Part shown: positions 1 through 64,000 of the stretch, one piece after another | Layout of the letters: each line of letters begins with the position of its first letter | Position numbering within the stretch: the first letter of the stretch is position 1 | Assembly: GCA_004431415.1 (NCBI GenBank) | Contig: QPMI01000408.1 | Coordinates: 62,001 to 126,000 of the forward strand | DNA: 64,000 nt | DNA from: Cyanophora paradoxa CCMP329 | Lineage: Eukaryota; Plantae; Glaucophyta | Direction: 5' to 3' | The notes under the pieces: model-generated | What the model saw: the letters and a program-made list of their open reading frames with translations, nothing else | Database searches by the model: none | What the model was told of the DNA's origin: nothing | Program-made: the position numbers and the translations under genes

Positions 1-1144
1 GGCCACCCTCCCTCTTCGACTTCGATGGAGCGCCGGACGACGTCGCTCAAATTCGCAGGTCCCTTTCCGACAGCTCCCTCTCCAGCTGCAGCAGCTCCGA
101 ACCCAAGCGCTCGGCAAGCCAGAAATGCGCGCCGCCTGCCCCCGTCGATCGCAAAAGCACAGCAGCTGCAATTGCAAGTCGCGGCCCCAGCAGCAGTCTG
201 CACGCACGCGTAGGCGACGAGTTCGCGAGGGCGAGAGACGCCGCGCTCGCCGTTTCTATCGAGATCGATGTCGTTCCAGAGAACCCGCTTGCACGAGGTG
301 CCAGCTGCAGGCCGCCCTCTTTTCGCGCCCCGGGCTATAGCGGGGCCTGCGACCGCAGAACGTCGAGATTGTAATCATTGAAATATCGCACACATGCGCA
401 GCGGCAAGGTCGCTGGATCGCGCCGCCTCCGTGGCGAACTCCAGACTCGGGAGGTCTTTCCTGCAGACTCTCAGCGTCCTCGGTGCGGCGCGGGCCCTCA
501 CGACCATGATTAATATTAAAATTAGCCGACGTCCTCTAGGTTGCAGAAATATCAATCCAATCATTTACTGGGTCGTTCAATTTCACGTCGTCGCAGTGGC
601 CTTCATCGGAAGCCTCATAAAGAGGCTGTTCATGGACCCAGCCCACCGCGTGCGTTGAACCTAGGCCTTGCACTCGAATTAGTTTATAATTATATATTAT
701 AATCGAACCTTGCAATTGACGCCAACACCTCCGCCTCCGCCCAGTTCTTCGTGGCACACCCGCGGCTGTGGGGGGTCGTCGTCCGTCTCCTCGCCTGCGT
801 CGACCGCGGTCTCTTCCTCTCCGTTCGCCCCCGGCCTCTGTTTTAAAAATTGAATTTGCTGCTCGGTCCGCCCGGGCCTCTGATCATGAGGCCTCACGCA
901 TGCGCTCTCGCCCGCACTGGGCCCGCAGGACATGATCATGGACATCGCCATCTGCTTCAATTTCTGGAACCGTGCGCTTTCTGAATTCGAAATTTTATAA
1001 TCAAATTAAATGCACCGTCTTTCAGCCGCGACTGATCATGATCTCCTCGGGCGTCCTCAGGAAAGCAGTACAAATGGCGAGAATCGCTACTTATATTGAA
1101 TTAATCATGACCTCACGATCTCGTTTAATAATTTTCGAGCACAG

Positions 1145-1439
1145 GTTCGGAGTATGGCTGAGCCTCGTCGCCTTCCCGTACCTCTTCCTGCTCTTCTTCC
1201 TGTCGCGGGCCTTCCGGCGCGAGTGCGAGCGGCGGGGCTGGGAGGCCCGCCGCTGGATGCTGGGCTACTGGGTCCTCTCCCCCGTCTGGTGCCTCATGTA
1301 CGACGTGTGGATCTCGGTGCGGTACCTCTTCTCGGAGCCCGTGGACAGCTCGGGCCTGGGGCGCATTGCCCGCTACTACCTCCGCCTCCGCCTCTTCACC
1401 GAGACCTCCCTCGAGACCCTGCCCCAGAGCATTTTTCAG
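1145..1439 (+). CDS. Exon of a host multi-pass membrane protein, XK-related (XKR)-like
   Basis: GC-rich coding-like segment between AT-rich introns (CAG acceptor at 1142-1144, probable GC donor at 1440). Hydrophobic helices and the motif ETSLETLPQSIFQ resemble the XK-family E..PQ..LQ signature. Upstream exons (e.g. ~540-650) are likely but were not resolved. Confidence 0.55.
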
Positions 1440-1503
1440 GCGCGAAATTTTGTGGCTCGCGCCGTTTCTATCAGTTTAAGAAGCATATACTTATTGAACT
1501 GAT

Positions 1504-1861
1504 TGTCGCGTGCGGGATTAGTGGGGAAGCACGCGGGGAGGCTCCCGGTCGAGCGTGGCTCGACGGGGCTCAGCGGATCACGAGAAACCACAGTGCAAGC
1601 CAGTAGTATTGGTAGAACTGTGTACCCGGACAAACCCGGTACACGTACCCCTAGCTCGGAGTACTTCGGTCACTGACTCAGGGGAATCGCTGTACCCTGG
1701 CAAATACACGTGTTCGGCCGTGGCGTACTAACGCCGACATCGGCCCTAGCGGCCCGTAGGCAGCTCTGCAACTAGCAGCACGAAGGCTGCACCTAGCTAC
1801 TAGTAAGGTAGCTGTACAAGCTCATAGAAGCGCTAGGACAGCGCTAATCCTGAATGCGACA
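1504..1861 (-). repeat. 3' LTR of the Gypsy element (358 bp)
   Basis: TG...CA ends with an imperfect terminal inverted repeat (TGTCGCGTGCGGGATTAG vs TGTCGCATTCAGGATTAG), directly adjacent to a polypurine tract. The partner LTR is not in the window. Confidence 0.8.
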
Positions 1862-1873
1862 ACTCCCCCTCTT
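1862..1873 (-). promoter_or_regulatory. Polypurine tract (plus-strand primer)
   Basis: AAGAGGGGGAGT on the minus strand, immediately before TGT of the LTR. Confidence 0.8.
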
Positions 1874-2547
1874 AAGACTGCGTCCCCGCAGGCTACACTC
1901 TGAACCGGCGACTGCCGGGAATGAATAAGCTTTGTAGCCGGTACTCGCTCTACGGCAGCCGACTGCCGGGAATGAAAAGACTGTCAGCCGGATGCCGTTG
2001 TTGTTCTTGAAAGGCCATTCCGGCCGCCATAGGCGGGTACGGGGATTGATCTCCAGGGGAGGAGTGATCGGCGGCAAGGAAGCCGCGGGCTTTTGCCCAA
2101 GGGGCGACGGACAAGGTCCAACTTCATGTTCTCATGTAGATTTTCCACGTGAAGGGAGGCTCGGGGCCCCCTTGGTGCCATGCATGCACCGCGAGAGCAC
2201 GCCGCAGATGCGAACGCGAAAGAGCAGCGCGGGGCGACGCGGCACGCAGGCGGTGCACGGCCCCCTCCGGTGTGCCCCCCAACCGCGACGCGGTCGAGTG
2301 ACCCAAGTGCGAGCCACGCAGAGCTCCACCCAGGCGAGCACCCCTTAGGCTCTCGCAGTGGTGAAGTACAGGTGATCGGATCGGCGGGGATTCAACCGTG
2401 CCGACGAGGATAGAGCCGGCTCTCGGACCGGGTACCGCTCACAAGAGTGCATTCCGGTTTGGCCGCACGCGGCGCCGGGCACCCCTGCCCGACCCCCGTG
2501 ACTTCGTTTGATACCAAGGGAGAAGAGCCAGCGTCAGGCGTCCCCGA

Positions 2548-3006
2548 AAAAAAATGAGAGTACCCCAATCACTGTGGGCCCGCCCTCTTTCTCACCCTCA
2601 CTCCTCCAAACCACCCCAACCCACACACTCCAACGCCTTCCAACACACATTCTCTTCCATCCCTTCGTTACGTCTACCACCACAACCTCTCCAAACCAAC
2701 CATCCAGCAACCGCTAGGTAGTATCTAACGTCTAGTCCGATCGATTTTGCAAAAGATATAGCAGTGATTTGAGGCGGGAGCGTCAGCCAGAAGGCTTCCT
2801 GCTCTTCGAGCCCCAAAGCGCTGGTCTCGGAATAATCTTCAACATCATCCAGACGTTAATTGTGTGTATTTCGAATCTAAAAAACAAAGAGGTTTCAAGG
2901 GTTATGCTACACGTAATTACTATATCATCGGAATCTAATTACATACTCGAGTTCAGGTTCTAGCTAGACGCTAATTATTCCCACCGATGACGTAGTCCAA
3001 GTTTAG
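2548..3006 (+). repeat. A1 left TIR (459 bp)
   Basis: Near-perfect reverse complement of 12798-13256. Confidence 0.95.
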
Positions 3007-3607
3007 TGAAACCACTTAACATTGGTTTGTATTCGATCGACGGCCCGACAGGATCAGCGCTGCTAGAGGCGATGCGCAAGATCGATGTGTTTGCTACAGG
3101 TAATTCGCTAGCATTCTCATCCACCTCGGGGATTGCGACGATCGTCTTAGCAGGAACAGCAGATGATGGAGGAGAAAGCTTTTTATCAATTTTGGTCTTA
3201 GCAATCGGTTCGTTTAAAATCTTGTTTTCCATTTTAGTCTCAACCGCTATACCAGCAATAAGATCACCAGCACGCTTCTTTGAAATTGTTTTCAACCCAG
3301 TCACTGTTTTAATGAAATATCTGCTACGATTACCAGTCTCTGATACATACAGCGGACCATCGTCAGTATCCTTCAGTTTACTAGTTTTGCTTTTCTTTGT
3401 CCGCGAATTTGGGATATTATCTAGAATAGCGTTTTCGTCGGCAGTAAGAGCAAAATCGATAGACGCACCCTCACCACCAGCAGTCCGACGAACTAAAGGA
3501 TAGGATTCAGTATCACCGCTCAAAAATTCAATATTATTCTTTTTATTGGGTGAGTTTGTAAGTTTTCTAGAAGCCGAAGGCAAGTAGCCACTTGTGCTAC
3601 GCACCAT
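2975..3607 (-). CDS. Lys-rich 210-aa protein, candidate virion core protein
   Basis: ATG at 3607 (MVRSTSG); same protein in A2 and A3; homolog in B (39117-39866) at the same position. Function is inferred. Confidence 0.7.
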   Translation of the reverse strand: MVRSTSGYLPSASRKLTNSPNKKNNIEFLSGDTESYPLVRRTAGGEGASIDFALTADENAILDNIPNSRTKKSKTSKLKDTDDGPLYVSETGNRSRYFIKTVTGLKTISKKRAGDLIAGIAVETKMENKILNEPIAKTKIDKKLSPPSSAVPAKTIVAIPEVDENASELPVANTSILRIASSSADPVGPSIEYKPMLSGFTKLGLRHRWE

Positions 3608-3677
3608 TTGTTTTAAATAAGGAACAGAAAAAAGTCGACAGACAAGCTGCCTCGGCTGCGCATTCGCGAAAGTGAAT

Positions 3678-4553
3678 TTAAGCAAAACTGCGATCAAACG
3701 GATGAAACTCACTATCTGTGTTTCTGATTGACGAGCGAAGTGATGCCTTTGTGTATGAAGAATCTTCAATTTCGAACTCGATAACGAATGAGAATTCAGT
3801 GTTAATAGCTGCAGTAAATCCATTAAAATAACGTATTGACACATCAAGTTGTTCTAACTCAGAATTATGATCGACGGAAACAGGAACACGTTCATCAGAT
3901 GTATATTTGATAAGCTCTCCAAATTTCGCATCGATATGAATCTTTGCCAACGATGTGTTTGTCCAGTTATTTATTGTGTGAATCGAACCACGAATCTGAT
4001 CGATATGTAGGAAGAGATAAGTATGATAAAGAAGATCAACAGGTATATCGCCAACGATAGCAAACGCATAATCAACAGCATCAACTGTGATTGGAGTATC
4101 CAGCTGTTCTGCGGAATCTGTAACAGCCTTTGTGAAGCCGAGCAGATTTGCGAGTTCAAGAGTGGAAAACGTCAGAGTAAACTCCGATTCACACAAGATT
4201 GTGATTTTCATTGAAACATCATCAAAAACCGTTAAGAACTTGCGTTGGTAAGTACTCCCCAAATAACTGTATTGTTGTGTTTTCAAAAGAACGTTCATAT
4301 AATTCGTAAGAGATGTTGGAGTATATGATCCAGCTCGAAATAGGTTCGTTCTGGTTTTAAATACATTGCTAGGATCGAGCGTAATGGTTGTTATTGAAGC
4401 ATCAGCAGCTAGATTATACATATTGTGAAAAAGTTCTAGCGATTCAATTCTAGCCGACTTCACGTTTGCTAACGCCCGAGGCAGATTAATTTTGAAATTC
4501 GAGGACGTGCCTTCGAACCGATCTCTAGAATCAACATTTACGCGGAGTTTCAT
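3678..4553 (-). CDS. Putative minor capsid (penton) protein
   Basis: N-terminal VDSRDR..SSNF...L....NV...YN pattern typical of PLV/NCLDV pentons; divergent from the major capsid gene; homolog in B. Confidence 0.75.
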   Translation of the reverse strand: MKLRVNVDSRDRFEGTSSNFKINLPRALANVKSARIESLELFHNMYNLAADASITTITLDPSNVFKTRTNLFRAGSYTPTSLTNYMNVLLKTQQYSYLGSTYQRKFLTVFDDVSMKITILCESEFTLTFSTLELANLLGFTKAVTDSAEQLDTPITVDAVDYAFAIVGDIPVDLLYHTYLFLHIDQIRGSIHTINNWTNTSLAKIHIDAKFGELIKYTSDERVPVSVDHNSELEQLDVSIRYFNGFTAAINTEFSFVIEFEIEDSSYTKASLRSSIRNTDSEFHPFDRSFA

Positions 4554-4597
4554 CTTTACAACAATATACGTGAAAATATTCTGTAATATAATATCAA

Positions 4598-5827
4598 ATG
4601 GCGCAAGCAGGAACTACTCTGAAAGAGCTCCTAACAACCAAAGGATCGAACGAGCTTTATCTATCGCCAGGTCTAACTGTCGGTGTTAGCCCAAAGTTTA
4701 AGCCTTTCCTTGAGACGATCCGTCCGCGAGGCAACTCATACGGATTCGCACAGACTGCTGCTTTCGACCTTCCGCGCAAGCAACTTCTAAATGGCGTCTC
4801 CCTATATTTTAAGGTAACAGTCGCTGGTGGAGCTGCCGCTTCGGTTCTTCCTAATGGTGCTGGTGCATTTATTGAAAACGTACGCTTTGTTCATGGATCT
4901 TTCAAAATGGTAATTCCCGGTGATTGGCTTACAGTGAACGCACTGATTGATAACAGCGTCGCATCCGCCCAAGCTTTTGCTAGCAGCTACGGCTTTGGAA
5001 AAGACGCAGCTCTAGAGATTCTCGATGCTAGCCGAGAGTACGTGCTGAAGATCCCATCACAGCTTTGGGACAATTCATATTTCCCTCTGCTAGCACTTGC
5101 GGATATGCCAACCGTCGAGATTGACTTCCGTTCGGCTGGTGTGATTGGAACTGTTGCTGATGCTATTGCGACTCTAACGGATTGTGCCCTGGTTTGTCAG
5201 TTCGTGAATATTCCTAGCGAAGAGGCAGAGTCTATGCTAAAATCTGCGAACGAGTCTGGCGGTATTAGAATTCCCTTTACTGAAATCATTTCAAAGCGCT
5301 CACGCCAGCTTAAGACGGACGACGCAGGAAACGCTGTCGAAATATCCCTTGCTAACGTTAGCGGCCTTGTGCACGCGATCCTGATGACAGTGCGTAATGC
5401 GAATCACCTGGGCACTCGCAATCATAATTCATTTGCCGGTAACGGTAACGCTTTGAAGATTGATTCGTTTGAGATCATGCATAATAATCGCACTCTCGAT
5501 ATCAGTAATAAGCCAATCTCTGGATTTGTTTCGAGCTGCTATCATATCCCAACTCAATATCGCGGAGCAACAACTGGTAATTCAGCCCTTGGTTTTGAAG
5601 ACGGAAATGTCTATGGTATTGTGCTTTCGAAATCTGGCAAAGACTCCCTCCACAACGCTGTCCTCGGCTACACAGACTTCTTCAACTCAAGCAGCAGCTA
5701 CTGCTCCCTCACTGTCACCGGATGTACAAACACCGCACCAGTTGTAGTCGATTTTCACGTCCTGCGCCACAACGTTCTCGTAATTAATTCATATCAAATG
5801 TCGACTCTAAAAGTAAGTAACTTTTAA
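4598..5827 (+). CDS. Putative double jelly-roll major capsid protein (MCP)
   Basis: 409 aa, beta-rich; FDLPR..LL..V.LYF and FIENVRF....IPGDWL resemble PLV/NCLDV MCP N-termini; lies between the penton and ATPase genes. Confidence 0.8.
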   Translation: MAQAGTTLKELLTTKGSNELYLSPGLTVGVSPKFKPFLETIRPRGNSYGFAQTAAFDLPRKQLLNGVSLYFKVTVAGGAAASVLPNGAGAFIENVRFVHGSFKMVIPGDWLTVNALIDNSVASAQAFASSYGFGKDAALEILDASREYVLKIPSQLWDNSYFPLLALADMPTVEIDFRSAGVIGTVADAIATLTDCALVCQFVNIPSEEAESMLKSANESGGIRIPFTEIISKRSRQLKTDDAGNAVEISLANVSGLVHAILMTVRNANHLGTRNHNSFAGNGNALKIDSFEIMHNNRTLDISNKPISGFVSSCYHIPTQYRGATTGNSALGFEDGNVYGIVLSKSGKDSLHNAVLGYTDFFNSSSSYCSLTVTGCTNTAPVVVDFHVLRHNVLVINSYQMSTLKVSNF

Positions 5828-5828
5828 A

Positions 5829-6533
5829 ATGGATATCAAATTGTTTGATCCAGCAGAAGTAAAACTTCCTAAACGGTTCTTGTTTGTCGGCCCCACCAAC
5901 TCGGGCAAAAGCACCTACGTAAAACACGTATTAAATGCTGTAGCAAATCAGCTAGACGATATTTACGTCTTCAGCACAACGGCATTTACAGAACAGTGGG
6001 ACGATACCACTCGCAAGAGCAATATTTATGAAGAATGGGATACAGTTTTGGTTGAAGAACTTTTAGAACGTCAAAAAGAAAGACGACGCAAGAAAGATGA
6101 TCGAAAAATAGCAATTGTTTTAGATGACTTGCTTGATAATGACCTAGTAAACGTCCACAGTGACCGATTAATGCAAAAGCTTTTTACTAGCGGAAGACAT
6201 TACAATATATCGCTCTTTATCACGACACAACGTCTATGTGGCATTAGTCCGACGATTCGGCGAAATTGCGAATATGTATGCTTTTCGTCGATTCTATCGA
6301 ATATTAAAGAGTTCGATTGCGTCTTTGCCGAATACAACGCCGGAGCGAGTCGAGCAGTTTTAATGCGTCTTTTCCTTGAATGGGGTCATTCGTATCAGGT
6401 TTTGATATTTGAAGCCGCGACCGTGGACCGCGTCTACTCTGTTGATAAATCTTCTGGAGATTTTTCGGCTCTATCAAGCTTTTTACACGCAAGAAAGCGG
6501 CCCGGTCGAAAGCCGGCAACCAATCTTGTCTAA
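5829..6533 (+). CDS. A32/FtsK-like genome packaging ATPase
   Basis: Walker A GPTNSGKS, Walker B IVLDD, GRHYNISLFITTQ motif. Confidence 0.93.
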   Translation: MDIKLFDPAEVKLPKRFLFVGPTNSGKSTYVKHVLNAVANQLDDIYVFSTTAFTEQWDDTTRKSNIYEEWDTVLVEELLERQKERRRKKDDRKIAIVLDDLLDNDLVNVHSDRLMQKLFTSGRHYNISLFITTQRLCGISPTIRRNCEYVCFSSILSNIKEFDCVFAEYNAGASRAVLMRLFLEWGHSYQVLIFEAATVDRVYSVDKSSGDFSALSSFLHARKRPGRKPATNLV

Positions 6534-6672
6534 GCAACCAACTAGTATATTCTGGTTTAGCTGAGGCAATCCACAAATAGCTTGCGCCCTTGTAAATGCC
6601 GAAGCTGATGCAGTGACATTGTGAAAGTTGTGATCTCCCCGGCCAACATATTTCTAAATCTTCAATATCCAT
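6304..6672 (-). CDS. Small protein with an FG.YKG...P.Y..WL motif (DUF3820/ExoX C-terminal-like)
   Basis: ISFGIYKGASYLWIASAKPEYTSWLL; open in all three A copies; 3' part overlaps the ATPase gene antisense. Confidence 0.55.
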   Translation of the reverse strand: MDIEDLEICWPGRSQLSQCHCISFGIYKGASYLWIASAKPEYTSWLLRQDWLPAFDRAAFLRVKSLIEPKNLQKIYQQSRRGPRSRLQISKPDTNDPIQGKDALKLLDSLRRCIRQRRNRTL

Positions 6673-6701
6673 CAAAAAGATAAAGGGTGTTATTCCTTCA
6701 A

Positions 6702-7235
6702 TTAAACCTGTGGAAAGTTCAGACGCAGGAACGGCTTATCATCTTCACTTGTGTGTTCTAGAGCGTAAGCATCACGAGCACGAGCAGCTTCTTCTGCAGT
6801 TGAGAAATTGCCAATGTGCTTTTGGCGGTCATTTATCTTATAGTATGCTTTCCATTTACCATGTTGCTGATGGAAGCTGACGCCAATGTATCCACTCGAG
6901 TTATTTCGCCGCCGATTCTGGTTGAGCTGCTGCTGTCGCTTTGTTGCAAGCCGCAGATTCTCGCGGCGGTTATCAAGCTTGTTCAGATTTATGTGATCGA
7001 CAGTTAAACCGTTCTCCAACTCGCCGCTGATGTAGTTATGCAAGAACACACACTTATGATTGATTTTGGCTCGAACATATCCATTGTCCAAACTCCAGCG
7101 AAATCCCAGCACACGCTCAGCGTCATCCTGTGACACAAGTGCATAGGCAACTACGACTCCATTTCGACCATTCCTACGACCAGTAATTGGAATTAGAGCA
7201 ACACCTTCAGGGACATCAGGAATTGCGACCTCCAT
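6702..7235 (-). CDS. HNH endonuclease-AP2 domain protein
   Basis: VDHINLNKLDNRRENLR (HNH) followed by SSGYIGVS...KWKAY...IGNFSTAEEAARARD (AP2). Confidence 0.92.
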   Translation of the reverse strand: MEVAIPDVPEGVALIPITGRRNGRNGVVVAYALVSQDDAERVLGFRWSLDNGYVRAKINHKCVFLHNYISGELENGLTVDHINLNKLDNRRENLRLATKRQQQLNQNRRRNNSSGYIGVSFHQQHGKWKAYYKINDRQKHIGNFSTAEEAARARDAYALEHTSEDDKPFLRLNFPQV

Positions 7236-7370
7236 ATTTCTTGCGCAGCGAGCTGCTTGTCTGCGACTTTTTCGTTACATTTACAGATTGCAATATATTT
7301 AAGCCTAAAAAGTCGCGCTAATTTGTTATAAAAGGATTTATGTCTCATATTATTGAGATATAAGCGAACA

Positions 7371-7679
7371 ATGAGTTCTGCAGATTATACTGCTGTAAAG
7401 CGTGGCCGTGGACGTCCGCCAAAGGTTCGTCTTTTGACAATGGATTCATATGAACCAAAGAAGAAGGGTCGTAAGCCAATAGAGGTAACACCGGAGATTT
7501 TAGCAGAGCGACGCAGAAAGAATGCTGAACGGAATCGTAAACTACGTCATACGAACGAAACATATCGTTTGAAACAGCTTGCCATCACAGCAAAATATCG
7601 AGCTGAAAATCCTGATCGTATTCGGGAGTACCACAGAAATGCTATTTCGCGTAGATGTCTTGCTAAAGACGTTGCTTAG
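7371..7679 (+). CDS. Small basic AT-hook protein
   Basis: KRGRGRPPK AT-hook and an Arg/Lys-rich helix; conserved in A3. Confidence 0.7.
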   Translation: MSSADYTAVKRGRGRPPKVRLLTMDSYEPKKKGRKPIEVTPEILAERRRKNAERNRKLRHTNETYRLKQLAITAKYRAENPDRIREYHRNAISRRCLAKDVA

Positions 7680-8565
7680 CACCAGCTCTAAGCTTTGGCT
7701 CTCCTGCAATCTCAAGCTTCTTGAGCTCTCGATCCTTCCGGTTTTGGCCGCTGTATTTTTTCGTTTCGATCAATCCCTCGCGTCTCAATCGTCTCTGCTG
7801 TCGCATTTTCACTTCTTCTTTTTCGATTCGTGTTTGATCAGGGAGATCACGAGGTTGACGTATTTCAGATGGTTTAACACGCCTAGAAATTTCCACACCT
7901 TGCTTTGTAATTAACCTAACGCGGTTCTTATCAGCGCCAGCAACTATGTACGTCTCTTTGCTTGGTTTTGCCAGACCCTTCGCAAAAACACTGCTCTTTG
8001 GCTCAAGGATCTGCACCTCCGTGCCAGGTTTAGGCATTTTTGTGTTCTCTCGTTCAATATCGTTCTGTCGCTGTCGCACTTGGTGAAGCTGTTCGGCAAC
8101 CTGTGTATTTTCACGCATCCACGTTGGTGATCGCTCCACGCCAAATGCACTGTGGGCTGTCTCATTGTACGCCTTGACAATTGCCGGCAAACGTGAGAGG
8201 AAATGCGGTGATCCACGTGCTTCAGTGTCAGCTTGGATAAGTGCTCGCAATGTCCTAGCGAACCTGTCGATAATTCCAAGTTTGTTACCTTTAGAAATGT
8301 GGTCATCTTTGGCAACATCAGTGTGTATTTTAAACGAGTTCTCTTCGACCATTGCCCGAATCGCAGCTGTGTTAAAACCGTTGTCGGCGGAGAAACCCCA
8401 GATCCCTGGCAGTTGCTCAATCATTTTTGGAAGTTGTTTGAATGTTTCTATTTTTCGAACGATAGCGAAACGGGTTGCAATTTCTACGGCCGCAAACAGG
8501 CGATATCTCCCAATAAATAATACATCAATTTGCCATGCACCAGGTGGCGCTGTTAGAGTGTACAT
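7663..8565 (-). CDS. Retroviral-type (rve) integrase
   Basis: WQIDV, SADNG, GIIDRFARTLR and YN..AHSA motifs. Confidence 0.88.
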   Translation of the reverse strand: MYTLTAPPGAWQIDVLFIGRYRLFAAVEIATRFAIVRKIETFKQLPKMIEQLPGIWGFSADNGFNTAAIRAMVEENSFKIHTDVAKDDHISKGNKLGIIDRFARTLRALIQADTEARGSPHFLSRLPAIVKAYNETAHSAFGVERSPTWMRENTQVAEQLHQVRQRQNDIERENTKMPKPGTEVQILEPKSSVFAKGLAKPSKETYIVAGADKNRVRLITKQGVEISRRVKPSEIRQPRDLPDQTRIEKEEVKMRQQRRLRREGLIETKKYSGQNRKDRELKKLEIAGEPKLRAGAKQRL

Positions 8566-8574
8566 CCTTATTAT

Positions 8575-11500
8575 TCAGACACGATTTTTGTAATGCCCAA
8601 TAGCCCAGGTGTTGATTTTATCATTATCTAGAAAACGCTTCGTATCTAGCGGATGCAACGCTTGACGAGAGGTATTTTGCAGATATATTTCATGTCGTTT
8701 CGAACGGAAACCGAGAATTCCTTTGATATCATACGATTGTTTTTCTCCTTTTTTTGGGCAGACACACCGGAGGAATACATCCCTTGTGAGTCTGTTGTAA
8801 TATGTTTTTTGAATACCTTTGCACACCTGCTTATCTGTGGAATCTTCACGCGAATAATAGTAAGATTTCGGCCGGTTAGCGATCCACTCTGTCATTTGTA
8901 GACCATGAAGCTCATCCTTGAATAATCCCGGAGTTTTCCCCATCGATCGTAGAGCTCGAACCTCATCGGCTGTCATGCCATCAAAGAATCGATGTGTCTC
9001 TGGGTAGTCGCTAACATCCAGCTCATGCTTGATTGAGCGTAAATCAGCATAGATATCTTTGGTGCGAACCTCGATGATGAGACTGTCAGTATCAGTTCCA
9101 AGTAGCTTAAGCCGATGACCCCAAAGCGGTTTGAGCACCTGATAGTAGAAGCGATACATGTGCAGCTTGGACAATTCGAGAATGACAAATCCACAGTAAA
9201 TTGGTTTATTTAAATTATACTCACTTTTTCGCTTGGAAACGAATACAAGGTTCTCTTCGTACATCACCACCTGCTTCAACCGATTTGGTTCGCTGTTTAT
9301 CTTTGCCAAACGATCACCAGATGTAACAAGCTCGGAGAAACAGTGTTTTCTCACGTTCTCCATCGTCTTTCCGAATACACTGTTATTCATTAACTTGAAG
9401 AGATCCTGTTTGTATTTGTGATCAGCACGCTTGCGTTCACTTGTATTAAGATCGATGAAATCGTTCAGCCACGCACTTTGTTCGTACGATAAAACACGGT
9501 GGATGTTGGTTACAATCATTCCCAGTGTAGTATAAAGCTTAAGCGAACGCCCATCAACAACATAATTCTTCTTTGGCAACAGGTTTGGAACCAATTTTGG
9601 GGTTCTTTCGACTGAAGTAAGCTTTTCGTTGTTAATCATATCCTGCTGTTGTTTCGATAGATGATCTATGGACACGCACATTCGTTCAGGAGCTAGTGGA
9701 TAATCTGAGAAATCATCGTGGAGATGGTCAGGCATGTACATATCAACTTCTAGAGCATAGCCACGAGGACCATCAGCGTCAAGGTTTTCAACGAACTGCA
9801 TAGCATCAACATCTTGATCGAGTTTTTCCCAGCGGAAACCTCCAGTGGGGAGTTTTTGTTTCATAGCAACGCCATACAGATTATTCGCATCAAGGTACAT
9901 CAGCCACGATTCTTTGCCTGTTTTTTCGTAGTTTTGCACACATTCAATCTGGGTTGCTGATTCATCAGCATGCGTATATTTTCCAAATTTCTTTAAAATT
10001 GTCGCTGCTTTTGCTGCTTTCTTTTTATTCTTTGCAATCACTCTTGAACTCATGTCTTTTACGTGTTTCAGGAACTCGTTATCAGCTTTAGCGTATCTCT
10101 TTGATATCATGCTGATGCCACCCCTAATTCCTGATTCTATGAATCTATACATATCTTGTTGTCCCTCGTGAAAAAGCTCAAGCTTAATTCCTGTGCGTTT
10201 AAGAGCAGCTTGCCAAGCGAATCCTGGTGATGATATGAAATAGCTTGGATCTAATCCATACGTTTCCATGCATGTATCACGATAGTTTTCAAATACATCG
10301 GCAAGTAACGAAATGTCAGTATTCATATATTCCATAGTATAGTCTGATATCGTTCTACATGCAAGCTTTCTCCAAACGATCTGAGCATGTGCGTACTCGT
10401 CTTTTGAGCATTTCTTTTGTTTTAGTTCGTTCTTAAAGTATCGACGTACAGGTAGTTCTGTTTCTTGAAAACGTTGCCAGCTTGATATATAGCTATATGG
10501 ATATATCCCCTTGCTTGTCATCAACTCGAATCTAGTATCATCCGGATACATTGTGCGCGTGATCTTCTTCTTCTCCGCTGGGACCGCTTTCGCTAGATCA
10601 TCCAAACTAGCATTCAAATGTTGCATCGAATCACGAAGTACATAAATTCCATACTTAAACTGTGATATCTTCTCGCTATTCTGAAAGGTTTGATCAAATT
10701 TGATCGAAAGGAGACTCTGCGGGCGGAGCCGGCGTTCGAGCCCCTTCTTAACCTTCTTTTTCTGCTCTGGGGTCATCTCACGTCCACCGTACTTGCTTTG
10801 AAACTCACTTTCGACATGTGCTTGAAACTCAGCCCAAGCTGCTGAACGGCGGTTTTTGCCAGATGCTATTGCTCTCACGAACAGGTGAAAGTCAAATCCA
10901 CGACCATTATGAAAGAATATAGGAACAGCAGCAGATTTTGCACGGCGGCGATTGCAAGCACGACAGGCTGCTCCAATGTATTTACCTGTATCATGACAGT
11001 GATCACGGTGCTTGTCTTTGATATCTTTGAACGTGTTTTTGCACATATAACAGTCTGTCGTTGTTTGAAAACACTGTTCCTCTTCCTGAGTAATCTGGAT
11101 TGGTACACTTGCTTTGAGAAGTTCTCTAAATTGTGGTTCCATTTCGTCAAGCCATTTTACGAACTTATCAGCACAGTCTTCATTCTCGGAACCCATACAT
11201 TTAAATGAAAACTGTTCGCCTTTCGAAGATACAACCAGACAGCCGACTGAAGCAATCACATGCAAACCTTTTTTTTCGGTCTTTCCACTAATGCAGGGAA
11301 TCGGCATTGTAATCGTCTCTGAATCAGCATATCCGACCAGACGTTGGCGGATTGTGTACTCATAGTTAATAAACTTCTGGATGTGAGCTCCTTTTTTGGG
11401 CAGAACATCACGTGCGTGTTCATCGCGTTCGAGACAGCGGTCATATTTAAGATGATTTTCAAACGCAACACCTGAGCTAAAACCTGTTTGACACGCAAGA

Positions 11501-12691
11501 CAATAGTGTTTGGCGGGAGAATCATGTTTTCCAAACAGACGTGATATGTTCTTGATCCAGAGATAATGCCCAACATCGTTTCCCTCCCCAGCCGGCACAT
11601 ACAGTATTGGGATTGCGTCTCTCGCAGCACTGATATGGATTGGTATGATATCCTGCTTATCTAGAGCAGTTGTATAAACGCAGAGTTTGACGTTATTTGC
11701 TTGCTCGAATTTGCTGAATACACTCGAATCAAGAGGGGTTGGATATTTAAGCATACTGCAGTCTAAAGAGTCTTCATACGGTCGATAATGACAAGCACTA
11801 CGTGAATCCTGACCTGGTCTTAGCGCGTGCTGGGCTGCAATGATTGAATATTTGAAACATTCATTGTTTGGTGCATCAATATTGATAAGGGCGTGCTTAT
11901 CGGCAAGCCATTTTGGGAGGTTAAACCTACGACCACGACCTCCAATGCGTCGGAAATATTGAACAGTTTTAAAGACCACATATATCCATGTATCGAAAAC
12001 CGATGAATCTCTGCTTTTCTCTGACGCAAGAATGTCTAATTCTTCAAACTGTGAACGCAAGGCTGCCTCAATGCTTGTCCCTGGTTCGATGCGATCGAAA
12101 CGACGATGTTCAATAACGATAGCAATCGTAGAATCTGTCTCTGGCTTTCTGTAGACACCTAATCCAGAGATTTGTAGTGCAATGCCCATTCTTGACGTCT
12201 CTGCAAGATTTACCTGGGCGCTTACGAATGCGATTGCGTTTTGTTTGAAAAGTTCGTTGTTTTCAAATCTGACTTGCATTGATGTTACACGTCCTGATCC
12301 ACGTGGTAGCTGGTATTTCTACTCGACCGTCAAGAGCTGTAGTTGTTTCGTTGTTTATTTGAACATCATCTCCAACATCAACCTCAGGCAGCTCATTGAA
12401 AGCAGCGACAATTGCAGCCTGTCCTTCAGCAATTGCCAGCTCGAGTCGAAGACCTGAAACAGGGCGCGTTGGTCTAGGAAGTCGAGATAGTTCGTTCAAT
12501 AGTGAAGCGTATTTTTCCAACGTTGTATATCTTGTTCTCGATCCTTGCGCTGTAATTCTTAGCAATTTATTTTTGAAGGCACCATGTATGACACGTCGAT
12601 TATACAATGAAGTTGCGAGCGCTTCTATTTGGTCTTTGATTCTGGCCAACCTGAAGCGCCGATTTGCAGCATTATTCTGAGTAACATCCAT
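8575..12691 (-). CDS. Protein-primed family B DNA polymerase (frameshift near 12320)
   Basis: YLDANNLYG, KLMNNSVFGK, GTDTDS; exonuclease motifs YADSE and FHNGRGFD; EndoVII-like DHCHDTG..CN. The N-terminus (12263-12691) is contiguous with the rest in A3. Confidence 0.93.
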
Positions 12692-12797
12692 TGATTAATC
12701 TATATATCACAATTTTTTTGATTATTTTAAACGCAACTTTACATAGCAATATTGGATAGGGATCTCTTTAAGACAAAATAAGAGAAACCACCTGAAC

Positions 12798-13256
12798 CTA
12801 AACTTGGACTACGTCATCGGTGGGAATAATTAGCGTCTAGCTAGAACCTGAACTCGAGTATGTAATTAGATTCCGATGATATAGTAATTACGTGTAGCAT
12901 AACCCTTGAAACCTCTTTGTTTTTTAGATTCGAAATACACACAATTAACGTCTAGATGATGTTGAAGATTATTCCGAGACCAGCGCTTTGGGGCTCGAAG
13001 AGCAGGAAGCCTTCTGGCTGACGCTCCCGCCTCAAATCACTGCTATATCTTTTGCAAAATCGATCGGACTAGACGTTAGATACTACCTAGCGGTTGCTGG
13101 ATGGTTGGTTTGGAGAGGTTGTGGTGGTAGACGTAACGAAGGGATGGAAGAGAATGTGTGTTGGAAGGCGTTGGAGTGTGTGGGTTGGGGTGGTTTGGAG
13201 GAGTGAGGGTGAGAAAGAGGGCGGGCCCACAGTGATTGGGGTACTCTCATTTTTTT
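12798..13256 (-). repeat. A1 right TIR
   Basis: Inverted copy of 2548-3006. Confidence 0.95.
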
Positions 13257-13709
13257 CCCCGACGTGGATTCTCATGCATGAGAGTGATTGAACTCTCGTC
13301 GTCGTGCGCGGACCTTGAGCCGGCCGACCGCCCATTCACTGGGACTTCGATTCAGGATAGGGCCCAGGGGTCGTTTAGCCCCGTCGCGCCGTTCTCGTCA
13401 GGAACGCGCCGCCTGGCCGCTCAACAGCGCACGCAGGTCTTATCCAACGCTTCGATAGAGCGGGGCACGTAGGCCCGTCGCGTCGCTTGACGTTTTGCAG
13501 TCAAAGCGCGCCGCCCGGCCGCCTGAGGCGTTCTACCAGGACTTTCTTGTAACCAGGACGGGGCCCTTTCTCAGAGCGTCCGTCGCGAGGGCATTGCCTC
13601 TCGCATCATATTTCGGTAGCGGGGGTACGGGATCCCCGCGGCTAGGGCGGCTCGTCGCGGCCAGCCCTGCCGGGCCCCAGCGCACTGCGCCGGGCCCTCG
13701 AGCCTTTGT

Positions 13710-16001
13710 CTAGGCTGCTCCCGCCGGCGCGGGGCCGGCGGCCGCCGGTCCGGCGGCGCCCTGGGGCGGAGCTGCGGCGCCTGCCGCTCGCGGCCTCCCG
13801 CGGGCCGGGCGTGCAGGGCGCTCAGTGTCGCGGACACGGAACGGGATCATGCAGTCGATGTGCACGATTGTTTCCCGCGTGTCCCGGCTCTTGTGCCGGT
13901 TCGGGGCGGCGGCGCCGTAGGGCCGTGCGAGGCCGCGAACGACGTAAGTGTAGCCGCCGGGGTGCACATCGAGCACCGTGAACGGGCCGACCCAGGAGTT
14001 GTACAACCCCTTATCGCGGTCGCCTAGCCAGCACAGGACCTTGTCGCCGACTTCGAAGCGGCGACGGTCGGGCAAGTCGCCAGTCCGGTGGATCAGGCGC
14101 TGCCGATACACGCGACGGTGCTCGCGGAGAGCGGCCTCGCGGTGCTTGGCCGCGCGGACGACGGCAAGCAGGTACTCCGGGTAGCTCATTGTTTCCAAGA
14201 GCTCAACGCCGAAGCGCACGTCGGCGGGCAACGTCAGCTCGTGCCCCAGGTGCAGCACCGCGGGCGAGAAGCCAGTGGCGGCGTGCACGGTCGTGCGGAG
14301 AGCCAGCTGCACCTCATGCACGTGCTGGTCCCACTCGTGCAGCGGCTCGCGGTTGGCGCGGCACGCAGCGTGCAGCAGCGTCTTGATGACACCGCCCAGC
14401 CGCTCGACCAGGCCGTTCGTGGCGTGGTGGTACGCAGCGGCGTAAATGAAGCGCGTCCCGAGCGAGCGGAAGAACTCATTGAAGAGCCCTCCCTTCAGGT
14501 TCGACCCGTTGTCGACCAGCAGTCGCAGGGGCACGCCCTCATCCGAGACGAACTTGCGGGCGGTCCCCAGCAAGGTCAGTCCCTCAAGGTCCGCGATCGG
14601 GTACTCGTGATGCCACTTGCTCCAAGCATTCACATACACGATCATGTAGCGCAGACCGCGAGGAGTCGGGTCCAGGTGGAAGATGTCCACCTGCCACAGG
14701 TCGTTTCGGCCCTCGGGCTCGATGACCGCAATCGCCGTTCGCCGCGGCTTCACCGCCTTTGCGAACTGACAGCAAGCGCAGCTGCGCACGTAGCGCGTCA
14801 CTGCCGCGAGCATTCCAGGCCACCAAAACCGGAGCGCAATCCGGCGGGCAACGATCGGGGCGCCTCGGTGGCCCCATCCGTCGTGGTACGCGTACATGAC
14901 GCGATCCTGCCAAGACTCGGGCAGGAAAGGCACGTAACGCGCGCCAGGCAGGACCGGGCGGCGGACGAGCACGCCATCCGTGTCAATGTCGAACGCCTCG
15001 GCGAACTCGGCGAACGACGCCTTTGCCTTGAGGCAAGCATAGCAGTCGCCGGACAAACACGACGCGCGCGAGCATTGCGCGTAGTTCGTCCCATTTTCTT
15101 TGTAGGCGAACAGCCGCTGCCCCAGAGAATCGGCCCGCTGCGCGGCGAGTAGCCGCACGCGCCGAGCGGGGAACATGTACTTAAGGGCCTCCGGGATGGG
15201 CCCGTCAAGCTTCGGAGCTTGGACGCAGTCCCAAGCGTCCAGGACGCGCTCGAGGACGCGAGGCTTGCGCCGGTCGCTCGCTTCGCCGAGCTCTGGCCCA
15301 GGCGCGACGGCGCTGGAGGAGAACATCTCCATTTCGGGCACCGACTCGGCGCCAGCGGCGGCAGGACCACTGCTCTGCTGCCCGGAGGAGGGCGCCTCGG
15401 AGGCGGCCGCTCCCTCTGACCCTGCCGTCGCCGCCGTCGTACTAGACGAGCTGGCGGGCGCCCGGACGGCGCCGGCCCCACCCTCAGGCCCCTCGTCGGG
15501 ATCGTCCTGGTGGGGGTAGATCGGCGGGCCGCAGCGCCAGTGGCGCGGATTTCCAGGCCGACGCGGGGACTTGCCCGGCCGTGGCTCAGGCTGGGGCTGC
15601 TGATCACGCGGCAGCGGGGGCGTCTCCCCTTCGTACCGGCGCGGCCCGCTCAGGTGGCGGGGACGAATCAGCGGGAGGAGGTCCAGCGGGAACCCATCCT
15701 CGTCGAGCGAGGCGCGCGTCGTCGGCTCGGAGGGCATGACGGGCGGCGCCGGCTCGGGCTCGGGATCGAGCTCCATCGGCTCGGGAGCCGGGGGCGGACT
15801 GGGCGACCGAGGCCGCGGGGGCAAGCCCTCGCCGACGGCCAGCTGGTGCCACTCGTCGACCTGAGCGCGCAGCTGCGCCCAAGTGACGGCCTGCTTCTGG
15901 CCGCGCCGCTGGGGCGGGCCAGCGTGCGGCAGCTGAGGCGCCGCGGGCAGAGCCGCGCCGTCGGCCTCGGCCGGGGCCTGCGGCGGGTCAAGGTCGCCCA
16001 C
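13710..16001 (-). CDS. Gypsy integrase region
   Basis: HDGWGH..CACC zinc-binding motif; WQVD / VDNG / NGLVER DDE core; W.GPF C-terminal motif. Confidence 0.92.
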   Translation of the reverse strand: MGDLDPPQAPAEADGAALPAAPQLPHAGPPQRRGQKQAVTWAQLRAQVDEWHQLAVGEGLPPRPRSPSPPPAPEPMELDPEPEPAPPVMPSEPTTRASLDEDGFPLDLLPLIRPRHLSGPRRYEGETPPLPRDQQPQPEPRPGKSPRRPGNPRHWRCGPPIYPHQDDPDEGPEGGAGAVRAPASSSSTTAATAGSEGAAASEAPSSGQQSSGPAAAGAESVPEMEMFSSSAVAPGPELGEASDRRKPRVLERVLDAWDCVQAPKLDGPIPEALKYMFPARRVRLLAAQRADSLGQRLFAYKENGTNYAQCSRASCLSGDCYACLKAKASFAEFAEAFDIDTDGVLVRRPVLPGARYVPFLPESWQDRVMYAYHDGWGHRGAPIVARRIALRFWWPGMLAAVTRYVRSCACCQFAKAVKPRRTAIAVIEPEGRNDLWQVDIFHLDPTPRGLRYMIVYVNAWSKWHHEYPIADLEGLTLLGTARKFVSDEGVPLRLLVDNGSNLKGGLFNEFFRSLGTRFIYAAAYHHATNGLVERLGGVIKTLLHAACRANREPLHEWDQHVHEVQLALRTTVHAATGFSPAVLHLGHELTLPADVRFGVELLETMSYPEYLLAVVRAAKHREAALREHRRVYRQRLIHRTGDLPDRRRFEVGDKVLCWLGDRDKGLYNSWVGPFTVLDVHPGGYTYVVRGLARPYGAAAPNRHKSRDTRETIVHIDCMIPFRVRDTERPARPARGRPRAAGAAAPPQGAAGPAAAGPAPAGAA

Positions 16002-19000
16002 GGCCGGCCTGGCGCGCGCGCGGGCGGCGCCGAGCGGGAGGCCTGCGCAGCACGGGGCGAGCCGGGCTCGAGCTCGCCGTCCTCGACGCGGATCGGTTCG
16101 TCGTCCGCGTCCTCACGGAGGGCCTCTGGCGGAGCTCGCGCGATGCGGCGCCGGGGTCCCCCAGCGGGCTGCACGTCGGCACGAGAGGCCGGTGCGCCTT
16201 CGAACGCGAGCTGCCGCGCGAGGCGGGCCATGCGTCGCGAAACGACAGCCTCCACAGGGGCCAGCTCGGGTCCCGGGGCAGAGCTACTCGAGCTCGCTTC
16301 GGCGGGCGGGGCTGGCGCCTCTGCACTGGCAGCCTCGCCGCTTTCTTCGACTGTCACCGCGTACAGCGGCAGCGGCTCGTCGAGATCGCCGGGCCGGGGT
16401 ACGCCGAACCCACGGGCACCGGGCAGCGCTTCGGGCGCGTCAGAGCTGCCGTCGGCGCCGCCAGGCGCGAGGACAGGGTGCTCGCCGGGCAGGCGCGAGC
16501 AAGCGTCGGGGCCGCCGTTGTTGCGCCCGGCGCGGTATTCTACGACGAAGTCGTAGGACTGCAGGAGCAGGGCCCAGCGGCCGAGCCTCCCCGTAGTCTC
16601 ATCGCGCGTGCGCAGCCATTGGAGCGCGTGGTGGTCAGTGCGCACAGTGAACTGGGGCCCGCCTAGAAGGAAGTGCCGCCAGTATTTGATTGCCCAGACT
16701 ACCGCCAAGCACTCGAGCTCAGTGGCGGAGTAGTTTCTCTCGGCGGGGGCCAGAGTGCGGCTGATGAAGCCGATCGGCCGCTCCACCGGCGGCGTCGATC
16801 CGTCAAGCTGCGACAGGATCGCGCCAAGTGCGTACGTCGACGCGTCAGTCGACAGGATGAAGGGGCGCTCGAAGTCCGGGTACTTCAACACCAGATTCAA
16901 GAGCAACGCAGCCTTCAGTTTCTCGAAAGAGGCCTGCTGGGCCTCACCCCAGTTCCACTCGGCGTCGCGTAGCAGCAAGCGCTGCATCGGCTGCACGATC
17001 CGTGCAAAGCCTTCCACGAAGCGCCGGTAGTAGCCAGCCAAGCCCAGGAAAGACCGCAGCCGGTCTGCGTCCGTGGGCGCCGGGTAGTCGCGGATCACGG
17101 CGAGCTTTGCCGGATCCTGGCGGATCCCCTCTGCAGAGACAAGGTGCCCCAGCAGATTGATCTCGGATACGCCGAAGCGACACTTCGACGGCTTCAGCCG
17201 CAGGTTGGCGGGCACAATTGCCTTGAACAGCGCCTCGAGATCAAGCAGGTGCTGATCGATCGAGGGCGAGAACACCGTGATATCGTCGATATACGCGGTA
17301 ACACAGGTGGTGAGAAGGGGCCCGAGGATTGCGGTGACAGCGCGGGAGAACGCCGCTGGCCCGTTGGTTACACCGAACGGGGTCACGCGCCACTCGTACT
17401 GGCCCCAGGGCACGACGAAGGCAGTGAAGCGCCGCGACGCGGGGTCGAGCGGCAGCTGCCAGAAGCCGCACACTGCGTCTCCTACCGAGAAGACGATGGC
17501 GCCACGCAGGCGGTCGAGCTGATCGTCGATCCGCGGCAGCGGGAAGACGTCACGCTCGGTAATGGCGTTCAGGCGTCGGTAATCGACACACATACGCCAC
17601 GTCCCATCTTTCTTCGGGGCCAACACTAGTGGCGACCCGTACGCAGCCTCAGAGGGCTGGATCAGGCCCAGCTCCAGCAGGCGGGCAATCTCGGCTCGCG
17701 CGAACTGCTCAGCGTGCGGGCTCACGCGCCGCGGCGGCGTGTACACGGGCAGGTGCGAGTTGAGCCGGATCACGTGCTGGTAGTGCATGAGGTCTTGTGT
17801 ACCCCCTACAGCCGTGACGCTTTCAGCGAAGGCGCCCTTGTAGCGCTTCAGCAGAGCCTCGAGGCGGGCCTTCTGCGGGCCGTCGAAGCCGGGGTGCGAA
17901 CCGACCTCAGGAATCTTTCCCCGGAGCCGGTTCCACTCCTCCTCTTCAGAGCTCGACGACCCCGTCGGCTCAGGGCGAGGCGGGCCGCTGGAGGGACCGG
18001 CCTCATTGAGATCGCGGGGCGGGGCACGGACTGGCTCTTTCCCCTTGCGGCGATCGGGCGGAGCCTCGTCGTCAGACCGCTCCATCGGAGACGGGGCATC
18101 CGAGTCGTCAGGCTCGTGCTTCACCTCTGGAGGTGCGTGGCGCACCGAGCAGCTAGGGCCAGCAAGAGCGGCGCTCGGGCTGGAAGCCAGCGGCGCGGCT
18201 GCAGGCACCGGGGCGGCGGACGAAGTCGCGACCGCGTTCACAGCAGCTTCCGCAAGGCGGGCAGCGGCGAGGGCGCGGCGCGCGTTGCGCACGGAGCGCC
18301 GCTCGCGGCGTTCGGCGCGGCGCTGAGGCCGCTGCGCTGCGTGCTCCTCTGGATCGGTCCAGCCCGGATAGTCATCATCGAGCTCCGAATCCGAGGTATC
18401 TTCGACAGTAGAGTCGCTTTCCCGGTCGCTATCGGAATTGCGATCATTGTAATGACCAGGGAACTCGGGCGGCGCGAGATCGTCGTCATCGCTGGCATCG
18501 CCCGGGGACGGCGCGGGCGCTGGCTGTGGAACCAAGTCCGGCAAGTCGCCGTCGAACACGTTTCCTTGCGCATCAATCAGCGGCGGTGGCGCGTCATCGG
18601 CTGCGCGGGGCAGCGGTTGCGGCGTCTGGCCGTAGTTCACACCAGGCCGATCAGGGTCGGTACTGATGACGCGCAGGATGCGAGGCAGGGCCGGGGGGCC
18701 GCCGCCAAGCGTGTTGGGGTGGGGAAGAGGGGTGCGCTCGCTAGCCGGCGCAGGCTTGAAGCCGGGCGGGGCATTGTTCGCGAGACGCCGCAAGGATCGA
18801 AATCCCTGCCCCTTGCGAGGGTCGTACGGCCGCAGCGTGCGCACGTAGGCGTCGGCCACGTCGGCGGCGGTAGCTTTTATTGAGGGCGGCTCGAATTCGA
18901 AGTCGCCTGGCGGCAGGTGACGTGCCTCCGCCACTGCAACGATGGCGCCCGCTTCGAGATGGACGTCGACATCGGCAGGATTTAAGAGGCGGACATAGAT

Positions 19001-19279
19001 AGCTCCACGCTCGCCTAGCTCTGCACGGGCGTGCAGTTGGTTCGGGGCTAGTACTCCGAGTGCCGGCAAAGAATCCGGCGCCGGCCCGACGTCAAGCGTC
19101 GGAGCCGCGGGCTCGGGCGGCATTCGCCCGTCTATGACGCAGCGGACCCGGCATTCTCGCCAATTCCGTTCAATTTTGACAGGGCGCTGGACCCGGACAA
19201 GCAGAGGCCCTTGTGCTTGCCCGGGCAGCGAAAAGGGATCACGTGGGGCTTGTAGTGCGCGTCGCGCGCGTGCAAGCAC
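15668..19279 (-). CDS. Gypsy reverse transcriptase-RNase H
   Basis: KKDGTWRMCVDYRRLN, PFGVTNGP, YIDD, TDAS, ELECLAV, TDHHAL. Confidence 0.95.
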   Translation of the reverse strand: MLARARRALQAPRDPFSLPGQAQGPLLVRVQRPVKIERNWRECRVRCVIDGRMPPEPAAPTLDVGPAPDSLPALGVLAPNQLHARAELGERGAIYVRLLNPADVDVHLEAGAIVAVAEARHLPPGDFEFEPPSIKATAADVADAYVRTLRPYDPRKGQGFRSLRRLANNAPPGFKPAPASERTPLPHPNTLGGGPPALPRILRVISTDPDRPGVNYGQTPQPLPRAADDAPPPLIDAQGNVFDGDLPDLVPQPAPAPSPGDASDDDDLAPPEFPGHYNDRNSDSDRESDSTVEDTSDSELDDDYPGWTDPEEHAAQRPQRRAERRERRSVRNARRALAAARLAEAAVNAVATSSAAPVPAAAPLASSPSAALAGPSCSVRHAPPEVKHEPDDSDAPSPMERSDDEAPPDRRKGKEPVRAPPRDLNEAGPSSGPPRPEPTGSSSSEEEEWNRLRGKIPEVGSHPGFDGPQKARLEALLKRYKGAFAESVTAVGGTQDLMHYQHVIRLNSHLPVYTPPRRVSPHAEQFARAEIARLLELGLIQPSEAAYGSPLVLAPKKDGTWRMCVDYRRLNAITERDVFPLPRIDDQLDRLRGAIVFSVGDAVCGFWQLPLDPASRRFTAFVVPWGQYEWRVTPFGVTNGPAAFSRAVTAILGPLLTTCVTAYIDDITVFSPSIDQHLLDLEALFKAIVPANLRLKPSKCRFGVSEINLLGHLVSAEGIRQDPAKLAVIRDYPAPTDADRLRSFLGLAGYYRRFVEGFARIVQPMQRLLLRDAEWNWGEAQQASFEKLKAALLLNLVLKYPDFERPFILSTDASTYALGAILSQLDGSTPPVERPIGFISRTLAPAERNYSATELECLAVVWAIKYWRHFLLGGPQFTVRTDHHALQWLRTRDETTGRLGRWALLLQSYDFVVEYRAGRNNGGPDACSRLPGEHPVLAPGGADGSSDAPEALPGARGFGVPRPGDLDEPLPLYAVTVEESGEAASAEAPAPPAEASSSSSAPGPELAPVEAVVSRRMARLARQLAFEGAPASRADVQPAGGPRRRIARAPPEALREDADDEPIRVEDGELEPGSPRAAQASRSAPPARAPGRPWATLTRRRPRPRPTARLCPRRLSCRTLARPSGAARSRPSLGRSCALRSTSGTSWPSARACPRGLGRPVRPRLPSRWSSIPSPSRRRPSCPPSRRRAPRSTRMGSRWTSSR

Positions 19280-20865
19280 CAGCCGGAGCGCGTGGTGTCG
19301 ATGCGGCCGTCAATGCACATGATAGTGCCGATGCCGATCAGCATATCTGCATCCGGGCCGAGAGTTCCGTCCGGCACAACGTGCACGGCACGCGAGACGT
19401 AGACGTCGCCAAAGCGGAGAACTACGTGGGCTATTTCAGCCTCGATCGTCGCGTGGTGCATGAAGGCACGGAGCGTCTTTGTGCCGGTGTAGCGGGTGCC
19501 CTTAGGCATCATCCGCCTCTCGGCCACTTCACCCATTGCGCCAGTATCGAAGATAAACTTGACGCGAATCCAATCGCCTAGCGTGCCGTCGGGGCCGAGG
19601 GCGTACACATACCCATGGCACTGGAGCAGCAGCCGGCGAAAATCATGCGGCAGCCCGTTAATCCCATCGATAACTCGACCAATCGGGACCGGGGCCGGGA
19701 GCTGGCTGGAGTCGGGATCGGAATCCGCGGACTCAGGCTCAGCGAAATCAGTAGGCCGATCAGGGCCGTAGCCGACGAGCTCGTCCGGGGCCGGCGCAGG
19801 GAAACGCAGGTGGGCCTGCTGCGCAGCGCTCGTGGCGTGGAGCGCAGTGGAACGAGCCGCGGGTAGGCCGCCGACGTGCTTGCGGGACGGGCCGTCGGGG
19901 CGGTGCACAGGGACGAAGGCCTTGCGATCCTCATCGAGCTGCATCGCAGCAAGCTCGAGAGGTTGGAGGGCCGTAGCCGTTGTGTACTCGGGGTCGCTGG
20001 CAACCCGCTGAATGCGAGTGCTAGGGGCTGAGCCGTTGACGTAGCCTTGGGCACCGAGGGCCATTGCGTGGCCAATGCAGGCGATGAGCTGCTGCTCATG
20101 TTTCTCGAACGGGCGGATCGAGGGGTCGGAGGCGCTGTGGCGCCGAGCAGCCGCGTTGAGCTCATCCCAGTGCGGGCTGCTGATTGGCTCGCCCAAGACC
20201 GTGAGGTCTTCGCCCGCAAGAGTGGCGATCAGGTTCAGATAAGTGCTCAGCAGCTGCACATTCGGCGGCTGCTTCGCGAGCTCGGCCGCCATCATTGAAC
20301 ACCAGCCCTGCACGCGCTTGTAGTGCCGTGCACCGTCGACGGCGGAGCTGGCGGCCTCAGCGATGAGACGCTGGCGCAAGGGCGGTGGCGGCGCTTGCTG
20401 CGGGCGAGCGCTCGAGCTGGCTGCAGCGGGCCGGAATGACGAGGAGCTGGCCGCCGCCGGCTGGTGCGCCGCGGGCGCGTAAATTTCGTGGCCCCAACCG
20501 TACCCACCGGACCCATACATTTGGGGCTGCAGCGGCGGCGGAGGCTGCTGCCAGGCCGGGGGTTGAGGAGGGGGCGAGGTGTGCGGCATGCGCGAGGCCT
20601 GAGGCTGGCGCGCAGCCTGTGCCTGGCGCGAGGCCTGAGGAGGCTGCGCGGGGGCTGCCTGCGCCGCGCGCTCCGGATGGGTCGTCGGAGCGAGCGCAAA
20701 GCCGCGGCGCAGCGCTTCGGCGCGCGCAAAATTGCGCATGTTGTCCGCCGGCATGAGAACCGGGACGCCGAGGATGCCGAGCTGCTCGCGGAGCTCGTCA
20801 TCGGTCATGTTCACGATCTCCGGGGGCACCGGGCCGAGGCAGTGCCGCATGTGCGCCGGCCCCAC
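19132..20865 (-). CDS. Gypsy ORF containing the aspartic protease
   Basis: FIFDTGA catalytic motif and downstream MLIGI, upstream of RT. Confidence 0.8.
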   Translation of the reverse strand: MGPAHMRHCLGPVPPEIVNMTDDELREQLGILGVPVLMPADNMRNFARAEALRRGFALAPTTHPERAAQAAPAQPPQASRQAQAARQPQASRMPHTSPPPQPPAWQQPPPPLQPQMYGSGGYGWGHEIYAPAAHQPAAASSSSFRPAAASSSARPQQAPPPPLRQRLIAEAASSAVDGARHYKRVQGWCSMMAAELAKQPPNVQLLSTYLNLIATLAGEDLTVLGEPISSPHWDELNAAARRHSASDPSIRPFEKHEQQLIACIGHAMALGAQGYVNGSAPSTRIQRVASDPEYTTATALQPLELAAMQLDEDRKAFVPVHRPDGPSRKHVGGLPAARSTALHATSAAQQAHLRFPAPAPDELVGYGPDRPTDFAEPESADSDPDSSQLPAPVPIGRVIDGINGLPHDFRRLLLQCHGYVYALGPDGTLGDWIRVKFIFDTGAMGEVAERRMMPKGTRYTGTKTLRAFMHHATIEAEIAHVVLRFGDVYVSRAVHVVPDGTLGPDADMLIGIGTIMCIDGRIDTTRSGWCLHARDAHYKPHVIPFRCPGKHKGLCLSGSSALSKLNGIGENAGSAAS

Positions 20866-23800
20866 AGGTGCCTTGCGAGCAGGAGATTGCGAGTCGTCGC
20901 GCGCGCGCTTGTGGCCAGCCGGCGTCGCCTGGCTCAGCGACGGGCTCGGCGACGTGCTCGGCGAGGACCGGAGCGGCGGTCAAGTGGTTGAGCCGCAGGG
21001 TCGGGACAGGCGATGTGGACCCGGCCATGAGCGGCCAGAGAGTTGTGTATATTTCCTGAGTCCAATCGCGGAAAGCATCGCGCACCTGCTGCTGCGCGCA
21101 GGGCGGATGACGAGCGTACTGCTCGTGGTAGCTGTTAGCATTTGTAAAGCCACAGGTCTCGCGAAGGGCTTCCGAGACGCCCAGAGCCGACGTTTCGGCG
21201 GGCAGCAAGCGCTCGAGGAAGCGCATTGGGAGATAAGGCGCGTCGGCCGACTCGGAGGTGGACGCTGTGGTCTCGGAGACCGTGAGGGCGAGCTTCAGGC
21301 GCTGGAGCGTGCCAGAGCCCCAGAGCTGGCGAAGGGCATTCAACAGCGCGGCACGCTTGTCGGTAGCCCCGCCCCACCACACGTCAGTGCCGGGCACCGA
21401 CGGAGGCTGGGGCGCCTGCGGGAGGCGCGGCATAGCCAGCCACAGCAGAGTGCCGAGCGGCACCCAGCAAGCCTGTGCGAGCTCGGCGGAGTCGTCGGCG
21501 CGGGCGACGGCATGGCCCTGATGCGCCTCGACTTTGACGGAAAACAAGGGATTGCCATCTGAGCCCGTGGCGCGCTGACCAACGCGCGCGCCGACAATGG
21601 AGCGCGGGTCAGGCGACATGAGGACTTCGCGGAGGAAGTCGTAGACCGCGGGCACCAGCAGGACATGGTGCGGAATCTCCGCGGCGGTCTTCGGGTCGGA
21701 CGCGACGGAGGCGGCCGGCCGGCGCATCATAATATGCGAGACCATGGCCAGCACAAAGCCGGCAAGGATGCCTGCGAGGCGCTCGCGAACGGGGACGGCT
21801 TCCCACATGTTCGGCGGCGGGTGCGCGGGCTCCGGGGGCGCATTGCGGCCCGGGACATGCTCGTGCTTGCGGGCATTTACATTTTCGCGGCCGAGCGCGT
21901 AAACGCGCTGTGGAAGGCCGGCAAGGCGGCGATCAGTCTCACCGACGGGCGGGGAGTGCATGGCCGTGTGGGTCGGGCCGCTGCACGCCGTCGCCTCCAC
22001 CGAGCCGGTGGGTTGGGCGAGGACCATCTCATGGAAGGTGCGCAAGTTTGTGAAAACATCTTGCGCGTTGCGCGTCAGGGCGGGGTCGCCCGGGACGAGG
22101 GCGCGGAACCCGGCCGCCTTGTTTCTCACGGGGGAGAGGATACCGGAGGCGCGCCCGAAGCGGCCTTCGCGGTATGAGCGCAACTGTGCGTCGAGCCGCT
22201 CGCGATTGAAATGCCCATGCGTAGCGTGCGTACTGATGGCGCAGTGGGTCCCCCGGAAAATGTGAATGAGGATTGAATTGAGGCAGAGGTATGCCGAGAG
22301 CCAAGGGCTAGCATTCTCGCGGGAGGCGCTCGGCTGCGAAGCAAGCCAGCGCATGACGTCGTTGGGGATGCCGGCCATAGTCGGGGCATACAGGGCGCCT
22401 TGCACACTCGCGGCCGACAGCGAGGCAGTTGCAATGGGGCCCTCGATGCCGTAAAGCATCATGCAGGCGGGTATACCGCGGTTGTGACCGGGCAGGTTCG
22501 CGAGAATTGTGGCCACGAGAGTGTGGAAGGCAGAGTAAGCATCATGCCCCTCAGGATGATAGAGGCAGCTAGCTGGCGGCACTGCTCGAGGCGCGGCGTT
22601 CGGGCCGGCCGAGTCTTTGCCGGTGGCAGCGGCAGCATCCGCGACAGCCGTCGCCGCAGTCGGCGGGAGCGTCGGGAAGAATGGGAGCGCGGCCCAGTGA
22701 GACGAGTTGGTGACGACGCTCGCGAGCTGGGGCTCGGGGTCGGCTAGGAGGCGGAGGAAAGCGTTGCTCACCCTCACGCGCTCGTCTTTTGCGTCGTACC
22801 ACGTCCCAGGCTCAGCGACCGGGGCGACCTTGCCCTTTTCCTTGCGGTCGGTAGCTGGCGAGGCGCTCGGGCCGGGGACGGCGTCTGCGAGCGGTGTCTG
22901 CCACTGAATGTGGGGCTCAGACCGCTTGGTGCGCGCGTCGGTGTCACTGCCGGTGTCGCCTTCGGCGGTAACCTCGGCGAGTGACGGGCTGGGGGGCTGC
23001 GGCGCTTCGGCGCCGGCCTCGTCCTCAGTCTGCATGGGTTCCGCGGGCGGTGCCGCGGGTGGCACGGGTGCAGGCGCGCGAAGATCAGCCATTGGTGGCT
23101 CCCAGATGCCAGCATTGGCAAGCATGGCAGCGTAAGAGGGCTGCGCGAGCCAGGAGCGAGAGTCATCATATCCCGCGAGATCCATCACGTTGGGGCACGG
23201 CTCGCGGGCCGACTGCTCAGCCGCGGTATTGAGCTTCGCGGACAGATAGGGCAAGCGCGCTTTATCATAGTATAATTTGACGTCGTCCGGCAACGTCCAG
23301 TGCTCGGGCGCGACGTAGTCAGTGTAGCCGGCCTCGGGCTCGTGCGGCCAGGCACTGACGAGCCAGCGCGCATGCGAAGGCGTCGGGTCGACGACATTGA
23401 GCGAGGGGCCCTTGCCCTTCGTGGCTGGGTCACGGTTCGCGACGTAGTACGGCGGGAGCGCGCGTACGTCCATCTGGTGGCGGTCCAAGAAGAACGTGTC
23501 CCAGTACTCATTGGTCCAGTCGTCGACGTTGGCGGGGAAGCCATGGATAGGCAGAATGCGGCCGTCGCGGAGCGCGTGCAGCTCCCAGGTGGCGACGGCG
23601 CGGCGCAGTGCGGCATAGTTGGCGGGATGCCGATCAGGCATTCGCAACTGCGGCTCGAAGGAATTCCAAACAGGCAGCCGCCCGCGCGCATGCCACTGAT
23701 CGAAGCGGTGCCACGGGGGCTGGTTGAGCTCCTCTTTCAGCCACCGGCGCAGCGTGTGGCCGGCGGGCAGGGTGACGTTGTGCACGTCCGGGTTCTGGTC

Positions 23801-24151
23801 GGGCGTCAGGCCGCTATTTTCCAACCAGGCCTGGACAGCGTCTTCCGCCCAGAGGCGGGACGGAGCATCGCAGAGCTCGCCCTCCATTTCGAAAAGATGG
23901 AGGTCGATGCCCTCGCGGACGAACAAGGCGTGATGCATACGCGCGAGTTCGTCTTCGGGAATGCCCTCTGGCGGGGTGGGGGAGGGGGGCGCCGGAGGCC
24001 TCTCCTTGTCCCGCTGCCCCTCCTCGTCACCCTCACCATTGTCATCGGCGGCGGCGCGCTTGCGGCCTGCACGAGTGGTATATTTGAGCGGGATGGCCGG
24101 CTGACCAGTCGCCTGCTCGAGGGCGCCGCCCTTGCGGGTGGCGGTGCCGGT
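20798..24151 (-). CDS. Gypsy ORF1 (large, in the Gag position), 3' part, split by A2+A3
   Basis: Open frame of >1100 codons; joins in frame to 63913+ (...RRATG|TATRKGG...). Confidence 0.7.
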   Translation of the reverse strand, partial: TGTATRKGGALEQATGQPAIPLKYTTRAGRKRAAADDNGEGDEEGQRDKERPPAPPSPTPPEGIPEDELARMHHALFVREGIDLHLFEMEGELCDAPSRLWAEDAVQAWLENSGLTPDQNPDVHNVTLPAGHTLRRWLKEELNQPPWHRFDQWHARGRLPVWNSFEPQLRMPDRHPANYAALRRAVATWELHALRDGRILPIHGFPANVDDWTNEYWDTFFLDRHQMDVRALPPYYVANRDPATKGKGPSLNVVDPTPSHARWLVSAWPHEPEAGYTDYVAPEHWTLPDDVKLYYDKARLPYLSAKLNTAAEQSAREPCPNVMDLAGYDDSRSWLAQPSYAAMLANAGIWEPPMADLRAPAPVPPAAPPAEPMQTEDEAGAEAPQPPSPSLAEVTAEGDTGSDTDARTKRSEPHIQWQTPLADAVPGPSASPATDRKEKGKVAPVAEPGTWYDAKDERVRVSNAFLRLLADPEPQLASVVTNSSHWAALPFFPTLPPTAATAVADAAAATGKDSAGPNAAPRAVPPASCLYHPEGHDAYSAFHTLVATILANLPGHNRGIPACMMLYGIEGPIATASLSAASVQGALYAPTMAGIPNDVMRWLASQPSASRENASPWLSAYLCLNSILIHIFRGTHCAISTHATHGHFNRERLDAQLRSYREGRFGRASGILSPVRNKAAGFRALVPGDPALTRNAQDVFTNLRTFHEMVLAQPTGSVEATACSGPTHTAMHSPPVGETDRRLAGLPQRVYALGRENVNARKHEHVPGRNAPPEPAHPPPNMWEAVPVRERLAGILAGFVLAMVSHIMMRRPAASVASDPKTAAEIPHHVLLVPAVYDFLREVLMSPDPRSIVGARVGQRATGSDGNPLFSVKVEAHQGHAVARADDSAELAQACWVPLGTLLWLAMPRLPQAPQPPSVPGTDVWWGGATDKRAALLNALRQLWGSGTLQRLKLALTVSETTASTSESADAPYLPMRFLERLLPAETSALGVSEALRETCGFTNANSYHEQYARHPPCAQQQVRDAFRDWTQEIYTTLWPLMAGSTSPVPTLRLNHLTAAPVLAEHVAEPVAEPGDAGWPQARARRLAISCSQGTCGAGAHAALPRPGAPGDREHDR

Positions 24152-24993
24152 AAAAAAATGAGATAGTGGGGGTTCCAGCCCACCCACCTCTTTCTCACCC
24201 TCACTCCTCCAAACCACCCCAACCCACACACTCCAACGCCTTCCAACACACATTCTCTTCCATCCCTTCGTTACGTCTACCACCACAACCTCTCCAAACC
24301 AACCATCCAGCAACCGCTAGGTAGTATCTAACGTCTAGTCCGATCGATTTTGCAAAAGATATAGCAGTGATTTTAGGCGGACCCCAAAGCGCCGGTCTCA
24401 GAATAATCTTCAGATACAGCTAGACGTTAATTTTGTGTACTTTGAATCTAACAGAGAAAACATGTTTAGCTCAATTCTAGACGATATTAATGAGTACAAT
24501 GAAGCTAACAGAGGAAACACGTTTAGCTCAATTCTAGACGTTAATTGTGTGTATTTCGAAATGAGATAGTGGGGGTGCCAGCCCACCCCCCTCTTTCTCA
24601 CCCTCACTCCTCCAAACCCACCCCAACCCACCCACTCCAACGCCTTCCCAACCACCACTTCCGTCCACTCTCTCCTTACGTCTACCACCTTCCTCTCCCT
24701 CTGGTCTACCTCTCCTTCCAAACAGCAACCGCTAGGTAATATCCAACGTCTAGACCGATCGATCTTGCAAAAGATATAGCAATGATTTGAGGCGGACCCC
24801 CAAAGCGCCGGTCTCAGAATCATCTTCAACATCATTTAGACGTTAATTGTGTGTATTTCGAATCTAAAAAACAAAGAGGTTTCAAGGGTTATGCTACACG
24901 TAATTACTATATCATCGGAATCTAATTACATACTCGAGTTCAGGTTCTAGCTAGACGCTAATTATTCCCACCGATGACGTAGTCCAAGTTTAG
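24152..24993 (+). repeat. A2 left terminus with a duplicated TIR unit
   Basis: Two units starting ATGAGATAGTGGGGGT (~24158 and ~24561), separated by ~57-bp repeats containing GTTTAGCTCAATTCTAGACG. Confidence 0.85.
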
Positions 24994-25094
24994 GTTCAGG
25001 TTATAACTATGTCTTAGAGGTTTCAGCAACAATATAAAATGATATAAGAGATCGCGCTGATCAACCGAAATTTATTTCTAGCGACACTTTCAAA

Positions 25095-28000
25095 ATGAAT
25101 CAATTTGCTCGTCGTCGTCAGATAGCGTTATTAAAACAACAGATCGTAGGTCTAGCACAAACTTTGTATGAGCGTAGACGTATTCATGGACTATATCGAA
25201 ACAAATTACTCCGAATCTCATCACCAGGATCTCGAACTCGACTTGTGACGCTGCAACGAACTGTTGATGTGCTTTCAATGCTCGCTGCTGTAGTCGGACA
25301 AACGAGACGTGCCTCAGAGCGAACTGTGCAGATAATCATCGCTGAGAACCAAGCTGAACTGGTAGCACTTTTCAATGAACTCCCTGGACAGCCAAATGAG
25401 GAACTTGCTGGAGATGGTTCACGCGAGACGGCACTAGATGGAATATACGCACTCGAAAGCGCTGCGATCATCAGGCCGAACGGTCTAAGAGTTACATCGC
25501 TCGCGTCGTACATGGCGAACACCCCAGATTTCAAAGCAAAATTTGAGCGTTTCATAACTGAGCGATTGACTGCGGCGAATGAAACACGAATGGGGCTATC
25601 TATAAAGGTATATGCAAAAGGTATTTTTAAGCATAGGCAGAATGGCACAGAAGGTTTTACTAACCGCTTCAAAACAGATGAAATCAGTGAAGATCAATTC
25701 TACCGTATCCTCCCCGGTGCAAACATTGAAGTTGAGCTGCGTGACAGATGTGTTGAGATCGATGGAAGAGCTGAACAGGAGAATGACAGCTGGGAGTTAG
25801 AAACGTGGACGTATTTTTACATACAAAGTCTAGAACATGTCCGCGCCGTTGGTGGCGCATCATTTGAACTTCCATCATGGATTAGCAAGAAGAACGCAGT
25901 CATAAACGTGGAGGCACCAGATAATATGTGTTTTACGTATTCAGTTTTATCCGCAAAGTTCCCAGTCGATCGGCATGCTCAACGTGCTGCCAAGTACAGA
26001 GAGCACCTAAGTACGATCAACACATCAATGCTCAGTTATCCTGTCCCGCTTGATTCAAAGATATTCCGTCGGTTTGAAGAGGCAAACAATCTGAAGCTAT
26101 GCGTGTATGTGGCTGATAATGAAAAGCTAGATATCACTCCATATTATATTTCAGCGGCTCGAGATGCTATTCCTCTGCTATTCGTGACTGGCGAAGGTAG
26201 TTATGGCCACTTCGTTTGGATCAAGAACGTGAGTCGAATGTTTTCTCGTCCTGGAATTGACAAGAACGCACGCAGCTATTGTCTCGCTTGTCAAAAAGGA
26301 TTTCGCGGTGATGATGCTCTTCAGAAACACATCGAAGAAGACAGATGCCTCGAACGAGACGAACATGGCCGTGATGTGCTTCCAAAACCCGACCGTTCAA
26401 CATTGAAATTCCTGAACCATGCGAATACGATAACGGCACGATATGTTGGAGCCTATGATTTTGAAACACTTGCAATGTCTACGAACTCTGTGAAAAATGG
26501 AAAGACAGAGGAAATTGCATGTCAAATACCAGCTGCTGTTGGATGTTTGATCACAGGCAATGATGATACAAAATATTGGCACGTAAATAGCGGACGTAGA
26601 TGTGAGGAGAGGTTTGTTGAATGGCTAGATTCAATGGAACCAACTTTAAAGAAAGGGCTAAATGCATCGGTACAGCGATAAAAACAGATGTTGCAAAGCA
26701 AACGTTTGATTCAGCTACTAGTTGCTATATCTGTAACGTTGAATTCAGCGAGAAGATCAAAAAGGTTTGGGACCACGATCACGATAATGGTGATTTCAAA
26801 GGTGCTGCTTGTCCTGGCTGCAACCGTAGAAGATTCAAATCAAAACGTGTTTTCTTGATTGCTCACAATGCTCGAGGATTTGATTCGCATTTGCTGATCC
26901 GCGCAATTGCAAAGGGAAGTGTTCGTAGACATGCCGCACATATTGAATTTAAGAAAAAGTTGATTGAAAAACTTGGATCAGTCCGAACACGACTTGAGAA
27001 GACATATCAAAATCAAAGCGTGAGGAATGGACGATGAACAAACTGAGCATAAATGCTGAGGAGTATGAGAAACGAGTTCCAGGATTTATCAAGAACCAGC
27101 TTGTTAAAGAAAAAATCAAATTCGAGAGATCTGAGACACCGCTTTCAAATCGTTTCGAAGTGATGTTCCAAAACTCCGAGAAAATGAGTCAAATTGAGTA
27201 CGGCATTTACGTATTCCGCGACAGCATGCAACATCTATCAGCAACGCTCGAAAAGCTAGCGGCATCGCTTCCAGATGAACTGAAAAAGCAAACTCGCGAG
27301 TTATGTCCCGATGCGGAAACGTTTAATTTGATGACAAGAAAGGGCATCTATCCCTACAGCTACGTAAATTCCTGGCAGCGGCTTGCAGACCGTAAGCTAC
27401 CTCCGATAGAGGCGTTTCACAATGACTTGAAAAACGAAAAGTGCAAGCTTGAAGATTATGAGCACGCACAGAAGGTTTGGAAAAAGCTGAAATGTAAGAC
27501 AATGTTAGATTACACGATTGCTTATATGAAACTTGATATAACGTTACTATCAGATGTGTTTCAAGCGTATCGGGAAACATCTCGCGCTACAGATGGCATA
27601 GATCCTGCATATTACATGTCACTACCAGGCTTTAGTTGGGATGCTGCTCTAAAATATACAGGTGGGCAATTACAGCTGTTGCATGAGGGTCAAGAGGATA
27701 TGTTCAGATTCTTCGAGACAGGTATTCGTGGTGGTATTTCAATGGTGTCAAATCGATATGCAAAAGCGAACAATAAGGACATGGTTGATTATGATCCATC
27801 CAAACCATCAGTATATCTGTACTATATAGATGCAAATTCGTTGTATGGATATGCGATGTTAGAGAAACATCCGATTGGAGATTTTAAATGGGTTGATCCA
27901 GAAACCTTTGACCATGATGGTTTCGATTATGACGGTGATATAGGAGCAACGCTTGAAATTGATGCTTACATTCCAGATGAGCTTCACGAGAAATTTAATG

Positions 28001-29135
28001 ATTACCCGATTGCGCCAGTATCAATGATTGTAGATCCAACGATGCTATCTAGATCACAACAGGATATGATTAAAAAGGATTGCATTCAGATGAAGACGCG
28101 AAAGCTTATTCCAAGTCTGCTTCCATTGAAGAAATATGTTGTTGATGGGAGACTACTCAAATTTTACAGAAGTCAAGGTTTTGTGGTGAGTAAAATTCAT
28201 CGTGTTATTACGTACAAGCAGACTGCTTGGATGAAACCGTATGTGGAAAAAAATGCCGAAATGCGTCAGGCCGCAACCTTTGATCATGTGCGAGATCTAT
28301 TCAAACTCAAGACTAATGCATTATACGGCAAAAATATGGAAAACGTGAGAAAGCATTGCGATGCGGAGCTTGTGACTGATAGTGTCAGACTGTCAAAAAT
28401 TGCCGCACAACCAAATTTATTGAAGCAAATTGTCAAATATGATGAGGATCTTGTATTTATCTCTAAGCGGCGTTCACAAGTCAAATTAAACAAACCGATA
28501 TACAGTGGATTCAGTGTTTTGGAAATGTCAAAACTACACATGTTTAAAATGTATTACGAGCAACTAAAACCGCTCTGGGTCCGCGTGTTAAATTGCTTGC
28601 AACGGATACTGACTCGCTAATCCTTAGAATTGAGACAGATGATTTGTACGCTGATCTGAAAAATATAAGTCACCTTTTAGATGTTAGCAAATATCCGGAG
28701 TCACATCGATTCTTTGCAGGAATGTCGGACGAAGAAATTGCCACCATGAAGAAAGAATCGACAGCCCTTGGCAATTTCAAAGATGAGTGCAATGGTAAGC
28801 AAATGGTAGAATTCATCGCGAACAGACCTAAGAGTTATTGGTATCAGATCGACAGTGGTAAGCAAGAGCGTCGATGCAAGGGGATTTCTAAAAGCTTTGC
28901 CGACCAGCTTACACGGGAAAGATATATTGATTGTGTTCTTGGTAAAGTTGTAGATGGACAGAAACTATACTTATCATGTGAAGTGAATGGAATTCGAGGT
29001 ATGCGCTCAAAGAAACATCGTGTTTATGTGCAAGAAACCTCAAAACAGGCACTACATTCGCTAGATACAAAACGCTGGCTTTGCGATAATGGCGTAGAAA
29101 CAATGGCGCTTGGACATTGTCGCACTCGTATTTGA
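25095..29135 (+). pseudogene. Divergent protein-primed PolB, split into four ORFs by frameshifts
   Basis: YDFE, AHNARGFD, YIDANSLYG, KLKTNALYGK and TDTDS across ORFs 25095, 26621, 27034 and 28593. The breaks may be sequencing indels. Confidence 0.88.
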
Positions 29136-29165
29136 AAAAAGAAGTTTGCAGCGAACCTCCAAACA

Positions 29166-29456
29166 TTAGGCTGCTGAAACTACCTCAACCGATTGAGCAC
29201 CAAACTTTTCCAATAAAGTTAGAAGCAATTGTCTTTGCCGACGTCTATAATTACGACATTGTTCCCTTTTACGTTCAATATTTCTTTCCTGATATTCATA
29301 CGTCGCTTGTAGTTTGCGCTTACGAAATTCCTCATCTGAATGATAACGAGCTTTTACCGCTGCTGATCGATTCTTCTTCATCTCTTCTATTACTTCCGGA
29401 GACATAGACTTTGGAGGACGACCACGCTTGCGTGCCAAACAGTTTTCCGCCTCCAT
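29166..29456 (-). CDS. Small basic AT-hook protein
   Basis: RKRGRPPK; resembles 7371-7679. Confidence 0.65.
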   Translation of the reverse strand: MEAENCLARKRGRPPKSMSPEVIEEMKKNRSAAVKARYHSDEEFRKRKLQATYEYQERNIERKREQCRNYRRRQRQLLLTLLEKFGAQSVEVVSAA

Positions 29457-29554
29457 TACAATATCACTTTATTATTAATCATAATCACAATCTTTTTAAG
29501 GCATATTCACGCGATATCCACCAAAAACTTTTTATGTGTGTGACAATTAGAAGA

Positions 29555-30481
29555 ATGTACACGATAACAGCTCCACCGGGTGTCTGGCAAATTGATGTAT
29601 TATTTATTGGTAGGTATCGTCTGTTTGCAGCGGTCGAGATTGCAACCCGTTTCGCTATCGTGCGAAAAATAGAAACATTCAAACAACTTCCAAAAATGAT
29701 CGCGGAGCTACCAGGGATCTGGGGTTTCTCCGCCGACAACGGTTTTAACACAGCAGCAATTCGGGCAATGGCCGAAGAGAACTCGTTGAAAATGCACACT
29801 GATGTTACCAAAGATGACCACATTTCTAAAGGTAACAAACTTGGAATTATTGACAGGTTCGCTAGGACATTGCGAGCACTTATCCGAGCTGACACAGAAG
29901 CACGCGGATCACCACATTTCCTCTCACGCTTGCCTGCGATTTTGAAGGCGTACAATGAAACAGCACACAATGCATTTGGTGAAGAGCGATCACCAACGTG
30001 GATGCGTGAAAAAACACAGGTTGCCGAGCAGCTACATCAAGTTCGACAGCGACAGAACGATATTGAACGAGAGAACACAAATATGCCTAAACCAGGTTCG
30101 GAGGTGCAGATCCTTGAGCCTAAGCCAAGCGTGTTTGCAAAGGGTCTGGCGAAACCAAGCAAAGAGACCTACGTTGTTGCTGGCGTTGATAAGAACCGTG
30201 TTAGGTTAATTACAAAGCAAGGTGTGGAAATTTCTAGACGTGTTAAACCATCCGAGATTCGTGCGCCACAAGAACTACCTGACCAGTCTAAGATTGAAAG
30301 AGCGACTGCTAGATCGAAGCAAGATCGTCAGCTTCGGAGAGAGGGTCTCGTTGAAACGAAAACGTATGCGGGTCAAAACCGGAAGGATCGTGAGTTAAAA
30401 AAACTCGAAATTGCTGCTGAACCATTGCTCAGAGCAGGCGCCAAACCCGCTGGATATTACGCAAAGAGAATTCGAAGGTAG
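29555..30481 (+). CDS. rve integrase (A2)
   Basis: Close homolog of 7663-8565 starting MYTITAPPG, with a different C-terminal tail. Confidence 0.88.
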   Translation: MYTITAPPGVWQIDVLFIGRYRLFAAVEIATRFAIVRKIETFKQLPKMIAELPGIWGFSADNGFNTAAIRAMAEENSLKMHTDVTKDDHISKGNKLGIIDRFARTLRALIRADTEARGSPHFLSRLPAILKAYNETAHNAFGEERSPTWMREKTQVAEQLHQVRQRQNDIERENTNMPKPGSEVQILEPKPSVFAKGLAKPSKETYVVAGVDKNRVRLITKQGVEISRRVKPSEIRAPQELPDQSKIERATARSKQDRQLRREGLVETKTYAGQNRKDRELKKLEIAAEPLLRAGAKPAGYYAKRIRR

Positions 30482-30536
30482 AATCGCGTGAATATGCCTT
30501 AAATATATTGCAATATGTAAAAGTAACGAAAAAGAG

Positions 30537-30785
30537 ATGACCGATATCAACCTTCCGATATACGTTGCCTTTGCAATCCAGCAACACATTGAATATCTTC
30601 TACTGAAACATTGCCGGAGGAGAATCCACCGACCCACCAACCACTATGTCCGTGTTTCCTTTGACAAACGAACCGATAAATGGAAAGCAGAAACCAAAAT
30701 CAATGGTTGCAAGAAGATAATCGGTTATTATGATTCATTCGAAGATGCTTATAAAGATCAAACATCGAAATCACGGTTTAATTGA
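30537..30785 (+). CDS. Small AP2-domain-like protein
   Basis: YVRVSFDKRTDKWKAETKING.KKIIGYYDSFEDAY; occupies the HNH-AP2 slot. Confidence 0.65.
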   Translation: MTDINLPIYVAFAIQQHIEYLLLKHCRRRIHRPTNHYVRVSFDKRTDKWKAETKINGCKKIIGYYDSFEDAYKDQTSKSRFN

Positions 30786-30810
30786 AGGAATAACACCCTT
30801 TATCTTTTTG

Positions 30811-31179
30811 ATGGATATTGAAGATTTAGAAATATGTTGGCCGGGGAGATCACAACTTTCACCATGCCACTGCATCAGCTTCGGCATTTACAAGGGCGCA
30901 AGCTATTTGTGGATTGCCTCAGCTAAACCAGAATATACTAGTTGGTTGCTTAGACAAGATTGGTTGCCGGCTTTCGACCGGGCCGCTTTCTTGCGTGTAA
31001 AAAGCTTGATAGAGCCGAAAAATCTCCAGAAGATTTATCAACAGAGTAGACGCGGTCCACGGTCGCGGCTTCAAATATCAAAACCTGATACGAATGACCC
31101 CATTCAAGGAAAAGACGCATTAAAACTGCTCGACTCGCTCCGGCGTTGTATTCGGCAAAGACGCAATCGAACTCTTTAA
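30811..31179 (+). CDS. FG.YKG-motif small protein (A2 copy)
   Basis: Near-identical to 6304-6672. Confidence 0.5.
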   Translation: MDIEDLEICWPGRSQLSPCHCISFGIYKGASYLWIASAKPEYTSWLLRQDWLPAFDRAAFLRVKSLIEPKNLQKIYQQSRRGPRSRLQISKPDTNDPIQGKDALKLLDSLRRCIRQRRNRTL

Positions 31180-31652
31180 TATTCGATAGAATCGACGAAA
31201 AGCATACATATTCGCAATTTCGCCGAATCGTCGGACTAATGCCACATAGACGTTGTGTCGTGATAAAGAGCGATATATTGTAATGTCTTCCGCTAGTAAA
31301 AAGCTTTTGCATTAATCGGTCACTGTGGACGTTTACTAGGTCATTATCAAGCAAGTCATCTAAAACAATTGCTATTTTTCGATCATCTTTCTTGCGTCGT
31401 CTTTCTTTTGACGTTCTAAAAGTTCTTCAACCAAAACTGTATCCCATTCTTCATAAATATTGCTCTTGCGAGTGGTATCGTCCCACTGTTCTGTAAATGC
31501 CGTTGTGCTGAAGACGTAAATATCGTCTAGCTGATTTGCTACAGCATTTAATACGTGTTTTACGTAGGTGCTTTTGCCCGAGTTGGTGGGCCGACAAACA
31601 AGAACCGTTTAGGAAGTTTTACTTCTGCTGGATCAAACAATTTGATATCCAT
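30950..31652 (-). pseudogene. Packaging ATPase of A2 with two 1-bp homopolymer deletions
   Basis: 703 bp against 705 bp in A1; otherwise near-identical. Confidence 0.85.
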
Positions 31653-31653
31653 T

Positions 31654-32723
31654 TTAGAAGTTACTTACTTTTAGAGTCGACATTTGATATGAATTAATTA
31701 CGAGAACGTTGTGGCGCAGGACGTGAAAATCGACTACAGCTGGTGCGGTGTTTGTACATCCGGTGACAGTGAGGGAGCAGTAGCTGCTGCTTGAGTTGAA
31801 GAAGTCTGTGTAGCCGAGGACAGCGTTGTGGAGGGAGTCTTTGCCAGATTTCGAAAGCACAATACCATAGACATTTCCGTCTTCAAAACCAAGGGCTGAA
31901 TTACCAGTTGTTGCTCCGCGATATTGAGTTGGGATATGATAGCAGCTCGAAACAAATCCAGAGATTGGCTTATTACTGATATCGAGAGTGCGATTATTGT
32001 GCATGATCTCAAACGAATCAATCTTCAAAGCGTTACCGTTACCGGCAAATGAATTATGATTGCGAGTGCCCAGGTGATTCGCATTACGCACTGTCATCAG
32101 GATCGCGTGCACAAGGCCGCTAACGTTAGCAAGGGATATTTCGACAGCGTTTCCTGCGTCGTCCGTCTTAAGCTGGCGTGAGCGCTTTGAAATGATTTCA
32201 GTAAAGGGAATTCTAATACCGCCAGACTCGTTCGCAGATTTTAGCATAGACTCTGCCTCTTCGCTAGGAATATTCACGAACTGACAAACCAGGGCACAAT
32301 CCGTTAGAGTCGCAATAGCATCAGCAACAGTTCCAATCACACCAGCCGAACGGAAGTCAATCTCGACGGTTGGCATATCCGCAAGTGCTAGCAGAGGGAA
32401 ATATGAATTGTCCCAAAGCTGTGATGGGATCTTCAGCACGTACTCTCGGCTAGCATCGAGAATCTCTAGAGCTGCGTCTTTTCCAAAGCCGTAGCTGCTA
32501 GCAAAAGCTTGGGCGGATGCGACGCTGTTATCAATCAGTGCGTTCACTGTAAGCCAATCACCGGGAATTACCATTTTGAAAGATCCATGAACAAAGCGTA
32601 CGTTTTCAATAAATGCACCAGCACCATTAGGAAGAACCGAAGCGGCAGCTCCACCAGCGACTGTTACCTTAAAATATAGGGAGACGCCATTTAGAAGTTG
32701 CTTGCGCGGAAGGTCGAAAGCAG
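31654..32723 (-). pseudogene. A2 major capsid gene, 3' part (disrupted by B)
   Basis: With 50697-50861, minus the 5-bp TSD, it reconstitutes exactly the 1230-bp MCP gene. Confidence 0.93.
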
Positions 32724-33128
32724 AGCTCAGCACTGCGCCGTGTCTCCAAAAAAATACCCGCGAAAAAAATCAAAAACAAATCAGAAAACAAACCATTCCC
32801 AGTAACCCAATCTTGAATATCAGTAAATCTCAGTAAGCCTCAGTAACCAAAATTGAATTAATCGAAGTTATATCATAATCTCGATTAATTATATCTTATC
32901 GAAGTTATATCTTTTTTATGCGCCGTGTCTCCAAAACAATTCCCAAGAAAAACAAACCATTCCCAGTAACCCTATTCGTATTCAACAGTAATCTCAGTAA
33001 GCCTCAGTAACAAAAATCGAATTAATCGAAGTTATATCTTAAATCTTATTTATCGAAGTTATATCATAATCTCGATTAATTATATTTAATCGAAGTTATA
33101 TCCTTTTTATCCGCCAAGTCTCCCATGA
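32724..33128 (+). repeat. B left TIR
   Basis: Inverted copy of 50292-50696; two ~185-bp internal units with GAAGTTATATC and CAGTAA iterations. Confidence 0.93.
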
Positions 33129-33129
33129 A

Positions 33130-34191
33130 TTAGCGTTTGGTTAAACCACTTCTCAAATTGTATCTTCTCCTTACAACATTACTTCGATTGGGTTTTATGC
33201 CTTCCTTTGCTACCAATCGATTCACTTTATTCGTTTTATTAACCTGCTGAATTCGTTTTTGTGATGGGATCTTAATGATATCATCTTTATTCACCTTTTG
33301 CAATTCTTGTTTCTTAAATCTCCTCTTCACTTCTTTTGTTTCCTCACCATCATTATCTTCAAGGACTTTGAAACGATTCCTATCAGCCTTTGCAACAGTG
33401 TAGACCTTTTGACTGAATTGCGCACCTTCTTTTTCAAATAATCCCTTTGGTTGCAAAACTCGAACTGTGTCTCCTGGTTTCACTTGATTAGTATCAGCCT
33501 CCTTTACACGATTGTTGTGAACAGTATCCCTCATGTAAATAAATAACTGTTTATCTTCATTTGTATACACTGCATTCGGTGAGTCATTTTTCAATGCCGA
33601 ATGGGGACTGCTATTATACAAGTCAATTACATCACTAAGTAGATCGATCCATTTCGTGGTTCCTTTTGCTGTCATCGTTTTCCTGAGATATTGTTTGAAA
33701 GTCCTAGTGAACCTATCAATTATCCCCAGTTTATCTCCTACTGTGATGTGGTCATCCTTTGCCACATCTGTGTAAAGCATTACACCATGTTCACTGCACC
33801 AATTTCGGTATACTGCCTGGGAAAACTCATTATCCCCAGAGAGAGCATTAACTTTGCCTGCATCTTGCTTGAACCTATTTAAAATGCTCGGGATCTCACT
33901 GCTGTTTTTAAAAGGATAAACAAATCCTTTGCGACTAAGTATGTCTACGAAACTGAGCATTTTGAAAATGCCATTGTTGGCAGTCTGAAACCCTCTGAAA
34001 TATGTTATATCGATTTGAAACGATCTAGGCTTTGCTACTATGCGAAGAAACGATTTGGGTTTCCTTGGTTTCTTGTAGATTTGCTGGAGTTCTGAGTTTT
34101 TGAATTTCTTTTTCAACTCTTTTTCATCAAAACTCACTTTTTCATTAATCAGTTTCTGCCTATACTTTTTGAATGATAATACACTATCCAT
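33130..34191 (-). CDS. rve integrase (B)
   Basis: FQIDI, SGDNE, GIIDRFTRTFK, YNSSPHSAL. Confidence 0.9.
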   Translation of the reverse strand: MDSVLSFKKYRQKLINEKVSFDEKELKKKFKNSELQQIYKKPRKPKSFLRIVAKPRSFQIDITYFRGFQTANNGIFKMLSFVDILSRKGFVYPFKNSSEIPSILNRFKQDAGKVNALSGDNEFSQAVYRNWCSEHGVMLYTDVAKDDHITVGDKLGIIDRFTRTFKQYLRKTMTAKGTTKWIDLLSDVIDLYNSSPHSALKNDSPNAVYTNEDKQLFIYMRDTVHNNRVKEADTNQVKPGDTVRVLQPKGLFEKEGAQFSQKVYTVAKADRNRFKVLEDNDGEETKEVKRRFKKQELQKVNKDDIIKIPSQKRIQQVNKTNKVNRLVAKEGIKPNRSNVVRRRYNLRSGLTKR

Positions 34192-37100
34192 TATTGGGCG
34201 GCACAGTTACACTTAATATGAGAGAGGAAACAATTTTTGGTAATGTGAGCCACAGCATTATTAATTCGATCTACCGAAATATCTTCAAAGTCCATGGCAT
34301 TGTAGCATCGCAGGCAATGCCCATACTGCTTCCCATATCGCTGCTTGATCCAATCCCATGTGATGTAATCATGCTCATCGAATTGTCTGTTTGCTGCTCG
34401 GTCCTGATCCTTGTAAGTCGATATTTTCTCGTTATTCTCTCTCTTCCACACCTTCCAGTGAGCCATTTCGAAATTATCATGGTAAATAACGACATCATCC
34501 AGCCTTGTGGTTCGTGTGAGAGCAACATAGAGCCACTTCTTTGACACAAATGGCGCCCCCGTTTCGAACACAACTACCCTGTTCCCTTTGCAGCGAATCG
34601 TATCACCTTGAACAACATGGCAGGTGTTTGCATAAGCCAGGGCGAAATGTTTGACTGCATCCCTGCTGAGAACAATCTCATCCTTCTTGTTGGCAATGTC
34701 AGCAATTATGAAACTGTCCTTTGAGAGCTTGACAATCTTGTAGACAAATCCATTATGAACTATTTTTCCACCCTTTGCAATACGAGTCTTTGCAACAACT
34801 TTGATGCCGCCAGCATAAATGGAAACATTATCCCCGTAGTTCATTTTGTGAAGGGCTAGGTTCACCTCTGCACCCTTGCGGTTTGTGTAAACAATGCCAA
34901 TATCAGTCTTTTCCAATTCGTCCACAACCTTGAACCCATACTTTGTGAGGACCTCACTTACACTCAAACCTTTCTCGAATAAATCAATTCGAATTTGCTC
35001 GACCTTCCTGCGATCTTCCTCAGTCTCATGTCGCTTGTTCACTTGGAGTAACAATTCGTTGGGGAACAGGCGATGGAGAATATCGAGGTAATACTCATCT
35101 TGGTCAACACTCATATCTTGGATGGGTGGGTTTTGGTACGGGTCCCCTGTGGCGATGTATACCTTATCTGGGAACTGCTCATTCATGATGTGGTCCAAGG
35201 CTGCCAGTTCCCCAATCTTAAACTGACAGATCTCATCAATAACAATGCAATCAAATTCCACCAAACCAGAGGCATTTCCTCCCACAATTTCATCCATGTT
35301 CGACTCATCGATTTTGAGATGAAGGGCATCATAGATTGTCTTCACATTTTTCAATCCTTGCTCTTTCATTTCTTTCACTCGCTTGTTGGTTGGAACAATA
35401 TAGAGGGGATTTTGGAAACACTTTCCTCCATATTCAACTGTCATGTAAGTCTTTCCAACTCCCGGAACTGCTCCGAGAAGAACCCATCGTTTTTGTGTAG
35501 CCAGCAAATCACAAATCGCGGTTGTGTCATACTCATCAACCACAGAGTGTTTGGTATAACTGTAGTTCTCGATTTTCACAAAGTCAGTCGCTCTCTCAAA
35601 CTTTCCGTAACGAATTCGTTTTGCCTCGAGGTCTTTCTTCTCACCTGAAAACTTTTTAGAAAAATTGGGGCAGCATTTCACACTGAATTTTCCAATATTC
35701 TCAAAGGCATTGCGATCGAATGACATTGGGGCAATGGGTTCGTAAGCGATCCCATAAACACAATCGGTGTTCAAAGCAAGTGGTCGGATTTGCTGTTTAG
35801 CGAGTTCGACACACTTCTCATACATACACATCCTCATAATTGACAAGAGGGTAGTGTACAATGGCATGAAGCCATCAATGAGCTGCTTTTCTGCTACCTG
35901 ATTGACATAGTAGATATGGGGTTCGGTCATCTCTTCCTCACACAGAACGAACTCTGTCTCCTCATAAGTGGCAAGAGTCTCACCAAAGAGGTAAATCTTA
36001 ACCTCCCCTCCATTCTGTTTCTGGAACTCGATCGCATCGTCTCTGTTGTGGAAAATGGTGGTTTTCACTCTGCTATTTCTTTGCTTTCCAGTTTGCCCAA
36101 TCGCACTCACTAAGATCTGCTTCTTATCAACAGGATCGAGGTCGCTATCTAAGATTCGAGCAACTGTGTTGCCTGCAAGGTTGGGAATGAGTTTGTAAGG
36201 TCGCAGAACCGCTTTGATGGAGATGTCATCCTTGAAATCCTCGAAATGCTTTTTGAGAACCAAACCAGGAACGACATTGTACTTGGAATCAATGATCATC
36301 CTCTTGTATCTGTTGTAGGTGTTTGCTTCGTACTCCTTTCCGTTCTTGTCTTTGGCTTTGAAAAAGTATTTGTCGTCCAGTTTCACGTAATAGAAGCTGT
36401 ATTCCTCGATTTGCTCTGCATATGTGATTGTCACACTCTTGAAGACATCGAACTTGCTGAGAACAGGAACGAATTTGATCATCAAGGCTACAATGTAAGG
36501 GTATGCTTTGCACATATCGAACTCGTAAATATCTGTGTTAAAGCGAATTTCATCAAAGGTTTCCTCATCCACATCAAAGAGACCACGAAGGGCAGTCTGC
36601 ACACCATTCTTGAAAGCATTTACGGTCTGTTCATTGTAAGTACTCTTGTTGGAAGTGTTGATTAGAGACCTATACATATCCAGATTCAGCTTCTCGAATT
36701 TATCTCTGTACTCAGCATTCTTGAAGCTAATCTCGAAGGCTGTTTCCACATCTGTATCGTTACCAGGTGGGGTCACGACAACATCCTTATCGTCAATAGT
36801 GAAACGAATATGGGTTGCCTTTCCGATTACCTGATAATTATGCACCACAATGAACTCTCTGAGAAGTTCATCCAGTGAACCACCATAGCAGATTCGAATG
36901 CTCGATTGGTTCTTTGGATTGTCAGACCTGACAATTCTCAGAATGTCGTCTGGATTTGTGGCAAACTTCTTGAACCTTCTTTGCTTTATAATTTTGTAAC
37001 GAGAACTGAGTGGAACATTGGTATCTTTTGGCTTGGAGCCATTGAAGGACTGTGTGAGAGCCTTAATATTGTGATTTAACAAATACATGTGACCATTCTC

Positions 37101-38276
37101 AATCTTCACATATGCAACAGAAGGGGTCAAGTGTGTGTTCCTGGTCTTGGGCAGGAAAGTCAGTTCAGGGACAGGGGTCCTGTCGTCCTTTCCAATTGTA
37201 ACCATGCCTAGGCGCAGTGGGTCAAGAACCTTCTCCGAAATGGACTTGAAAGAAATGCCCCAATCATCTCCTTCAACAGGGTCTCGCCCATTCACCATCT
37301 TAAAGAGTCCGTTGTAAGACCAATCGATGCGCTTGTATTTCCCTTTGGTCTTAGCCTTCTCAAATGCTCCTCCAAACCATTTGATGAGGACATCAAAGAC
37401 ACACTTCCCAACCTTGAATGAGTCTCCTTTCAAGAACATTTCCTTGAATGTGGTGGCTTGGGGGTTCCCTTCGTTTTTAATGAAATTCGAAATAATCATG
37501 GGAGCGTTTGTATTGTCTCTGAGGACTTGTTCATTTCTGGGGATGTATTCTTCATTATCTGTGGTGATGACTCTTTCGATTGTCATAATATCGGGGTAGG
37601 TATCTTGCTCGATTAGTTTTAGGTAGCGGAAATCTTGATTGTTTGAGTTAAACTCGATGACTGCTGCAATAAATTCAGCGATGACAGTCCCCTCGACGCA
37701 TGGGAACGTATTGAAGGTGGATTGAACCAGAGCAAGAGCGTTCAGAAAAGCTGCCTTGGTACACTGGATACCGAAGGGGCGATTGTTCCGAAGCCTCTTT
37801 GATTCAATGTAGGTCACGCCATTCTCAGTGACCCTATTTGCATTTGCAGGGGCTTGATCGCCCTCTTGCAACTCACGGAAGAGTCTCACATTCAGAGTGA
37901 CCATGTTTCCAGGTGAGTATTCAACAAACTCGCGAAGGTTAGCCATCATCTGCTGGAAAGGAGTCAAGCGCTTCCGCTCCTGTGCTTCGGCTGCTTTCTT
38001 GTTCTGCTTCTCAACATTCTTAGCGGCTCTCTCAGCCCTCTTCGCCTTCTTTTCTTGCTTGCGGACCACACGAGGATTGATGATACCATTGAGAGTATCG
38101 CGAATATCAATCAATGATTGCAAGCGGAGCCTGCGGTTAATTGTCCTTTCCAAAAAGTAGTTCACTTGCTCTTCATTGAGAATTCCATGGACACTACCCT
38201 GGGTGATGTAACCAATGATCTCTTCTCTTATCTTATTCGCTATTCTGTTTCCAGGGCGAGGCATTTCTTTGTTCAC
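34191..38276 (-). CDS. PolB-like domain fused to an SF1 helicase and a C-terminal HNH-like domain (1361 aa)
   Basis: FDMCKAYP / KQILVSAIG / NTDC (PolB motifs A/B/C-like); GAVPGVGKT, VIDE, GDPYQ, TCHVVQG, YVALTR (SF1); CxxC...SVDRINN..AH...N...CN. Confidence 0.85.
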   Translation of the reverse strand: MNKEMPRPGNRIANKIREEIIGYITQGSVHGILNEEQVNYFLERTINRRLRLQSLIDIRDTLNGIINPRVVRKQEKKAKRAERAAKNVEKQNKKAAEAQERKRLTPFQQMMANLREFVEYSPGNMVTLNVRLFRELQEGDQAPANANRVTENGVTYIESKRLRNNRPFGIQCTKAAFLNALALVQSTFNTFPCVEGTVIAEFIAAVIEFNSNNQDFRYLKLIEQDTYPDIMTIERVITTDNEEYIPRNEQVLRDNTNAPMIISNFIKNEGNPQATTFKEMFLKGDSFKVGKCVFDVLIKWFGGAFEKAKTKGKYKRIDWSYNGLFKMVNGRDPVEGDDWGISFKSISEKVLDPLRLGMVTIGKDDRTPVPELTFLPKTRNTHLTPSVAYVKIENGHMYLLNHNIKALTQSFNGSKPKDTNVPLSSRYKIIKQRRFKKFATNPDDILRIVRSDNPKNQSSIRICYGGSLDELLREFIVVHNYQVIGKATHIRFTIDDKDVVVTPPGNDTDVETAFEISFKNAEYRDKFEKLNLDMYRSLINTSNKSTYNEQTVNAFKNGVQTALRGLFDVDEETFDEIRFNTDIYEFDMCKAYPYIVALMIKFVPVLSKFDVFKSVTITYAEQIEEYSFYYVKLDDKYFFKAKDKNGKEYEANTYNRYKRMIIDSKYNVVPGLVLKKHFEDFKDDISIKAVLRPYKLIPNLAGNTVARILDSDLDPVDKKQILVSAIGQTGKQRNSRVKTTIFHNRDDAIEFQKQNGGEVKIYLFGETLATYEETEFVLCEEEMTEPHIYYVNQVAEKQLIDGFMPLYTTLLSIMRMCMYEKCVELAKQQIRPLALNTDCVYGIAYEPIAPMSFDRNAFENIGKFSVKCCPNFSKKFSGEKKDLEAKRIRYGKFERATDFVKIENYSYTKHSVVDEYDTTAICDLLATQKRWVLLGAVPGVGKTYMTVEYGGKCFQNPLYIVPTNKRVKEMKEQGLKNVKTIYDALHLKIDESNMDEIVGGNASGLVEFDCIVIDEICQFKIGELAALDHIMNEQFPDKVYIATGDPYQNPPIQDMSVDQDEYYLDILHRLFPNELLLQVNKRHETEEDRRKVEQIRIDLFEKGLSVSEVLTKYGFKVVDELEKTDIGIVYTNRKGAEVNLALHKMNYGDNVSIYAGGIKVVAKTRIAKGGKIVHNGFVYKIVKLSKDSFIIADIANKKDEIVLSRDAVKHFALAYANTCHVVQGDTIRCKGNRVVVFETGAPFVSKKWLYVALTRTTRLDDVVIYHDNFEMAHWKVWKRENNEKISTYKDQDRAANRQFDEHDYITWDWIKQRYGKQYGHCLRCYNAMDFEDISVDRINNAVAHITKNCFLSHIKCNCAAQ

Positions 38277-38505
38277 TCTATTAATATATACCTACAAAAG
38301 TTTTCTTTAAATACTTTTATACTCACGTCAAATTTTACCGGCAAAACCAAAAGTCTCCAACAAAATAAATTTAGTCGAGGGCATTCATAAAAATAACAAA
38401 GGGTTGGCTCGATCATCGAACTCTAAAAATAACAGAATGATTTTATTTGTGGTTCCAGCGCGGTTCCCGCGGGATTCTCAGAGCAGATCGCGCTGAGAAA
38501 AACGA

Positions 38506-38763
38506 TTAACAGACATATTTCGATTTGCGACCACGGTTAGAGTAGGGGACACCATAGAGATACTTAACAAAGCAGACTGCATTGGAAGCATAGAGACGCT
38601 GGGAACTCTCAACGATTCTCATGGCTCTGTAACACTCATCAGTATGGTATAAATCACGCATTTGCTTTGCGAATTTCGCATTATACTTTTTTAAATATTC
38701 CTGACCTTTTTCAGTTTTACGATAACGGTAAGTAGCACGCTTCTGAGCCTCACTGATTGGCAT
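38506..38763 (-). CDS. Small basic protein
   Basis: ATG-initiated 85-aa ORF (SEAQKRA.Y.Y start) in AT-rich context; loosely analogous to the family A basic proteins. Confidence 0.55.
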   Translation of the reverse strand: MPISEAQKRATYRYRKTEKGQEYLKKYNAKFAKQMRDLYHTDECYRAMRIVESSQRLYASNAVCFVKYLYGVPYSNRGRKSKYVC

Positions 38764-39116
38764 TTTGTCCTTTTCTACTCTCTTAATATATGTTAAGAAA
38801 TCTTTAAGTAGTTTTTCTGTCTGTATATAGCGAATAAAATCCTGTCAAATTTTGGTCCCACACTGATTGCAGAGCATCCAGTTCGAAAGAAGATGCTGGA
38901 AAAATGATAAAGCCACCGATACCCAAAAAGGTTCACTTGTCGGCTGCAAGTTTCTACCACTGAACCCGGTAGAACAGGTGATTAAAGTGATATCTGTGGA
39001 TAATTCACTTCGCTCTACAACGCCTCCATAAAAATGAAGAAGTTTTGAGCCTACGGGATAGGATTGGTTACGTAGCGCTACCTATGTTTGAGAAATTATA
39101 TTATTCACATTGATCC

Positions 39117-39866
39117 TTAACGGCGATATCCAGGTTTAATACCGAGCTTGGCAAACCCTGAGACCATTGGGGCAGCATTTGGAATCGAGTTGACTGGATC
39201 AGCCTGCGAAGTAGCAACCCGGAGGATCGATTTATTGAGGACCGGCAAATCCGTTTTGTTGGAGTCTTGATAATCGATGGTCTTTGCAATCAATTCGGCT
39301 GGTGATTCTTTTGCAACATGAACAGGTTCAGGGATGACTTCATGGGTTACTTCTGGTTTCTTCTCAACCTTTTCCTTTGTGATTGGCTGTTCCTTGATCT
39401 TGTTTTCGTTTTTGGTCTCTGCTGCAATGCCATCAACAAGACTTTTAGCATACTGGTATGTCACAGATTTCAGTCCACCAGTGGTTGAACGAATAAAGTA
39501 GCGGTTGCGATGGTCTTTCTCGGAATAGGTTGAGTAGAGTCGCTCACCACCATCAAGCAGTTTCAGCAGTGTTGATGATGAGGCAACCTTGTCCTTTGTC
39601 GATGATTTGAACTGTCCTTTCTTGATTCCTCGTTTGGCTCCAGGCATGCGGTTCAGTGGGACTTGGTCAACCAGGGCATTATCATCATTAGAATTTGAAG
39701 TAAGCGCAATTGTGTGAGCATTCATGGTCTGGTGAACATTTTTATCGAGATCACCAGTTCCATATGCAGCGGTTCCTTTTGATTTCTTAAACTGTTTCCG
39801 TTCTGGTTCCGCTTGCTCAACTGGTTTGGCTAAGAAATTCTTTGGCTGGGTCTTTCGAGTTGCCAT
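39117..39866 (-). CDS. Lys-rich candidate core protein (B)
   Basis: Shares RYFI....GLK, GIA.ETK.ENKI, SILR.A.S.ADPV and PM.SGF.KLG with 2975-3607. Confidence 0.75.
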   Translation of the reverse strand: MATRKTQPKNFLAKPVEQAEPERKQFKKSKGTAAYGTGDLDKNVHQTMNAHTIALTSNSNDDNALVDQVPLNRMPGAKRGIKKGQFKSSTKDKVASSSTLLKLLDGGERLYSTYSEKDHRNRYFIRSTTGGLKSVTYQYAKSLVDGIAAETKNENKIKEQPITKEKVEKKPEVTHEVIPEPVHVAKESPAELIAKTIDYQDSNKTDLPVLNKSILRVATSQADPVNSIPNAAPMVSGFAKLGIKPGYRR

Positions 39867-39902
39867 TTGTAATATCGAGACAAATTTATTCTACAGTATT
39901 TC

Positions 39903-40802
39903 CTATGACCGTGAGAACGGCAAGTAGAGTCCCTCCAACTCTTTAATGACATTCTTCAATGCTTTCTTTGTCAGATCTTTATCATCTTCCGTAATGAGTT
40001 CGAGAGTCATCGACCAATCAGTGGTAATATCCGTTTCGGCACCATTCCAGTATGTGAGACGAACTTTTAGCGTTTCAACTTCCACCAAACCGTTTTGCTC
40101 ATGCAGGATCATGGAATTATTCGATGAATCGTATTTAAGCAGACTGCCTACCGTTTGATCAATCTCGATTTTCGCAAGGGCTTTATCATCGCTTGTGTTC
40201 TTGCTTACATAGTTGCCTTTGAGTGGATCGACATGTAGAAGGATGTAAGAGTTGAACAGAAGATCGAGCGGTATAACACTGTCAATGTAGTAATTATAAG
40301 TATTAGTTCCGACTGTTACAGGTGAATCCAGCAGGGCAGAAGCGTAACCATTTTCTGAACTGTCAGGCCTGCGCTCTGGAAACCCAAGGAAGTTTGCTAA
40401 GATCCGACTTCCGAAGGTGAGGGTAAATGTTGCATCGCACATGAACCTTAGAAACATGGTAACAGGATCATATGTAACGTAGAAATGGCGAGTATAGGTA
40501 GTTCCTGCTGCACCATACACTTGTGAAGCTAGTTTGGCATTTAGAAGATTCACCAAACTATCCGAAGTATATGTCCCTTTCGAAATAGTGTTATTCTTAG
40601 TTTTAATTACATCTCCAGCATCATAGGTTCCTGTAATCAAACTTCCATTCTCGCTAAGATTGTAAATGTTATTGAACATCTCAAAGTTAGTCACTCTGCA
40701 GGCTCTCACATTTTGGATTGCATGGGGAATTTTGTAAGTAAAGTTCGTTGGGGTTCCATCATCTCGGTCCCTGGAATCAATATTAAGGTAATGACGCGTC
40801 AT
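39903..40802 (-). CDS. Putative minor capsid protein (B)
   Basis: IDSRDRD..TP.NF; aligns with 3678-4553. Confidence 0.75.
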   Translation of the reverse strand: MTRHYLNIDSRDRDDGTPTNFTYKIPHAIQNVRACRVTNFEMFNNIYNLSENGSLITGTYDAGDVIKTKNNTISKGTYTSDSLVNLLNAKLASQVYGAAGTTYTRHFYVTYDPVTMFLRFMCDATFTLTFGSRILANFLGFPERRPDSSENGYASALLDSPVTVGTNTYNYYIDSVIPLDLLFNSYILLHVDPLKGNYVSKNTSDDKALAKIEIDQTVGSLLKYDSSNNSMILHEQNGLVEVETLKVRLTYWNGAETDITTDWSMTLELITEDDKDLTKKALKNVIKELEGLYLPFSRS

Positions 40803-40854
40803 TCTGTTTAATAAAGCATTTTAAAAATTTCTTTTGGTATTTTAAACATAAGAG

Positions 40855-42081
40855 ATGGCACTCACTGGAACTACCCTTAAGGAACTCCTCGTAACTCCCG
40901 GTTCCGATCAAATTTATCTATCCCCTGGTCTCCAAATCGGAACCAACCCCAAGTACAAACCATTCCTCGAGCAAGTTCGTCCCCGAGGCAATACTTTTGG
41001 CTTTAAGAATACCGCTTACTTCGATCTACCTCGCAAACAACTCCTTGCTGGTGTTTCGCTCTATTTCAAGATTGCCACTGGTGGTGGTGTAGCCTGCACC
41101 CTCCCTAATGGTGGTTCTTCCTTTATTAATGAGGTTCGCTTTGTTCATGGTGGTTTCAAGTATATCATCCCTGGTGACTGGATTACTGTTAACGCTCTGA
41201 TTGATAATGATCATGCTACCATGAGCAGCATGTATGCTTCTCTTGGTTACTTCAAAGAACTTGATCGTGAAAGCACAGATGAGGCTATGGAATACATTGT
41301 TAAAATCCCCGCTGCTTTCTGGGATGATGCTTACTTCCCACTATGCACACTGGCGGATATGCCAACAATTGAGGTTGATTTCCGTGATGCTGGGATAGTC
41401 AAAGTTCCTGCTGGTGGATCTGTTACATTTGCAGATTGCTCCCTGATCTGTCAATTTGTAAACATCGCTTCGGCTGAGGCTGAGACACTTTTGAAAATGG
41501 CAAATGAACAAGGTGGCATTCGCATTCCGATCACAGAGGTCATCCACAAGAAGACACGAGCGCTCAAAACCGCTGATGCTGGTGAATCGGTTGAGGTGAC
41601 ACTCGCTAATGTTTCTGGTCTGGTTCATTCGATTCTCATGACAGTTCGAGAGGTGAACAAACTTAACACCTACACTCACTCTGATTTCTGTGGTCATGTT
41701 TCGGATGTTAAGATCGATCAGTTCCAGATCTTCCACAACAATCGCTCCCTGGATATCTCCAACAAACCCATTTCTGGTTTCCTCTCGGCTATCAATCACA
41801 TTCCTTCTCATTACAAGGGTGTTACTGTTGGCAATACTACTTATGGATTCGAGAATGGAAATATTTACGGAATCGTTCTTTCCAAATCTGGAAAAGATTC
41901 GCTTCGGAACTCGGTTATGGGTTACCAGGATTTCTTCAACAGCAGCTCGAGTTACATGGATCTCACTGTTTCGGGATGCACTGATGCCGCTCCTGTTCAG
42001 GTTGACATCTATGCCCTCCGACACAATGTTATGGTCCTCAATGGCTACAACATCTCTACCCTGAAAGTCTCGAACTTCTAA
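40855..42081 (+). CDS. Putative major capsid protein (B)
   Basis: Aligns end to end with the A MCP (GTTLKELL...STLKVSNF). Confidence 0.8.
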   Translation: MALTGTTLKELLVTPGSDQIYLSPGLQIGTNPKYKPFLEQVRPRGNTFGFKNTAYFDLPRKQLLAGVSLYFKIATGGGVACTLPNGGSSFINEVRFVHGGFKYIIPGDWITVNALIDNDHATMSSMYASLGYFKELDRESTDEAMEYIVKIPAAFWDDAYFPLCTLADMPTIEVDFRDAGIVKVPAGGSVTFADCSLICQFVNIASAEAETLLKMANEQGGIRIPITEVIHKKTRALKTADAGESVEVTLANVSGLVHSILMTVREVNKLNTYTHSDFCGHVSDVKIDQFQIFHNNRSLDISNKPISGFLSAINHIPSHYKGVTVGNTTYGFENGNIYGIVLSKSGKDSLRNSVMGYQDFFNSSSSYMDLTVSGCTDAAPVQVDIYALRHNVMVLNGYNISTLKVSNF

Positions 42082-42162
42082 AGTTCTTTTCTTTTGTAAG
42101 AGTAGGAAGCGCAAAAATTAAGTAGGTGAGTAGTTTATTTTGTTTTTTATCTTATTACTGTA

Positions 42163-42921
42163 ATGGATAACACAGTAAATCTAGATGATATACCGGAGTT
42201 TCATCCGAGCAAAACAGTTCGAATCCCAACGAGAATTTTGAATGTTGGTCGCTCCAATACAGGTAAGACAATGTTCACAAAATACTTACTTTACGAGCTT
42301 CGTGACAAGATCGATCAGATCGTTATATTTAGTTCAACAGCTTTTACTGGGCAATTTAATGACATCACCCATCCCGATAACATCTATGAGGAGTGGGATG
42401 ATAACATTGTTTTGAGATTGATCAGTATGCAAAAGAAACGAATCGAGAACAATGAGAAACGCAATAATCTAGTAATTATACTTGATGATATGATAGGTTC
42501 AAATTTGGATATGCATAATTCGGCTGTTTTATCTAAATTGGTCACGAGTGGAAGACATTATTCAATCTCGGTGATATTTAATGTTCAGCGTTTATGCTCA
42601 ATTTCTACTACCATTCGTCGCAATGTGGAATTCGTTGTATTTTTTAATATTCTTGGGAACGAAAAGGAATTCAACTGCGCTTTTGATGAGTATAATGGTG
42701 GTATGGATAAGAAGACCTACAAGGAATTGCATAGACTATGGGGTTACAATTACCAAACTGTCATAGCTAGCCTGCAAGGTTATGATATCAAGACCTATAC
42801 TGATCGAGCAGTACTCACTGATGATGATATAAAGGGCTTTAAGAAGTTTGTGAAGAGAAAAGCAATTAAAAGGAGTCAGATGGCTCGGATTCAGCGAGAA
42901 ATGACCACAATTAGTGTGTGA
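42163..42921 (+). CDS. A32-like packaging ATPase (B)
   Basis: GRSNTGKT, IILDD, GRHYSIS. Confidence 0.92.
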   Translation: MDNTVNLDDIPEFHPSKTVRIPTRILNVGRSNTGKTMFTKYLLYELRDKIDQIVIFSSTAFTGQFNDITHPDNIYEEWDDNIVLRLISMQKKRIENNEKRNNLVIILDDMIGSNLDMHNSAVLSKLVTSGRHYSISVIFNVQRLCSISTTIRRNVEFVVFFNILGNEKEFNCAFDEYNGGMDKKTYKELHRLWGYNYQTVIASLQGYDIKTYTDRAVLTDDDIKGFKKFVKRKAIKRSQMARIQREMTTISV

Positions 42922-43164
42922 AAAGTCGATTTTTGAGAAATGTTGTATGGTAAGGTAGCTCAGATAAATACGGCGTCTAGTTCTTTGTGTAGAGCTTTAA
43001 TAGCGCTTCAAAACGCTATGCAAAACGTTGCGAGTTGACCATCTGGTGGTGAGATACAAGCGTTTGAAGATGCCGATAATCGATTTACCGAAACTTCGGT
43101 GAAACGTGAGCGAAACTTGAACCTTGTGAGATCATATACCCTACTATGGTTTATTCCCCGGGTT

Positions 43165-43392
43165 TTCATGGCGCATTTAATGGCTCATTTTATGGCGCAT
43201 TTTATGGCGCATTTTATGGCGCATTTAATGGCGCATTTTATGAAAATTCACTACTCTGTGGCATGGGCCAACGGGAATCGAGCAAAAACAATAATTTATT
43301 TAAAACTTTTATATCACATTATATCTCACATAGAATCTCACATATAATATCACATTTTATCTCACATTTAATATCACATTTTATCTCACATC
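43165..43392. repeat. Two 12-bp tandem arrays, (ATGGCGCATTTW)n and (ATMTCACATWWW)n
   Basis: About 5 and 7 copies, directly visible. Confidence 0.85.
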
Positions 43393-43639
43393 GAAACCTG
43401 GGGAGAAGTTGAAGGGGGATACATTGAAAGTCAGTGAGCCAATCAAATTGCGTCACACATATATATACATATACATCATGACAATATACACATCGCCGTG
43501 ATCGTCATGATCTCCCGAGTCACGTGGTGTGTCATATATATATCATCATGACGTCATATATATATCTCACATATACACAAATTGATATGTTGTAGGTATG
43601 ACCAGAAATCGATTATCTATCATATATATCATATATACT

Positions 43640-43989
43640 GGACCTTCTCATTTACCCAGCTACTATAGCTAGGAAACTCCGACCCGTCACGGAGTCGCTA
43701 GCTACCTATTGTTAAGTCCAGCTAAACCGTTCGCAACTCAGCAATTTCGGCGATCCCGGATCTATTCCGCCCGAGGCAAATTCGATCTAAGGCCCGCCGA
43801 GTGTTGAGAACCCGGATTCTGAAGTTTCACAGGGGTGCTCTATCTTATATGCATGTATATAAAGGCGTAGGAACATGCGCGGAGTCTGTGCGCGCCCTGG
43901 GCGATGGGCCCCGGCCCGGCGACCCGGGCGATCTAGCGGGGGAGCTTAATTTGGTGGTCGCGTCCACCCTAATTTGGGGGCTAGCCGCC
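43640..43989 (+). repeat. 350-bp direct repeat, copy 1
   Basis: Near-identical to 46063-46411. Confidence 0.95.
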
Positions 43990-45289
43990 ACGGATTTCGG
44001 TATAATTCGGCGAAATTACGCTTAAAAGCGTCGAAATAAAGCTTAAAAACGTTAATTTTGGCCATAATAAGTAATTATTCGACTCGAAATTAAGAATTGA
44101 CCCAAGATTTTAACCGCGGATTGCCCCCCCCTGCGGGCAACAGCCTGCAGTTCCCGGCCGCCAGGGTTGGGCTTGTATGACTGTTGGCCACACCGAAATT
44201 TCCATCGGGCGCTTGATTGCCGCCCAGCAGGCATCTAATCTATCACGAATTCACTGTTTCTAATGTCGGGAAACGTCTTCCTGTGTGCCAGCAAGCGGAT
44301 CAAATTGCTGCTGCCTGCGTGCAGGTGCATCGCTTGCCGGCGCATCCGCGCGCCGCGCTGCTCTGCGTGGCGGCGCCGCGGCCGGCGGCATGCTGTCCAA
44401 TGCTCTCGAGCGTCGCAGCAGACCCGAGAGACTCCAAAATCCGCTCGCGCCAGCCCAAAACCGGGTCCCCAGCGACACTGGCCCCCTCGCACCCCGTCCA
44501 ATCAGCCAAAAAAGCCCGAGCGCAACACCCATAGAAAGACACACCTTGGGGCTCGTGCATCATCAAAGCAGGGCCACTGCGCGCACGCGCGCTGCTGCGC
44601 TTCGAATCCTGAAGTTAGAAGAGCATTGATATGGAAAGATGATATGAGAACGAGCTTATGTAATTTGAAGCCTAAATTGGCATGGGGCGTGCGAGAGCAG
44701 TTATACTAGATTGTGGCGCCGGCTGGCCAGCGCTCGGAAATGCAGGGGCCGGGGGCAGGGCCCGCAGGGGGGCGTGCGCATGCGCACCTGGGCGTTGAAG
44801 TTGGCGAAGGCCGGCTTGGCGGTGTCCGACTTATCGACCAGAACGAGCTCTGGGGCGCGCACGCTCCTTCATTTCTCCCTCTACCCCTTCGGAGGGTGGG
44901 GGTACACGGACCGACGACGAGGCCCGTGTTGAGCTTCCGCGAGAAGCCCCTGCGGAGGATTTTACCAGAAGGAGAGAACTCTACAGCGGGTACAACGTGC
45001 ACAAATTACCGTACCCCTCCGCGTCGTACCCCTCCAGCGGGGCGTCGTTGTGCTCGCACGCTGCGACCTCGTCCTCTCCTTGTCCTTGTGCTCGCACGCT
45101 GCGCCGCCGCCACCTGCGCGCTGCCCAGCTCAGCTCAGAAGCTCAGATCGGATCAGCTCAGATCAGATCTGACGGGTGGCGCGCCTGGGCGACGAGATCG
45201 CCGGCGAAGAGCAGCTGGCCCGCCCGCTCGCCCGCCCGCACGAGGTACGTCTGCAGCTCGCCGGCCCCTGCGCCCGCGTCAGCGCCGGC

Positions 45290-45480
45290 GGGGCGGGGCC
45301 GGGCGGGGCAGGCAGGGGCGGGGCGGGCGGGGCAGGCAGGGGCGGGCGGGGCGGGGCGGCGGGCGGGCCGGAGCGGGGCGGGCCGGAGCGGGGCCGGGCT
45401 GGACGGGGAGGGGCGGGGCGGGGGGCGAGGCGAGGGGGGCCGGGCAGGGCGGGGCGGGGCGGGGCGGGCGGGGCGGGGCG
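45290..45480 (+). repeat. GGGGC-type G-rich microsatellite
   Basis: Repeated G3-4C units; a poly-G run follows near 45755-45775. Confidence 0.85.
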
Positions 45481-46062
45481 GACCGAAGCCGTTGTGGGGG
45501 CGGAGGGCGACGCCGGCGCGCTCGAAGGCGATGCCGCGGACGTCCAGGGCGGCCTCGACGGCGAGCCGCGCCGCGTCCCGCAGTGCCGCCGAGCACGAAA
45601 TAATCGGGCGCCCCAGGGGCGTCGGCGCTGGGCGTCGGCGCCGCTCGGCGCCGGTATTCCGCCCGCGAGGCCTGCTGCGGGGTGCAGGATCAATCAGGAT
45701 TATTCGACTAGGTAACGGGGGCGGGGATGCGGCGGGGTTGGTGGGAAGGAAGAGGGGGGGGGGGGGGGGGGGGGAAGGCGAGGAGCGCGGCGGGGGGCTT
45801 GAGGATGGGCAAGGGGCGCGGCGAACCGGTGGGGCCCGCGGGGGGCATCAGAGCCGGGGCGCGGGGGGCCGCGGAGGGAGCAGGGCGCGGGGAGCGCACG
45901 CATCGGGGGACGGCGTGCGGGCGTGGAGCGCGCGCACGGGGACAAGGGGCGCGGGGGGACGGGCGCTGCGGAACTGGAACTGCAGCTGCAGTGGCCGCCG
46001 CGAGCCTGCGCGCAAGTCCTGCGGTTAGTCGTTGGATTTCAATGATTTATGTATGGAAAATA

Positions 46063-46411
46063 GGACCTTCTCATTTACCCAGCTACTATAGCTAGGAAAC
46101 TCCGACCCGTCACGGAGTCGCTAGCTACCTATTGTTAAGTCCAGCTAAACCGTTCGCAACTCAGCAATTTCGGCGATCCCGGATCTATTCCGCCCGAGGC
46201 AAATTCGATCTAAGGCCCGCCGAGTGTTGAGAACCCGGATTCTGAAGTTTCACAGGGGTGCTCTATCTTATATGCATGTATATAAAGGCGTAGGAACATG
46301 CGCGGAGTCTGTGCGCGCCCTGGGCGATGGGCCCCGGCCCGGCGACCCGGGCGATCTAGCGGGGAGCTTAATTTGGTGGTCGCGTCCACCCTAATTTGGG
46401 GGCTAGCCGCC
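46063..46411 (+). repeat. 350-bp direct repeat, copy 2
   Basis: Near-identical to 43640-43989. Confidence 0.95.
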
Positions 46412-47740
46412 CGCTAGTTCACGCTAGTGATACAATCAGATCAGCGTTCGCGCACCCTTGGGAAACGACAGAGGACGGACATGCTTCGGCGGCATCTGTG
46501 CAAAATTAAGCAGCAGAATAGGGTCACAAAGCATCCGAGCACACTGCGGCACGTGTGAGAGGAGCTATGGCCGATGCCGCGGGTCAATCAAGCGTGCTCC
46601 GGAATACTTGGCGGCGGGTGGTTCTCCGAAGCAGGAGAGCCACTACGAGCGTTCTATCTCTCTGGCTCACGGTAACTGGCTCGCGGCACCAGTCCTGGCT
46701 CGCAGGACATGAGGGCGGCGCATCGGCCCGCGGCGCATCGGTGCCTGCGCATTCGGGTGTTCAGGAGATGCGAGCTCGAGGGCGACGCCAGCCTTGATGG
46801 TGCAACGGACCGCCAACGCTTCCGCGGTACGTCGGTCGCTTCGGTCGCTGCTCCAGTCGGTCGCGGACTGCTGTTCATCTGCTCTGGTCGCTGTCGCTGG
46901 TGCTCCACGGCGGTGGCTTCGCGCTGTGCCCGCGAAGCGCTCGCGAACGGGGGTACACATTTGATGTGACGACAAGTACCCCCCCACTATTCAACGACTC
47001 TCAAAGCCGGCTCCCTCAGGGGCTGTTATGCTGCTGCTCAGCTCTATGTGACCGACCCTGCACCACAGCGATTGCTCGCGGTCGCTCGCGGTCGCTCGCA
47101 GCTCGCGCGTCGGCGTTCGCTCGCGGTCGCTCGCAGCTCGCAGCTGATCATGAGAGGCGGCGTATTGACGACTTCGGCTGCGGCTACAGCGTGCGTCAGC
47201 TCAAAGCTCTGCCGGCTTATCGAGCCATTGCGCGCCCCGCGGCCGCGCGAGACTATCTAGATCTCGTACGCTCGGAGCTCGTGGTGCGCGAGCCTCTCTA
47301 GATCTAGCTATAGATCTCGCGCGGTGCGCGGGCCTCTCTCGTACGCTCGCGGTGCGCCGTCGCACCGGGTGCGCCGTACGCGTCGCCTCGGGTGCGCGTT
47401 GCAAGCTCAGGTACCGGTTAGTCTCGACGGCCCGCGCCGCGGCGAGCACGCACCTAACTTTCGGTACAAGAACAGGTTAACACAGCTAACACGAACGGGC
47501 CGGGCGCTCCATTCTCTCACTCCCATCTCGGTTCATGATCATGATCATGCAAATGGCGTGTTCCCTCGCTCGCGGAGGCGCTCGCTGGGGCGTTCGGGCT
47601 CTTTATTTTGTATGTTGTACATATACATGGAAGGATAACTAAAGCGCCTTCGCCGCCGTGCACGTGGCGCCAAGCCGCCACGCCCGGGCACGTGCACGGC
47701 GGCGTCGCAAGGAGGACTGACCGGCGCTTCGTTGAGGTCT

Positions 47741-49040
47741 AGAAGTCAGCGACACAAGGCCGGGGCGGGCGGCGATCGTGATCGAGACGGGGCGCGCACC
47801 GCGCGAGGCCGAGGCGGGGTGGAGGAGCTTGGGCGGGGCGTTCGGCGCAAGGGGACCCGCAGAGAGCCCGCGACGCTGCGCAGAGAAGTCAGCGACACGA
47901 GGCCGGGGCGGGGCCCGGGGGGCGGGCTTCGAGACGGGGCGCGCACCGCGCGAGGCCGAGGCGGGGTGGAGGAGCTTGGGCGGGGCGTTCGGCGCAAGGG
48001 GACCCGCAGAGAGCCCGCGCGCGACGCTGCGCAGAGAACTCAGCGACACGAGGCCGGGGCGGGGCCCGGGGGCGGGATCCAAGGCGGGGCGCGCACTGCG
48101 CGAGGCCGAGGCGGGGCGGGAGGAGCTTGGGCGGGGCGTTCGGCGCAAGGGGACCCGCAGAGAGCCCGCGACGCTGCGCAGAGAAGTCAGCGACACAAGG
48201 CCGGGGCGGGGCCCGGGGGGCGGGCTTCGAGGCGGGGCGTGCACCGCGCGAGGCCGAGGCGGGGCGGGAGGAGCTTGCGCGGGGCGCTCCGCTCACGGGG
48301 ACCCGCAGAGAGCTCGCGACGCTGCGCAGAGAAGTCAGCGACACAAGGCCGGGGCGGGGCCCGGGGGCGGGCTTCGAGGCGGGGCGCGCACCGCGCGAGG
48401 CCGAGGCGGGGTGGAGGAGCTTGGGCGGGGCGTTCGGCGCAAGGGGACCCGCAGAGAGCCCGCGACGCTGCGCAGAGAAGTCAGCGACACGAGGCCGGGG
48501 CGGGGCCCGGGGGCGGGATCCAAGGCGGGGCGCGCACTGCGCGAGGCCGAGGCGGGGCGGGAGGAGCTTGGGCGGGGCGTTCGGCGCAAGGGGACCCGCA
48601 GAGAGCCCGCGACGCTGCGCAGAGAAGTCAGCGACACGAGGCCGGGGCGGGGCCCGGGGGGCGGGCTTCGAGGCGGGGCGTGCACCGCGCGAGGCCGAGG
48701 CGGGGTGGAGGAGCTTGGGCGGGGCGTTCGGCGCAAGGGGACCCGCAGAGAGCCCGCGCGCGACGCTGCGCAGAGAACTCAGCGACACGAGGCCGGGGCG
48801 GGGCCCGGGGGCGGGATCCAAGGCGGGGCGCGCACTGCGCGAGGCCGAGGCGGGGCGGGAGGAGCTTGGGCGGGGCGTTCGGCGCAAGGGGACCCGCAGA
48901 GAGCCCGCGACGCTGCGCAGAGAAGTCAGCGACACAAGGCCGGGGCGGGGCCCGGGGGGCGGGCTTCGAGGCGAGGCGGGGCCCGGGGGGCGGGCTTCGA
49001 GGCGGGCTTCGAGGCGGGGCCCGGGGGGCGGGCTTCGAGG
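47741..49040. repeat. GC-rich ~147-bp minisatellite, ~8.5 copies
   Basis: AGAA(G/C)TCAGCGACAC recurs at 47741, 47884, 48035, 48182, 48330, 48476, 48623, 48774 and 48921. Confidence 0.93.
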
Positions 49041-50291
49041 CGTGGCCTGCGTGCGGCAAAGGGGCGTACACGCACCGCGGTATACGCAGAAGCTCCGCCG
49101 CGCCCGGCGGCCGCAGCTTCAGGCTCGCCTTGCAAGCGCCAGGCGAGGACAGCCACGGGCTGTGCAAGGCCGTCAGCGAGGCGGTGCGCCGGGGCAGCGC
49201 AAGGAGGCAGACTCTGAGAGCGATGGGGCATGGAAGGGACGCGCACGCATTGCGGGACAGGTGCCGCCGTGCCGCTGTTTGAGGCTCGCGAGGGCCGAGC
49301 GCACGGGCCGGTGTGGCGGGCACCGGTTGTTCAGGGTCCAGCGGGGTCACCAGCACACGCATAGCTAGCTAAAAGCAACGTTCGATCCATTCTGCACTTC
49401 GCCAGACCTCGGACTGCGACGGCGAGCCAGACGAATGAGGTCAACATCGAGCGGATGAGGCGGCGGGCGGTGAGCAGGCAGTCTGCCAGCACGAGAGCAC
49501 CTGCAGCACGTGTACCAGCACGAAAGCACCGTTCTGGCCTGAAAGTGCCGTCGCATCGGGGCATCTGCATGCTCGTACGGCATCCGCCCGGGCTGTGGCT
49601 GAGGTTCGGCAACCTTCTACTGAGCTCTCTGAAAGGAACCGACGCTGAATCTTGCGGACCCGCGAACTCCGGGGAGTCGTTGGCGTAGTAGCCGTTGCTG
49701 GCCGACGACGGCGAGCTGACAGACCACATTCGGGCCGCAGGCGTGCACCGTGGCACTAGAAGAACTGCAGCCGCCTGTTGGCGGCCTGCTGGCGCGCGGC
49801 AGCTACGTTCAGGCCGCAGGAGGATTGGTACCCTCCCGTCGTTCGTGGGGGGGTAAAGTTACCTGTACCCTTCCTTCGTTCGCAGACGAAAACTCGTCTG
49901 TGCGATTGACTCGCGAACCGTTAGCCAAGCGCTAGCTCGACCCCCTGACCCGTTAGCTGGACTCCAATTGACAGCAATCATTCTTACATTTTTCCTGCCA
50001 GCGAAGGCCACAGAGGTTTCTAGCGACGCCAGTTTATGAGTGCGTCGGGTTTTTTAGCTGCGTCCGCGAGTTTTTTTGGCTAGCTACGGTACAGCCGTAG
50101 GTAAATGAGACGCCTCATTATATTGCAATATTGACGTATTTAGGATTAAAAAGCAATTAAAATTCTATTGTTTTTATTGTCGTTTCTATCGTTGTTTCTA
50201 GTGTAGAAAATACAGTAAAAAACCGTTCAAAAAATACAGTAAAAAATGAGAGGTTTTTCGAACGAGGTTTAAACTGAAATCACTTTGTAAA

Positions 50292-50696
50292 TCATGGGAG
50301 ACACGGCGGATAAAAAGGATATAACTTCGATTAAATATAATTAATCGAGATTATGATATAACTTCGATAAATAAGATTTAAGATATAACTTCGATTAATT
50401 CGATTTTTGTTACTGAGGCTTACTGAGATTACTGTTGAATACGAATAGGGTTACTGGGAATGGTTTGTTTTTCTTGGGAATTGTTTTGGAGACACGGCGC
50501 ATAAAAAAGATATAACTTCGATAAGATATAATTAATCGAGATTATGATATAACTTCGATTAATTCAATTTTGGTTACTGAGGCTTACTGAGATTTACTGA
50601 TATTCAAGATTGGGTTACTGGGAATGGTTTGTTTTCTGATTTGTTTTTGATTTTTTTCGCGGGTATTTTTTTGGAGACACGGCGCAGTGCTGAGCT
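50292..50696 (-). repeat. B right TIR
   Basis: Inverted copy of 32724-33128. Confidence 0.93.
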
Positions 50697-50861
50697 AGCA
50701 GCAGTCTGTGCGAATCCGTATGAGTTGCCTCGCGGACGGATCGTCTCAAGGAAAGGCTTAAACTTTGGGCTAACACCGACAGTTAGACCTGGCGATAGAT
50801 AAAGCTCGTTCGATCCTTTGGTTGTTAGGAGCTCTTTCAGAGTAGTTCCTGCTTGCGCCAT
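50697..50861 (-). pseudogene. A2 major capsid gene, 5' part
   Basis: MAQAGTTLKELL...FAQTAA, then the B TIR. Confidence 0.93.
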
Positions 50862-50905
50862 TTGATATTATATTACAGAATATTTTCACGTATATTGTTG
50901 TAAAG

Positions 50906-51781
50906 ATGAAACTCCGCGTAAATGTTGATTCTAGAGATCGGTTCGAAGGCACGTCCTCGAATTTCAAAATTAATCTGCCTCGGGCGTTAGCAAACGTGAA
51001 GTCGGCTAGAATTGAATCGCTAGAACTTTTTCACAATATGTATAATCTAGCTGCTGATGCTTCAATAACAACCATTACGCTCGATCCTAGCAATGTAATT
51101 AAAACCAGAACGAACCTATTTCGAGCTGGATCATATACTCCAACATCTCTTACGAATTATATGAACGTTCTTTTGAAAACACAACAATACAGTTATTTGG
51201 GGAGTACTTACCAACGCAAGTTCTTAACGGTTTTTGATGATGTTTCAATGAAAATCACAATCTTGTGTGAATCGGAGTTTACTCTGACGTTTTCCACTCT
51301 TGAACTCGCAAATCTGCTCGGCTTCACAAAGGCTGTTACAGATTCCGCAGAACAGCTGGATACTCCAATCACAGTTGATGCTGTTGATTATGCGTTTGCT
51401 ATCGTTGGCGATATACCTGTTGATCTTCTTTATCATACTTATCTCTTCCTACATATCGATCAGATTCGTGGTTCGATTCACACAATAAATAACTGGACAA
51501 ACACATCGTTGGCAAAGATTCATATCGATGCGAAATTTGGAGAGCTTATCAAATATACATCTGATGAACGTGTTCCTGTTTCCGTCGATCATAATTCTGA
51601 GTTAGAACAACTTGATGTGTCAATACGTTATTTTAATGGATTTACTGCAGCTATTAACACTGAATTCTCATTCGTTATCGAGTTCGAAATTGAAGATTCT
51701 TCATACACAAAGGCATCACTTCGCTCGTCAATCAGAAACACAGATAGTGAGTTTCATCCGTTTGATCGCAGTTTTGCTTAA
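50906..51781 (+). CDS. Putative minor capsid protein (A2)
   Basis: Near-identical to 3678-4553. Confidence 0.75.
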   Translation: MKLRVNVDSRDRFEGTSSNFKINLPRALANVKSARIESLELFHNMYNLAADASITTITLDPSNVIKTRTNLFRAGSYTPTSLTNYMNVLLKTQQYSYLGSTYQRKFLTVFDDVSMKITILCESEFTLTFSTLELANLLGFTKAVTDSAEQLDTPITVDAVDYAFAIVGDIPVDLLYHTYLFLHIDQIRGSIHTINNWTNTSLAKIHIDAKFGELIKYTSDERVPVSVDHNSELEQLDVSIRYFNGFTAAINTEFSFVIEFEIEDSSYTKASLRSSIRNTDSEFHPFDRSFA

Positions 51782-51851
51782 ATTCACTTTCGCGAATGCG
51801 CAGCCGAGGCAGCTTGTCTGTCGACTTTTTTCTGTTCCTTATTTAAAACAA

Positions 51852-52484
51852 ATGGTGCGTAGCACAAGTGGCTACTTGCCTTCGGCTTCTAGAAAACTTA
51901 CAAACTCACCCAATAAAAAGAATAATATTGAATTTTTGAGCGGTGATACTGAATCCTATCCTTTAGTTCGTCGGACTGCTGGTGGTGAGGGTGCGTCTAT
52001 CGATTTTGCTCTTACTGCCGACGAAAACGCTATTCTAGATAATATCCCAAATTCGCGGACAAAGAAAAGCAAAACTAGTAAACTGAAGGATACTGACGAT
52101 GGTCCGCTGTATGTATCAGAGACTGGTAATCGTAGCAGATATTTCATTAAAACAGTGACTGGGTTGAAAACAATTTCAAAGAAGCGTGCTGGTGATCTTA
52201 TTGCTGGTATAGCGGTTGAGACTAAAATGGAAAACAAGATTTTAAACGAACCGATTGCTAAGACCAAAATTGATAAAAAGCTTTCTCCTCCATCATCTGC
52301 TGTTCCTGCTAAGACGATCGTCGCAATCCCCGAGGTGGATGAGAATGCTAGCGAATTACCTGTAGCAAACACATCGATCTTGCGCATCGCCTCTAGCAGC
52401 GCTGATCCTGTCGGGCCGTCGATCGAATACAAACCAATGTTAAGTGGTTTCACTAAACTTGGACTACGTCATCGGTGGGAATAA
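51852..52484 (+). CDS. Candidate core protein (A2)
   Basis: Same protein as 2975-3607. Confidence 0.7.
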   Translation: MVRSTSGYLPSASRKLTNSPNKKNNIEFLSGDTESYPLVRRTAGGEGASIDFALTADENAILDNIPNSRTKKSKTSKLKDTDDGPLYVSETGNRSRYFIKTVTGLKTISKKRAGDLIAGIAVETKMENKILNEPIAKTKIDKKLSPPSSAVPAKTIVAIPEVDENASELPVANTSILRIASSSADPVGPSIEYKPMLSGFTKLGLRHRWE

Positions 52485-52880
52485 TTAGCGTCTAGCTAGA
52501 ACCTGAACTCGAGTATGTAATTAGATTCCGATGATATAGTAATTACGTGTAGCATAACCCTTGAAACCTCTTTGTTTTTTAGATTCGAAATACACACAAT
52601 TAACGTCTAGATGATGTTGAAGATTATTCCGAGACCGGCGCTTTGGGGGTCCGCCTCAAATCATTGCTATATCTTTTGCAAGATCGATCGGTCTAGACGT
52701 TGGATATTACCTAGCGGTTGCTTGATGGTTGGTTTGGATAGGTTGTGGGGTAGACGTAACGAAGGATTGGAAGAGTGTGTTGGTTGGAAGGCGTTGGAGT
52801 GTGTGGGTTGGGGTGGTTTGGAGGAGTGAGGGTGGTGAAGAGGTGCGGGCCACAGAATCAGGTCCTCTCTCATTTTTTTT
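52453..52880 (-). repeat. A2 right TIR
   Basis: Direct repeat of 63486-63912; ends GGTCCTCTCTCA-T8. Confidence 0.9.
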
Positions 52881-53710
52881 AAAAAAATGAGATAGTGGGG
52901 GTTCCAGCCCACCCACCTCTTTCTCACCCTCACTCCTCCAAACCACCCCAACCCACACACTCCAACGCCTTCCAACACACATTCTCTTCCATCCCTTCGT
53001 TACGTCTACCACCACAACCTCTCCAAACCAACCATCCAGCAACCGCTAGGTAGTATCTAACGTCTAGTCCGATCGATTTTGCAAAAGATATAGCAGTGAT
53101 TTTAGGCGGACCCCCAAAGCGCCGGTCTCAGAATAATCTTCAGATACAGCTAGACGTTAATTTTGTGTACTTTGAATCTAACAGAGAAAACATGTTTAGC
53201 TCAATTCTAGACGATATTAATGAGTACAATGAAGCTAACAGAGGAAACACGTTTAGCTCAATTCTAGACGTTAATTGTGTGTATTTCGAAATGAGATAGT
53301 GGGGGTGCCAGCCCACCCCCCTCTTTCTCACCCTCACTCCTCCAAACCACCCCAACCCACACACTCCAACGCCTTCCAACCAACACACTCTTCCAATCCT
53401 TCGTTACGTCTACCCCACAACCTATCCAAACCAACCATCAAGCAACCGCTAGGTAATATCCAACGTCTAGACCGATCGATCTTGCAAAAGATATAGCAAT
53501 GATTTGAGGCGGACCCCCAAAGCGCCGGTCTCGGAATAATCTTCAACATCATCTAGACGTTAATTGTGTGTATTTCGAATCTAAAAAACAAAGAGGTTTC
53601 AAGGGTTATGCTACACGTAATTACTATATCATCGGAATCTAATTACATACTCGAGTTCAGGTTCTAGCTAGACGCTAATTATTCCCACCGATGACGTAGT
53701 CCAAGTTTAG
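52881..53710 (+). repeat. A3 left terminus with a duplicated TIR unit
   Basis: Direct repeat of 24152-24993 except for a variant patch in unit 2. Confidence 0.88.
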
Positions 53711-54311
53711 TGAAACCACTTAACATTGGTTTGTATTCGATCGACGGCCCGACAGGATCAGCGCTGCTAGAGGCGATGCGCAAGATCGATGTGTTTGCTA
53801 CAGGTAATTCGCTAGCATTCTCATCCACCTCGGGGATTGCGACGATCGTCTTAGCAGGAACAGCAGATGATGGAGGAGAAAGCTTTTTATCAATTTTGGT
53901 CTTAGCAATCGGTTCGTTTAAAATCTTGTTTTCCATTTTAGTCTCAACCGCTATACCAGCAATAAGATCACCAGCACGCTTCTTTGAAATTGTTTTCAAC
54001 CCAGTCACTGTTTTAATGAAATATCTGCTACGATTACCAGTCTCTGATACATACAGCGGACCATCGTCAGTATCCTTCAGTTTACTAGTTTTGCTTTTCT
54101 TTGTCCGCGAATTTGGGATATTATCTAGAATAGCGTTTTCGTCGGCAGTAAGAGCAAAATCGATAGACGCACCCTCACCACCAGCAGTCCGACGAACTAA
54201 AGGATAGGATTCAGTATCACCGCTCAAAAATTCAATATTATTCTTTTTATTGGGTGAGTTTGTAAGTTTTCTAGAAGCCGAAGGCAAGTAGCCACTTGTG
54301 CTACGCACCAT
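53679..54311 (-). CDS. Candidate core protein (A3)
   Basis: Same protein as in A1. Confidence 0.7.
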   Translation of the reverse strand: MVRSTSGYLPSASRKLTNSPNKKNNIEFLSGDTESYPLVRRTAGGEGASIDFALTADENAILDNIPNSRTKKSKTSKLKDTDDGPLYVSETGNRSRYFIKTVTGLKTISKKRAGDLIAGIAVETKMENKILNEPIAKTKIDKKLSPPSSAVPAKTIVAIPEVDENASELPVANTSILRIASSSADPVGPSIEYKPMLSGFTKLGLRHRWE

Positions 54312-54381
54312 TTGTTTTAAATAAGGAACAGAAAAAAGTCGACAGACAAGCTGCCTCGGCTGCGCATTCGCGAAAGTGAAT

Positions 54382-55255
54382 TTAAGCAAAACTGCGATCA
54401 AACGGATGAAACTCACTATCTGTGTTTCTGATTGACGAGCGAAGTGATGCCTTTGTGTATGAAGAATCTTCAATTTCGAACTCGATAACGAATGAGAATT
54501 CAGTGTTAATAGCTGCAGTAAATCCATTAAAATAACGTATTGACACATCAAGTTGTTCTAACTCAGAATAATGATCGACGGAAACAGGAACACGTTCATC
54601 AGATGTATATTTGATAAGCTCTCCAAATTTCGCATCGATATGAATCTTTGCCAACGATGTGTTTGTCCAGTTATTTATTGTGTGAATCGAACCACGAATC
54701 TGATCGATATGTAGGAAGAGATAAGTATGATAAAGAAGATCAACAGGTATATCGCCAACGATAGCAAACGCATAATCAACAGCATCAACTGTGATTGGAG
54801 TATCCAGCTGTTCTGCGGAATCTGTAACAGCCTTTGTGAAGCCGAGCAGATTTGCGAGTTCAAGTGGAAAACGTCAGAGTAAACTCCGATTCACACAAGA
54901 TTGTGATTTTCATTGAAACATCATCAAAAACCGTTAAGAACTTGCGTTGGTAAGTACTCCCCAAATAACTGTATTGTTGTGTTTTCAAAAGAACGTTCAT
55001 ATAATTCGTAAGAGATGTTGGAGTATATGATCCAGCTCGAAATAGGTTCGTTCTGGTTTTAATTACATTGCTAGGATCGAGCGTAATGGTTGTTATTGAA
55101 GCATCAGCAGCTAGATTATACATATTGTGAAAAAGTTCTAGCGATTCAATTCTAGCCGACTTCACGTTTGCTAACGCCCGAGGCAGATTAATTTTGAAAT
55201 TCGAGGACGTGCCTTCGAACCGATCTCTAGAATCAACATTTACGCGGAGTTTCAT
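54382..55255 (-). pseudogene. Minor capsid gene of A3 with a 2-bp deletion
   Basis: CAAGTGG at ~54861 against CAAGAGTGG in A1. Confidence 0.8.
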
Positions 55256-55299
55256 CTTTACAACAATATACGTGAAAATATTCTGTAATATAATATCAA

Positions 55300-56529
55300 A
55301 TGGCGCAAGCAGGAACTACTCTGAAAGAGCTCCTAACAACCAAAGGATCGAACGAGCTTTATCTATCGCCAGGTCTAACTGTCGGTGTTAGCCCAAAGTT
55401 TAAGCCTTTCCTTGAGACGATCCGTCCGCGAGGCAACTCATACGGATTCGCACAGACTGCTGCTTTCGACCTTCCGCGCAAGCAACTTCTAAATGGCGTC
55501 TCCCTATATTTTAAGGTAACAGTCGCTGGTGGAGCTGCCGCTTCGGTTCTTCCTAATGGTGCTGGTGCATTTATTGAAAACGTACGCTTTGTTCATGGAT
55601 CTTTCAAAATGGTAATTCCCGGTGATTGGCTTACAGTGAACGCACTGATTGATAACAGCGTCGCATCCGCCCAAGCTTTTGCTAGCAGCTACGGCTTTGG
55701 AAAAGACGCAGCTCTAGAGATTCTCGATGCTAGCCGAGAGTACGTGCTGAAGATCCCATCACAGCTTTGGGACAATTCATATTTCCCTCTGCTAGCACTT
55801 GCGGATATGCCAACCGTCGAGATTGACTTCCGTTCGGCTGGTGTGATTGGAACTGTTGCTGATGCTATTGCGACTCTAACGGATTGTGCCCTGGTTTGTC
55901 AGTTCGTGAATATTCCTAGCGAAGAGGCAGAGTCTATGCTAAAATCTGCGAACGAGTCTGGCGGTATTAGAATTCCCTTTACTGAAATCATTTCAAAGCG
56001 CTCACGCCAGCTTAAGACGGACGACGCAGGAAACGCTGTCGAAATATCCCTTGCTAACGTTAGCGGCCTTGTGCACGCGATCCTGATGACAGTGCGTAAT
56101 GCGAATCACCTGGGCACTCGCAATCATAATTCATTTGCCGGTAACGGTAACGCTTTGAAGATTGATTCGTTTGAGATCATGCACAATAATCGCACTCTCG
56201 ATATCAGTAATAAGCCAATCTCTGGATTTGTTTCGAGCTGCTATCATATCCCAACTCAATATCGCGGAGCAACAACTGGTAATTCAGCCCTTGGTTTTGA
56301 AGACGGAAATGTCTATGGTATTGTGCTTTCGAAATCTGGCAAAGACTCCCTCCACAACGCTGTCCTCGGCTACACAGACTTCTTCAACTCAAGCAGCAGC
56401 TACTGCTCCCTCACTGTCACCGGATGTACAAACACCGCACCAGCTGTAGTCGATTTTCACGTCCTGCGCCACAACGTTCTCGTAATTAATTCATATCAAA
56501 TGTCGACTCTAAAAGTAAGTAACTTCTAA
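55300..56529 (+). CDS. Putative major capsid protein (A3)
   Basis: Near-identical to 4598-5827. Confidence 0.8.
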   Translation: MAQAGTTLKELLTTKGSNELYLSPGLTVGVSPKFKPFLETIRPRGNSYGFAQTAAFDLPRKQLLNGVSLYFKVTVAGGAAASVLPNGAGAFIENVRFVHGSFKMVIPGDWLTVNALIDNSVASAQAFASSYGFGKDAALEILDASREYVLKIPSQLWDNSYFPLLALADMPTVEIDFRSAGVIGTVADAIATLTDCALVCQFVNIPSEEAESMLKSANESGGIRIPFTEIISKRSRQLKTDDAGNAVEISLANVSGLVHAILMTVRNANHLGTRNHNSFAGNGNALKIDSFEIMHNNRTLDISNKPISGFVSSCYHIPTQYRGATTGNSALGFEDGNVYGIVLSKSGKDSLHNAVLGYTDFFNSSSSYCSLTVTGCTNTAPAVVDFHVLRHNVLVINSYQMSTLKVSNF

Positions 56530-56530
56530 A

Positions 56531-57235
56531 ATGGATATCAAATTGTTTGATCCAGCAGAAGTAAAACTTCCTAAACGGTTCTTGTTTGTCGGCCCCACCA
56601 ACTCGGGCAAAAGCACCTACGTAAAACACGTATTAAATGCTGTAGCAAATCAGCTAGACGATATTTACGTCTTCAGCACAACGGCATTTACAGAACAGTG
56701 GGACGATACCACTCACAAGAGCAATATTTATGAAGAATGGGATACAGTTTTGGTTGAAGAACTTTTAGAACGTCAAAAAGAAAGACGACGCAAGAAAGAT
56801 GATCGAAAAATAGCAATTGTTTTAGATGACTTGCTTGATAATGACCTAGTAAACGTCCACAGTGACCGATTAATGCAAAAGCTTTTTACTAGCGGAAGAC
56901 ATTACAATATATCGCTCTTTATCACGACACAACGTCTATGTGGCATTAGTCCGACGATTCGGCGAAATTGCGAATATGTATGCTTTTCGTCGATTCTATC
57001 GAATATTAAAGAGTTCGATTGCGTCTTTGCCGAATACAACGCCGGAGCGAGTCGAGCAGTTTTAATGCGTCTTTTCCTTGAATGGGGTCATTCGTATCAG
57101 GTTTTGATATTTGAAGCCGCGACCGTGGACCGCGTCTACTCTGTTGATAAATCTTCTGGAGATTTTTCGGTTCTATCAAGCTTTTTACACGCAAGAAAGC
57201 GGCCCGGTCGAAAGCCGGCAACCAATCTTGTCTAA
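56531..57235 (+). CDS. Packaging ATPase (A3)
   Basis: Near-identical to 5829-6533. Confidence 0.93.
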   Translation: MDIKLFDPAEVKLPKRFLFVGPTNSGKSTYVKHVLNAVANQLDDIYVFSTTAFTEQWDDTTHKSNIYEEWDTVLVEELLERQKERRRKKDDRKIAIVLDDLLDNDLVNVHSDRLMQKLFTSGRHYNISLFITTQRLCGISPTIRRNCEYVCFSSILSNIKEFDCVFAEYNAGASRAVLMRLFLEWGHSYQVLIFEAATVDRVYSVDKSSGDFSVLSSFLHARKRPGRKPATNLV

Positions 57236-57374
57236 GCAACCAACTAGTATATTCTGGTTTAGCTGAGGCAATCCACAAATAGCTTGCGCCCTTGTAAATG
57301 CCGAAGCTGATGCAGTGGCATGGTGAAAGTTGTGATCTCCCCGGCCAACATATTTCTAAATCTTCAATATCCAT
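57006..57374 (-). CDS. FG.YKG-motif small protein (A3)
   Basis: Near-identical to 6304-6672. Confidence 0.5.
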   Translation of the reverse strand: MDIEDLEICWPGRSQLSPCHCISFGIYKGASYLWIASAKPEYTSWLLRQDWLPAFDRAAFLRVKSLIEPKNLQKIYQQSRRGPRSRLQISKPDTNDPIQGKDALKLLDSLRRCIRQRRNRTL

Positions 57375-57403
57375 CAAAAAGATAAAGGGTGTTATTCCTT
57401 CAA

Positions 57404-57940
57404 TTAAACCTGTGGAAAGTTCAGACGCAAGAACAGTTTGTCTGCTTCAGAAGTATTCTCCAAGACATATGCATCACGAGCACGAGCAGCTTCTTCTGCA
57501 GTTGAGAAATAGCCAACGTGCTTCAGGCGACCATTTATTTTATAATGCGCCTGCCATTTACCACACTGCTGATCGAAGCTAACACCTATGAATCCACTCG
57601 AGTTATTTCGCCGCCGATTCTGGTTGAGCTGCTGCTGACGAGCAGTTGCCACACGGAGATTTTCACGTCTGTTATCCAGTTTGTTCAGATTTATATGATC
57701 AACTGTCAATCCGTTTTCGAGTTCACCCGAGATATAGTTATGCAAAAACACATTCTTTCTATTGATCGTGGTTCGAGCATATCCATAGTTATTTAAACGC
57801 CAGCGAAATCCAAGCATACGCTCAGCGTCATCCTGCGACACAAGTGCATAGGCAACTACGACTCCATATCGACCATTCCTACGACCAGTAATTGGAATTA
57901 GAGCAACACCTTCAGGGACATCAGGAATTGCGACCTCCAT
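57404..57940 (-). CDS. HNH-AP2 protein (divergent allele)
   Basis: Same motifs as 6702-7235 with many substitutions. Confidence 0.92.
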   Translation of the reverse strand: MEVAIPDVPEGVALIPITGRRNGRYGVVVAYALVSQDDAERMLGFRWRLNNYGYARTTINRKNVFLHNYISGELENGLTVDHINLNKLDNRRENLRVATARQQQLNQNRRRNNSSGFIGVSFDQQCGKWQAHYKINGRLKHVGYFSTAEEAARARDAYVLENTSEADKLFLRLNFPQV

Positions 57941-58051
57941 ATTTCTTCTTTTTCGTTACATTTACAGATTGCATTATCTTTAAGCCTAAAAAGTCGCGCT
58001 AATTTGTTATAAAAGGATTTATGTCTCATATTATTGAGACATAAGCGAACA

Positions 58052-58360
58052 ATGAGTTCTGCAGATTATACTGCTGTAAAGCGTGGCCGTGGACGTCCGC
58101 CAAAGGTTCGTCTTTTGACAATGGATTCATATGAACCAAAGAAGAAGGGTCGTAAGCCAATAGAGGTAACACCGGAGATTTTAGCAGAGCGACGCAGAAA
58201 GAATGCTGAACGGAATCGTAAACTACGTCATACGAACGAAACATATCGTTTGAAACAGCTTGCCATCACAGCAAAATATCGAGCTGAAAATCCTGATCGT
58301 ATTCGGGAGTACCACAGAAATGCTATTTCGCGTAGATGTCTTGCTAAAGACGTTGCTTAG
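58052..58360 (+). CDS. AT-hook basic protein (A3)
   Basis: As 7371-7679. Confidence 0.7.
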   Translation: MSSADYTAVKRGRGRPPKVRLLTMDSYEPKKKGRKPIEVTPEILAERRRKNAERNRKLRHTNETYRLKQLAITAKYRAENPDRIREYHRNAISRRCLAKDVA

Positions 58361-59246
58361 CACCAGCTCTAAGCTTTGGCTCTCCTGCAATCTCAAGCTT
58401 CTTGAGCTCTCGATCCTTCCGGTTTTGGCCGCTGTATTTTTTCGTTTCGATCAATCCCTCGCGTCTCAATCGTCTCTGCTGTCGCATTTTCACTTCTTCT
58501 TTTTCGATTCGTGTTTGATCAGGGAGATCACGAGGTTGACGTATTTCAGATGGTTTAACACGCCTAGAAATTTCCACACCTTGCTTTGTAATTAACCTAA
58601 CGCGGTTCTTATCAGCGCCAGCAACTATGTACGTCTCTTTGCTTGGTTTTGCCAGACCCTTCGCAAAAACACTGCTCTTTGGCTCAAGGATCTGCACCTC
58701 CGTGCCAGGTTTAGGCATATTTGTGTTCTCTCGTTCAATATCGTTCTGTCGCTGTCGCACTTGGTGAAGCTGTTCGGCAACCTGTGTATTTTCACGCATC
58801 CACGTTGGTGATCGCTCCTCGCCAAATGCACTGTGGGCTGTCTCATTGTACGCCTTGACAATTGCCGGCAAACGTGAGAGGAAATGCGGTGATCCACGTG
58901 CTTCAGTGTCAGCTTGGATAAGTGCTCGCAATGTCCTAGCGAACCTGTCGATAATTCCAAGTTTGTTACCTTTAGAAATGTGGTCATCTTTGGCAACATC
59001 AGTGTGTATTTTCAACGAGTTCTCTTCGACCATTGCCCGAATCGCAGCTGTGTTAAAACCGTTGTCGGCGGAGAAACCCCAGATCCCTGGCAGTTGCTCA
59101 ATCATTTTTGGAAGTTGTTTGAATGTTTCTATTTTTCGAACGATAGCGAAACGGGTTGCAATTTCTACGGCCGCAAACAGGCGATATCTCCCAATAAATA
59201 ATACATCAATTTGCCATGCACCAGGTGGCGCTGTTAGAGTGTACAT
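58344..59246 (-). CDS. rve integrase (A3)
   Basis: As 7663-8565. Confidence 0.88.
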   Translation of the reverse strand: MYTLTAPPGAWQIDVLFIGRYRLFAAVEIATRFAIVRKIETFKQLPKMIEQLPGIWGFSADNGFNTAAIRAMVEENSLKIHTDVAKDDHISKGNKLGIIDRFARTLRALIQADTEARGSPHFLSRLPAIVKAYNETAHSAFGEERSPTWMRENTQVAEQLHQVRQRQNDIERENTNMPKPGTEVQILEPKSSVFAKGLAKPSKETYIVAGADKNRVRLITKQGVEISRRVKPSEIRQPRDLPDQTRIEKEEVKMRQQRRLRREGLIETKKYSGQNRKDRELKKLEIAGEPKLRAGAKQRL

Positions 59247-59255
59247 CCTTATTAT

Positions 59256-62200
59256 TCAGACACGATTTTTGTAATGCCCAATAGCCCAGGTGTTGATTTT
59301 ATCATTATCTAGAAAACGCTTCGTATCTAGCGGATGCAACGCTTGACGAGAGGTATTTTGCAGATATATTTCATGTCGTTTCGAACGGAAACCGAGAATT
59401 CCTTTGATATCATACGATTGTTTTTCTCCTTTTTTTGGGCAGACACACCGGAGGAATACATCCCTTGTGAGTCTGTTGTAATATGTTTTTTGAATACCTT
59501 TGCACACCTGCTTATCTGTGGAATCTTCACGCGAATAATAGTAAGATTTCGGCCGGTTAGCGATCCACTCTGTCATTTGTAGACCATGAAGCTCATCCTT
59601 GAATAATCCCGGAGTTTTCCCCATCGATCGTAGAGCTCGAACCTCATCGGCTGTCATGCCATCAAAGAATCGATGTGTCTCTGGGTAGTCGCTAACATCC
59701 AGCTCATGCTTGATTGAGCGTAAATCAGCATAGATATCTTTGGTGCGAACCTCGATGATGAGACTGTCAGTATCAGTTCCAAGTAGCTTAAGCCGATGAC
59801 CCCAAAGCGGTTTGAGCACCTGATAGTAGAAGCGATACATGTGCAGCTTGGACAATTCGAGAATGACAAATCCACAGTAAATTGGTTTATTTAAATTATA
59901 CTCACTTTTTCGCTTGGAAACGAATACAAGGTTCTCTTCGTACATCACCACCTGCTTCAACCGATTTGGTTCGCTGTTTATCTTTGCCAAACGATCACCA
60001 GATGTAACAAGCTCGGAGAAACAGTGTTTTCTCACGTTCTCCATCGTCTTTCCGAATACACTGTTATTCATTAACTTGAAGAGATCCTGTTTGTATTTGT
60101 GATCAGCACGCTTGCGTTCACTTGTATTAAGATCGATGAAATCGTTCAGCCACGCACTTTGTTCGTACGATAAAACACGGTGGATGTTGGTTACAATCAT
60201 TCCCAGTGTAGTATAAAGCTTAAGCAAACGCCCATCAACAACATAATTCTTCTTTGGCAACAGGTTTGGAACCAATTTTGGGGTTCTTTCGACTGAAGTA
60301 AGCTTTTCGTTGTTAATCATATCCTGCTGTTGTTTCGATAGATGATCTATGGACACGCACATTCGTTCAGGAGCTAGTGGATAATCTGAGAAATCATCGT
60401 GGAGATGGTCAGGCATGTACATATCAACTTCTAGAGCATAGCCACGAGGACCATCAGCGTCAAGGTTTTCAACGAACTGCATAGCATCAACATCTTGATC
60501 GAGTTTTTCCCAGCGGAAACCTCCAGTGGGGAGTTTTTGTTTCATAGCAACGCCATACAGATTATTCGCATCAAGGTACATCAGCCACGATTCTTTGCCT
60601 GTTTTTTCGTAGTTTTGCACACATTCAATCTGGGTTGCTGATTCATCAGCATGCGTATATTTTCCAAATTTCTTTAAAATTGTCGCTGCTTTTGCTGCTT
60701 TCTTTTTATTCTTTGCAATCACTCTTGAACTCATGTCTTTTACGTGTTTCAGGAACTCGTTATCAGCTTTAGCGTATCTCTTTGATATCATGCTGATGCC
60801 ACCCTAATTCCTGATTCTATGAATCTATACATATCTTGTTGTCCCTCGTGAAAAAGCTCAAGCTTAATTCCTGTGCGTTTAAGAGCAGCTTGCCAAGCGA
60901 ATCCTGGTGATGATATGAAATAGCTTGGATCTAATCCATACGTTTCCATGCATGTATCACGATAGTTTTCAAATACATCGGCAAGTAACGAAATGTCAGT
61001 ATTCATATATTCCATAGTATAGTCTGATATCGTTCTACATGCAAGCTTTCTCCAAACGATCTGAGCATGTGCGTACTCGTCTTTTGAGCATTTCTTTTGT
61101 TTTAGTTCGTTCTTAAAGTATCGACGTACAGGTAGTTCTGTTTCTTGAAAACGTTGCCAGCTTGATATATAGCTATATGGATATATCCCCTTGCTTGTCA
61201 TCAACTCGAATCTAGTATCATCCGGATACATTGTGCGCGTGATCTTCTTCTTCTCCGCTGGGACCGCTTTCGCTAGATCATCCAAACTAGCATTCAAATG
61301 TTGCATCGAATCACGAAGTACATAAATTCCATACTTAAACTGTGATATCTTCTCGCTATTCTGAAAGGTTTGATCAAATTTGATCGAAAGGAGACTCTGC
61401 GGGCGGAGCCGGCGTTCGAGCCCCTTCTTAACCTTCTTTTTCTGCTCTGGGGTCATCTCACGTCCACCGTACTTGCTTTGAAACTCACTTTCGACATGTG
61501 CTTGAAACTCAGCCCAAGCTGCTGAACGGCGGTTTTTGCCAGATGCTATTGCTCTCACGAACAGGTGAAAGTCAAATCCACGACCATTATGAAAGAATAT
61601 AGGAACAGCAGCAGATTTTGCACGGCGGCGATTGCAAGCACGACAGGCTGCTCCAATGTATTTACCTGTATCATGACAGTGATCACGGTGCTTGTCTTTG
61701 ATATCTTTGAACGTGTTTTTGCACATATAACAGTCTGTCGTTGTTTGAAAACACTGTTCCTCTTCCGGATTCATCTGGATTGGTACACTTGCTTTGAGAA
61801 GTTCTCTAAATTGTGGTTCCATTTCGTCAAGCCATTTTACGAACTTATCAGCACAGTCTTCATTCTCGGAACCCATACATTTAAATGAAAACTGTTCGCC
61901 TTTCGAAGATACAACCAGACAGCCGACTGAAGCAATCACATGCAAACCTTTTTTTTCGGTCTTTCCACTAATGCAGGGAATCGGCAATGTAATAGTCTCT
62001 GAATCAGCATATCCGACCAGACGTTGGCGGATTGTGTACTCATAGTTAATAAACTTCTGGATGTGAGCTCCTTTTTTGGGCAGAACATCTCGTGCGTGTT
62101 CATCGCGTTCGAGACAGCGGTCATATTTAAGATGATTTTCAAATGCTTGATCTGAGCTAAAACCGACCTGGCAGGCTAAGCAATAGTGCTTTGCATTTGA

Positions 62201-63382
62201 TTCGTTCTTTCGGAACAGTCGTGAGACGCTCTTAATCCAGAGGTAATGCCCAACATCGTTTCCCTCCCCAGCCGGCACATACAGTATTGGGATTGCGTCT
62301 CTCGCAGCACTGATATGGATTGGTATGATATCCTGCTTATCTAGAGCAGTTGTATAAACGCAGAGTTTGACGTTATTTGCTTGCTCGAATTTGGTGAACA
62401 TCCTCGAGTCAAGCGGTGTCGGATATGTAAGCATTGAGCAGTCCAGCGATGTCTCGTGCTGGCGGTAGTTCCCTGCATGCCGAGAATCAACACCTTCGCC
62501 CAATGGATTGCGAGCAGAAAGGACTGCGTATTTAAAGCACTCGTTGTTCGGTGCATTTATATTGATAAGCGCGTGCTTGTCTGAGAGCCATTTTGGCAGT
62601 ACAAAGCCTCGGCCACGGCCACCAATCCTTCGGAAATAGCGCACAGTTTTAAAGACCAGATACACCCACGTGTCAAATACTGAGGAATCCCTGCTTTTCT
62701 CTTCCGAGATCATGTCTAATTCTTCGAGCTGTGAACGCAAGGCCGCCTCAATGCTTGTCCCTGGTTCGATGCGATCGAAACGACGATGTTCAATAACGAT
62801 AGCGATCGTAGAATCTGTCTCTGGCTTTCTGTAGACACCCAATCCAGAGATTTGTAGTGCAATGCCCATTCTTGACGTCTCTGCAAGATTTACCTGGGCG
62901 CTTACGAATGATATAGCATTCTGTTTGAAAAGTTCGTTGTTTTCAAATCTGGCTTGCATTGATGTTACACGTCCTGATCCGCGTGGTAGCTGATATTTCC
63001 ACTCTGCATATCGCCCGTCAAGCGCTGTAGTCGTAGTCCCGTCGTTGATTTGAACATCATCTCCGACGTCAACCTCAGGCAGCTCGGCAAAGCCACGGAC
63101 GATCTCTGCCTGCCCCTCTGCGATCGCTAGCTCTAGTCGACGACCTGACACAGGACGCGTTGGTCTAGGAAGTCGAGATAGTTCGTTCAATAGTGAAGCG
63201 TATTTTTCCAACGTTGTATATCTTGTTCTCGATCCTTGCGCTGTAATTCTTAGCAATTTATTTTTGAAAGCACCATGTATGACACGTAGATTGTACAATG
63301 AAGTCGTGAGCGCTTCGATCTGGTCTTTAATACGGGCTGACCGGAAGCGCCGAGTCGCTGCATTATTCTGGGTAACGTCCAT
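59256..63382 (-). CDS. Protein-primed PolB (A3), with a 1-bp homopolymer frameshift near 60802
   Basis: Same motifs as A1; CCC where A1 has CCCC in the GIRGG codons. Confidence 0.92.
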
Positions 63383-63485
63383 TGGAAGTATATATCACAA
63401 TTTTTTTGATTATTTTAAACGCAACTTTACATAGCAATATTGGATAGAGATCTCTTTAAGACAAAATAAGATAAACCACCTGAAC

Positions 63486-63912
63486 CTAAACTTGGACTAC
63501 GTCATCGGTGGGAATAATTAGCGTCTAGCTAGAACCTGAACTCGAGTATGTAATTAGATTCCGATGATATAGTAATTACGTGTAGCATAACCCTTGAAAC
63601 CTCTTTGTTTTTTAGATTCGAAATACACACAATTAACGTCTAGATGATGTTGAAGATTATTCCGAGACCGGCGCTTTGGGGGTCCGCCTCAAATCATTGC
63701 TATATCTTTTGCAAGATCGATCGGTCTAGACGTTGGATATTACCTAGCGGTTGCTTGATGGTTGGTTTGGATAGGTTGTGGGGTAGACGTAACGAAGGAT
63801 TGGAAGAGTGTGTTGGTTGGAAGGCGTTGGAGTGTGTGGGTTGGGGTGGTTTGGAGGAGTGAGGGTGGTGAAGAGGTGCGGGCCACAGAATCAGGTCCTC
63901 TCTCATTTTTTT
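63486..63912 (-). repeat. A3 right TIR
   Basis: Inverted relative to the inner unit of the left terminus; the outermost ~45 bp differ. Confidence 0.9.
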
Positions 63913-64000
63913 GCCGGTGGCGCGGCGCGGCCTGCCGCTGCCGCCGCCCTTCTTCCCTGCGGCCTCGAGCACGAGCGGCGGATCGTAATGAACCGCGCGC
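63913..64000 (-). CDS. Gypsy ORF1, upstream part
   Basis: LEAAGKKGGGSGRPRRATG continues in frame into 24145 once one TSD copy is removed. Confidence 0.7.

Follow-up and report, generated by a model that had tools for sequence, protein, structure and literature searches.

Replicase mosaicism in the Polisuviricotina has been described as a reassociation of modules, including a contig in which nucleotide-identical morphogenetic genes go with different replicases; switches between pPolB and polB-SF1 inside one MCP cluster are called common, nesting and shared replication genes occur within one genome, and tandem integration and homing endonucleases have been proposed as mechanisms (Barth, Ha, Aylward 10.64898/2026.10.13.758929; Bellas and Sommaruga 10.64898/2026.06.19.733378; Haro et al. 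10.64898/2026.07.28.741278). The closest named examples in these papers are PolA/AEP swaps or subtype-level trees. In nematode Polintons, elements of one genome that share their capsid and integrase genes were described as having had their pPolB recently replaced; one pPolB class carries an HNH-type insert, pPolB1 and pPolB2 are 16% identical, and the elements encode a protease and a fusogen (Jeong et al., 10.1101/2023.08.22.554363). The pPolB-S1H replicase has a TP-vOTU-palm-S1H layout in Tlr1 elements, Polinton-like viruses (PLVs) and transpovirons (Krupovic et al. 2024, PMC11161782). For the glaucophyte Cyanophora paradoxa, Bellas et al. 2023 (PMC10120064) list two MCPs in Table S2 (rows 23 and 24; HHpred 97% probability to ascovirus MCP), 366 MCP matches in Table S4, divided between two clusters that bear the label 'new' (272 and 94), and five QPMI01 loci as figure maps in Dataset S1. 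P0007 is likewise listed in Table S2. The accessible portions of the text and tables of that study give MCPs and counts, with no element-level size, ends, replicase variants or breakpoints.

The window analyzed here, a 64-kb stretch of C. paradoxa DNA, contains four elements that we designate A1, A2, A3 and B. In contrast to the Polisuviricotina examples, it pairs one capsid family with pPolBs of two lineages as well as with a pPolB-SF1 fusion, and the edges are defined to the base. Both MCPs are already in print, as are the swapping of replicases over a common capsid module, integration in tandem and the absence of a protease. The first-pass annotation had allowed that the family might be known, and this proved partly so: both capsid types were listed as MCPs, and replicase switching was published as common. 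We found no match in the literature for the small size, the HNH-AP2 breakpoints, the end-joined A2-A3 pair or the permuted module order in B.

Architecture and capsid genes of the four elements

The window contains four copies of the core-penton <> MCP-ATPase block, as the first-pass annotation had claimed (Table 1). All four elements have a GC content of 41-43%, compared with 60-68% in the flanks. The TIRs of A1 (459 nt) are 99.8% identical to each other, and those of B (409 nt, AG..CT ends) are 99.3% alike. The chance of a target site duplication (TSD) match is about 4e-4 for 6 bp and about 1e-3 for 5 bp. A2 lies in the opposite orientation, and its capsid block is interrupted by B, which lies within the A2 MCP gene. 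A GC-rich insert of about 6.5 kb extends B to 18 kb; net of this insert B is about 11.5 kb long. Frame breaks were seen in three of the four elements (A1, A2 and A3), among them one near 12.3 kb in the A1 pPolB; the A2 ATPase has two single-base gaps relative to A1/A3.

Table 1. Features of the integrated elements (positions in the window)
Element	Feature	Position	Strand	Details
A1	Element	2548..13256		10,709 bp; TIRs 2548-3006 / 12798-13256
A1	TSD CCCCGA	2542-2547 and 13257-13262		6 bp
A1	Conserved ORF ('core' in the first-pass annotation)	2975..3844	-	true start possibly downstream
A1	Likely penton (minor capsid protein)	3678..4553	-	A/B profile match; atlas matches of the B copy
A1	MCP	4598..5827	+	409 aa; predicted fold; near-identical MCP in PMC10120064 Table S2
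A1	A32-like packaging ATPase	5829..6533	+	Pox_A32 E 1.9e-11
A1	HNH-AP2 endonuclease	6702..7235	-	capsid/replication boundary; HNH_3 and AP2 matches
A1	Small basic protein	7371..7679	+	31% to A2 29166-29456
A1	rve-type integrase, short N-terminus	7663..8565	-	weak rve match and alignments
A1	Protein-primed PolB (pPolB)	8575..12691	-	N-terminal region, vOTU-like motifs, exonuclease with EndoVII insert, palm
A2	Element, left part	24152..32723		doubled TIR unit, pPolB, small gene, integrase, AP2 remnant, ATPase, MCP 3' part
A2	Divergent pPolB	25095..29135	+	four frame pieces; 41-55% to A1/A3 type
A2	Small basic protein	29166..29456	-	opposite side of integrase vs A1/A3
A2	Integrase	29555..30481	+	87% aa to A1, dS 0.64
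A2	AP2-only remnant	30537..30785	+	replaces HNH-AP2; junction with shared capsid block at 30775
A2	ATPase and MCP 3' part	30775..32723	-	99.6-99.8% nt to A1/A3
A2	Element, right part	50697..52879		MCP 5' part, penton 50906-51781, 'core' 51615-52484, TIR 52453-52879
A2-A3	End-to-end junction	52873..52887		7 T, one extra T, 7 A
A2 + A3	Common outer TSD GCCGGT	24146-24151 and 63913-63918		one for both elements
A3	Element	52881..63912		11,032 bp; doubled left TIR unit; penton broken near 54860, pPolB near 60800
B	Element	32724..50696		inserted in A2 MCP gene; TIRs 32724-33132 / 50288-50696
B	TSD AGCAG	32719-32723 and 50697-50701		5 bp
B	rve-type integrase	33130..34191	-	rve match, alignment
B	pPolB-palm/SF1-helicase fusion (Tlr1-like)	34191..38264	-	1357 aa; C-terminal Cys/His domain; SF1 helicase Pfam matches
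B	Small basic ORF	38506..38763	-	
B	'core'	39117-39866	-	
B	Likely penton	39903-40802	-	
B	MCP	40855-42081	+	
B	ATPase	42163-42921	+	Pox_A32 E 1.5e-15
B	GC-rich (67%) insert	43640..50120, ends approximate		350-nt direct repeats; 147/298-nt tandem array

The 409-aa MCP was modelled with AF2 (pLDDT 69.6); an earlier model from two sequences (pLDDT 36.8) was left unused. The model matched a PBCV-1 capsid chain in Foldseek (E = 1.7e-18) and gave a structural alignment of 347 residues (Z 31.9, rmsd 2.8), so that the double jelly-roll fold, for which the first-pass annotation had advised a check, is supported by the predicted structure. At the sequence level, an A/B penton profile matched PBCV-1 P1, which we take to be a penton protein (E = 0.0031), and the B copy matched viral clusters in the atlas. 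The A1 'core' ORF had no family match and was 38-44% identical to part of the B ORF. The rve matches of the integrases were weak (E 0.008-0.1), yet the proteins could be aligned with the integrase of L001, an environmental relative.

The elements carry an A32/FtsK-like packaging ATPase, TIRs, an integrase and TSDs, as expected of PLVs (Polisuviricotina in the broad sense), and the A elements combine pPolB with an rve integrase as in the Polintoviricetes (Maverick-Polintons, Gosseviruses). No protease family, that of the adenovirus-type capsid maturation protease included, was detected by Pfam among 30 window proteins (among them all long ORFs of A1 and B; the small basic ORFs of A1 and B were compared with PHROGs instead), and A1 has no unassigned room for a protease gene. 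The claim of a compact, protease-less family stood as to the missing protease, but a reduced morphogenetic module without one, which these elements fit, is reported as typical of Aquintoviricetes-type PLVs (PMC12220804). The size of about 11 kb, claimed to be unusually small, is below the published range of about 14-40 kb.

The MCP gave no match in a 5.8-billion word search (with alignment A5 only P0009 was returned), in viral contigs or in metagenome contigs, and no convincing match among PDB sequences; four relatives, 21-27% identical, were found among 1.84 billion representatives. Scans of viral contigs with the ATPase, the integrase and one pPolB pattern gave no matches. These blank searches do not show novelty, because MCPs near-identical to those of A and B are in Table S2 of Bellas et al. 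(by eye, about 6 differences in about 370 residues and 10 in about 300).

Replication genes on the shared capsid block

The capsid genes of A2 were 99.7-100% identical to those of A1 at the amino acid level, and dS among the capsid genes of A1, A2 and A3 was 0-0.008. In contrast, dS of the A1-A2 pPolB comparison was saturated, with identities to the A1/A3 type of 41-49% per tblastn piece; by region, the polymerase part reached 55% and the N-terminal part 43%. The ends of A1, A2 and A3 are related to one another. The divergent pPolB, small gene, integrase and AP2 remnant of A2 form a contiguous 5.8-kb block (25002-30774) with sharp edges, one at the inner TIR boundary and the other at the HNH-AP2 stop codon. 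The first-pass description of A2, with near-identical capsid genes, a divergent pPolB and rearranged accessory genes, was thus borne out. A1 and A3 share a pPolB type, as claimed, but are not uniform: they differ mainly in the HNH-AP2 gene region and the N-terminal part of pPolB (327 of 349 differing columns), with dS of 0.60 in HNH-AP2 and 0.58 in the pPolB vOTU region. In all diverged gene pairs dN was far below dS.

Outside comparison of the pPolBs used one usable relative, L001 (L002 being fragmented). The A1 and A2 enzymes were 54% identical to each other and 40-42% identical to L001, and since they are closer mutually than to this relative, the A2 pPolB looks like an old sister lineage rather than a foreign module. 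The proposal of three replication modules was accordingly overstated; there are two enzyme types, since the A1 and A2 pPolBs are homologues. Unlike the nematode enzymes, the C. paradoxa pPolBs are 41-55% identical and each has the EndoVII insert; a capsid protease gene was not found with them.

Element B had been described as a homologous capsid block joined to a PolB-like/SF1-helicase fusion, and the analysis agreed. Its identities to A were 63% for MCP, 39% for penton, 41% for ATPase and 31% for integrase. The integrase signal was mixed (31.5% to A1 versus 34.3% to the unrelated L001), and the A and B integrases share a TDV.KDDHI stretch and an Asp replacing the third catalytic Glu, both absent from L001. 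The B replicase, a non-orthologous pPolB-SF1 fusion, has vOTU-like Cys/His motifs (retained in both replicase types), SF1 motifs and, in the palm, motif A (D582) and an altered motif C (NTD). At the sequence level five relatives conserve the Cys/His, palm A and C and SF1 motifs, and the nearest relatives found were 24-27% identical. These motifs fit the TP-vOTU-palm-S1H layout (PMC11161782), and the gene adjoins the rve integrase. Unlike the Tlr1 elements, PLVs and transpovirons of that study, B has a capsid block whose MCP is 63% identical to that of a pPolB-using element. The ends of B differ from those of A, and its capsid and replication modules are in permuted order. A hairpin-primed model for the B TIR was rejected, its internal repeat being direct and its folding no better than that of shuffles (z -0.85; A TIR, z -0.26). 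The summed depth of the B capsid region exceeded that of the B replicase, but overlapping variant contigs inflate the former value, and the difference is given no weight here.

Origin of the mixed arrangement

We consider it probable (about 0.75) that these are integrated PLVs with one shared capsid block, whose co-resident copies exchanged replication genes by recombination. Each element would have a linear, protein-primed DNA with TIRs as its replication form, would integrate through the rve integrase with a 6-bp (A) or 5-bp (B) TSD, and could be packaged into particles. Crossover or gene conversion would use the shared TIRs and capsid genes as homology arms; cutting by HNH-AP2, a predicted endonuclease, at a putative target at the inner boundary would be a likely trigger, and end-joined pairs such as A2-A3 likely substrates. 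Replacement of the replicase between A and B would be an older event. The claim of replicon swaps, recent in A2 and older in B, gains from the dS layers, which point to different capsid and replicase histories on two time scales, but is qualified by the age of the A2 pPolB.

It is possible, though doubtful on balance as judged from three copies, that the other part moved, one capsid block with its TIRs having recently spread across two old sister replicons of pPolB and integrase; this would leave the same pattern. The relation of the A1 and A2 pPolBs to L001 fits such a spread, as do the integrase and small gene of A2, which are old too, and the similar depth of both pPolB types. In four short-read runs, which share one organism label and one year and may be one campaign, contig depth, which is not equal to copy number, was 662/1421/1067/1418 for the capsid block, 249/559/412/579 for the A1/A3-type pPolB and 347/657/481/667 for the A2 type; in all four runs the A2 type alone stood at 45-52% of capsid depth, and both types together at 84-90%. 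However, the A2 block is not of one age, its integrase (dS 0.64) being younger than its saturated pPolB, and the A1/A3 conversion lies within pPolB itself; replication genes thus move piecewise too. Contigs about 97% alike to the N-terminal part of the A3 pPolB had a depth of 698-1581, above that of its C-terminal part, and further donors therefore likely exist.

The exchange reading includes joining of A2 and A3 before or during integration. No target duplication separates the two elements at their junction, where a single T lies between them. We regard it as unlikely that A3 was instead already resident and A2 integrated precisely at its left end: the extra T is compatible with a 1-bp duplication (T at 24151 and 52880), and Cafeteria virophages reportedly have TSDs down to 1 bp (PMC8547959), but the A1 TSD is 6 bp, the full TSD described as kept in classical double-insertion junctions (10.1101/158386) is absent here, and A2 and A3 have the same doubled left end and 100% identical right ends.

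The A2 junction is overlapped by contigs from both sides (X2 record 21 covers 30208-30804), and loose contig ends at 57410 (X1, X6 and X14) and 63478 carry A2's own sequence and A2 TIR-to-pPolB sequence, respectively. Among the contigs listed, none has 31 letters on both sides of this junction (X2 has 30 on the shared side, the others 18 loose), and none of the pieces listed bridges the A2-A3 end junction or the B insertion junctions. An assembly chimera in A2, raised in the first-pass annotation, with a collapsed capsid repeat joined to the polymerase of another element, is nevertheless very improbable. In its favour, a mere 13 of about 3,700 capsid-block columns vary among A1, A2 and A3, 50697-52843 mirrors 53320-55464 at 99.7%, a formal bridge is lacking among the contigs listed and the frame breaks suggest imperfect polishing. 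Against it, the overlapping contigs are at A2 polymerase depth, depths add up in all four runs with the A2 polymerase at about half of capsid depth, which argues against a one-off chimera, and A2 resumes its MCP beyond B with an exact 5-bp duplication and ends, paired with A3, in an exact outer 6-bp duplication.

Implications for PLV replicase exchange

The general picture is unchanged, and the locus is a clear worked example of replicase swapping, so far mostly inferred from trees or single contigs. With it, the sizes of complete PLVs that encode a capsid reach below 14-40 kb, the range usually quoted. Its edges are defined to the base, it records exchange of three ages and it includes a candidate intermediate, all in an alga that is probably in culture, which makes tandem integration and homing endonuclease mechanisms testable. 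More tentatively, and with less than even odds by some way, the elements may be a minimal self-integrating family (about 10.7 kb, eight genes) with replicase exchange in progress, in which excised genomes would be joined by their ends and then inserted as mixed pairs, an HNH-AP2 homing endonuclease at the border of the modules would drive conversion, two old pPolB lineages would persist near 1:1 on one capsid, and the permuted order of B would come from a dimer resolved with new ends. If so, the cultured host would be a system for watching replicon swapping.

Organization of the elements and support for A2

Self-comparison, open reading frames and GC content revealed four AT-rich elements (41-43% GC) within the GC-rich DNA of the window, namely the integrated Polinton-like viruses (PLVs) A1, A2, A3 and B. 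A2 and A3 share a doubled left terminal inverted repeat (TIR) unit and identical right ends, and are flanked jointly by a single target-site duplication (TSD), GCCGGT. Their interiors are oppositely directed, and the pair reads pPolB...capsid / capsid...pPolB; it appears to have been inserted into the long open frame at the A2 left end. Excluding its ~6.5-kb GC-rich insert, B measures about 11.5 kb, and some 185 nt are directly duplicated within its TIR. Its integrase and replicase lie on the opposite side of the capsid block compared with the A-type elements, with orientations unchanged; the B gene order is a circular permutation of the A order.

Coordinates of the elements and neighbouring features (window positions)
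Feature	Position	Description
A1	2548-13256	459-nt TIRs; TSD CCCCGA
A1 integrase	7663-8565	IIDRF motif
Retroelement	13710-20850 (-)	Between A1 and A2; GC-rich, Ty3/gypsy-like; approximate extent; RT, RNase H and integrase matches (Pfam)
Open frame	20798-24151 (-)	Long, GC-rich; reaches A2 left end; no match in Pfam
A2	24152-52879	Split by B inside MCP gene; net ~10.75 kb
A2 left end	24152-24993	Extra diverged ~404-nt TIR unit
A2 integrase	29555-30481	IIDRF motif
B	32724-50696	Inside A2 MCP gene; TSD AGCAG
B integrase	33130-34191	IIDRF motif
Tandem repeats	43164-43391	12-nt; 3' of B ATPase
B insert	43640-50120	GC-rich; approximate limits; ends short and inverted; no recognisable coding gene
Direct repeats	43640-43989, 46063-46411	350-nt; B insert
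Tandem array	47741-48978	147/298-nt; B insert
GC-rich bin	49300-49790	Depth comparison
A3	52881-63912	Begins one extra T past A2 end
A3 left end	52881-53710	Extra diverged ~404-nt TIR unit
A3 pPolB N-terminal part	62013-62902	

At least half of the sampled words were present in 17 of the 24 listed sequencing runs, and the contigs of four (X1, X2, X6 and X14) were examined. Capsid-block contigs had depths of 662, 1421, 1067 and 1418, respectively, compared with 249, 559, 412 and 579 for A1/A3-type pPolB and 347, 657, 481 and 667 for A2-type pPolB. Together, the two pPolB types account for 84-90% of the depth of the capsid block, and A2-type contigs are two to three times as deep as the GC-rich bin; contig depth does not measure actual copy number, and all of the runs could stem from a single campaign. 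Contigs overlapped the A2 junction from both sides; the overlaps of 30 and 18 letters fall below the 31 letters that the tool requires for bridging. An A2 that is an assembly chimera is unlikely given the additive depths and two-sided overlaps, although no contig among those listed formally bridges this junction; likewise, none bridged the A2-A3 or B junctions. Three frame breaks (near 26.7, 31.6 and 60.8 kb) are copy-specific or assembly errors, since a single gap separates the listed contigs from the window at each of them.

Capsid module and layers of divergence

The 409-aa protein had no sequence match in Pfam, PHROGs or PDB. Its language-model features pointed to capsid clusters, as a lead only, below the tool threshold. 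Searching 1.84 billion representatives with a profile made from the A and B MCPs recovered 4 relatives, and an AF2 model built on these six sequences (pLDDT 69.6) matched double jelly-roll MCPs in Foldseek (E 1.7e-18) and in BFVD. The model superposed on a double jelly-roll MCP over 347 residues (Z 31.9, rmsd 2.8), which supports the predicted fold. The ATPases match Pox_A32 (Pfam), the putative penton weakly matches P1, the penton protein of PBCV-1, and the 'core' ORF carries no family assignment.

The capsid blocks of A1, A2 and A3 differ at 13 of ~3,700 columns. Between A1 and A2, dS was 0-0.008 for capsid genes, 0.64 for the integrase and saturated for pPolB (55% identity in the polymerase part). 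In A2, the divergent block is bounded by the inner TIR edge and the HNH-AP2 stop codon, and an AP2-only remnant replaces the HNH-AP2 gene. Of 349 columns that differ between A1 and A3, 327 fall in two tracts, the HNH-AP2 region and the N-terminal part of pPolB (dS near 0.6 each). Contigs ~97% alike to the A3 N-terminal part had a depth of 698-1581, exceeding that of the C-terminal part two- to threefold, which suggests more pPolB chimeras in the genome.

A and B share 63% identity in MCP (21-27% with the four outside relatives) and 42% in ATPase (22-28% with L001, an IMG/VR contig). The A1 and A2 pPolBs are 54% identical, and each is 40-42% identical to that of L001; because they are nearer each other, the A2 pPolB is more likely an old sister lineage than a foreign import.

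Replicases and integrases

A-type pPolBs retain exonuclease and palm motifs and carry an EndoVII insert. The palm and SF1 motifs of the B replicase are conserved in five relatives (24-27% identity), and its layout fits the pPolB-S1H arrangement described in PMC11161782. Asp apparently replaces the third catalytic Glu in the A1, A2 and B integrases; L001 has IERF. About 55 N-terminal residues are missing from A-type integrases, and sequence evidence on the A-B integrase relationship is mixed. Within the 19.5-kb L001 contig, region 1594-10888 encodes an A32 ATPase, and an rve integrase comes immediately after a pPolB that contains EndoVII, a pPolB-integrase coupling common to L001 and A.

Probable exchange among elements and relation to known families

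The elements form a mosaic, best read as recombination between co-resident elements with common ends and capsid genes. The HNH-AP2 gene would be the likely trigger and end-joined pairs the likely substrates; we infer this trigger, extrachromosomal intermediates and the exchange direction. For A2-A3, insertion with a 1-bp duplication is possible, with a precedent in PMC8547959. Classical double insertion leaves a TSD between elements (10.1101/158386), and none lies between A2 and A3.

The first-pass annotation had proposed one virion module with three interchangeable replication modules in a compact, protease-less PLV family. Our literature search found no element-level account of the A/B family, no PLVs this small and no end-joined mixed pair under one TSD; published figures and bioRxiv supplements may contain such maps. 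PMC10120064 (366 MCP hits, two clusters) lists Cyanophora paradoxa MCPs that, compared by eye, are nearly identical to those of A and of B, which makes this glaucophyte or a close relative the likely host. Barth et al. (10.64898/2026.10.13.758929), who used one locus of QPMI01, assigned to C. paradoxa in PMC8502044, described different replicases on identical capsid modules, tandem integration and homing endonucleases. Elsewhere, pPolB/polB-SF1 switches are called common (Bellas and Sommaruga 2026, 10.64898/2026.06.19.733378), Halocafeteria shows nesting and mobile replication genes (Haro et al. 2026, 10.64898/2026.07.28.741278), nematode Polintons show pPolB replacement (Jeong et al., 10.1101/2023.08.22.554363) and Aquintoviricetes typically have a module that lacks a protease (PMC12220804). 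The capsid proteins of the A/B family are already catalogued, and the locus is a real, well-preserved instance of a known process.

What the first reader, a model, noticed from the sequence alone, without database searches (positions are those of the whole stretch)
24152..63912. Core inversion: same asymmetric termini, opposite gene orientation
Seen: A2 and A3 both start with the long L end (A7-TGAGATAGTGGGGG, duplicated unit) and finish with the R end (CAGAATCAGGTCCTCTCTCA-T7/8), so the termini are direct repeats. Yet L adjoins pPolB in A2 and the capsid block in A3. Inference: recombination or template switching between the shared inner TIR segments flips the core, giving genome isomers.
Basis: partly seen in the sequence, partly recalled or inferred. 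Interest (0 to 1): 0.75.

Follow-up and report, generated by a model that had tools for sequence, protein, structure and literature searches.

The report
Fused Polinton-like virus pair, swapped tips
Two related virus-like elements sit fused end to end under one insertion scar in a eukaryotic microbe's genome, and their mismatched ends most likely come from a single swap between the pair's mirror-image halves rather than from a virus that routinely flips its genes.

Summary
The anatomy is real. A2 (24152-52879) and A3 (52881-63912) both run L...R, with pPolB next to L in A2 and the capsid block next to L in A3. They are not plain isomers. Neither has its own target-site duplication; one 6-bp TSD flanks the pair, which splits a Ty3 ORF, so the dimer is one insertion. 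A2's pPolB is only 40-53% identical in protein to A1's (A1 and A3 are 96.7% alike in DNA), while the A2 and A3 capsid arms form a 4.1-kb near-perfect palindrome around a 494-bp spacer made of the R and L tips. Turning that spacer gives two elements with like tips (R...R, L...L), the form seen in neighbours A1 and B. A3's L end switches once, in an 18-bp window, from A2-type to R-type. Best reading (0.55): two symmetric Polinton-like viruses joined capsid end to capsid end, then one inter-arm exchange swapped their inner tips. A heritable L/R family with an invertible core (0.17), free L-R recombinants (0.13) and mis-assembly (0.15) stay open. No whole genome or long reads were available, and short-read contigs do not decide it.

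The parts
2548..13256 (.). A1: complete Polinton-like element of the same family, symmetric 459-bp TIRs (third tip type, S), own 6-bp TSD CCCCGA
24146..24151 (+). left copy of the 6-bp TSD GCCGGT of the A2+A3 dimer, inside a Ty3 gag-region ORF
24152..24993 (+). A2 L end: outer unit, nested second unit with a divergent patch (type z, 24617-24836)
25095..29135 (+). A2 replication module: 142-aa-ORF homologue and pPolB with endonuclease-VII insert, in four ORF pieces, 40-53% aa identity to A1 pPolB
29534..30481 (+). A2 rve-like integrase, 87.5% aa to A1's
30772..32723 (-). A2 capsid arm, outer part (ATPase with two homopolymer frameshifts, most of MCP); inverted copy of 55460-57414
32724..50696 (.). 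element B inserted in A2's MCP gene: 409-bp TIRs, 5-bp TSD AGCAG, own MCP (63% aa to A1), ATPase, integrase-like ORF, 1357-aa SF1-helicase protein
50697..52834 (-). A2 capsid arm, inner part plus inner TIR (type y); inverted copy of 53329-55464 with 1 SNP and one 2-bp indel
52835..53328 (.). 494-bp central spacer: R tip, T7+T+A7 end-to-end joint (52873-52887), L outer unit and head of the second unit; proposed inverted segment
53329..53346 (+). 18-bp window where A3's L end switches from A2-L type (20 of 20 outer informative columns) to R type (42 of 42 inner columns)
53679..57235 (.). A3 capsid block: 289-aa ORF, 291-aa ORF (frameshifted), double-jelly-roll MCP (55300-56529 +), A32 ATPase (56531-57235 +)
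57404..63382 (-). A3 HNH-AP2 endonuclease, integrase, pPolB (one frameshift)
63486..63912 (-). A3 R end, identical to A2's R end over 427 bp
63913..63918 (+). right copy of the TSD GCCGGT
13710..24151 (-). GC-rich Ty3/Gypsy retrotransposon ORFs (integrase, RT-RNase H, gag-region ORFs) that host the dimer

Best explanation
A2 and A3 are two Polinton-like virus genomes fused capsid end to capsid end and inserted under a single 6-bp target duplication; they likely began as ordinary symmetric elements (L...L with one polymerase module, R...R with another), and one exchange between their inverted capsid arms likely turned the 0.5-kb central piece and swapped their inner tips. Inferred steps: (1) blunt end-joining of two co-replicating linear genomes at their T7/A7 ends; (2) integration of the dimer by the rve-like integrase using one L and one R end; (3) a crossover or template switch between the 4.1-kb inverted arms, which inverts the spacer and, in the template-switch form, also copies A3's arm and inner TIR over A2's. 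Steps 2 and 3 could be in either order. B inserted after the arms had become nearly identical. A2 and A3 are thus the two reciprocal recombinants of an LL and an RR parent, still joined.
For: One TSD around the pair, none around A2 or A3 alone for 4-8 bp; chance of the hexamer about 8e-4; the host ORF stays in frame on both sides of it. Like tips pair across the spacer: R with R 427 of 427 bp, L with L over the outer 466 bp with one homopolymer indel. The two other complete elements in the window are symmetric (A1 459 bp 99.8%, B 409 bp 99.3%). A3's L end is a single-switch chimera: 20 of 20 outer informative columns follow A2's L, 42 of 42 inner ones follow R. Arms differ at 3 SNPs and 3 indels in 4.09 kb, against 8 and 11 SNPs to A1; A2 has no private SNP. 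Each polymerase keeps its own outer end type (pol' with L/z, pol with R/y). Template switching is reported to homogenise IR arms and invert the spacer, for short IRs (abstract of PMC8604942). Tandem polisuvirus pairs with identical morphogenic genes and different replicases are described (section 13 of bioRxiv 10.64898/2026.10.13.758929).
Against: No L...L or R...R monomer was seen: no genome is held and the collection scans found no relative. The outer ends of the integrated unit are still L and R. Turning the spacer leaves A2 imperfect: its two inner units differ at 38 columns of a 220-bp patch, so either one switch fell in an 18-bp window or the L parent already carried that patch. In four short-read runs L and R tips have depths of the same order (R/L 1.92, 1.24, 1.49, 0.98), which fits L/R pairing as well. 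End-joining of protein-capped linear genomes is assumed, not shown. The cited template-switch work concerns short repeats in yeast, not kilobase arms.
Confidence: 0.55

Rival explanations
1. One reading: L and R are fixed left and right termini of a heritable asymmetric family, the core inverts through the shared inner TIR, and the locus is a head-to-tail L...R|L...R piece of a concatemer or a circle captured by crossover; A2 then received pol' and the z patch by a module swap.
For: R|L is the joint that a circle or concatemer of an L...R monomer would give. A3's inner TIRs are 382 of 382 bp identical under mismatched tips. The integrated unit has one L and one R outer end. L and R tip depths are of the same order in 4 of 4 runs laid. 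L is a terminus elsewhere too: loose ends before 52881 in 5 contigs of X1 and 4 of X3.
Against: Needs asymmetric monomers plus inversion, joining and a module swap. No asymmetric monomer with its own TSD in the window; A1 and B are symmetric. The cores are not the same sequence (pPolB 40-53% aa). The window's R allele has about 2 units of depth in X1 and X3 and none in X2 and X17, a weak hint that it is confined to this locus; the tool warns that depth is no copy number. Papers read describe PLV and virophage ends as TIR pairs (passages).
Confidence: 0.17
2. LL and RR genomes recombined as free molecules, giving transient L-cap-pol-R and R-cap-pol'-L monomers, two of which were then end-joined and integrated; no exchange inside the dimer.
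For: The family is strongly mosaic: A1 and A3 are 99-100% alike in most bins but 81-87% over HNH and the pPolB N-terminal region; A1's S end has an R-like tip on an L-like body.
Against: Does not explain why exactly the two reciprocal products are joined, at their capsid ends, with arms closer to each other than to A1.
Confidence: 0.13
3. Assembly artefact: the true locus is L...L|R...R and the assembler turned the spacer or mixed the arms of the palindrome.
For: A 2.1-kb-arm palindrome with a 0.5-kb loop is hard to assemble (general knowledge). The frameshifting indels checked in A2 and A3 lie in homopolymer or dinucleotide runs, typical of long-read consensus error. No piece listed bridges the joint (32 of 329 pieces shown).
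Against: A read of about 2.5 kb from B into the spacer fixes the orientation. A simple mis-join in the arms would leave the z patch on A3's L end if the L parent was fully symmetric; it is absent. A pure fold-back chimera is excluded: the spacer is asymmetric, B is on one arm only, and the polymerases differ.
Confidence: 0.15

Closest known systems
Polinton-like viruses / polisuviruses with pPolB and rve-type integrase (PMC12220804, PMC10120064; passages read)
   Same: pPolB, rve-like integrase, A32 ATPase, double-jelly-roll MCP, TIRs of several hundred bp, 6-bp TSD, low GC in a GC-rich host, nested insertions.
   Different: Small (10.7 kb); MCP has only 4 relatives at E<=0.001 among 1.84 billion representatives, 21-26% identical; the dimer shares one TSD and has unlike tips on each unit.
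Tandem mosaic polisuvirus pairs (bioRxiv 10.64898/2026.10.13.758929, section 13 read; figures and supplements not seen)
   Same: Tandem integration; one contig with nucleotide-identical morphogenic genes and distinct replicases; endonuclease genes near module borders.
   Different: The text gives no inverted orientation, shared TSD or tip exchange ('inversion' 0, 'orientation' 0 hits). Both replicases here are pPolBs. Whether this locus is among their figure examples could not be seen; the text descriptions do not match it.
HSV genome isomers (PMC8954253, passages read)
   Same: Inversion of a segment between inverted repeats; end-to-end joints.
   Different: HSV isomers hold the same unique sequences and are about equimolar in reads (76, 102, 82, 74); here one locus, different replication modules, no population evidence.
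Inverted-repeat template switching (PMC8604942, abstract read)
   Same: Arm homogenisation with spacer inversion in one event.
   Different: Described for short repeats; here arms of 2-4 kb and a 494-bp spacer.
EMALE virophages of Cafeteria (PMC8547959, passages read)
   Same: Module swaps between elements, nesting with retrotransposons, TIRs regenerated after truncation.
   Different: Mavirus-type capsid; no inversion mentioned (0 hits).

Membership tests
Polinton-like virus (Polisuviricotina) | double-jelly-roll major capsid protein | tested here: met
   Atlas features 0.98 to Capsid_N/Capsid_NCLDV clusters; model pLDDT 69.6 matches PBCV-1 capsid at E 1.7e-18, TMq 0.70
Polinton-like virus (Polisuviricotina) | A32-like packaging ATPase | tested here: met
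   PF04665 E 1.9e-11 (A1), 1.5e-15 (B)
Polinton-like virus (Polisuviricotina) | protein-primed family B polymerase | tested here: met
   PF03175 E 1.9e-14 on an A2 piece, 4.4e-5 on an A3 piece; A1 pPolB 37-41% to many PF03175 proteins
Polinton-like virus (Polisuviricotina) | rve-type integrase | tested here: inconclusive
   PF00665 only E 0.0078 (A2), PF13683 E 0.0041 (B), both under cut-off; 6-bp TSDs fit an rve integrase (PMC12220804 passage)
Polinton-like virus (Polisuviricotina) | terminal inverted repeats and 5-6-bp TSD | tested here: met
   A1: 459-bp TIR and 6-bp TSD; dimer: 6-bp TSD, inner TIRs shared, tips unlike
Polinton-like virus (Polisuviricotina) | minor capsid (penton) protein | tested here: inconclusive
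   291-aa ORF is a candidate by position; no Pfam hit; no Atlas result obtained
canonical Maverick/Polinton | adenoviral-type maturation protease (recalled as a core gene) | tested here: not met
   no protease family among the eight main A1 ORFs scanned; remote homologues could be missed
HSV-type isomerising genome | inverted repeats bracket the invertible segment | tested here: met
   inner TIR of 382 bp in A3; 4.09-kb arms around the spacer
HSV-type isomerising genome | same unique sequence in both orientations | tested here: not met
   A2 and A3 share only the capsid arm; pPolB 40-53% aa, HNH absent from A2
HSV-type isomerising genome | both isomers common among molecules or copies | not testable with these tools

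The most novel reading that the evidence does not exclude
A protein-primed Polinton-like virus family with stably unlike left and right termini whose gene core flips between them and which integrates as inverted concatemers, a herpesvirus-like isomer system in a small integrating virus; or, close to it, head-to-head dimers act as the working intermediate in which termini and polymerase modules are reassorted.
Probability: 0.2. Interest if true: 0.72.

Novelty: new variant of a known kind. Interest (0 to 1): 0.45.

Why it matters
It is a snapshot of how small integrating DNA viruses trade parts: two genomes with nearly identical capsid genes, different polymerases and different tips, joined under one scar. 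It shows directly that a 21-kb dimer with unlike outer ends can be the inserted unit, and it suggests a concrete route (end-joining, then inter-arm exchange) to the replicase and terminus mosaicism that surveys report without a mechanism. It also warns that TIR-based element finders would mis-call or miss such units. If the L/R asymmetry proved heritable, it would challenge the assumption that protein-primed genomes keep identical ends.

Tried and rejected
Separate insertions of A2 and A3, or A3 inserted at A2's end: rejected, no 4-8-bp duplication flanks either alone and the right T tract is not lengthened. A2 as a pure isomer of A3: rejected. Fold-back read chimera: rejected (asymmetric spacer, B on one arm, different polymerases). 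Whole-genome census: no genome held. Relatives with flanks: none in viral contigs or metagenome contigs; the 6-sequence alignment had no conserved stretch to search with; word-based homologue search of the MCP found none among 7995 candidates. Short-read contigs (4 of 21 runs listed were laid) break at the repeats; depth ratios scaled to a z-patch marker (L about 5.2-5.8, other R allele 5.7-7.8, window R allele 2.4, 0, 1.9, 0; L unit joint 3.4, 1.4, 3.1, 1.6) are inconsistent between runs and decide nothing; the runs may be one strain. Whether reads bridge the R|L joint is left open. Earlier scan notes: nothing. Literature: no paper held all of isomers/TIR/protein-primed/inversion/linear genome; listings showed no report of unlike termini or end-swapped dimers in Polintons or PLVs; this is a limited library.
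Full report
Layout. Self-comparison, ORFs and Pfam show three AT-rich (about 42% GC) elements of one family in GC-rich DNA. A1 (2548-13256) encodes a 289-aa and a 291-aa ORF, a 409-aa protein, an A32 ATPase, an HNH-AP2 endonuclease, an integrase-like ORF, a 1234-aa pPolB with an endonuclease-VII insert and a 142-aa ORF. The 409-aa protein is a double-jelly-roll capsid protein (Atlas 0.98; model against PBCV-1 capsid E 1.7e-18) with only 4 distant relatives among 1.84 billion representatives. A3 (52881-63912) is colinear with A1 at 96.65% over 10.2 kb. A2 (24152-52879) runs the other way and is interrupted in its capsid gene by B (32724-50696, 409-bp TIRs, 5-bp TSD). The RT region of the surrounding Ty3 element is 100% identical over 471 aa to an EukProt protein (P0125), so the host is a eukaryote, most likely a GC-rich microbe; a species guess from memory was not verified.

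Observation. Confirmed. L ends match over 843 bp (95.5%) and R ends over 427 bp (100%) as direct repeats. L adjoins the polymerase module in A2 and the capsid block in A3. Within each unit the tips agree at 36 of 53 aligned columns over the first 50 bases, against 49 of 51 in A1 and 50 of 50 in B (the A1 figure includes a one-base offset of my coordinates).

One insertion, not two. A1 has its own 6-bp TSD. A2 and A3 have none individually for 4-8 bp; one hexamer flanks the pair (chance about 8e-4 from flank composition), and the Ty3 ORF is open in the matching frame on both sides. The joint is T7, one extra T, A7, with no host bases; the extra T is within homopolymer error.

Not plain isomers. 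A2's polymerase pieces are 40.5, 53.2, 49.4 and 48.7% identical in protein to A1's, its integrase 87.5%, and it lacks the HNH gene. Homology with A3 stops at 30772/57414, at the 3' end of HNH. The capsid arms, with B set aside, are inverted copies over 4.09 kb with 3 SNPs and 3 indels, against 8 SNPs (A1-A2) and 11 (A1-A3); all three SNPs are private to A3. The innermost 1241 bp are perfect.

The centre can be read two ways. Between the arms lie 494 bp: R tip, joint, L outer unit, head of L's second unit. Turning this piece gives R...R for A3 (427 of 427 bp) and L...L for A2 (outer 466 bp with one homopolymer indel, then 38 differing columns in a 220-bp patch). Among 62 columns where A2's L second unit and R differ, A3's L follows A2 at the outer 20 and R at the inner 42, with one switch between 53328 and 53347. 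This is what one template switch between inverted arms would leave: inverted spacer, one arm copied from the other (abstract of PMC8604942, for short repeats). Counting events, symmetric parents need a join and an exchange; the asymmetric model needs asymmetric monomers, an inversion, a join and a module swap. Symmetric ends are what A1 and B show and what the PLV and virophage papers describe (passages). ITRs are the replication origins in adenovirus (passage, PMC9863843); that panhandle repair would quickly equalise unlike tips is recalled, not read.

Outside evidence. No genome is held. Twenty of 21 listed runs hold the stretch, all as short-read contigs of one organism; four were laid on 52760-53400. 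L and R tips are multicopy, and L abuts other sequence in 5 contigs of X1 and 4 of X3, so L is a terminus elsewhere. Contigs break at the repeats, 32 of 329 pieces were shown, and none of those bridges the joint. R/L depth ratios of 1.92, 1.24, 1.49 and 0.98 neither require nor exclude pairing, and the window's R allele shows about two marker units in X1 and X3 and none in X2 and X17; the tool states that depth is no copy number, so these are hints in both directions. Collection scans found no relative with flanks.

Comparison. The elements work like, and meet the tested features of, pPolB-type Polinton-like viruses; the integrase call is weak and no protease was found, so I do not file them as canonical Mavericks. 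Tandem integration and pairs with identical morphogenic genes but different replicases are already described (bioRxiv 10.64898/2026.10.13.758929, passages and section 13; figures and supplements not seen and may bear on novelty). Module swaps are known from EMALEs (PMC8547959, passages). HSV isomers (PMC8954253, passages) keep the same unique sequences and are about equimolar; the first feature is not met here and the second could not be tested. PMC8502044 (passages and section 10) and bioRxiv 10.64898/2026.06.19.733378 (passages) added nothing on termini. Searches (listings) showed no report of an inverted PLV dimer under one TSD with exchanged tips.

Verdict. Shown: the L...R|L...R anatomy, the single TSD, the palindromic capsid arms, the different polymerase modules, the single switch in A3's L end. 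Inferred: symmetric parents, end-joining, inter-arm exchange (0.55). Rivals: heritable asymmetric family with invertible core 0.17, mis-assembly 0.15, free L-R recombinants 0.13. New variant of a known kind; interest 0.45.

Noticed in passing
window 32724-50696: Element B shares the capsid lineage (MCP 63% aa to A1) but has a 1357-aa protein with a C-terminal SF1 helicase and PolB-like motifs seen by eye, a 5-bp TSD instead of 6, and TIRs built of nested repeats of their own terminal unit, as in L.
   Followed up: partly
window 43640-49900: GC-rich inserts inside B: a 350-bp direct repeat (43640-43989, 46063-46411, 99.7%) without TG...CA ends or an obvious TSD, and a 147-bp x 8.4 tandem array (47741-48978).
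   Followed up: no
window 30535-30771 and 57404-57940: A2 carries what reads by eye as an AP2-domain remnant where A1 and A3 have HNH-AP2; A2/A3 homology ends at this gene's 3' end, and A1 and A3 HNH differ (86% aa) inside 99.7% DNA, a hint of endonuclease-linked module exchange.
   Followed up: partly
window 2975-3006, 53679-53710: The inner TIR includes the last ten or so codons of the capsid-side 289-aa ORF, so the polymerase-side TIR was probably copied from the capsid end.
   Followed up: partly
window 2548-2800: A1's S end has an R-like outer 40 bp on a body 99.5% identical to L's outer unit: tips and TIR bodies reassort among at least three end types.
   Followed up: partly
window 4598-5827: The capsid protein has no close relative in the protein collections searched (best E 4.6e-22, 26% identity): possibly an undescribed MCP lineage.
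   Followed up: partly
window 2548-63912: Four Polinton-like elements in 61 kb, in and beside one Ty3 retrotransposon and inside each other: an insertion hot spot.
   Followed up: no
window 53046-53257: Short-read contigs show further TIR subtypes branching at 53128 and 53257, some deeper than the window's own form, so the family has more end variants than this window shows.
   Followed up: no

Follow-up and report, generated by a model that had tools for sequence, protein, structure and literature searches.

A Polinton-like virus within the capsid gene of a related element in the glaucophyte Cyanophora paradoxa

The nesting of viruses within viruses is already known from protist genomes. In Halocafeteria seosinensis, five Polinton-like viruses (PLVs) and nine virophages lie inside other viral elements (10.64898/2026.07.28.741278). 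For the endogenous virophages known as EMALEs, no sequence-specific integration was found, and their target-site duplications (TSDs) are mostly 3-5 bp (PMC8547959). In C. paradoxa, both capsid types treated here are part of a published catalogue: Bellas et al. 2023 (PMC10120064) include A-type and B-type sequences as major capsid proteins (MCPs) in Table S2, and give 366 capsid genes in 99.9 Mb, with an estimated 7.3% viral DNA, in Table S4. In the main text of that paper the terms 'nested' and 'target site' and the name of the species do not occur, so that the present locus is not described there, and no report on it was among those listed in a literature search. Here we describe this locus, in which one endogenous PLV (element B) lies in the capsid gene of another (element A2), and weigh the ways in which it may have arisen.

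A layered locus and a split capsid gene

The window (the whole 64,000-nucleotide stretch analysed) is DNA of the glaucophyte C. paradoxa, and contains a five-layer stack of mobile DNA (Table 1). A retrotransposon has the element A1 beside it and the joined pair A2-A3 within its first ORF; B lies in A2, and a GC-rich insert lies in B. Three A copies and B are thus present within 64 kb, and both A and B are endogenous PLVs of C. paradoxa. A DNA accounts for 70.6% of the window outside B, while capsid genes make up 11.4% of A DNA and 8% of the non-B window. The non-viral DNA of the window is 60-68% GC, and it is into such DNA that the A elements inserted. A2 and A3 meet end to end and have a single 6-bp duplication in common; insertion of A3 into the end of A2, or the converse, was rejected because the inner duplication is absent. 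A2 is chimeric: its structural module is of the A1 type and its replication module is a different one (40-50% amino acid identity to A1 in pPolB, 88% in the integrase). Its ATPase gene has two frameshifts, both in homopolymers, and the base at 31587 is present in all four public runs; the frameshifts were therefore not accepted as proving that A2 had decayed earlier. A published A-type capsid sequence bears a foreign N-terminus, which hints at a further case of 5' disruption; this N-terminus is not encoded in the window.

Table 1. Features of the locus, with positions counted from the first nucleotide of the window.
Feature	Position	Strand	Remarks
Element A1	2548-13256		459-bp inverted termini; 6-bp duplication CCCCGA; intact capsid gene 4598-5827
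GC-rich retrotransposon	13263-24145	-	RT, RNase H, integrase; Ty3/Gypsy-type order; first ORF interrupted by A2-A3 pair
GCCGGT, left copy of 6-bp duplication flanking A2-A3 pair	24146-24151	+	right copy 63913-63918
Element A2, host of B	24152-52879		structural module 99.7% identical to A1; replication module diverged
A2 capsid gene, 3' piece	31654-32723	-	1067/1070 nt identical to A1 gene
TSD AGCAG, left copy, 5 bp	32719-32723	+	abuts left terminus of B
Element B, endogenous PLV	32724-50696		~11.5 kb native plus ~6.5 kb secondary insert
B left terminal inverted repeat, 409 bp	32724-33132	+	pairs with right terminus
B retroviral-type (rve) integrase, 353 aa	33130-34191	-	Pfam rve_3 E 0.004, below curated cut-off; 29% to A1 integrase, E 2e-37
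B replicase, 1357 aa	34191-38264	-	AAA_19 E 3e-8; Dda-like helicase E 5e-18
B small ORF, 85 aa	38506-38763	-	no family found
B conserved hypothetical protein	39117-39866	-	common to A (44% over 130 aa)
B putative minor capsid protein	39903-40802	-	from position and size only; 38% to A homolog
B major capsid protein, 408 aa	40855-42081	+	predicted double jelly-roll; 63% to A MCP
B A32-type packaging ATPase	42163-42921	+	Pox_A32 E 1.5e-15
GC-rich secondary insert in B	43640-50113 (right boundary approximate)		350-bp direct repeat, 147-bp tandem array
B right terminal inverted repeat, 409 bp	50288-50696	-	406/409 identical to left
TSD AGCAG, right copy, 5 bp	50697-50701	+	abuts right terminus of B
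A2 capsid gene, 5' piece (codons 1-55)	50697-50861	-	165/165 nt identical to A1 gene
Element A3	52881-63912		joined end to end to A2 via one extra base; intact capsid gene 55300-56529

The initial annotation held that B splits the A2 capsid gene near codon 55 with a clean AGCAG TSD, and that the two halves rejoin to exactly 1230 bp. Both points are borne out: AGCAG lies directly outside both B termini, and 165 + 1070 - 5 = 1230, the length of the intact A1 and A3 genes. The duplicated bases are nucleotides 161-165 of the A2 coding sequence (codons 54-55), and the empty site, with a single AGCAG, is present in both A1 and A3. The 5' piece runs 30 codons into the terminus of B before a stop, leaving an 85-codon stub. 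A 5-bp match exactly at both B termini has a chance of ~0.001; a 6-bp duplication was rejected (AAGCAG versus AGCAGC). The insertion of B in the A2 capsid gene is thus confirmed. It is also likely to be recent, since the B termini are identical over the first 392 bp and the A2 pieces, each compared separately with the A1 gene, differ from it at 3 of 1230 nt, indicating that both are young.

In the public sequencing runs, no contig crosses the left junction among the pieces listed (32 of 57, in all four runs), so that this junction is taken from the window assembly; as contigs drop rare variants, the lack of such a contig does not count against the junction. The listed pieces at the left junction are empty continuations only. 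In run X2 two of these hold all the depth (658 + 987 versus 1625), and in X2 and X8 the depths of the pieces listed add up exactly to that of the bin, giving no sign of a recurrent site.

Gene content and classification of element B

The secondary insert takes up ~6.5 kb of B's 18 kb (GC 0.67 versus 0.41), leaving ~11.5 kb as the native element; no TSD could be fixed for this insert. The three mismatches between the terminal inverted repeats all fall at the inner edge (positions 392, 393 and 405). Amino acid identity between B and A is 63% in the capsid, 43% in the ATPase, 38-44% in two further structural-module genes and 29% in the integrase. The B replicase is likely a fusion in which an SF1 helicase follows an N-terminal part of the pPolB type, the latter recognised from language-model features only (Atlas feature score 0.95 to clusters with DNA_pol_B_2 in 14-45% of members); BLASTP gave no similarity between the replicase and the pPolB of A1. 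The ORF at 39903-40802, judged by position and size, probably encodes a minor capsid protein. The model of the B MCP (pLDDT 72.7) matches the PBCV-1 capsid (Foldseek E 8e-22, TM 0.72), and the Atlas score of this MCP is 0.98. Its gene lies on the strand opposite to that of A2, ~8 kb from the nearer junction, in the normal position for the family.

A search of 5.8 billion proteins and of IMG/VR gave no relative of the B capsid, while a profile search gave four relatives at 22-25%. Metagenome contigs gave 0 matches to the 24-mer at the B terminus. The matches listed included no RNA source, which has no bearing on expression. As a rough guide to copy number, contig depth in X2 is 874-1014 for the B interior, compared with 50-57 for unique-flank contigs.

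B is classified as an endogenous PLV by its double jelly-roll MCP, A32-type ATPase, terminal inverted repeats, integrase with TSD, and replication protein. The termini (409 bp, 406 identical) fit the "some hundred bp" expected of PLVs; the integrase is assigned from an rve-type match below the cut-off together with homology to the A integrase (E 2e-37) and the 5-bp duplication, and the replication protein from the SF1 helicase, its pPolB-like part being seen in features only. Mavericks/Polintons in the strict sense encode a capsid maturation cysteine protease, and virophages of the Mavirus/Sputnik type a virophage-type capsid and protease. The B ORFs gave no protease match against Pfam and PHROGs, although a very divergent one could escape, and the fold matches of the MCP are NCLDV-type capsids, with no virophage capsid among the best 20 of at least 500. 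With neither a virophage capsid among the matches listed nor a protease match, B was rejected as a virophage; it was likewise rejected as a strict Maverick/Polinton, since the 6-bp TSD of that group (PMC12220804) is found in the A elements while B has 5 bp, again with no protease match.

Possible origins of the nesting

The precise ends, the 5-bp duplication, the gene set of B and the layered surroundings are directly visible in the sequence. B, an endogenous PLV, probably landed by chance in a mobile-DNA cluster, and there in the capsid gene of a relative, likely via its own integrase. The rve integrase of B would make staggered cuts 5 bp apart (6 bp for the A integrase) with little sequence choice, and repair of the cut would have duplicated AGCAG. 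Such a cluster likely tolerates insertions; a recent insertion would kill only this one A capsid copy and would persist because dispensable DNA was struck, and any need for an A capsid could be met by many intact copies. The junction anatomy, the large share of A DNA in the window, the lack of any sign of recurrence at the site, its high GC for A, the three other B flanks (0 of 3 matching A, B or retrotransposon DNA of the window) and the intact A capsid genes flanking the locus argue for chance landing, as do the nesting known in Halocafeteria and the unspecific integration of EMALEs; the low odds for B alone, the AT-rich DNA at two of its three other flanks and the foreign N-terminus in one A-type capsid argue against it. 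With 366 capsid genes in 99.9 Mb and uniform insertion, 0.8-1.6 virus-in-capsid events (P 0.56-0.81) and 7-15 virus-in-virus events are expected genome-wide. For B alone, P is 0.03-0.06 for any A element and 0.003-0.007 for an A capsid gene, taking 18 B and 30 A-type copies, numbers roughly guessed from contig depth. Chance is therefore a sufficient account only in hindsight, when all elements are counted together, or if insertions cluster by region. The locus offers a single case of nesting (n = 1).

The initial annotation read the nesting as B knocking out a competitor's capsid while supplying its own homolog. It stands that B is a relative of A, that one capsid gene is broken and that B carries its own; a purposeful knock-out is not supported. 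Selection of B to strike the capsid gene of a competitor, so as to disable that gene and put its own in its place, would accord with the early position of the insertion (codon 55, with an 85-codon stub) and with the intact capsid gene of B, but is very improbable. Within ~27 kb of the broken pieces there are two intact A capsid genes, which agree with each other at 1227/1230 nt; one belongs to the same co-integrated unit. As intact A capsid genes exist in many copies, one insertion removes little. The capsid gene makes up 11% of A length, and recurrence at the site is unseen in public contigs. B carries a capsid gene because every virus of its family has one, not as a replacement, and this gene lies at a distance of 8 kb on the opposite strand, where the family normally has it; the 6.5-kb insert, moreover, likely overloads B. 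Among the papers listed in the literature search, none reports a PLV that directs its insertion to capsid genes, although bioRxiv supplements may list nested capsid hits. An assembly artefact of two multi-copy repeats is scarcely credible: the junction contig is absent from the pieces listed in four runs, and A2 has 1-bp homopolymer deletions typical of long-read consensus, but contigs drop rare variants, and a mis-join would not produce a perfect 5-bp duplication flush with the two precise ends of B (P ~0.001).

The initial annotation also suggested that the nesting may reflect a preference for AT-rich viral DNA, or insertion during co-replication. An AT preference is not supported at fine scale, as GC reaches 58.5% in the 41 bp surrounding the site (96th percentile of A1). 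A bias of B towards viral or AT-rich regions as a class (through chromatin state, DNA shape or tethering), the capsid gene being irrelevant, is unlikely, although the low uniform odds for B alone and the presence of three A copies and B in 64 kb would fit it, as would the precedent of type 1 Ngaro retrotransposons, 91% of which lie in EMALEs (PMC8547959). Two of the three other B flanks are 43% and 27% GC over 30 nt (hand count), resembling viral DNA rather than the non-viral DNA that the window contains; these three 30-nt flanks are, however, a small sample biased by the contigs recoverable. None of the three matches the A, B or retrotransposon DNA of the window, which leaves one B site in A, with 0 of 3 other flanks in the window's A or B DNA; for A, the insertion site is itself rich in GC, and the A elements themselves entered DNA of 60-68% GC. 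That B is a hyperparasite of its relatives is rather unlikely; its integration would be drawn to PLV DNA, in the chromosome or during co-replication, sparing host genes, disabling the recipient element and feeding module swapping of the A2 type. It is quite improbable that B entered A2 when the two were free DNA replicating together, the composite then integrating with A3. The single 6-bp duplication shared by A2 and A3 suggests that A molecules were joined before integration, the A2 chimera implies that genomes met, and B and the A2 copy are both young; yet a unit of 33-40 kb, three times native size, would have to integrate, and the anatomy fits either order of events, as a later chromosomal insertion gives the same.

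If the landing was by chance, the locus is a clean worked example of virus pile-up and decay in a protist genome from a rarely studied lineage, the glaucophytes, with two relatives that have one capsid module, different replicases and a different integrase stagger (5 versus 6 bp). If B prefers viral DNA, it would reveal a rule by which one virus targets another, and a path to the module shuffling seen across small eukaryotic DNA viruses; with 366 capsid genes in a public assembly, such a preference is cheap to examine.

Comparison with described systems

The B replicase resembles the pPolB-SF1 helicase fusions of the Tlr1/transpoviron type (PMC12721341) in its N-terminal polymerase-like part, its C-terminal SF1 helicase and its length of ~1400 aa, and differs in that its polymerase part is known from language-model features only and in giving no C-terminal GIY-YIG match. 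Tandem polisuviruses (Barth, Ha, Aylward, 10.64898/2026.10.13.758929) share with A2 and A3 the tandem integration and the combination of nucleotide-identical structural modules with different replicases; what is described there is tandem pairs, not insertion into a capsid gene. The EMALE virophages of Cafeteria burkhardae are, as here, AT-rich integrated viruses with short TSDs, no specific site and GC-rich interrupting elements; in their case the element nested inside them, whose preference is proven, is the Ngaro retrotransposon, whereas here it is a second virus, for which no preference is shown (PMC8547959). Halocafeteria seosinensis belongs to another host supergroup, and a strike on a capsid gene is not stated in the text of that report, but its genome presents the same arrangement of complete viral elements within viral elements, with terminal inverted repeats and TSDs, stacked with host transposons (10.64898/2026.07.28.741278).

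Insertion of B into the A2 capsid gene

The initial annotation reported a clean insertion of B, an endogenous Polinton-like virus (PLV), near codon 55 of the capsid gene (MCP) of A2, one of three copies (A1, A2, A3) of a related A-type PLV, and the sequence bears this out. B ends in a 409-bp inverted repeat (3 mismatches, all toward the inner edge), with AGCAG immediately outside each end. Both flanks are minus-strand pieces of the A2 capsid gene, identical to the intact A1 gene at 165/165 and 1067/1070 nt, and rejoin to exactly 1230 bp (165 + 1070 − 5), the duplicated bases being CDS positions 161-165 (codons 54-55). Such a duplication match has a computed chance probability of ∼0.001, making it scarcely credible that the nesting is a mis-assembly, and the uninterrupted site is present in the A1 and A3 capsid genes. 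The nested insertion is real and clean, and likely recent. The reading frame of the 5′ piece runs 30 codons inside the B terminus before a stop (85 aa in total), so the interrupted copy is likely non-functional.

Integrases of the rve type act by staggered joining followed by repair. The rve-type integrase of B (weak Pfam match) would have made cuts 5 bp apart in the target DNA and joined both B termini to them, the AGCAG duplication then arising as the staggered target was repaired; rve integrase has been linked to target-site duplications (PMC12220804). Since the B termini and the A2 capsid pieces are almost unchanged, the insertion appears young. We consider it probable that this young integrase event struck dispensable DNA in an insertion-collecting region, which would also account for its persistence.

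A layered locus

The window is a stack of inserted elements. The A2-A3 pair breaks the first ORF of a GC-rich retrotransposon, whose reverse transcriptase shows 100% identity, across the searched region, to a named Cyanophora paradoxa protein; this glaucophyte is therefore the host. P0127, a naturally occurring protein from this retrotransposon family, continues uninterrupted across the insertion position, and A2 and A3 were therefore inserted as one unit. Leaving B aside, 70.6% of the window is A DNA, of which capsid genes occupy 11.4%. B itself holds a GC-rich insert with no recognizable coding capacity, for which no target-site duplication could be fixed; its depth in public contigs (116, against ∼900-1000 for B in run X2) indicates that most B copies likely lack it.

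Features of the locus (window positions)
Feature	Position	Duplication	Remarks
A1	2548-13256	CCCCGA (6 bp), 2542-2547	
GC-rich retrotransposon	13263-24145		next after A1
A2 + A3	24152-63912	GCCGGT (6 bp), 24146-24151, single, around both	end to end; extra base at 52880
B	32724-50696	AGCAG (5 bp), 32719-32723	
A2 capsid piece, 165 nt	50697-50861		
A2 capsid piece, 1070 nt	31654-32723		
GC-rich insert inside B	43640-50113		6.5 kb; 350-bp direct repeat (43640-43989, 46063-46411), 147-bp tandem array, imperfect inverted ends
A2, parts compared	25095-30481, 30775-52843		chimeric
A2/A3 spacer	52844-53319		476 bp
A2 ATPase frameshifts	31409, 31590		
A2 pPolB, frameshifted	25095-29135		
A3 minor capsid candidate frameshift	54863		
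A3 pPolB, frameshifted	59256-63382		

A2 is chimeric relative to A1 (structural module 99.7% identical, pPolB 40-50%, integrase 88%) through a recent swap of its replication module; its HNH gene is a remnant only. A2 and A3 carry 2.1-kb inverted repeats, and the spacer separating these seems to be flipped, either by a real inversion or through an assembly choice: as assembled, the two ends of A2 are unlike, as are those of A3, and the reverse spacer orientation would give matching ends to both elements. The two A2 ATPase frameshifts, both in homopolymers, may be consensus errors.

Gene content of A and B

Both A and B are Polinton-like viruses. B encodes an A32 ATPase, a conserved hypothetical protein, a likely minor capsid protein (candidate by position alone), an integrase 29% identical to that of A (E 2e-37), and a 1357-aa protein in which an SF1 helicase was detected and whose N-terminal part is likely of pPolB type (Atlas score 0.95; BLASTP against A pPolB gave no match). 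The 408-aa B capsid protein is 63% identical to the A capsid, and its predicted structure (pLDDT 72.7) matches the PBCV-1 double jelly-roll capsid (E 8e-22, TM 0.72); the fold matches listed include no capsid of virophage type. A elements carry the same four-gene structural block, plus pPolB and their own integrase.

The A duplication is 6 bp (two sites) and that of B 5 bp (one site), despite the related integrases. By its 5-bp duplication and the lack of a protease match, B falls outside the strict-sense Mavericks. A Cys/His pattern at the B replicase C-terminus (34191-34350; no Pfam match there) resembles that of an HNH nuclease; the A pPolB carries an inserted endonuclease VII, and A1 has a stand-alone HNH-AP2 gene. 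Across 33130-43000 this B copy differs by ∼2% from the majority B in 4/4 public runs, the differences including an 18-bp in-frame gap near 36828 in the replicase; it may represent a minor subfamily.

Tlr1-type polymerase-helicase fusions are described in PMC12721341, adintovirus-like proteins are noted in C. paradoxa in PMC8502044, and Table S2 of PMC10120064 includes one A-type and one B-type capsid from this species.

Site choice, chance and known systems

The suggested preference for AT-rich viral DNA was not supported at the site itself: ranked against A1 windows, the 41 bp around the site (58.5% GC) lie at the 96th percentile and the 101 bp at the 92nd. A class-level bias of B toward viral DNA is unlikely. 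Of the further B-end flanks in public contigs, 0/3 match the window within 3 mismatches; however, two of these flanks have 43% and 27% GC, against 57% in the third (hand-counted in a tiny sample shaped by the contigs reachable), leaving room for a regional bias. Under uniform insertion of 366 elements, 0.8-1.6 capsid-gene insertions (P 0.56-0.81) and 7-15 virus-in-virus events are predicted; for B alone, rough copy numbers give 0.003-0.007 into an A capsid gene and 0.03-0.06 into any A element, low enough that a bias of B should be kept in mind. For a scan that flags any such insertion post hoc, the all-element figure is the proper yardstick. Insertion into a free, co-replicating viral genome is improbable.

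Targeting of the capsid gene by B is highly improbable, given the intact A capsid genes elsewhere and the empty continuation of the site in 4/4 public runs (two empty forms in all, at least one of them in each run; together 658 + 987 of a shared depth of 1625 in X2). Depths of the listed pieces add up exactly to bin depth in runs X2 and X8. The suggestion that B knocks out a competitor's capsid while supplying its own has this single event as its entire support: A1 and A3 retain intact capsid genes, A3 within the same inserted unit as A2, and contig depth, a rough guide, points to many further copies. The B capsid gene lies in its usual family position, on the strand opposite to the A2 gene and 8 kb from the junction. 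A literature search, with bioRxiv supplements outside its reach, listed no case of a PLV directing its insertion to capsid genes.

Public contigs also contain another variant of the A-type capsid, which branches at 32690-32721 and has a depth similar to or above that of the window type. In a published A-type variant a foreign N-terminus replaces the first 26 residues, possibly another 5′ disruption. One B end lacking its first 7 bases (window 32731) sits in a low-depth contig of 14,017 bp, next to AT-rich sequence, and could belong to a B copy within another viral element.

Table S4 of PMC10120064 gives 366 capsid genes in 99.9 Mb for C. paradoxa, with viral DNA estimated at 7.3% of the genome. 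EMALE integration is described as not sequence-specific, with Ngaro retrotransposons truly preferring EMALEs (PMC8547959). The A2-A3 pair follows the reported pattern of tandem integration with identical structural modules and different replicases (bioRxiv 10.64898/2026.10.13.758929). B within A2 shares virus-in-virus insertion with the 5 PLVs and 9 virophages, one doubly nested, reported within other viral elements (bioRxiv 10.64898/2026.07.28.741278), and adds one more case to an already described phenomenon, here involving two catalogued capsid types.

Follow-up and report, generated by a model that had tools for sequence, protein, structure and literature searches.

The 64,000-nt stretch of the Cyanophora paradoxa genome analysed here (the window) contains a long reverse-strand ORF that an earlier note read as a fusion of a PolB-like polymerase, an SF1 helicase and an HNH-like domain, and the locus raises the question of whether such a protein, whose relatives have been labelled inactivated polymerases, may still copy DNA. 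We propose, with a probability of roughly 0.8, that the ORF encodes the pPolB-S1H ('Tlr1-like helicase') replicase of an integrated polinton-like element. From N- to C-terminus the protein comprises a TP-like domain, a vOTU protease, a putative exonuclease remnant, a phi29-type palm, a Pif1/Dda-type SF1B helicase and an HNH-like zinc finger (Table 1); this reading is carried by the order and folds of the domains, by the catalytic residues, by the signs of purifying selection and by the ends of the element. The fifth codon, the first ATG of the ORF, is the likelier start, being better suited to a eukaryote than the GTG.

The replicase gene sits in an 18-kb, integrase-bearing polinton-like element (element B), which interrupts the capsid gene of its sister, element A, and the 5-nt target sequence is present as a single copy in the intact sister gene. 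The integrase ATG and the replicase stop overlap by one base (TAATG), and the integrases of the two elements are 29% identical (E 8e-38). Element A encodes a related capsid protein (63% identity) but a full-length pPolB, which carries an EndoVII finger in a Pfam search; element B falls outside the strict definition of a polinton (a full pPolB with exonuclease), and the DNA_pol_B_2 matches lie in element A. We take the 408-aa ORF of element B to encode the major capsid protein and, from its N-terminal motif, the 299-aa ORF to encode the minor one; neither candidate had a Pfam or PHROG match, and no capsid protease was recognised in the element. The GC-rich stretch, which gave no Rfam match and no Pfam match in the four ORFs tried, is likely a later insertion.

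Table 1. Features of element B and of its replicase, in window coordinates.
Feature	Position	Strand	Remarks
Target duplication AGCAG, left copy	32719-32723		5 nt
Left terminal inverted repeat	32724..33132	+	409 nt, begins AG
Retroviral-type (rve) integrase	33130..34191	-	353 aa; weak Pfam rve_3 match, E 0.004
pPolB-S1H replicase ORF (probable)	34191..38276	-	1361 codons from GTG; 1357 aa from ATG at 38264
Long helix and HNH-like (beta-beta-alpha) zinc finger	34191..34469	-	residues ~1270-1361
R1337 (general-base position)	34266-34268	-	
SF1B helicase (Pif1/Dda/RecD2 type)	34473..35540	-	residues ~913-1268, complete motif set
Protein-primed PolB palm/fingers	35667..36656	-	residues ~541-870
D838 (second motif C Asp)	35763-35765	-	LNTDCVY 835-841, with N836
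K719 (motif B-like)			within KQILVSAIG 719-727
D587 (motif A)	36516-36518	-	within FDMCKAYP 586-593
Alpha/beta piece at the exonuclease domain's place (putative remnant)	36657..36989	-	residues ~430-540; no Exo motifs
vOTU cysteine protease	37062..37502	-	residues ~259-405; catalytic C292, H396
TP-like alpha/beta domain	37557..37910	-	residues ~123-240; DSSP of model
85-aa basic ORF	38506..38763	-	no function found in library searches
249-aa ORF	39117..39866	-	common to element A, 38% over 192 aa
Likely minor capsid protein	39903..40802	-	299 aa; position, size; 38% identical to element A counterpart
Likely major capsid protein	40855..42081	+	408 aa; position, size; 63% identical to element A counterpart
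A32-type packaging ATPase	42163..42921	+	252 aa; Pfam Pox_A32, E 1.5e-15
GC-rich (65-69%) stretch	43640..50050		350-nt direct repeat, ~147-nt tandem array
Right terminal inverted repeat	50288..50696	+	99% complementary to left
Target duplication AGCAG, right copy	50697-50701		5 nt

In each of the three DNA-type runs compared, contigs span the replicase ORF piecewise at about 98% identity, and the indels listed within it all preserve the frame. An assembly artefact was ruled out, since independent contigs span the ORF, as was a host-virus chimera, its GC content (43.5%) being like that of the rest of the element. Over residues 487-945, copies in other runs differ by 16 synonymous and 5 non-synonymous changes (pN/pS 0.08, p 6e-8; the 21 differences are identical in both runs and count as one comparison). 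None of the five falls at a catalytic residue, and this comparison of sequences indicates that the palm is under purifying selection. Of the presumed-RNA runs, two left the palm uncovered and one yielded short fragments, which is uninformative on expression.

The closest relatives are distant, with 34% identity in the best palm match and 23-25% over the full length. The palm as query retrieved 80 homologs at E<=0.001, the helicase-HNH region alone retrieved four, and a profile search from five sequences added one true homolog (an unrelated helicase, P0086, also matched and was left out). A word-based protein search with the palm and a search of a phage collection gave no match, PDB sequence searches with the single replicase protein or the finger alone returned noise only, and no loci related to the replicase or capsid protein were found among the viral contigs searched.

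The motifs picked out in the earlier note (FDMCKAYP, KQILVSAIG, LNTDCVY, the SF1 set and the C-terminal CxxC..VDRINN) all lie where it placed them, and structure prediction, the check it proposed, yields the palm fold of a protein-primed PolB. The two replicase models have pLDDT 81.8 and 92.2. For the palm region, all nine PDB matches found by Foldseek at E<=0.001 were phi29 polymerase (E 1.7e-7), which also scored Z 14.5 in VIA-align (rmsd 5.2, 351 aligned residues), the next polymerase reaching Z 8.4. Alignments to RNA-primed PolBs, by comparison, span 140-190 residues, and the longer phi29 alignment suggests that TPR1 and TPR2 subdomains may be present. The structure tools report aligned ranges, so the placement of D587 and D838 on phi29 is at range level rather than a residue-by-residue superposition. 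In BFVD, 34 matches at E<=0.001 are mostly named protein-primed polymerases, with mavirus at rank 3; the rank 1 entry, H6WBE3 (999 aa, E 4.5e-17), is nameless in the output and is presumably a transpoviron protein. Atlas features of the palm include DNA_pol_B_2 (0.90).

Both aspartates singled out in the earlier note proved to be conserved. In counts that favour palm motifs, 80 of the 85 homologs having been retrieved with the palm as query, D587 is found in 78 (7 gaps), D838 in 81 (1 E, 3 gaps), K719 in 83 (2 gaps) and Y592 in 75; the four homologs retrieved via the helicase-HNH region alone all keep both aspartates. The first motif C Asp occurs in none of 81 aligned homologs, and we found neither a conserved KxY motif nor a thumb after G862. 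As judged from the alignment, retention of D587 and D838 is the norm across the pPolB-S1H family, and the distinction that had been drawn between this protein and the 'inactivated' Tlr1 and transpoviron fusions is not supported. A separate 'reactivated' lineage was ruled out, all homologs having the same Asp pattern.

The label 'inactivated' was indeed applied to the fusion polymerases in 2016, on the strength of the first motif C Asp substitution (PMC5499653; this and the following papers are cited for the parts available to us). The same authors withdrew this reading of the substitution in 2024 and predict activity (Krupovic et al. 2024, PMC11161782, section 9), while a 2025 preprint, in the part available, still terms the pPolB-S1H polymerase domain inactive. 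Were the palm dead, its task would be to bind DNA and act as a scaffold on which the helicase works, and a host or helper-virus polymerase would copy the element. This published reading (PMC5499653) accords with the replacement of the first motif C Asp in 81/81 aligned homologs and with the lack of KxY motif, thumb and exonuclease motifs. We nonetheless consider it very unlikely, given that D587, K719, Y592 and D838 are near-invariant despite about 28% identity, that dead PolB folds among the search matches score far lower (a herpes UL8-like chain at Z 5.2; the poxvirus F12 family), that active polymerases carry the same motif C substitution (PMC11161782) and that the element has no second replicase. 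The palm is probably a working DNA polymerase, as the earlier note had suspected. In the openly searchable literature we found no report of biochemical activity for the pPolB-S1H family, and only the 2016 paper surfaced.

Upstream of the palm lie a vOTU protease and a TP-like domain, both of which had escaped the earlier note. Together, these two domains point to protein priming. OTU folds match model residues 150-296, the best of them at Z 6.5 (rmsd 3.8, 111 aligned), and many OTU domains match this one region (Z 4.3-6.5, single values being middling); the catalytic Cys is kept in 70/85 homologs (15 gaps) and the His in 73/85 (11 gaps, 1 K). Within the TP-like domain, which has a mean identity of 13% among homologs, DSSP of the model places T226/Y227-P228 in the loop preceding the last strand, and T226/Y227 is a candidate priming residue, though not a single conserved column among homologs. 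No fold match was listed for this region in a structure comparison of the larger model containing it; its position and loop are described likewise in section 6 of PMC11161782. Exonuclease motifs are absent, as had been noted, yet an alpha/beta piece of about 110 residues occupies the place of that domain and may be its remnant. The phi29 alignment pairs residue 434 with phi29 residue 6, and just two columns of the piece are acidic in at least half of the homologs, both mixed E/D.

The helicase carries its SF1 motifs between residues 935 and 1255 (Walker A K942, DE 1014-1015, GDPYQ, KR 1081-1082, QG 1223-1224 and ALTR 1252-1255) and matches Pfam AAA_19 (E 3.4e-8). Its model resembles the solved structures of Pif1 (Z 26.0) and Dda (Z 25.9); RecD2 also matched.

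The C-terminal domain has an HNH-like fold and the motif that the earlier note listed, but a nuclease role is weakened by the residue at the general-base position. DSSP of the model gives strands 1333-1337 and 1349-1353 and helix 1354-1359, a beta-beta-alpha core with a zinc knuckle, and the motif runs through CLRC 1321-1324, VDRINN 1335-1340, H1344, N1348 and HxxCN 1353-1357. R1337 ends the first strand, where the catalytic His of the superfamily sits (PMC5714182). Arg occupies this position in the query and 62/63 alignment rows and His in 0/63, and in the alternative register (N1340) His is not among the four commonest residues. The His of a regular HNH protein encoded in the window aligns with R1337 in a profile comparison that is not significant (probability 0.7%; E 0.02) and served for register alone. 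Also conserved are H1344 (61/63), N1348 (62/63), N1357 (55/63), D/N/Q at 1336 (61/63) and D1292 of the linker helix (61/63); the second zinc pair is HxxC in the query, 60/63 rows having Cys at 1353. Mean identity is 33% in the finger (inflated by zinc ligands), 30% in the helicase and 28% in the palm. A Pfam HNH match was obtained for only 1/37, and Atlas matches to the finger were all under 0.9. A C-terminal HNH has already been reported (PMC5499653; PMC11161782), and the supplement of PMC5499653 assigns a B. natans PLV domain with the motif DRIDN..H...N....C..CN to HNH_4 at 99.6%. We found no His-to-Arg HNH subtype in the openly searchable literature, and the available parts of the pPolB-S1H literature do not remark on the family-wide change.

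The same two papers suggest, in the parts cited here, that the finger is selfish, a homing endonuclease or the remnant of an intein tacked onto the gene, and takes no part in replication. It can indeed be lost or swapped: it is absent from 8/66 near-complete homologs, which occupy three separate places of the tree and five of which stop 12-17 residues past helicase motif VI, and homolog P0071 has a GIY-YIG nuclease at its place (E 8e-8). The correlation of its similarity pattern with that of the palm is also lower (r 0.32) than for helicase or OTU segments of the same length (0.41-0.50). However, none of 500 permutations reached this r, 58/66 near-complete homologs have the finger, the conserved linker helix joins it to the helicase, and the His-to-Arg change is fixed with no signs of decay. 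A selfish remnant thus seems quite improbable. Since the change is family-wide, and conservation nevertheless equals that of the helicase, the finger probably serves as a DNA-binding module, or else as a nuclease that has been rewired, rather than being a passing homing endonuclease.

An active rewired nuclease, with polymerase and helicase as proposed above, is the less favoured form of this idea and in our view unlikely. Loop His1344 would replace the general base and D1336 and N1357 would hold the metal, and genome ends would be nicked or trimmed, for example in removing the terminal protein before integration or in resolving replication forms. The conservation of H1344, N1348, R1337, N1357 and position 1336 speaks for such a site, as do the finger's overall identity, the precedent of PacI, in which a loop Tyr stands in for the catalytic His (PMC5714182), the GIY-YIG nuclease in P0071 and Tlr1, and the EndoVII finger of the neighbouring full pPolB; terminal protein removal is also termed unexplained in PMC11161782. 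Against it, the canonical His is missing from every row, His-less groups without a substitute residue are described as inactive binders (PMC5714182), and some near-complete homologs do without the domain. In its strongest form, which we regard as a long shot, the finger would be an HNH that was domesticated and acquired a new active site, and the replicase would combine five activities: priming, self-cleavage, polymerisation, unwinding and, last, removal of its own terminal protein, letting the adjacent integrase insert the genome. If true, this would explain how DNA ends are cleared in protein-primed integrating viruses.

We favour protein-primed copying of a linear genome, with the helicase in the thumb's stead and a finger that binds without cutting, and hold this proposal as a whole to be likely. 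At the terminal repeat, the first nucleotide would be attached to a Ser, Thr or Tyr in the TP-like domain, for which T226/Y227 is the candidate, and the vOTU protease (C292/H396) would sever the TP part from the polyprotein. The palm, in which D587 and D838 would coordinate two metals, would extend the product without proofreading, while the SF1B helicase travelled 5'-3' along the displaced strand and kept pace with the polymerase moving 3'-5' on the template; the outcome would be strand displacement and processivity, the fused helicase likely substituting for the absent thumb. The His-less zinc finger would grip duplex DNA or the genome end, probably with no cutting, and the adjoining rve integrase would insert the product, giving the 5-nt duplication. 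Counter to a non-cutting finger run the conserved H1344, N1348 and N1357 and the GIY-YIG nuclease at the same place in one homolog.

The observation that opened this analysis is thus real but not novel, as the literature already covers the architecture, the kept aspartates, the prediction of activity, the C-terminal HNH and the switching of replication modules. Its value is as a clean test case, with an intact gene, purifying selection and good models; the sister element alongside, whose capsid genes are related and whose pPolB is full-length, makes a side-by-side comparison possible. Both the predicted polymerising activity of pPolB-S1H proteins and the function of a finger that lacks the His are approachable here.

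Among known systems, compared by description, the pPolB-S1H proteins of PLVs such as Bigelowiella natans Bnat26 (PMC5499653; PMC11161782, in the parts available) share the 1000-1400 aa size class and the order of TP-like domain (a putative one in the replicase), vOTU with Cys/His, palm, SF1B helicase and C-terminal HNH, and likewise lack exonuclease motifs, motif 4 and the first motif C Asp. Bnat26 and the replicase have the finger motif DRI(D/N)N..H...N....C..CN in common, although the replicase has H1353 where a zinc Cys stands, and element B has an rve integrase that most PLVs lack. Tlr1 of Tetrahymena thermophila resembles element B in having an rve integrase, an A32 ATPase, a pPolB-S1H protein, terminal inverted repeats and capsid proteins (likely ones in element B), with a capsid protease recognised in neither; its C-terminus is GIY-YIG rather than HNH-like, and the host here is GC-rich. 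Transpoviron helicases and the mavirus pPolB combine, like the replicase, a palm lacking exonuclease motifs with a vOTU, whereas transpovirons, unlike element B, lack genes for capsid proteins and integrase, and mavirus has a separate SF3 helicase in place of a fused SF1B. In an Oxyrrhis marina PLV, SF1 helicase and pPolB are likewise fused in one protein, but in reverse order, with a full exonuclease and of independent origin (PMC12721341, in the part available). The DNA polymerase of Bacillus phage phi29, the closest solved fold to the palm region, differs from the replicase in that its exonuclease is active, a thumb is present, the TP is a separate protein, and both helicase and protease are lacking.

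The replicase of the polinton-like element B is a polymerase-helicase fusion with TP-like, vOTU, probable exonuclease-remnant, palm, helicase and HNH-like zinc-finger (finger) domains. With a probability of roughly 0.8, we infer that it is a protein-primed polymerase without proofreading. In this scheme, the vOTU would set the TP free, the tethered helicase would travel 5'-3' on the displaced strand and substitute for the thumb, the finger would bind DNA, and the rve integrase would insert the replication product.

The replicase is encoded in a single uninterrupted frame of 1361 codons; its first ATG is codon 5, and residues are counted from the GTG. Three DNA-type public runs of one organism supply contigs that cover the frame piecewise at ~98% likeness, and the indels listed within it all preserve the frame, so an assembly artefact is ruled out as its source. 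Over residues 487-945, the X4 and X9 run copies share the same 21 listed differences from the window (23 in all) and thus count as one comparison: 16 are synonymous and 5 non-synonymous (pN/pS 0.08; binomial p 6e-8), and D587, K719 and D838 are untouched.

A predicted model of residues 110-925 (pLDDT 81.8, pTM 0.81) bears out the PolB-like palm that an earlier note had read from sequence motifs, all of which are found where it placed them. All nine Foldseek matches in the PDB at E<=0.001 are phi29 polymerase, which also aligns best in VIA-align (Z 14.5, rmsd 5.2, 351 aligned, from residue 434, phi29 6-511; RNA-primed PolBs reach at most Z 8.4). BFVD matches are mostly protein-primed polymerases, with mavirus third. 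Because the alignment begins in the phi29 N-terminal domain, residues ~430-540 of the model are likely an exonuclease remnant; no conserved catalytic acid pattern was found there among homologs. The alignment ends ahead of what we take to be the phi29 thumb boundary, and no KxY motif was found after G862. Many OTU domains align to residues ~259-405 (best Z 6.5). Since the model of residues 901-1361 (pLDDT 92.2) best matches Pif1 (Z 26.0), Dda (Z 25.9) and RecD2 (Z 24.6), the modelled helicase is assigned to SF1B, with a predicted 5'-3' polarity taken from the available text of PMC5499653.

Residues 428-917, used as the query of a full HMMER scan, retrieved 80 proteins at E<=0.001, mostly of 1000-1500 aa, and word searches added 5, giving 85 homologs; P0086 was excluded as unrelated. 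The two aspartates said to be retained are conserved (D587 of motif A in 78, 7 gaps; D838, the second of motif C, in 81, 1 Glu and 3 gaps), as is K719 of motif B (83, 2 gaps), in a mainly palm-retrieved set that favours these counts; all 4 homologs retrieved via the helicase-HNH region carry both Asp. The first motif C position is never Asp (K 42, N 23, R 8, H 6, A 1, I 1). Elsewhere, C292 (70, 15 gaps) and H396 (73, 11 gaps, 1 Lys) of the vOTU and the Walker A Lys (76, 9 gaps) and Walker B Glu (73, 12 gaps) are kept. Excerpts of PMC5499653 label the polymerase inactivated on account of motif 4 loss and motif C changes; PMC11161782, in its available part, withdraws this on the grounds that active polymerases can lack the first motif C Asp too. 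Beside these counts, a catalytically dead palm seems highly improbable.

The 901-1361 model gives the finger a beta-beta-alpha core (strands 1333-1337 and 1349-1353, helix 1354-1359), in keeping with the HNH-like domain proposed earlier; the catalytic His of the proposed nuclease is missing. In the HNH superfamily this His sits at the first-strand end (PMC5714182, available text), which R1337 occupies here (Arg in 62 of 63 rows, His in none). The zinc ligands persist, as do H1344 (61), N1348 (62) and N1357 (55). A rewired nuclease, which would be compatible with the rest of the preferred reading, is unlikely. Among 66 near-complete homologs, 58 have the finger, 5 stop directly after the helicase (at three places in a FastTree tree), 2 are possibly truncated and 1 has GIY-YIG instead. 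Mean identity across 59 proteins is 33% for the finger, 30% helicase, 28% palm, 25% vOTU, 19% remnant and 13% TP-like. That the HNH tail is parasitic we consider very unlikely, alongside a finger similarity pattern that tracks the palm (r 0.32, 0/500 permutations; helicase pieces higher, 0.41-0.50). The missing His, presence in 58/66, scattered losses, identity and correlation thus indicate an old finger domain, for the most part co-inherited, which some lines can do without and which is no canonical nuclease.

Element A, a sister element with full-length pPolB, is present in three copies, and the major capsid gene of one of them carries element B as an insertion; the bases duplicated at the insertion occur once in an intact A copy. 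Element B encodes an rve integrase, the replicase, 85-aa and 249-aa ORFs, likely minor and major capsid proteins and an A32 ATPase. Each terminal repeat (32770-33123, 50297-50650) holds two sub-repeats of ~160-190 nt, 75% alike. The GC-rich stretch inside B, which gave no Rfam or Pfam match, is probably a non-autonomous element of the host. The stop codon of the replicase and the start codon of the integrase overlap by one base (TAATG, 34189-34193), and in element A the integrase ATG lies within ~10 bases after the pPolB stop; translation of the two genes is possibly coupled. AAAATTTGAC and TAYTTAAAGA occur solely upstream of the replicase and 85-aa ORF, with 2 matches each, a number reached in 3/100 and 0/100 shuffles, respectively, for patterns chosen after inspection. 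AAAATTTGAC resembles what we take to be the mimivirus early promoter, a hint that a helper virus may drive element B expression.

Coordinates of features in the window
Feature	Position	Strand	Remarks
Element A copies	2548-13256; 24151-52879; 52880-63912		pPolB, rve integrase, ATPase, likely capsid genes, inverted repeats
HNH-AP2 gene, stand-alone	6702-7235, 57404-57940	-	two A copies; canonical His present
LTR-type retrotransposon ORFs	13710-24313	-	RT, RNase H, integrase; between A copies
Element B	32724-50696		409-nt inverted repeats (99%); 5-nt duplication AGCAG
Replicase	34191-38276	-	
Upstream motif matches (AAAATTTGAC, TAYTTAAAGA)	38327-38336, 38304-38313, 38844-38853, 38801-38810	-	
GC-rich non-coding stretch of element B	43640-50050		350-nt direct repeat (43640, 46063); ~147-nt tandem array (47719-49050)

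Along the window, blocks of 65-70% GC take turns with blocks of 41-44% GC. The retrotransposon lies in a GC-rich block (13.3-24.1 kb), and a 1171-aa GC-rich ORF, likewise between A copies, had no Pfam match. The host would be a GC-rich eukaryote, probably a protist. A 6-nt duplication (CCCCGA) borders the first A copy; the third follows the second without a gap, and this pair is flanked by GCCGG. Element A has pPolB and EndoVII matches. Its pPolB is broken into at least two frames in all three copies (8575-12691, 25095-29135, 59256-63382), whereas the B replicase is whole. The A copy lacking the HNH-AP2 gene has only an 82-aa AP2-like piece (30537-30785).

In both A and B the genes fall into two blocks, one with replicase and integrase, the other with the shared ORF, the capsid genes and the ATPase; the order of the blocks is swapped and their relative orientation preserved (2548-13256 vs 32724-50696). 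Identity is 63% for the capsid, 45% ATPase, 38% minor capsid, 38% 249-aa ORF and 29% integrase. The replicases gave no BLAST match to each other at E 0.01; a profile built from the B-family palm does pick up the polymerase of element A, and motifs B and C line up (E 5e-6 in a set of 4 proteins). Switching of modules in this manner is reported as common in the available part of bioRxiv 10.64898/2026.06.19.733378. The second A copy is 100% identical to the others in capsid and ATPase DNA; its pPolB protein is only 41-57% identical and its integrase 88%. The replicase appears to have been exchanged between near-identical capsid modules of A copies.

The replicase belongs to a family already known, for which our literature search found no biochemistry. 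The fusion and its HNH tail are described in PMC5499653, where the Bnat26 sequence, in the portion available, carries the same Arg motif as the finger; PMC11161782, likewise in part, adds the TP and vOTU and names the family pPolB-S1H. The fusion in the accessible text of PMC12721341 is different from the element B replicase.

Follow-up and report, generated by a model that had tools for sequence, protein, structure and literature searches.

Two Polinton-like viruses abutting tip to tip under a single target-site duplication in an assembly of Cyanophora paradoxa

Organization and gene content of the viral elements

The window, a stretch of 64,000 nt, consists of GC-rich eukaryotic DNA (67% GC in the flank) carrying low-GC inserts. 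Self-comparison combined with Pfam and tblastn searches resolved four Polinton-like viruses within it, here named A to D. Virus A (2548-13256) is a single element near B and C, with terminal inverted repeats (TIRs) of 459 bp, A7..T7 ends and a 6-bp target-site duplication (TSD), CCCCGA. Virus B (24152-52879) belongs to the ~11-kb class and measures 10.75 kb net of virus D (32724-50696), which is nested within its capsid gene and has TIRs of 409 bp, AG..CT ends and a 5-bp TSD (AGCAG, at 32719-32723 and 50697-50701). Virus C (52881-63912) is about 11 kb long. The genes of B and C lie head-to-head, with both polymerase ends outermost and facing the host. A genome has one polymerase end, so two genomes are required here however the centre is arranged.

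B and C each encode a pPolB, an integrase, a packaging ATPase and a double-jelly-roll capsid protein, and this gene content justifies naming them two viruses. In B, the replication module (25083..29135, + strand) comprises a small ORF and a pPolB in pieces, with 41-49% amino acid identity to the pPolB of A; it is followed by an rve-type integrase (29534..30481, + strand; 88% amino acid identity to those of A and C) and by a frame-broken packaging ATPase with the 3' part of the major capsid gene (30772..32723, - strand; 99.7% nucleotide identity to C). In C, predicted structure and fold search identified the major capsid protein (55300..56529, + strand) as a double jelly-roll (model pLDDT 70.6; Foldseek TM 0.66-0.70 and a best E of 2e-19 against the capsids of EhV-201 and PBCV-1). 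The B copy is 98-100% identical to it, but is split by D. The A32-like packaging ATPase of C (56531..57235, + strand) is 99% identical to the A copy, which matches PF04665 (E 1.9e-11). The C integrase (58344..59246, - strand) was assigned by fold search with a low-confidence model (pLDDT 57.6) whose fold matches were all retroviral integrases (best E 1.5e-7), while its match to Pfam rve, at E 0.008, was below the cut-off. The C pPolB (59256..62959, - strand) has one frame break near 60803 and 93-99.8% amino acid identity to that of A. PF03175 was matched on both B (E 1.9e-14) and C, and identity to many PF03175 proteins is ~40%. The combination of pPolB, rve integrase, A32 ATPase and double-jelly-roll capsid is that of Polinton-like viruses; the Pfam scan, which covered 36 of the 81 ORFs, gave no match to a minor capsid protein or a maturation protease.

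As the capsid modules of B and C are 99.7% identical in nucleotide sequence while the B pPolB is only 41-49% identical to that of A, against 93-99.8% for C, the pair is a heterodimer and not a self-copy. The modules form a mosaic: B and C share five substitutions relative to A in the capsid/ATPase block, whereas A and C share the integrase and most of pPolB. An endonuclease VII-like insert is present in the pPolB of A (8575-12279). The point of divergence between the modules of A, B and C is occupied by an HNH-AP2 gene (6702-7235). All four viral integrases (7663-8565, 29534-30481, 33130-34191 and 58344-59246) read GIIDRF, at a position where DDE integrases usually have glutamate, which suggests, from the motif, a DDD triad.

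The capsid family (55300-56529 and 40855-42081) is nearly orphan, yet its model has a clear double jelly-roll fold. No relative was found in a word-indexed search, and only four distant matches were present among 1.84 billion representatives. Viral contigs yielded no relative of the capsid protein or of pPolB, and in PHROGs one of nine proteins had a single weak match (E 0.047).

Virus D, of 18 kb, carries a helicase instead of pPolB, and its capsid protein is 63% identical to that of C. A GC-rich insert in its interior (43640-49050) has 350-bp direct repeats at 43640-43989 and 46063-46411, and at 47741-48978 a 147-bp unit is repeated 8.4 times in tandem. On the host side, the region 13710-24145 contains an LTR-retrotransposon-type pol (reverse transcriptase, RNase H and integrase by Pfam), preceded by two long ORFs that had no Pfam match, and the B/C pair interrupts the upstream one of these two ORFs. 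A homologue search with the interrupted ORF returned none. The ORF is in frame across the TSD, but the 88-base right flank is open in all three frames, and the continuity thus has little weight.

Terminal repeats and the 476-bp centre

The two viruses end in two kinds of tip, designated L and R. In the composite L-type terminal repeat at the left end of B (24152..24993), an A7-TGAGATAG tip unit of ~404 bp is fused to another tip with a truncated A run, and the repeat also includes a variant patch (24617-24836) and the inner TIR. At the right end of C, the R-type terminal repeat (63486..63912) is identical in 427 of 427 bases to 52453-52879. Between them lies a 2,147-bp inverted repeat. Its left arm (50697..52843) holds the 5' end of the B capsid gene, two conserved ORFs and the inner TIR, and its right arm (53320..55464) the inner TIR, two conserved ORFs and the 5' end of the C capsid gene; the left arm and the reversed right arm are 99.7% identical. 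The arms enclose a 476-bp centre (52844..53319) with an R tip, the junction and an L tip unit, which is probably inverted.

The order of tips across the pair is L..R/L..R, and thus neither unit has matching ends. Over the first 60 nt, the R tip of the centre is identical to the right tip of C (60/60) and the L tip of the centre to the left tip of B (60/60), whereas L and R agree at 45/60 positions. Single elements have matched ends, with one substitution in 459 bp in A and three in 409 bp in D. In B and C the inner TIR matches, but the tips match only when the 476-bp centre is read inverted, which gives B an L tip at both ends and C an R tip at both ends. That one inversion turns two mismatched units into matched ones, and this favours a heterodimer of two ordinary genomes that entered in one event and underwent a later flip of the centre, and speaks against a plain circle recombining with a resident copy. 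The L end of B differs from the L end of the centre at 39 columns, 38 of which fall within 24617-24836. The corresponding direct repeat (24151-24993 and 52880-53710; the 843-bp L/L repeat) starts on a host T. The centre folds into a predicted hairpin of -143 kcal/mol (z -23.6; -39 for the left host junction), which makes it a plausible recombination substrate.

Both L and R are working termini, because each was joined to several other host flanks in all four public runs compared (X1, X3, X18 and X4). The composite L end (24152-24993 and 52881-53710) has an outer TIR unit of ~404 bp that contains CTAGACG three times; at TTTCGAA this unit is fused to another tip, which bears only three A. As contigs in X3 and X18 bridge this joint, it may preserve a second tip-joining event. 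The patch at 24617-24836 matches neither the common type nor, exactly, a related contig in X18 and X4, a pattern that could reflect a third variant or, near these ends, a consensus drawn from mixed sequences.

The junction and the target-site duplication

The centre of the pair reads CTCTCA, T8 (52873-52880), A7 (52881-52887) and TGAGAT, so that the junction (52873..52887, + strand) is present in the assembly as the initial annotation had written it. The hexamer GCCGGT precedes A7 at the left end of the pair (24146..24151, + strand), inside a long GC-rich host/retroelement ORF, and follows T7 at the right end (63913..63918, + strand); it is absent from the central junction. Taken alone, neither B nor C has a flanking direct repeat of at least 2 bp at its full-length ends. 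A TSD of 5-6 bp, a length typical of these integrases (PMC8547959, PMC12220804, from the text available), is therefore present for the B/C pair, for A and for D, and absent for B or C singly. The chance of the hexamer match, given the composition of the flanks, is 7.6e-4. Gene content, fold matches and a TSD found only around the pair bear out the claim of two viruses under one TSD, an arrangement that is real in the assembly and probably real in the genome. The further claim that GCCGGT is duplicated at those two sites only holds for a flanking repeat; as a word, it occurs 24 times on the + strand of the window.

The junction is one T longer than the T7 and A7 of the integrated ends, and the extra T is identical to the last base of the left TSD. 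It had been proposed that host DNA was lacking between the viruses: T8 does meet A7, but this is indistinguishable from one base lying between them. Nor could the joint be called blunt, as homopolymer ends hide small losses or additions. All five indels between near-identical segments are losses of one or two bases in B or C. Where other copies meet host DNA, their terminal runs are T6 or A6 (loose ends at 52878 and 52882 in X1, X3, X18 and X4). Terminal run length thus varies between insertions, and together these observations leave little weight to a single junction base.

Contigs from public runs

The joint was compared with assembled contigs from four of the 20 runs with matches (X1, X3, X18 and X4, from four studies at most); contig depths were not taken as copy numbers. 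Among the pieces listed (32 of 104 in one case), in contigs from which rare variants had been dropped and in filtered records, none of the four runs had one bridging 52880/52881, and none had an alternative joint, an insertion or a deletion there. A bridging piece would be expected to have ~60 bases and to be among the longest. The junction fragment snaps back at -143 kcal/mol; hairpin junctions are possibly under-amplified in PCR libraries (PMC5932611, in the part available). In X3, the contig with the T8 word has 32 bases, and the base that follows is not aligned to the A at 52881; three of the four runs lack the R-tip allele that the window itself has at 52846. The left host junction, GCCGGT-A7, was listed in one of the four (X1, where the loose end equals window 24121-24150); the loose ends listed did not include the right host flank. 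A contig end at the L joint (53348) is expected from graph structure alone and proves nothing. The absence of a bridging contig is uncomfortable for the junction without deciding for or against it; the evidence for the central T8/A7 joint is this one assembly. Elsewhere, the junction-like pattern had one match in viral contigs (L001), an unrelated AT-rich palindrome, and the R-tip pattern had 12 matches in metagenomes; at all 13 of these loci the similarity to the window extends over no more than 27 bases.

Origin of the arrangement

The initial annotation had offered a ligated heterodimer integrated in one event, or a circularised genome recombined into a resident copy through the TIR. The first fits best, provided that an inversion of the centre is added to explain the tips. 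We accordingly favour, at about an even chance, that B and C became joined at their ends and entered the host DNA through one integrase event, and that the short centre was flipped later. One nucleus would have held two ordinary viruses, B bearing an L tip at each end and C an R tip at each end. The integrase would have used the polymerase end of B and the polymerase end of C as its pair, leaving one 6-bp TSD, and the two other ends would have lost their terminal protein and been sealed to each other by the host's end-joining machinery. Joining may have preceded insertion, as a ligated dimer, or followed it, with two molecules in one integration complex; the sequence is compatible with both. 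Recombination between the inverted arms would then have inverted the 476-bp centre and converted one patch of ~220 bp, unless the assembly mis-oriented the centre. D may have entered the B capsid gene afterwards, or while B was still free.

Several points temper this reading. We infer the flip from sequence, and it would require a conversion tract at 24617-24836 to hold 38 of the 39 differing columns. The extra T at the junction, matching the last base of the TSD, is explained directly by rival routes. Concatemer junctions of adenovirus carry large deletions (PMC7552057, in the text available), unlike the B/C joint. The one feature pointing to a putative covalent terminal protein on the free genomes is pPolB.

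The most serious competitor, which we hold to be unlikely though of appreciable probability, is a fault of assembly at the centre, in which T8/A7 would be a mis-join, or would mark lost sequence (more copies or an insert), within the 2.1-kb palindrome, the outer flanks and the two genomes being real. Multi-copy termini, inverted arms at 99.7% identity, the mosaic-looking patch at 24617-24836 and the frame-breaking losses of one or two bases, present in B and C and absent from A, are all in keeping with it. Both arms, however, have a unique anchor nearby: on the left the insertion site of D, at a distance of 2.2 kb, and on the right the host flank, 11 kb away. The matching TSD leaves no host DNA for the middle. 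A fold-back read artefact would yield identical tips, but the tips differ (45/60), and a longer true centre would most likely still hold a tip-to-tip joint.

The circular alternative, taken as a plain circle recombining with a resident through the TIR, predicts outer tips that are alike and junction tips that are alike. With symmetric genomes it is not supported, since L and R lie outside and R and L inside, agreeing at 45/60. It can be restated for an asymmetric L..R resident, from which a circle or copy, closed R to L with a spacer of one host base, had its interior swapped and inverted via the inner TIRs and recombined back. End-to-end joined circles with a spacer are made by the IS3 family. 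Such a route would give the tips in direct order without any flip, and it agrees with a direct repeat (24151-24993 and 52880-53710) that begins on the host T and with the bridging of the composite L joint by contigs in X3 and X18. It demands, on the other hand, prior asymmetry, circularisation, inversion of the interior, exchange of the polymerase module and re-entry, and the tips of A and D are matched. We regard it as improbable.

It had been stated that a TSD consistent with sequential insertion would argue against a single event, and a formal second 6-bp repeat of this kind does exist: TAAAAA, at 24151-24156 and 52880-52885. B would have inserted into the left edge of a resident C, duplicating TAAAAA, and a run of A12 would later have shrunk to A7. 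This reproduces T8/A7 exactly, and transposon tandems commonly arise by double insertion (PMC5932611, in the text available). Reading TAAAAA as a TSD, however, requires A12 at the left end of B, which would then be 5 A short, and exactly five A must have been lost, whereas A7 is observed in the window and in run X1. Moreover, TAAAAA is the start of the 843-bp L/L repeat, in which only the T is informative, and the mismatched tips of both units are left unexplained. Sequential insertion is hence very unlikely, and other routes to the arrangement together retain a still slighter probability.

Two candidates were rejected. A self-primed hairpin dimer or fold-back read does not agree with the lack of a perfect palindrome, as the tips diverge 12 bases in and one side has an extra unit of ~404 bp, and tandem duplication via the TSD would leave GCCGGT at the centre, where it is absent. 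A double-insertion tandem requires a TSD inside the junction, where there is none, except TAAAAA if the left end of B is 5 A short.

Significance

For the handover of terminal-protein-primed Polinton-type genomes to a retroviral-type integrase there are models but as yet no demonstration. As a fossil of integration, a dimer with a single TSD would constrain that step: it requires that the inner ends lost their caps and became linked, and these ends may have kept bases that disappear from integrated ones. Recombination within an L..R dimer with a shared capsid module and differing polymerases would also be a concrete route to the reported swapping of replicases and capsids. We advance, as a doubtful generalisation, that the integrase may pair two linear genomes under one TSD while the host seals the capped inner ends almost losslessly; the joint would then be a free-terminus fossil whose eighth T/A is normally trimmed, and dimers a substrate for capsid/polymerase swaps. 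If the joint is instead a fault of assembly, the practical lesson would be that short-read contigs cannot validate such hairpin junctions. The system looks tractable, because public runs from 15 studies are available and several termini lie at other sites.

Comparison with known systems

The literature searched, which was largely non-subscription, yielded neither a base-level description of two Polinton-like viruses joined tip to tip with a single TSD nor an account of two-molecule end pairing for such viruses. In alternative transposition or hybrid-element insertion of Ac/Ds and P, a DDE enzyme pairs the ends of two molecules and leaves one TSD. In two-donor concerted integration, retroviral intasomes bring together two separate end oligonucleotides in vitro, according to the available text of PMC5329712. 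These are cut-and-paste transposons and in vitro reactions, whereas the pairing proposed here concerns Polinton-like viruses.

Mavirus/EMALE and Polintons share with the viruses of this locus the rve integrase, pPolB, TIRs, a 5-6-bp TSD and nested parasites (PMC8547959, from the text available). The elements described there are single TIR-bounded genomes, and the word "tandem" is absent from the available text of PMC8547959; the capsid of B and C, in contrast, has no close relative. The portions available of PMC10120064, PMC4642659, PMC12721341, PMC8502044, 10.1101/2025.10.09.676808 and 10.1101/2022.07.28.501842 had no bearing on the junction.

Transposon dimers include, as in B/C, two elements at one site, inverted tandems among them, but those formed by double insertion keep a TSD inside the junction, where the B/C joint has none (PMC5932611, in the part available).

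The initial annotation had called end-joined intermediates unexpected for genomes capped by terminal proteins, and this was an overstatement: genomes of E4-mutant adenovirus are ligated into concatemers by non-homologous end-joining (PMC7552057, PMC13685816, as far as their available text goes). As proposed for B/C, these are terminal-protein-primed linear genomes joined by host repair. The adenovirus concatemers described in that text are unintegrated and have large deletions at the junctions, whereas the B/C joint is chromosomal and both its tips have the full A/T runs of integrated ends.

A close parallel comes from tandem polisuviruses (Polintons, PLVs and virophages), reported on one contig as neighbouring genomes with nucleotide-identical capsid modules and different replicases, as in B and C (10.64898/2026.10.13.758929). 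Tandem virophages are also mentioned in the available part of 10.64898/2026.07.28.741278. The available text on the tandem polisuviruses gives no base-level junction, shared TSD or route of formation, whereas B and C have abutting tips, one TSD and a head-to-head order. The B/C locus combines known things, tandem viral integration and end-joining, and each component has a precedent.
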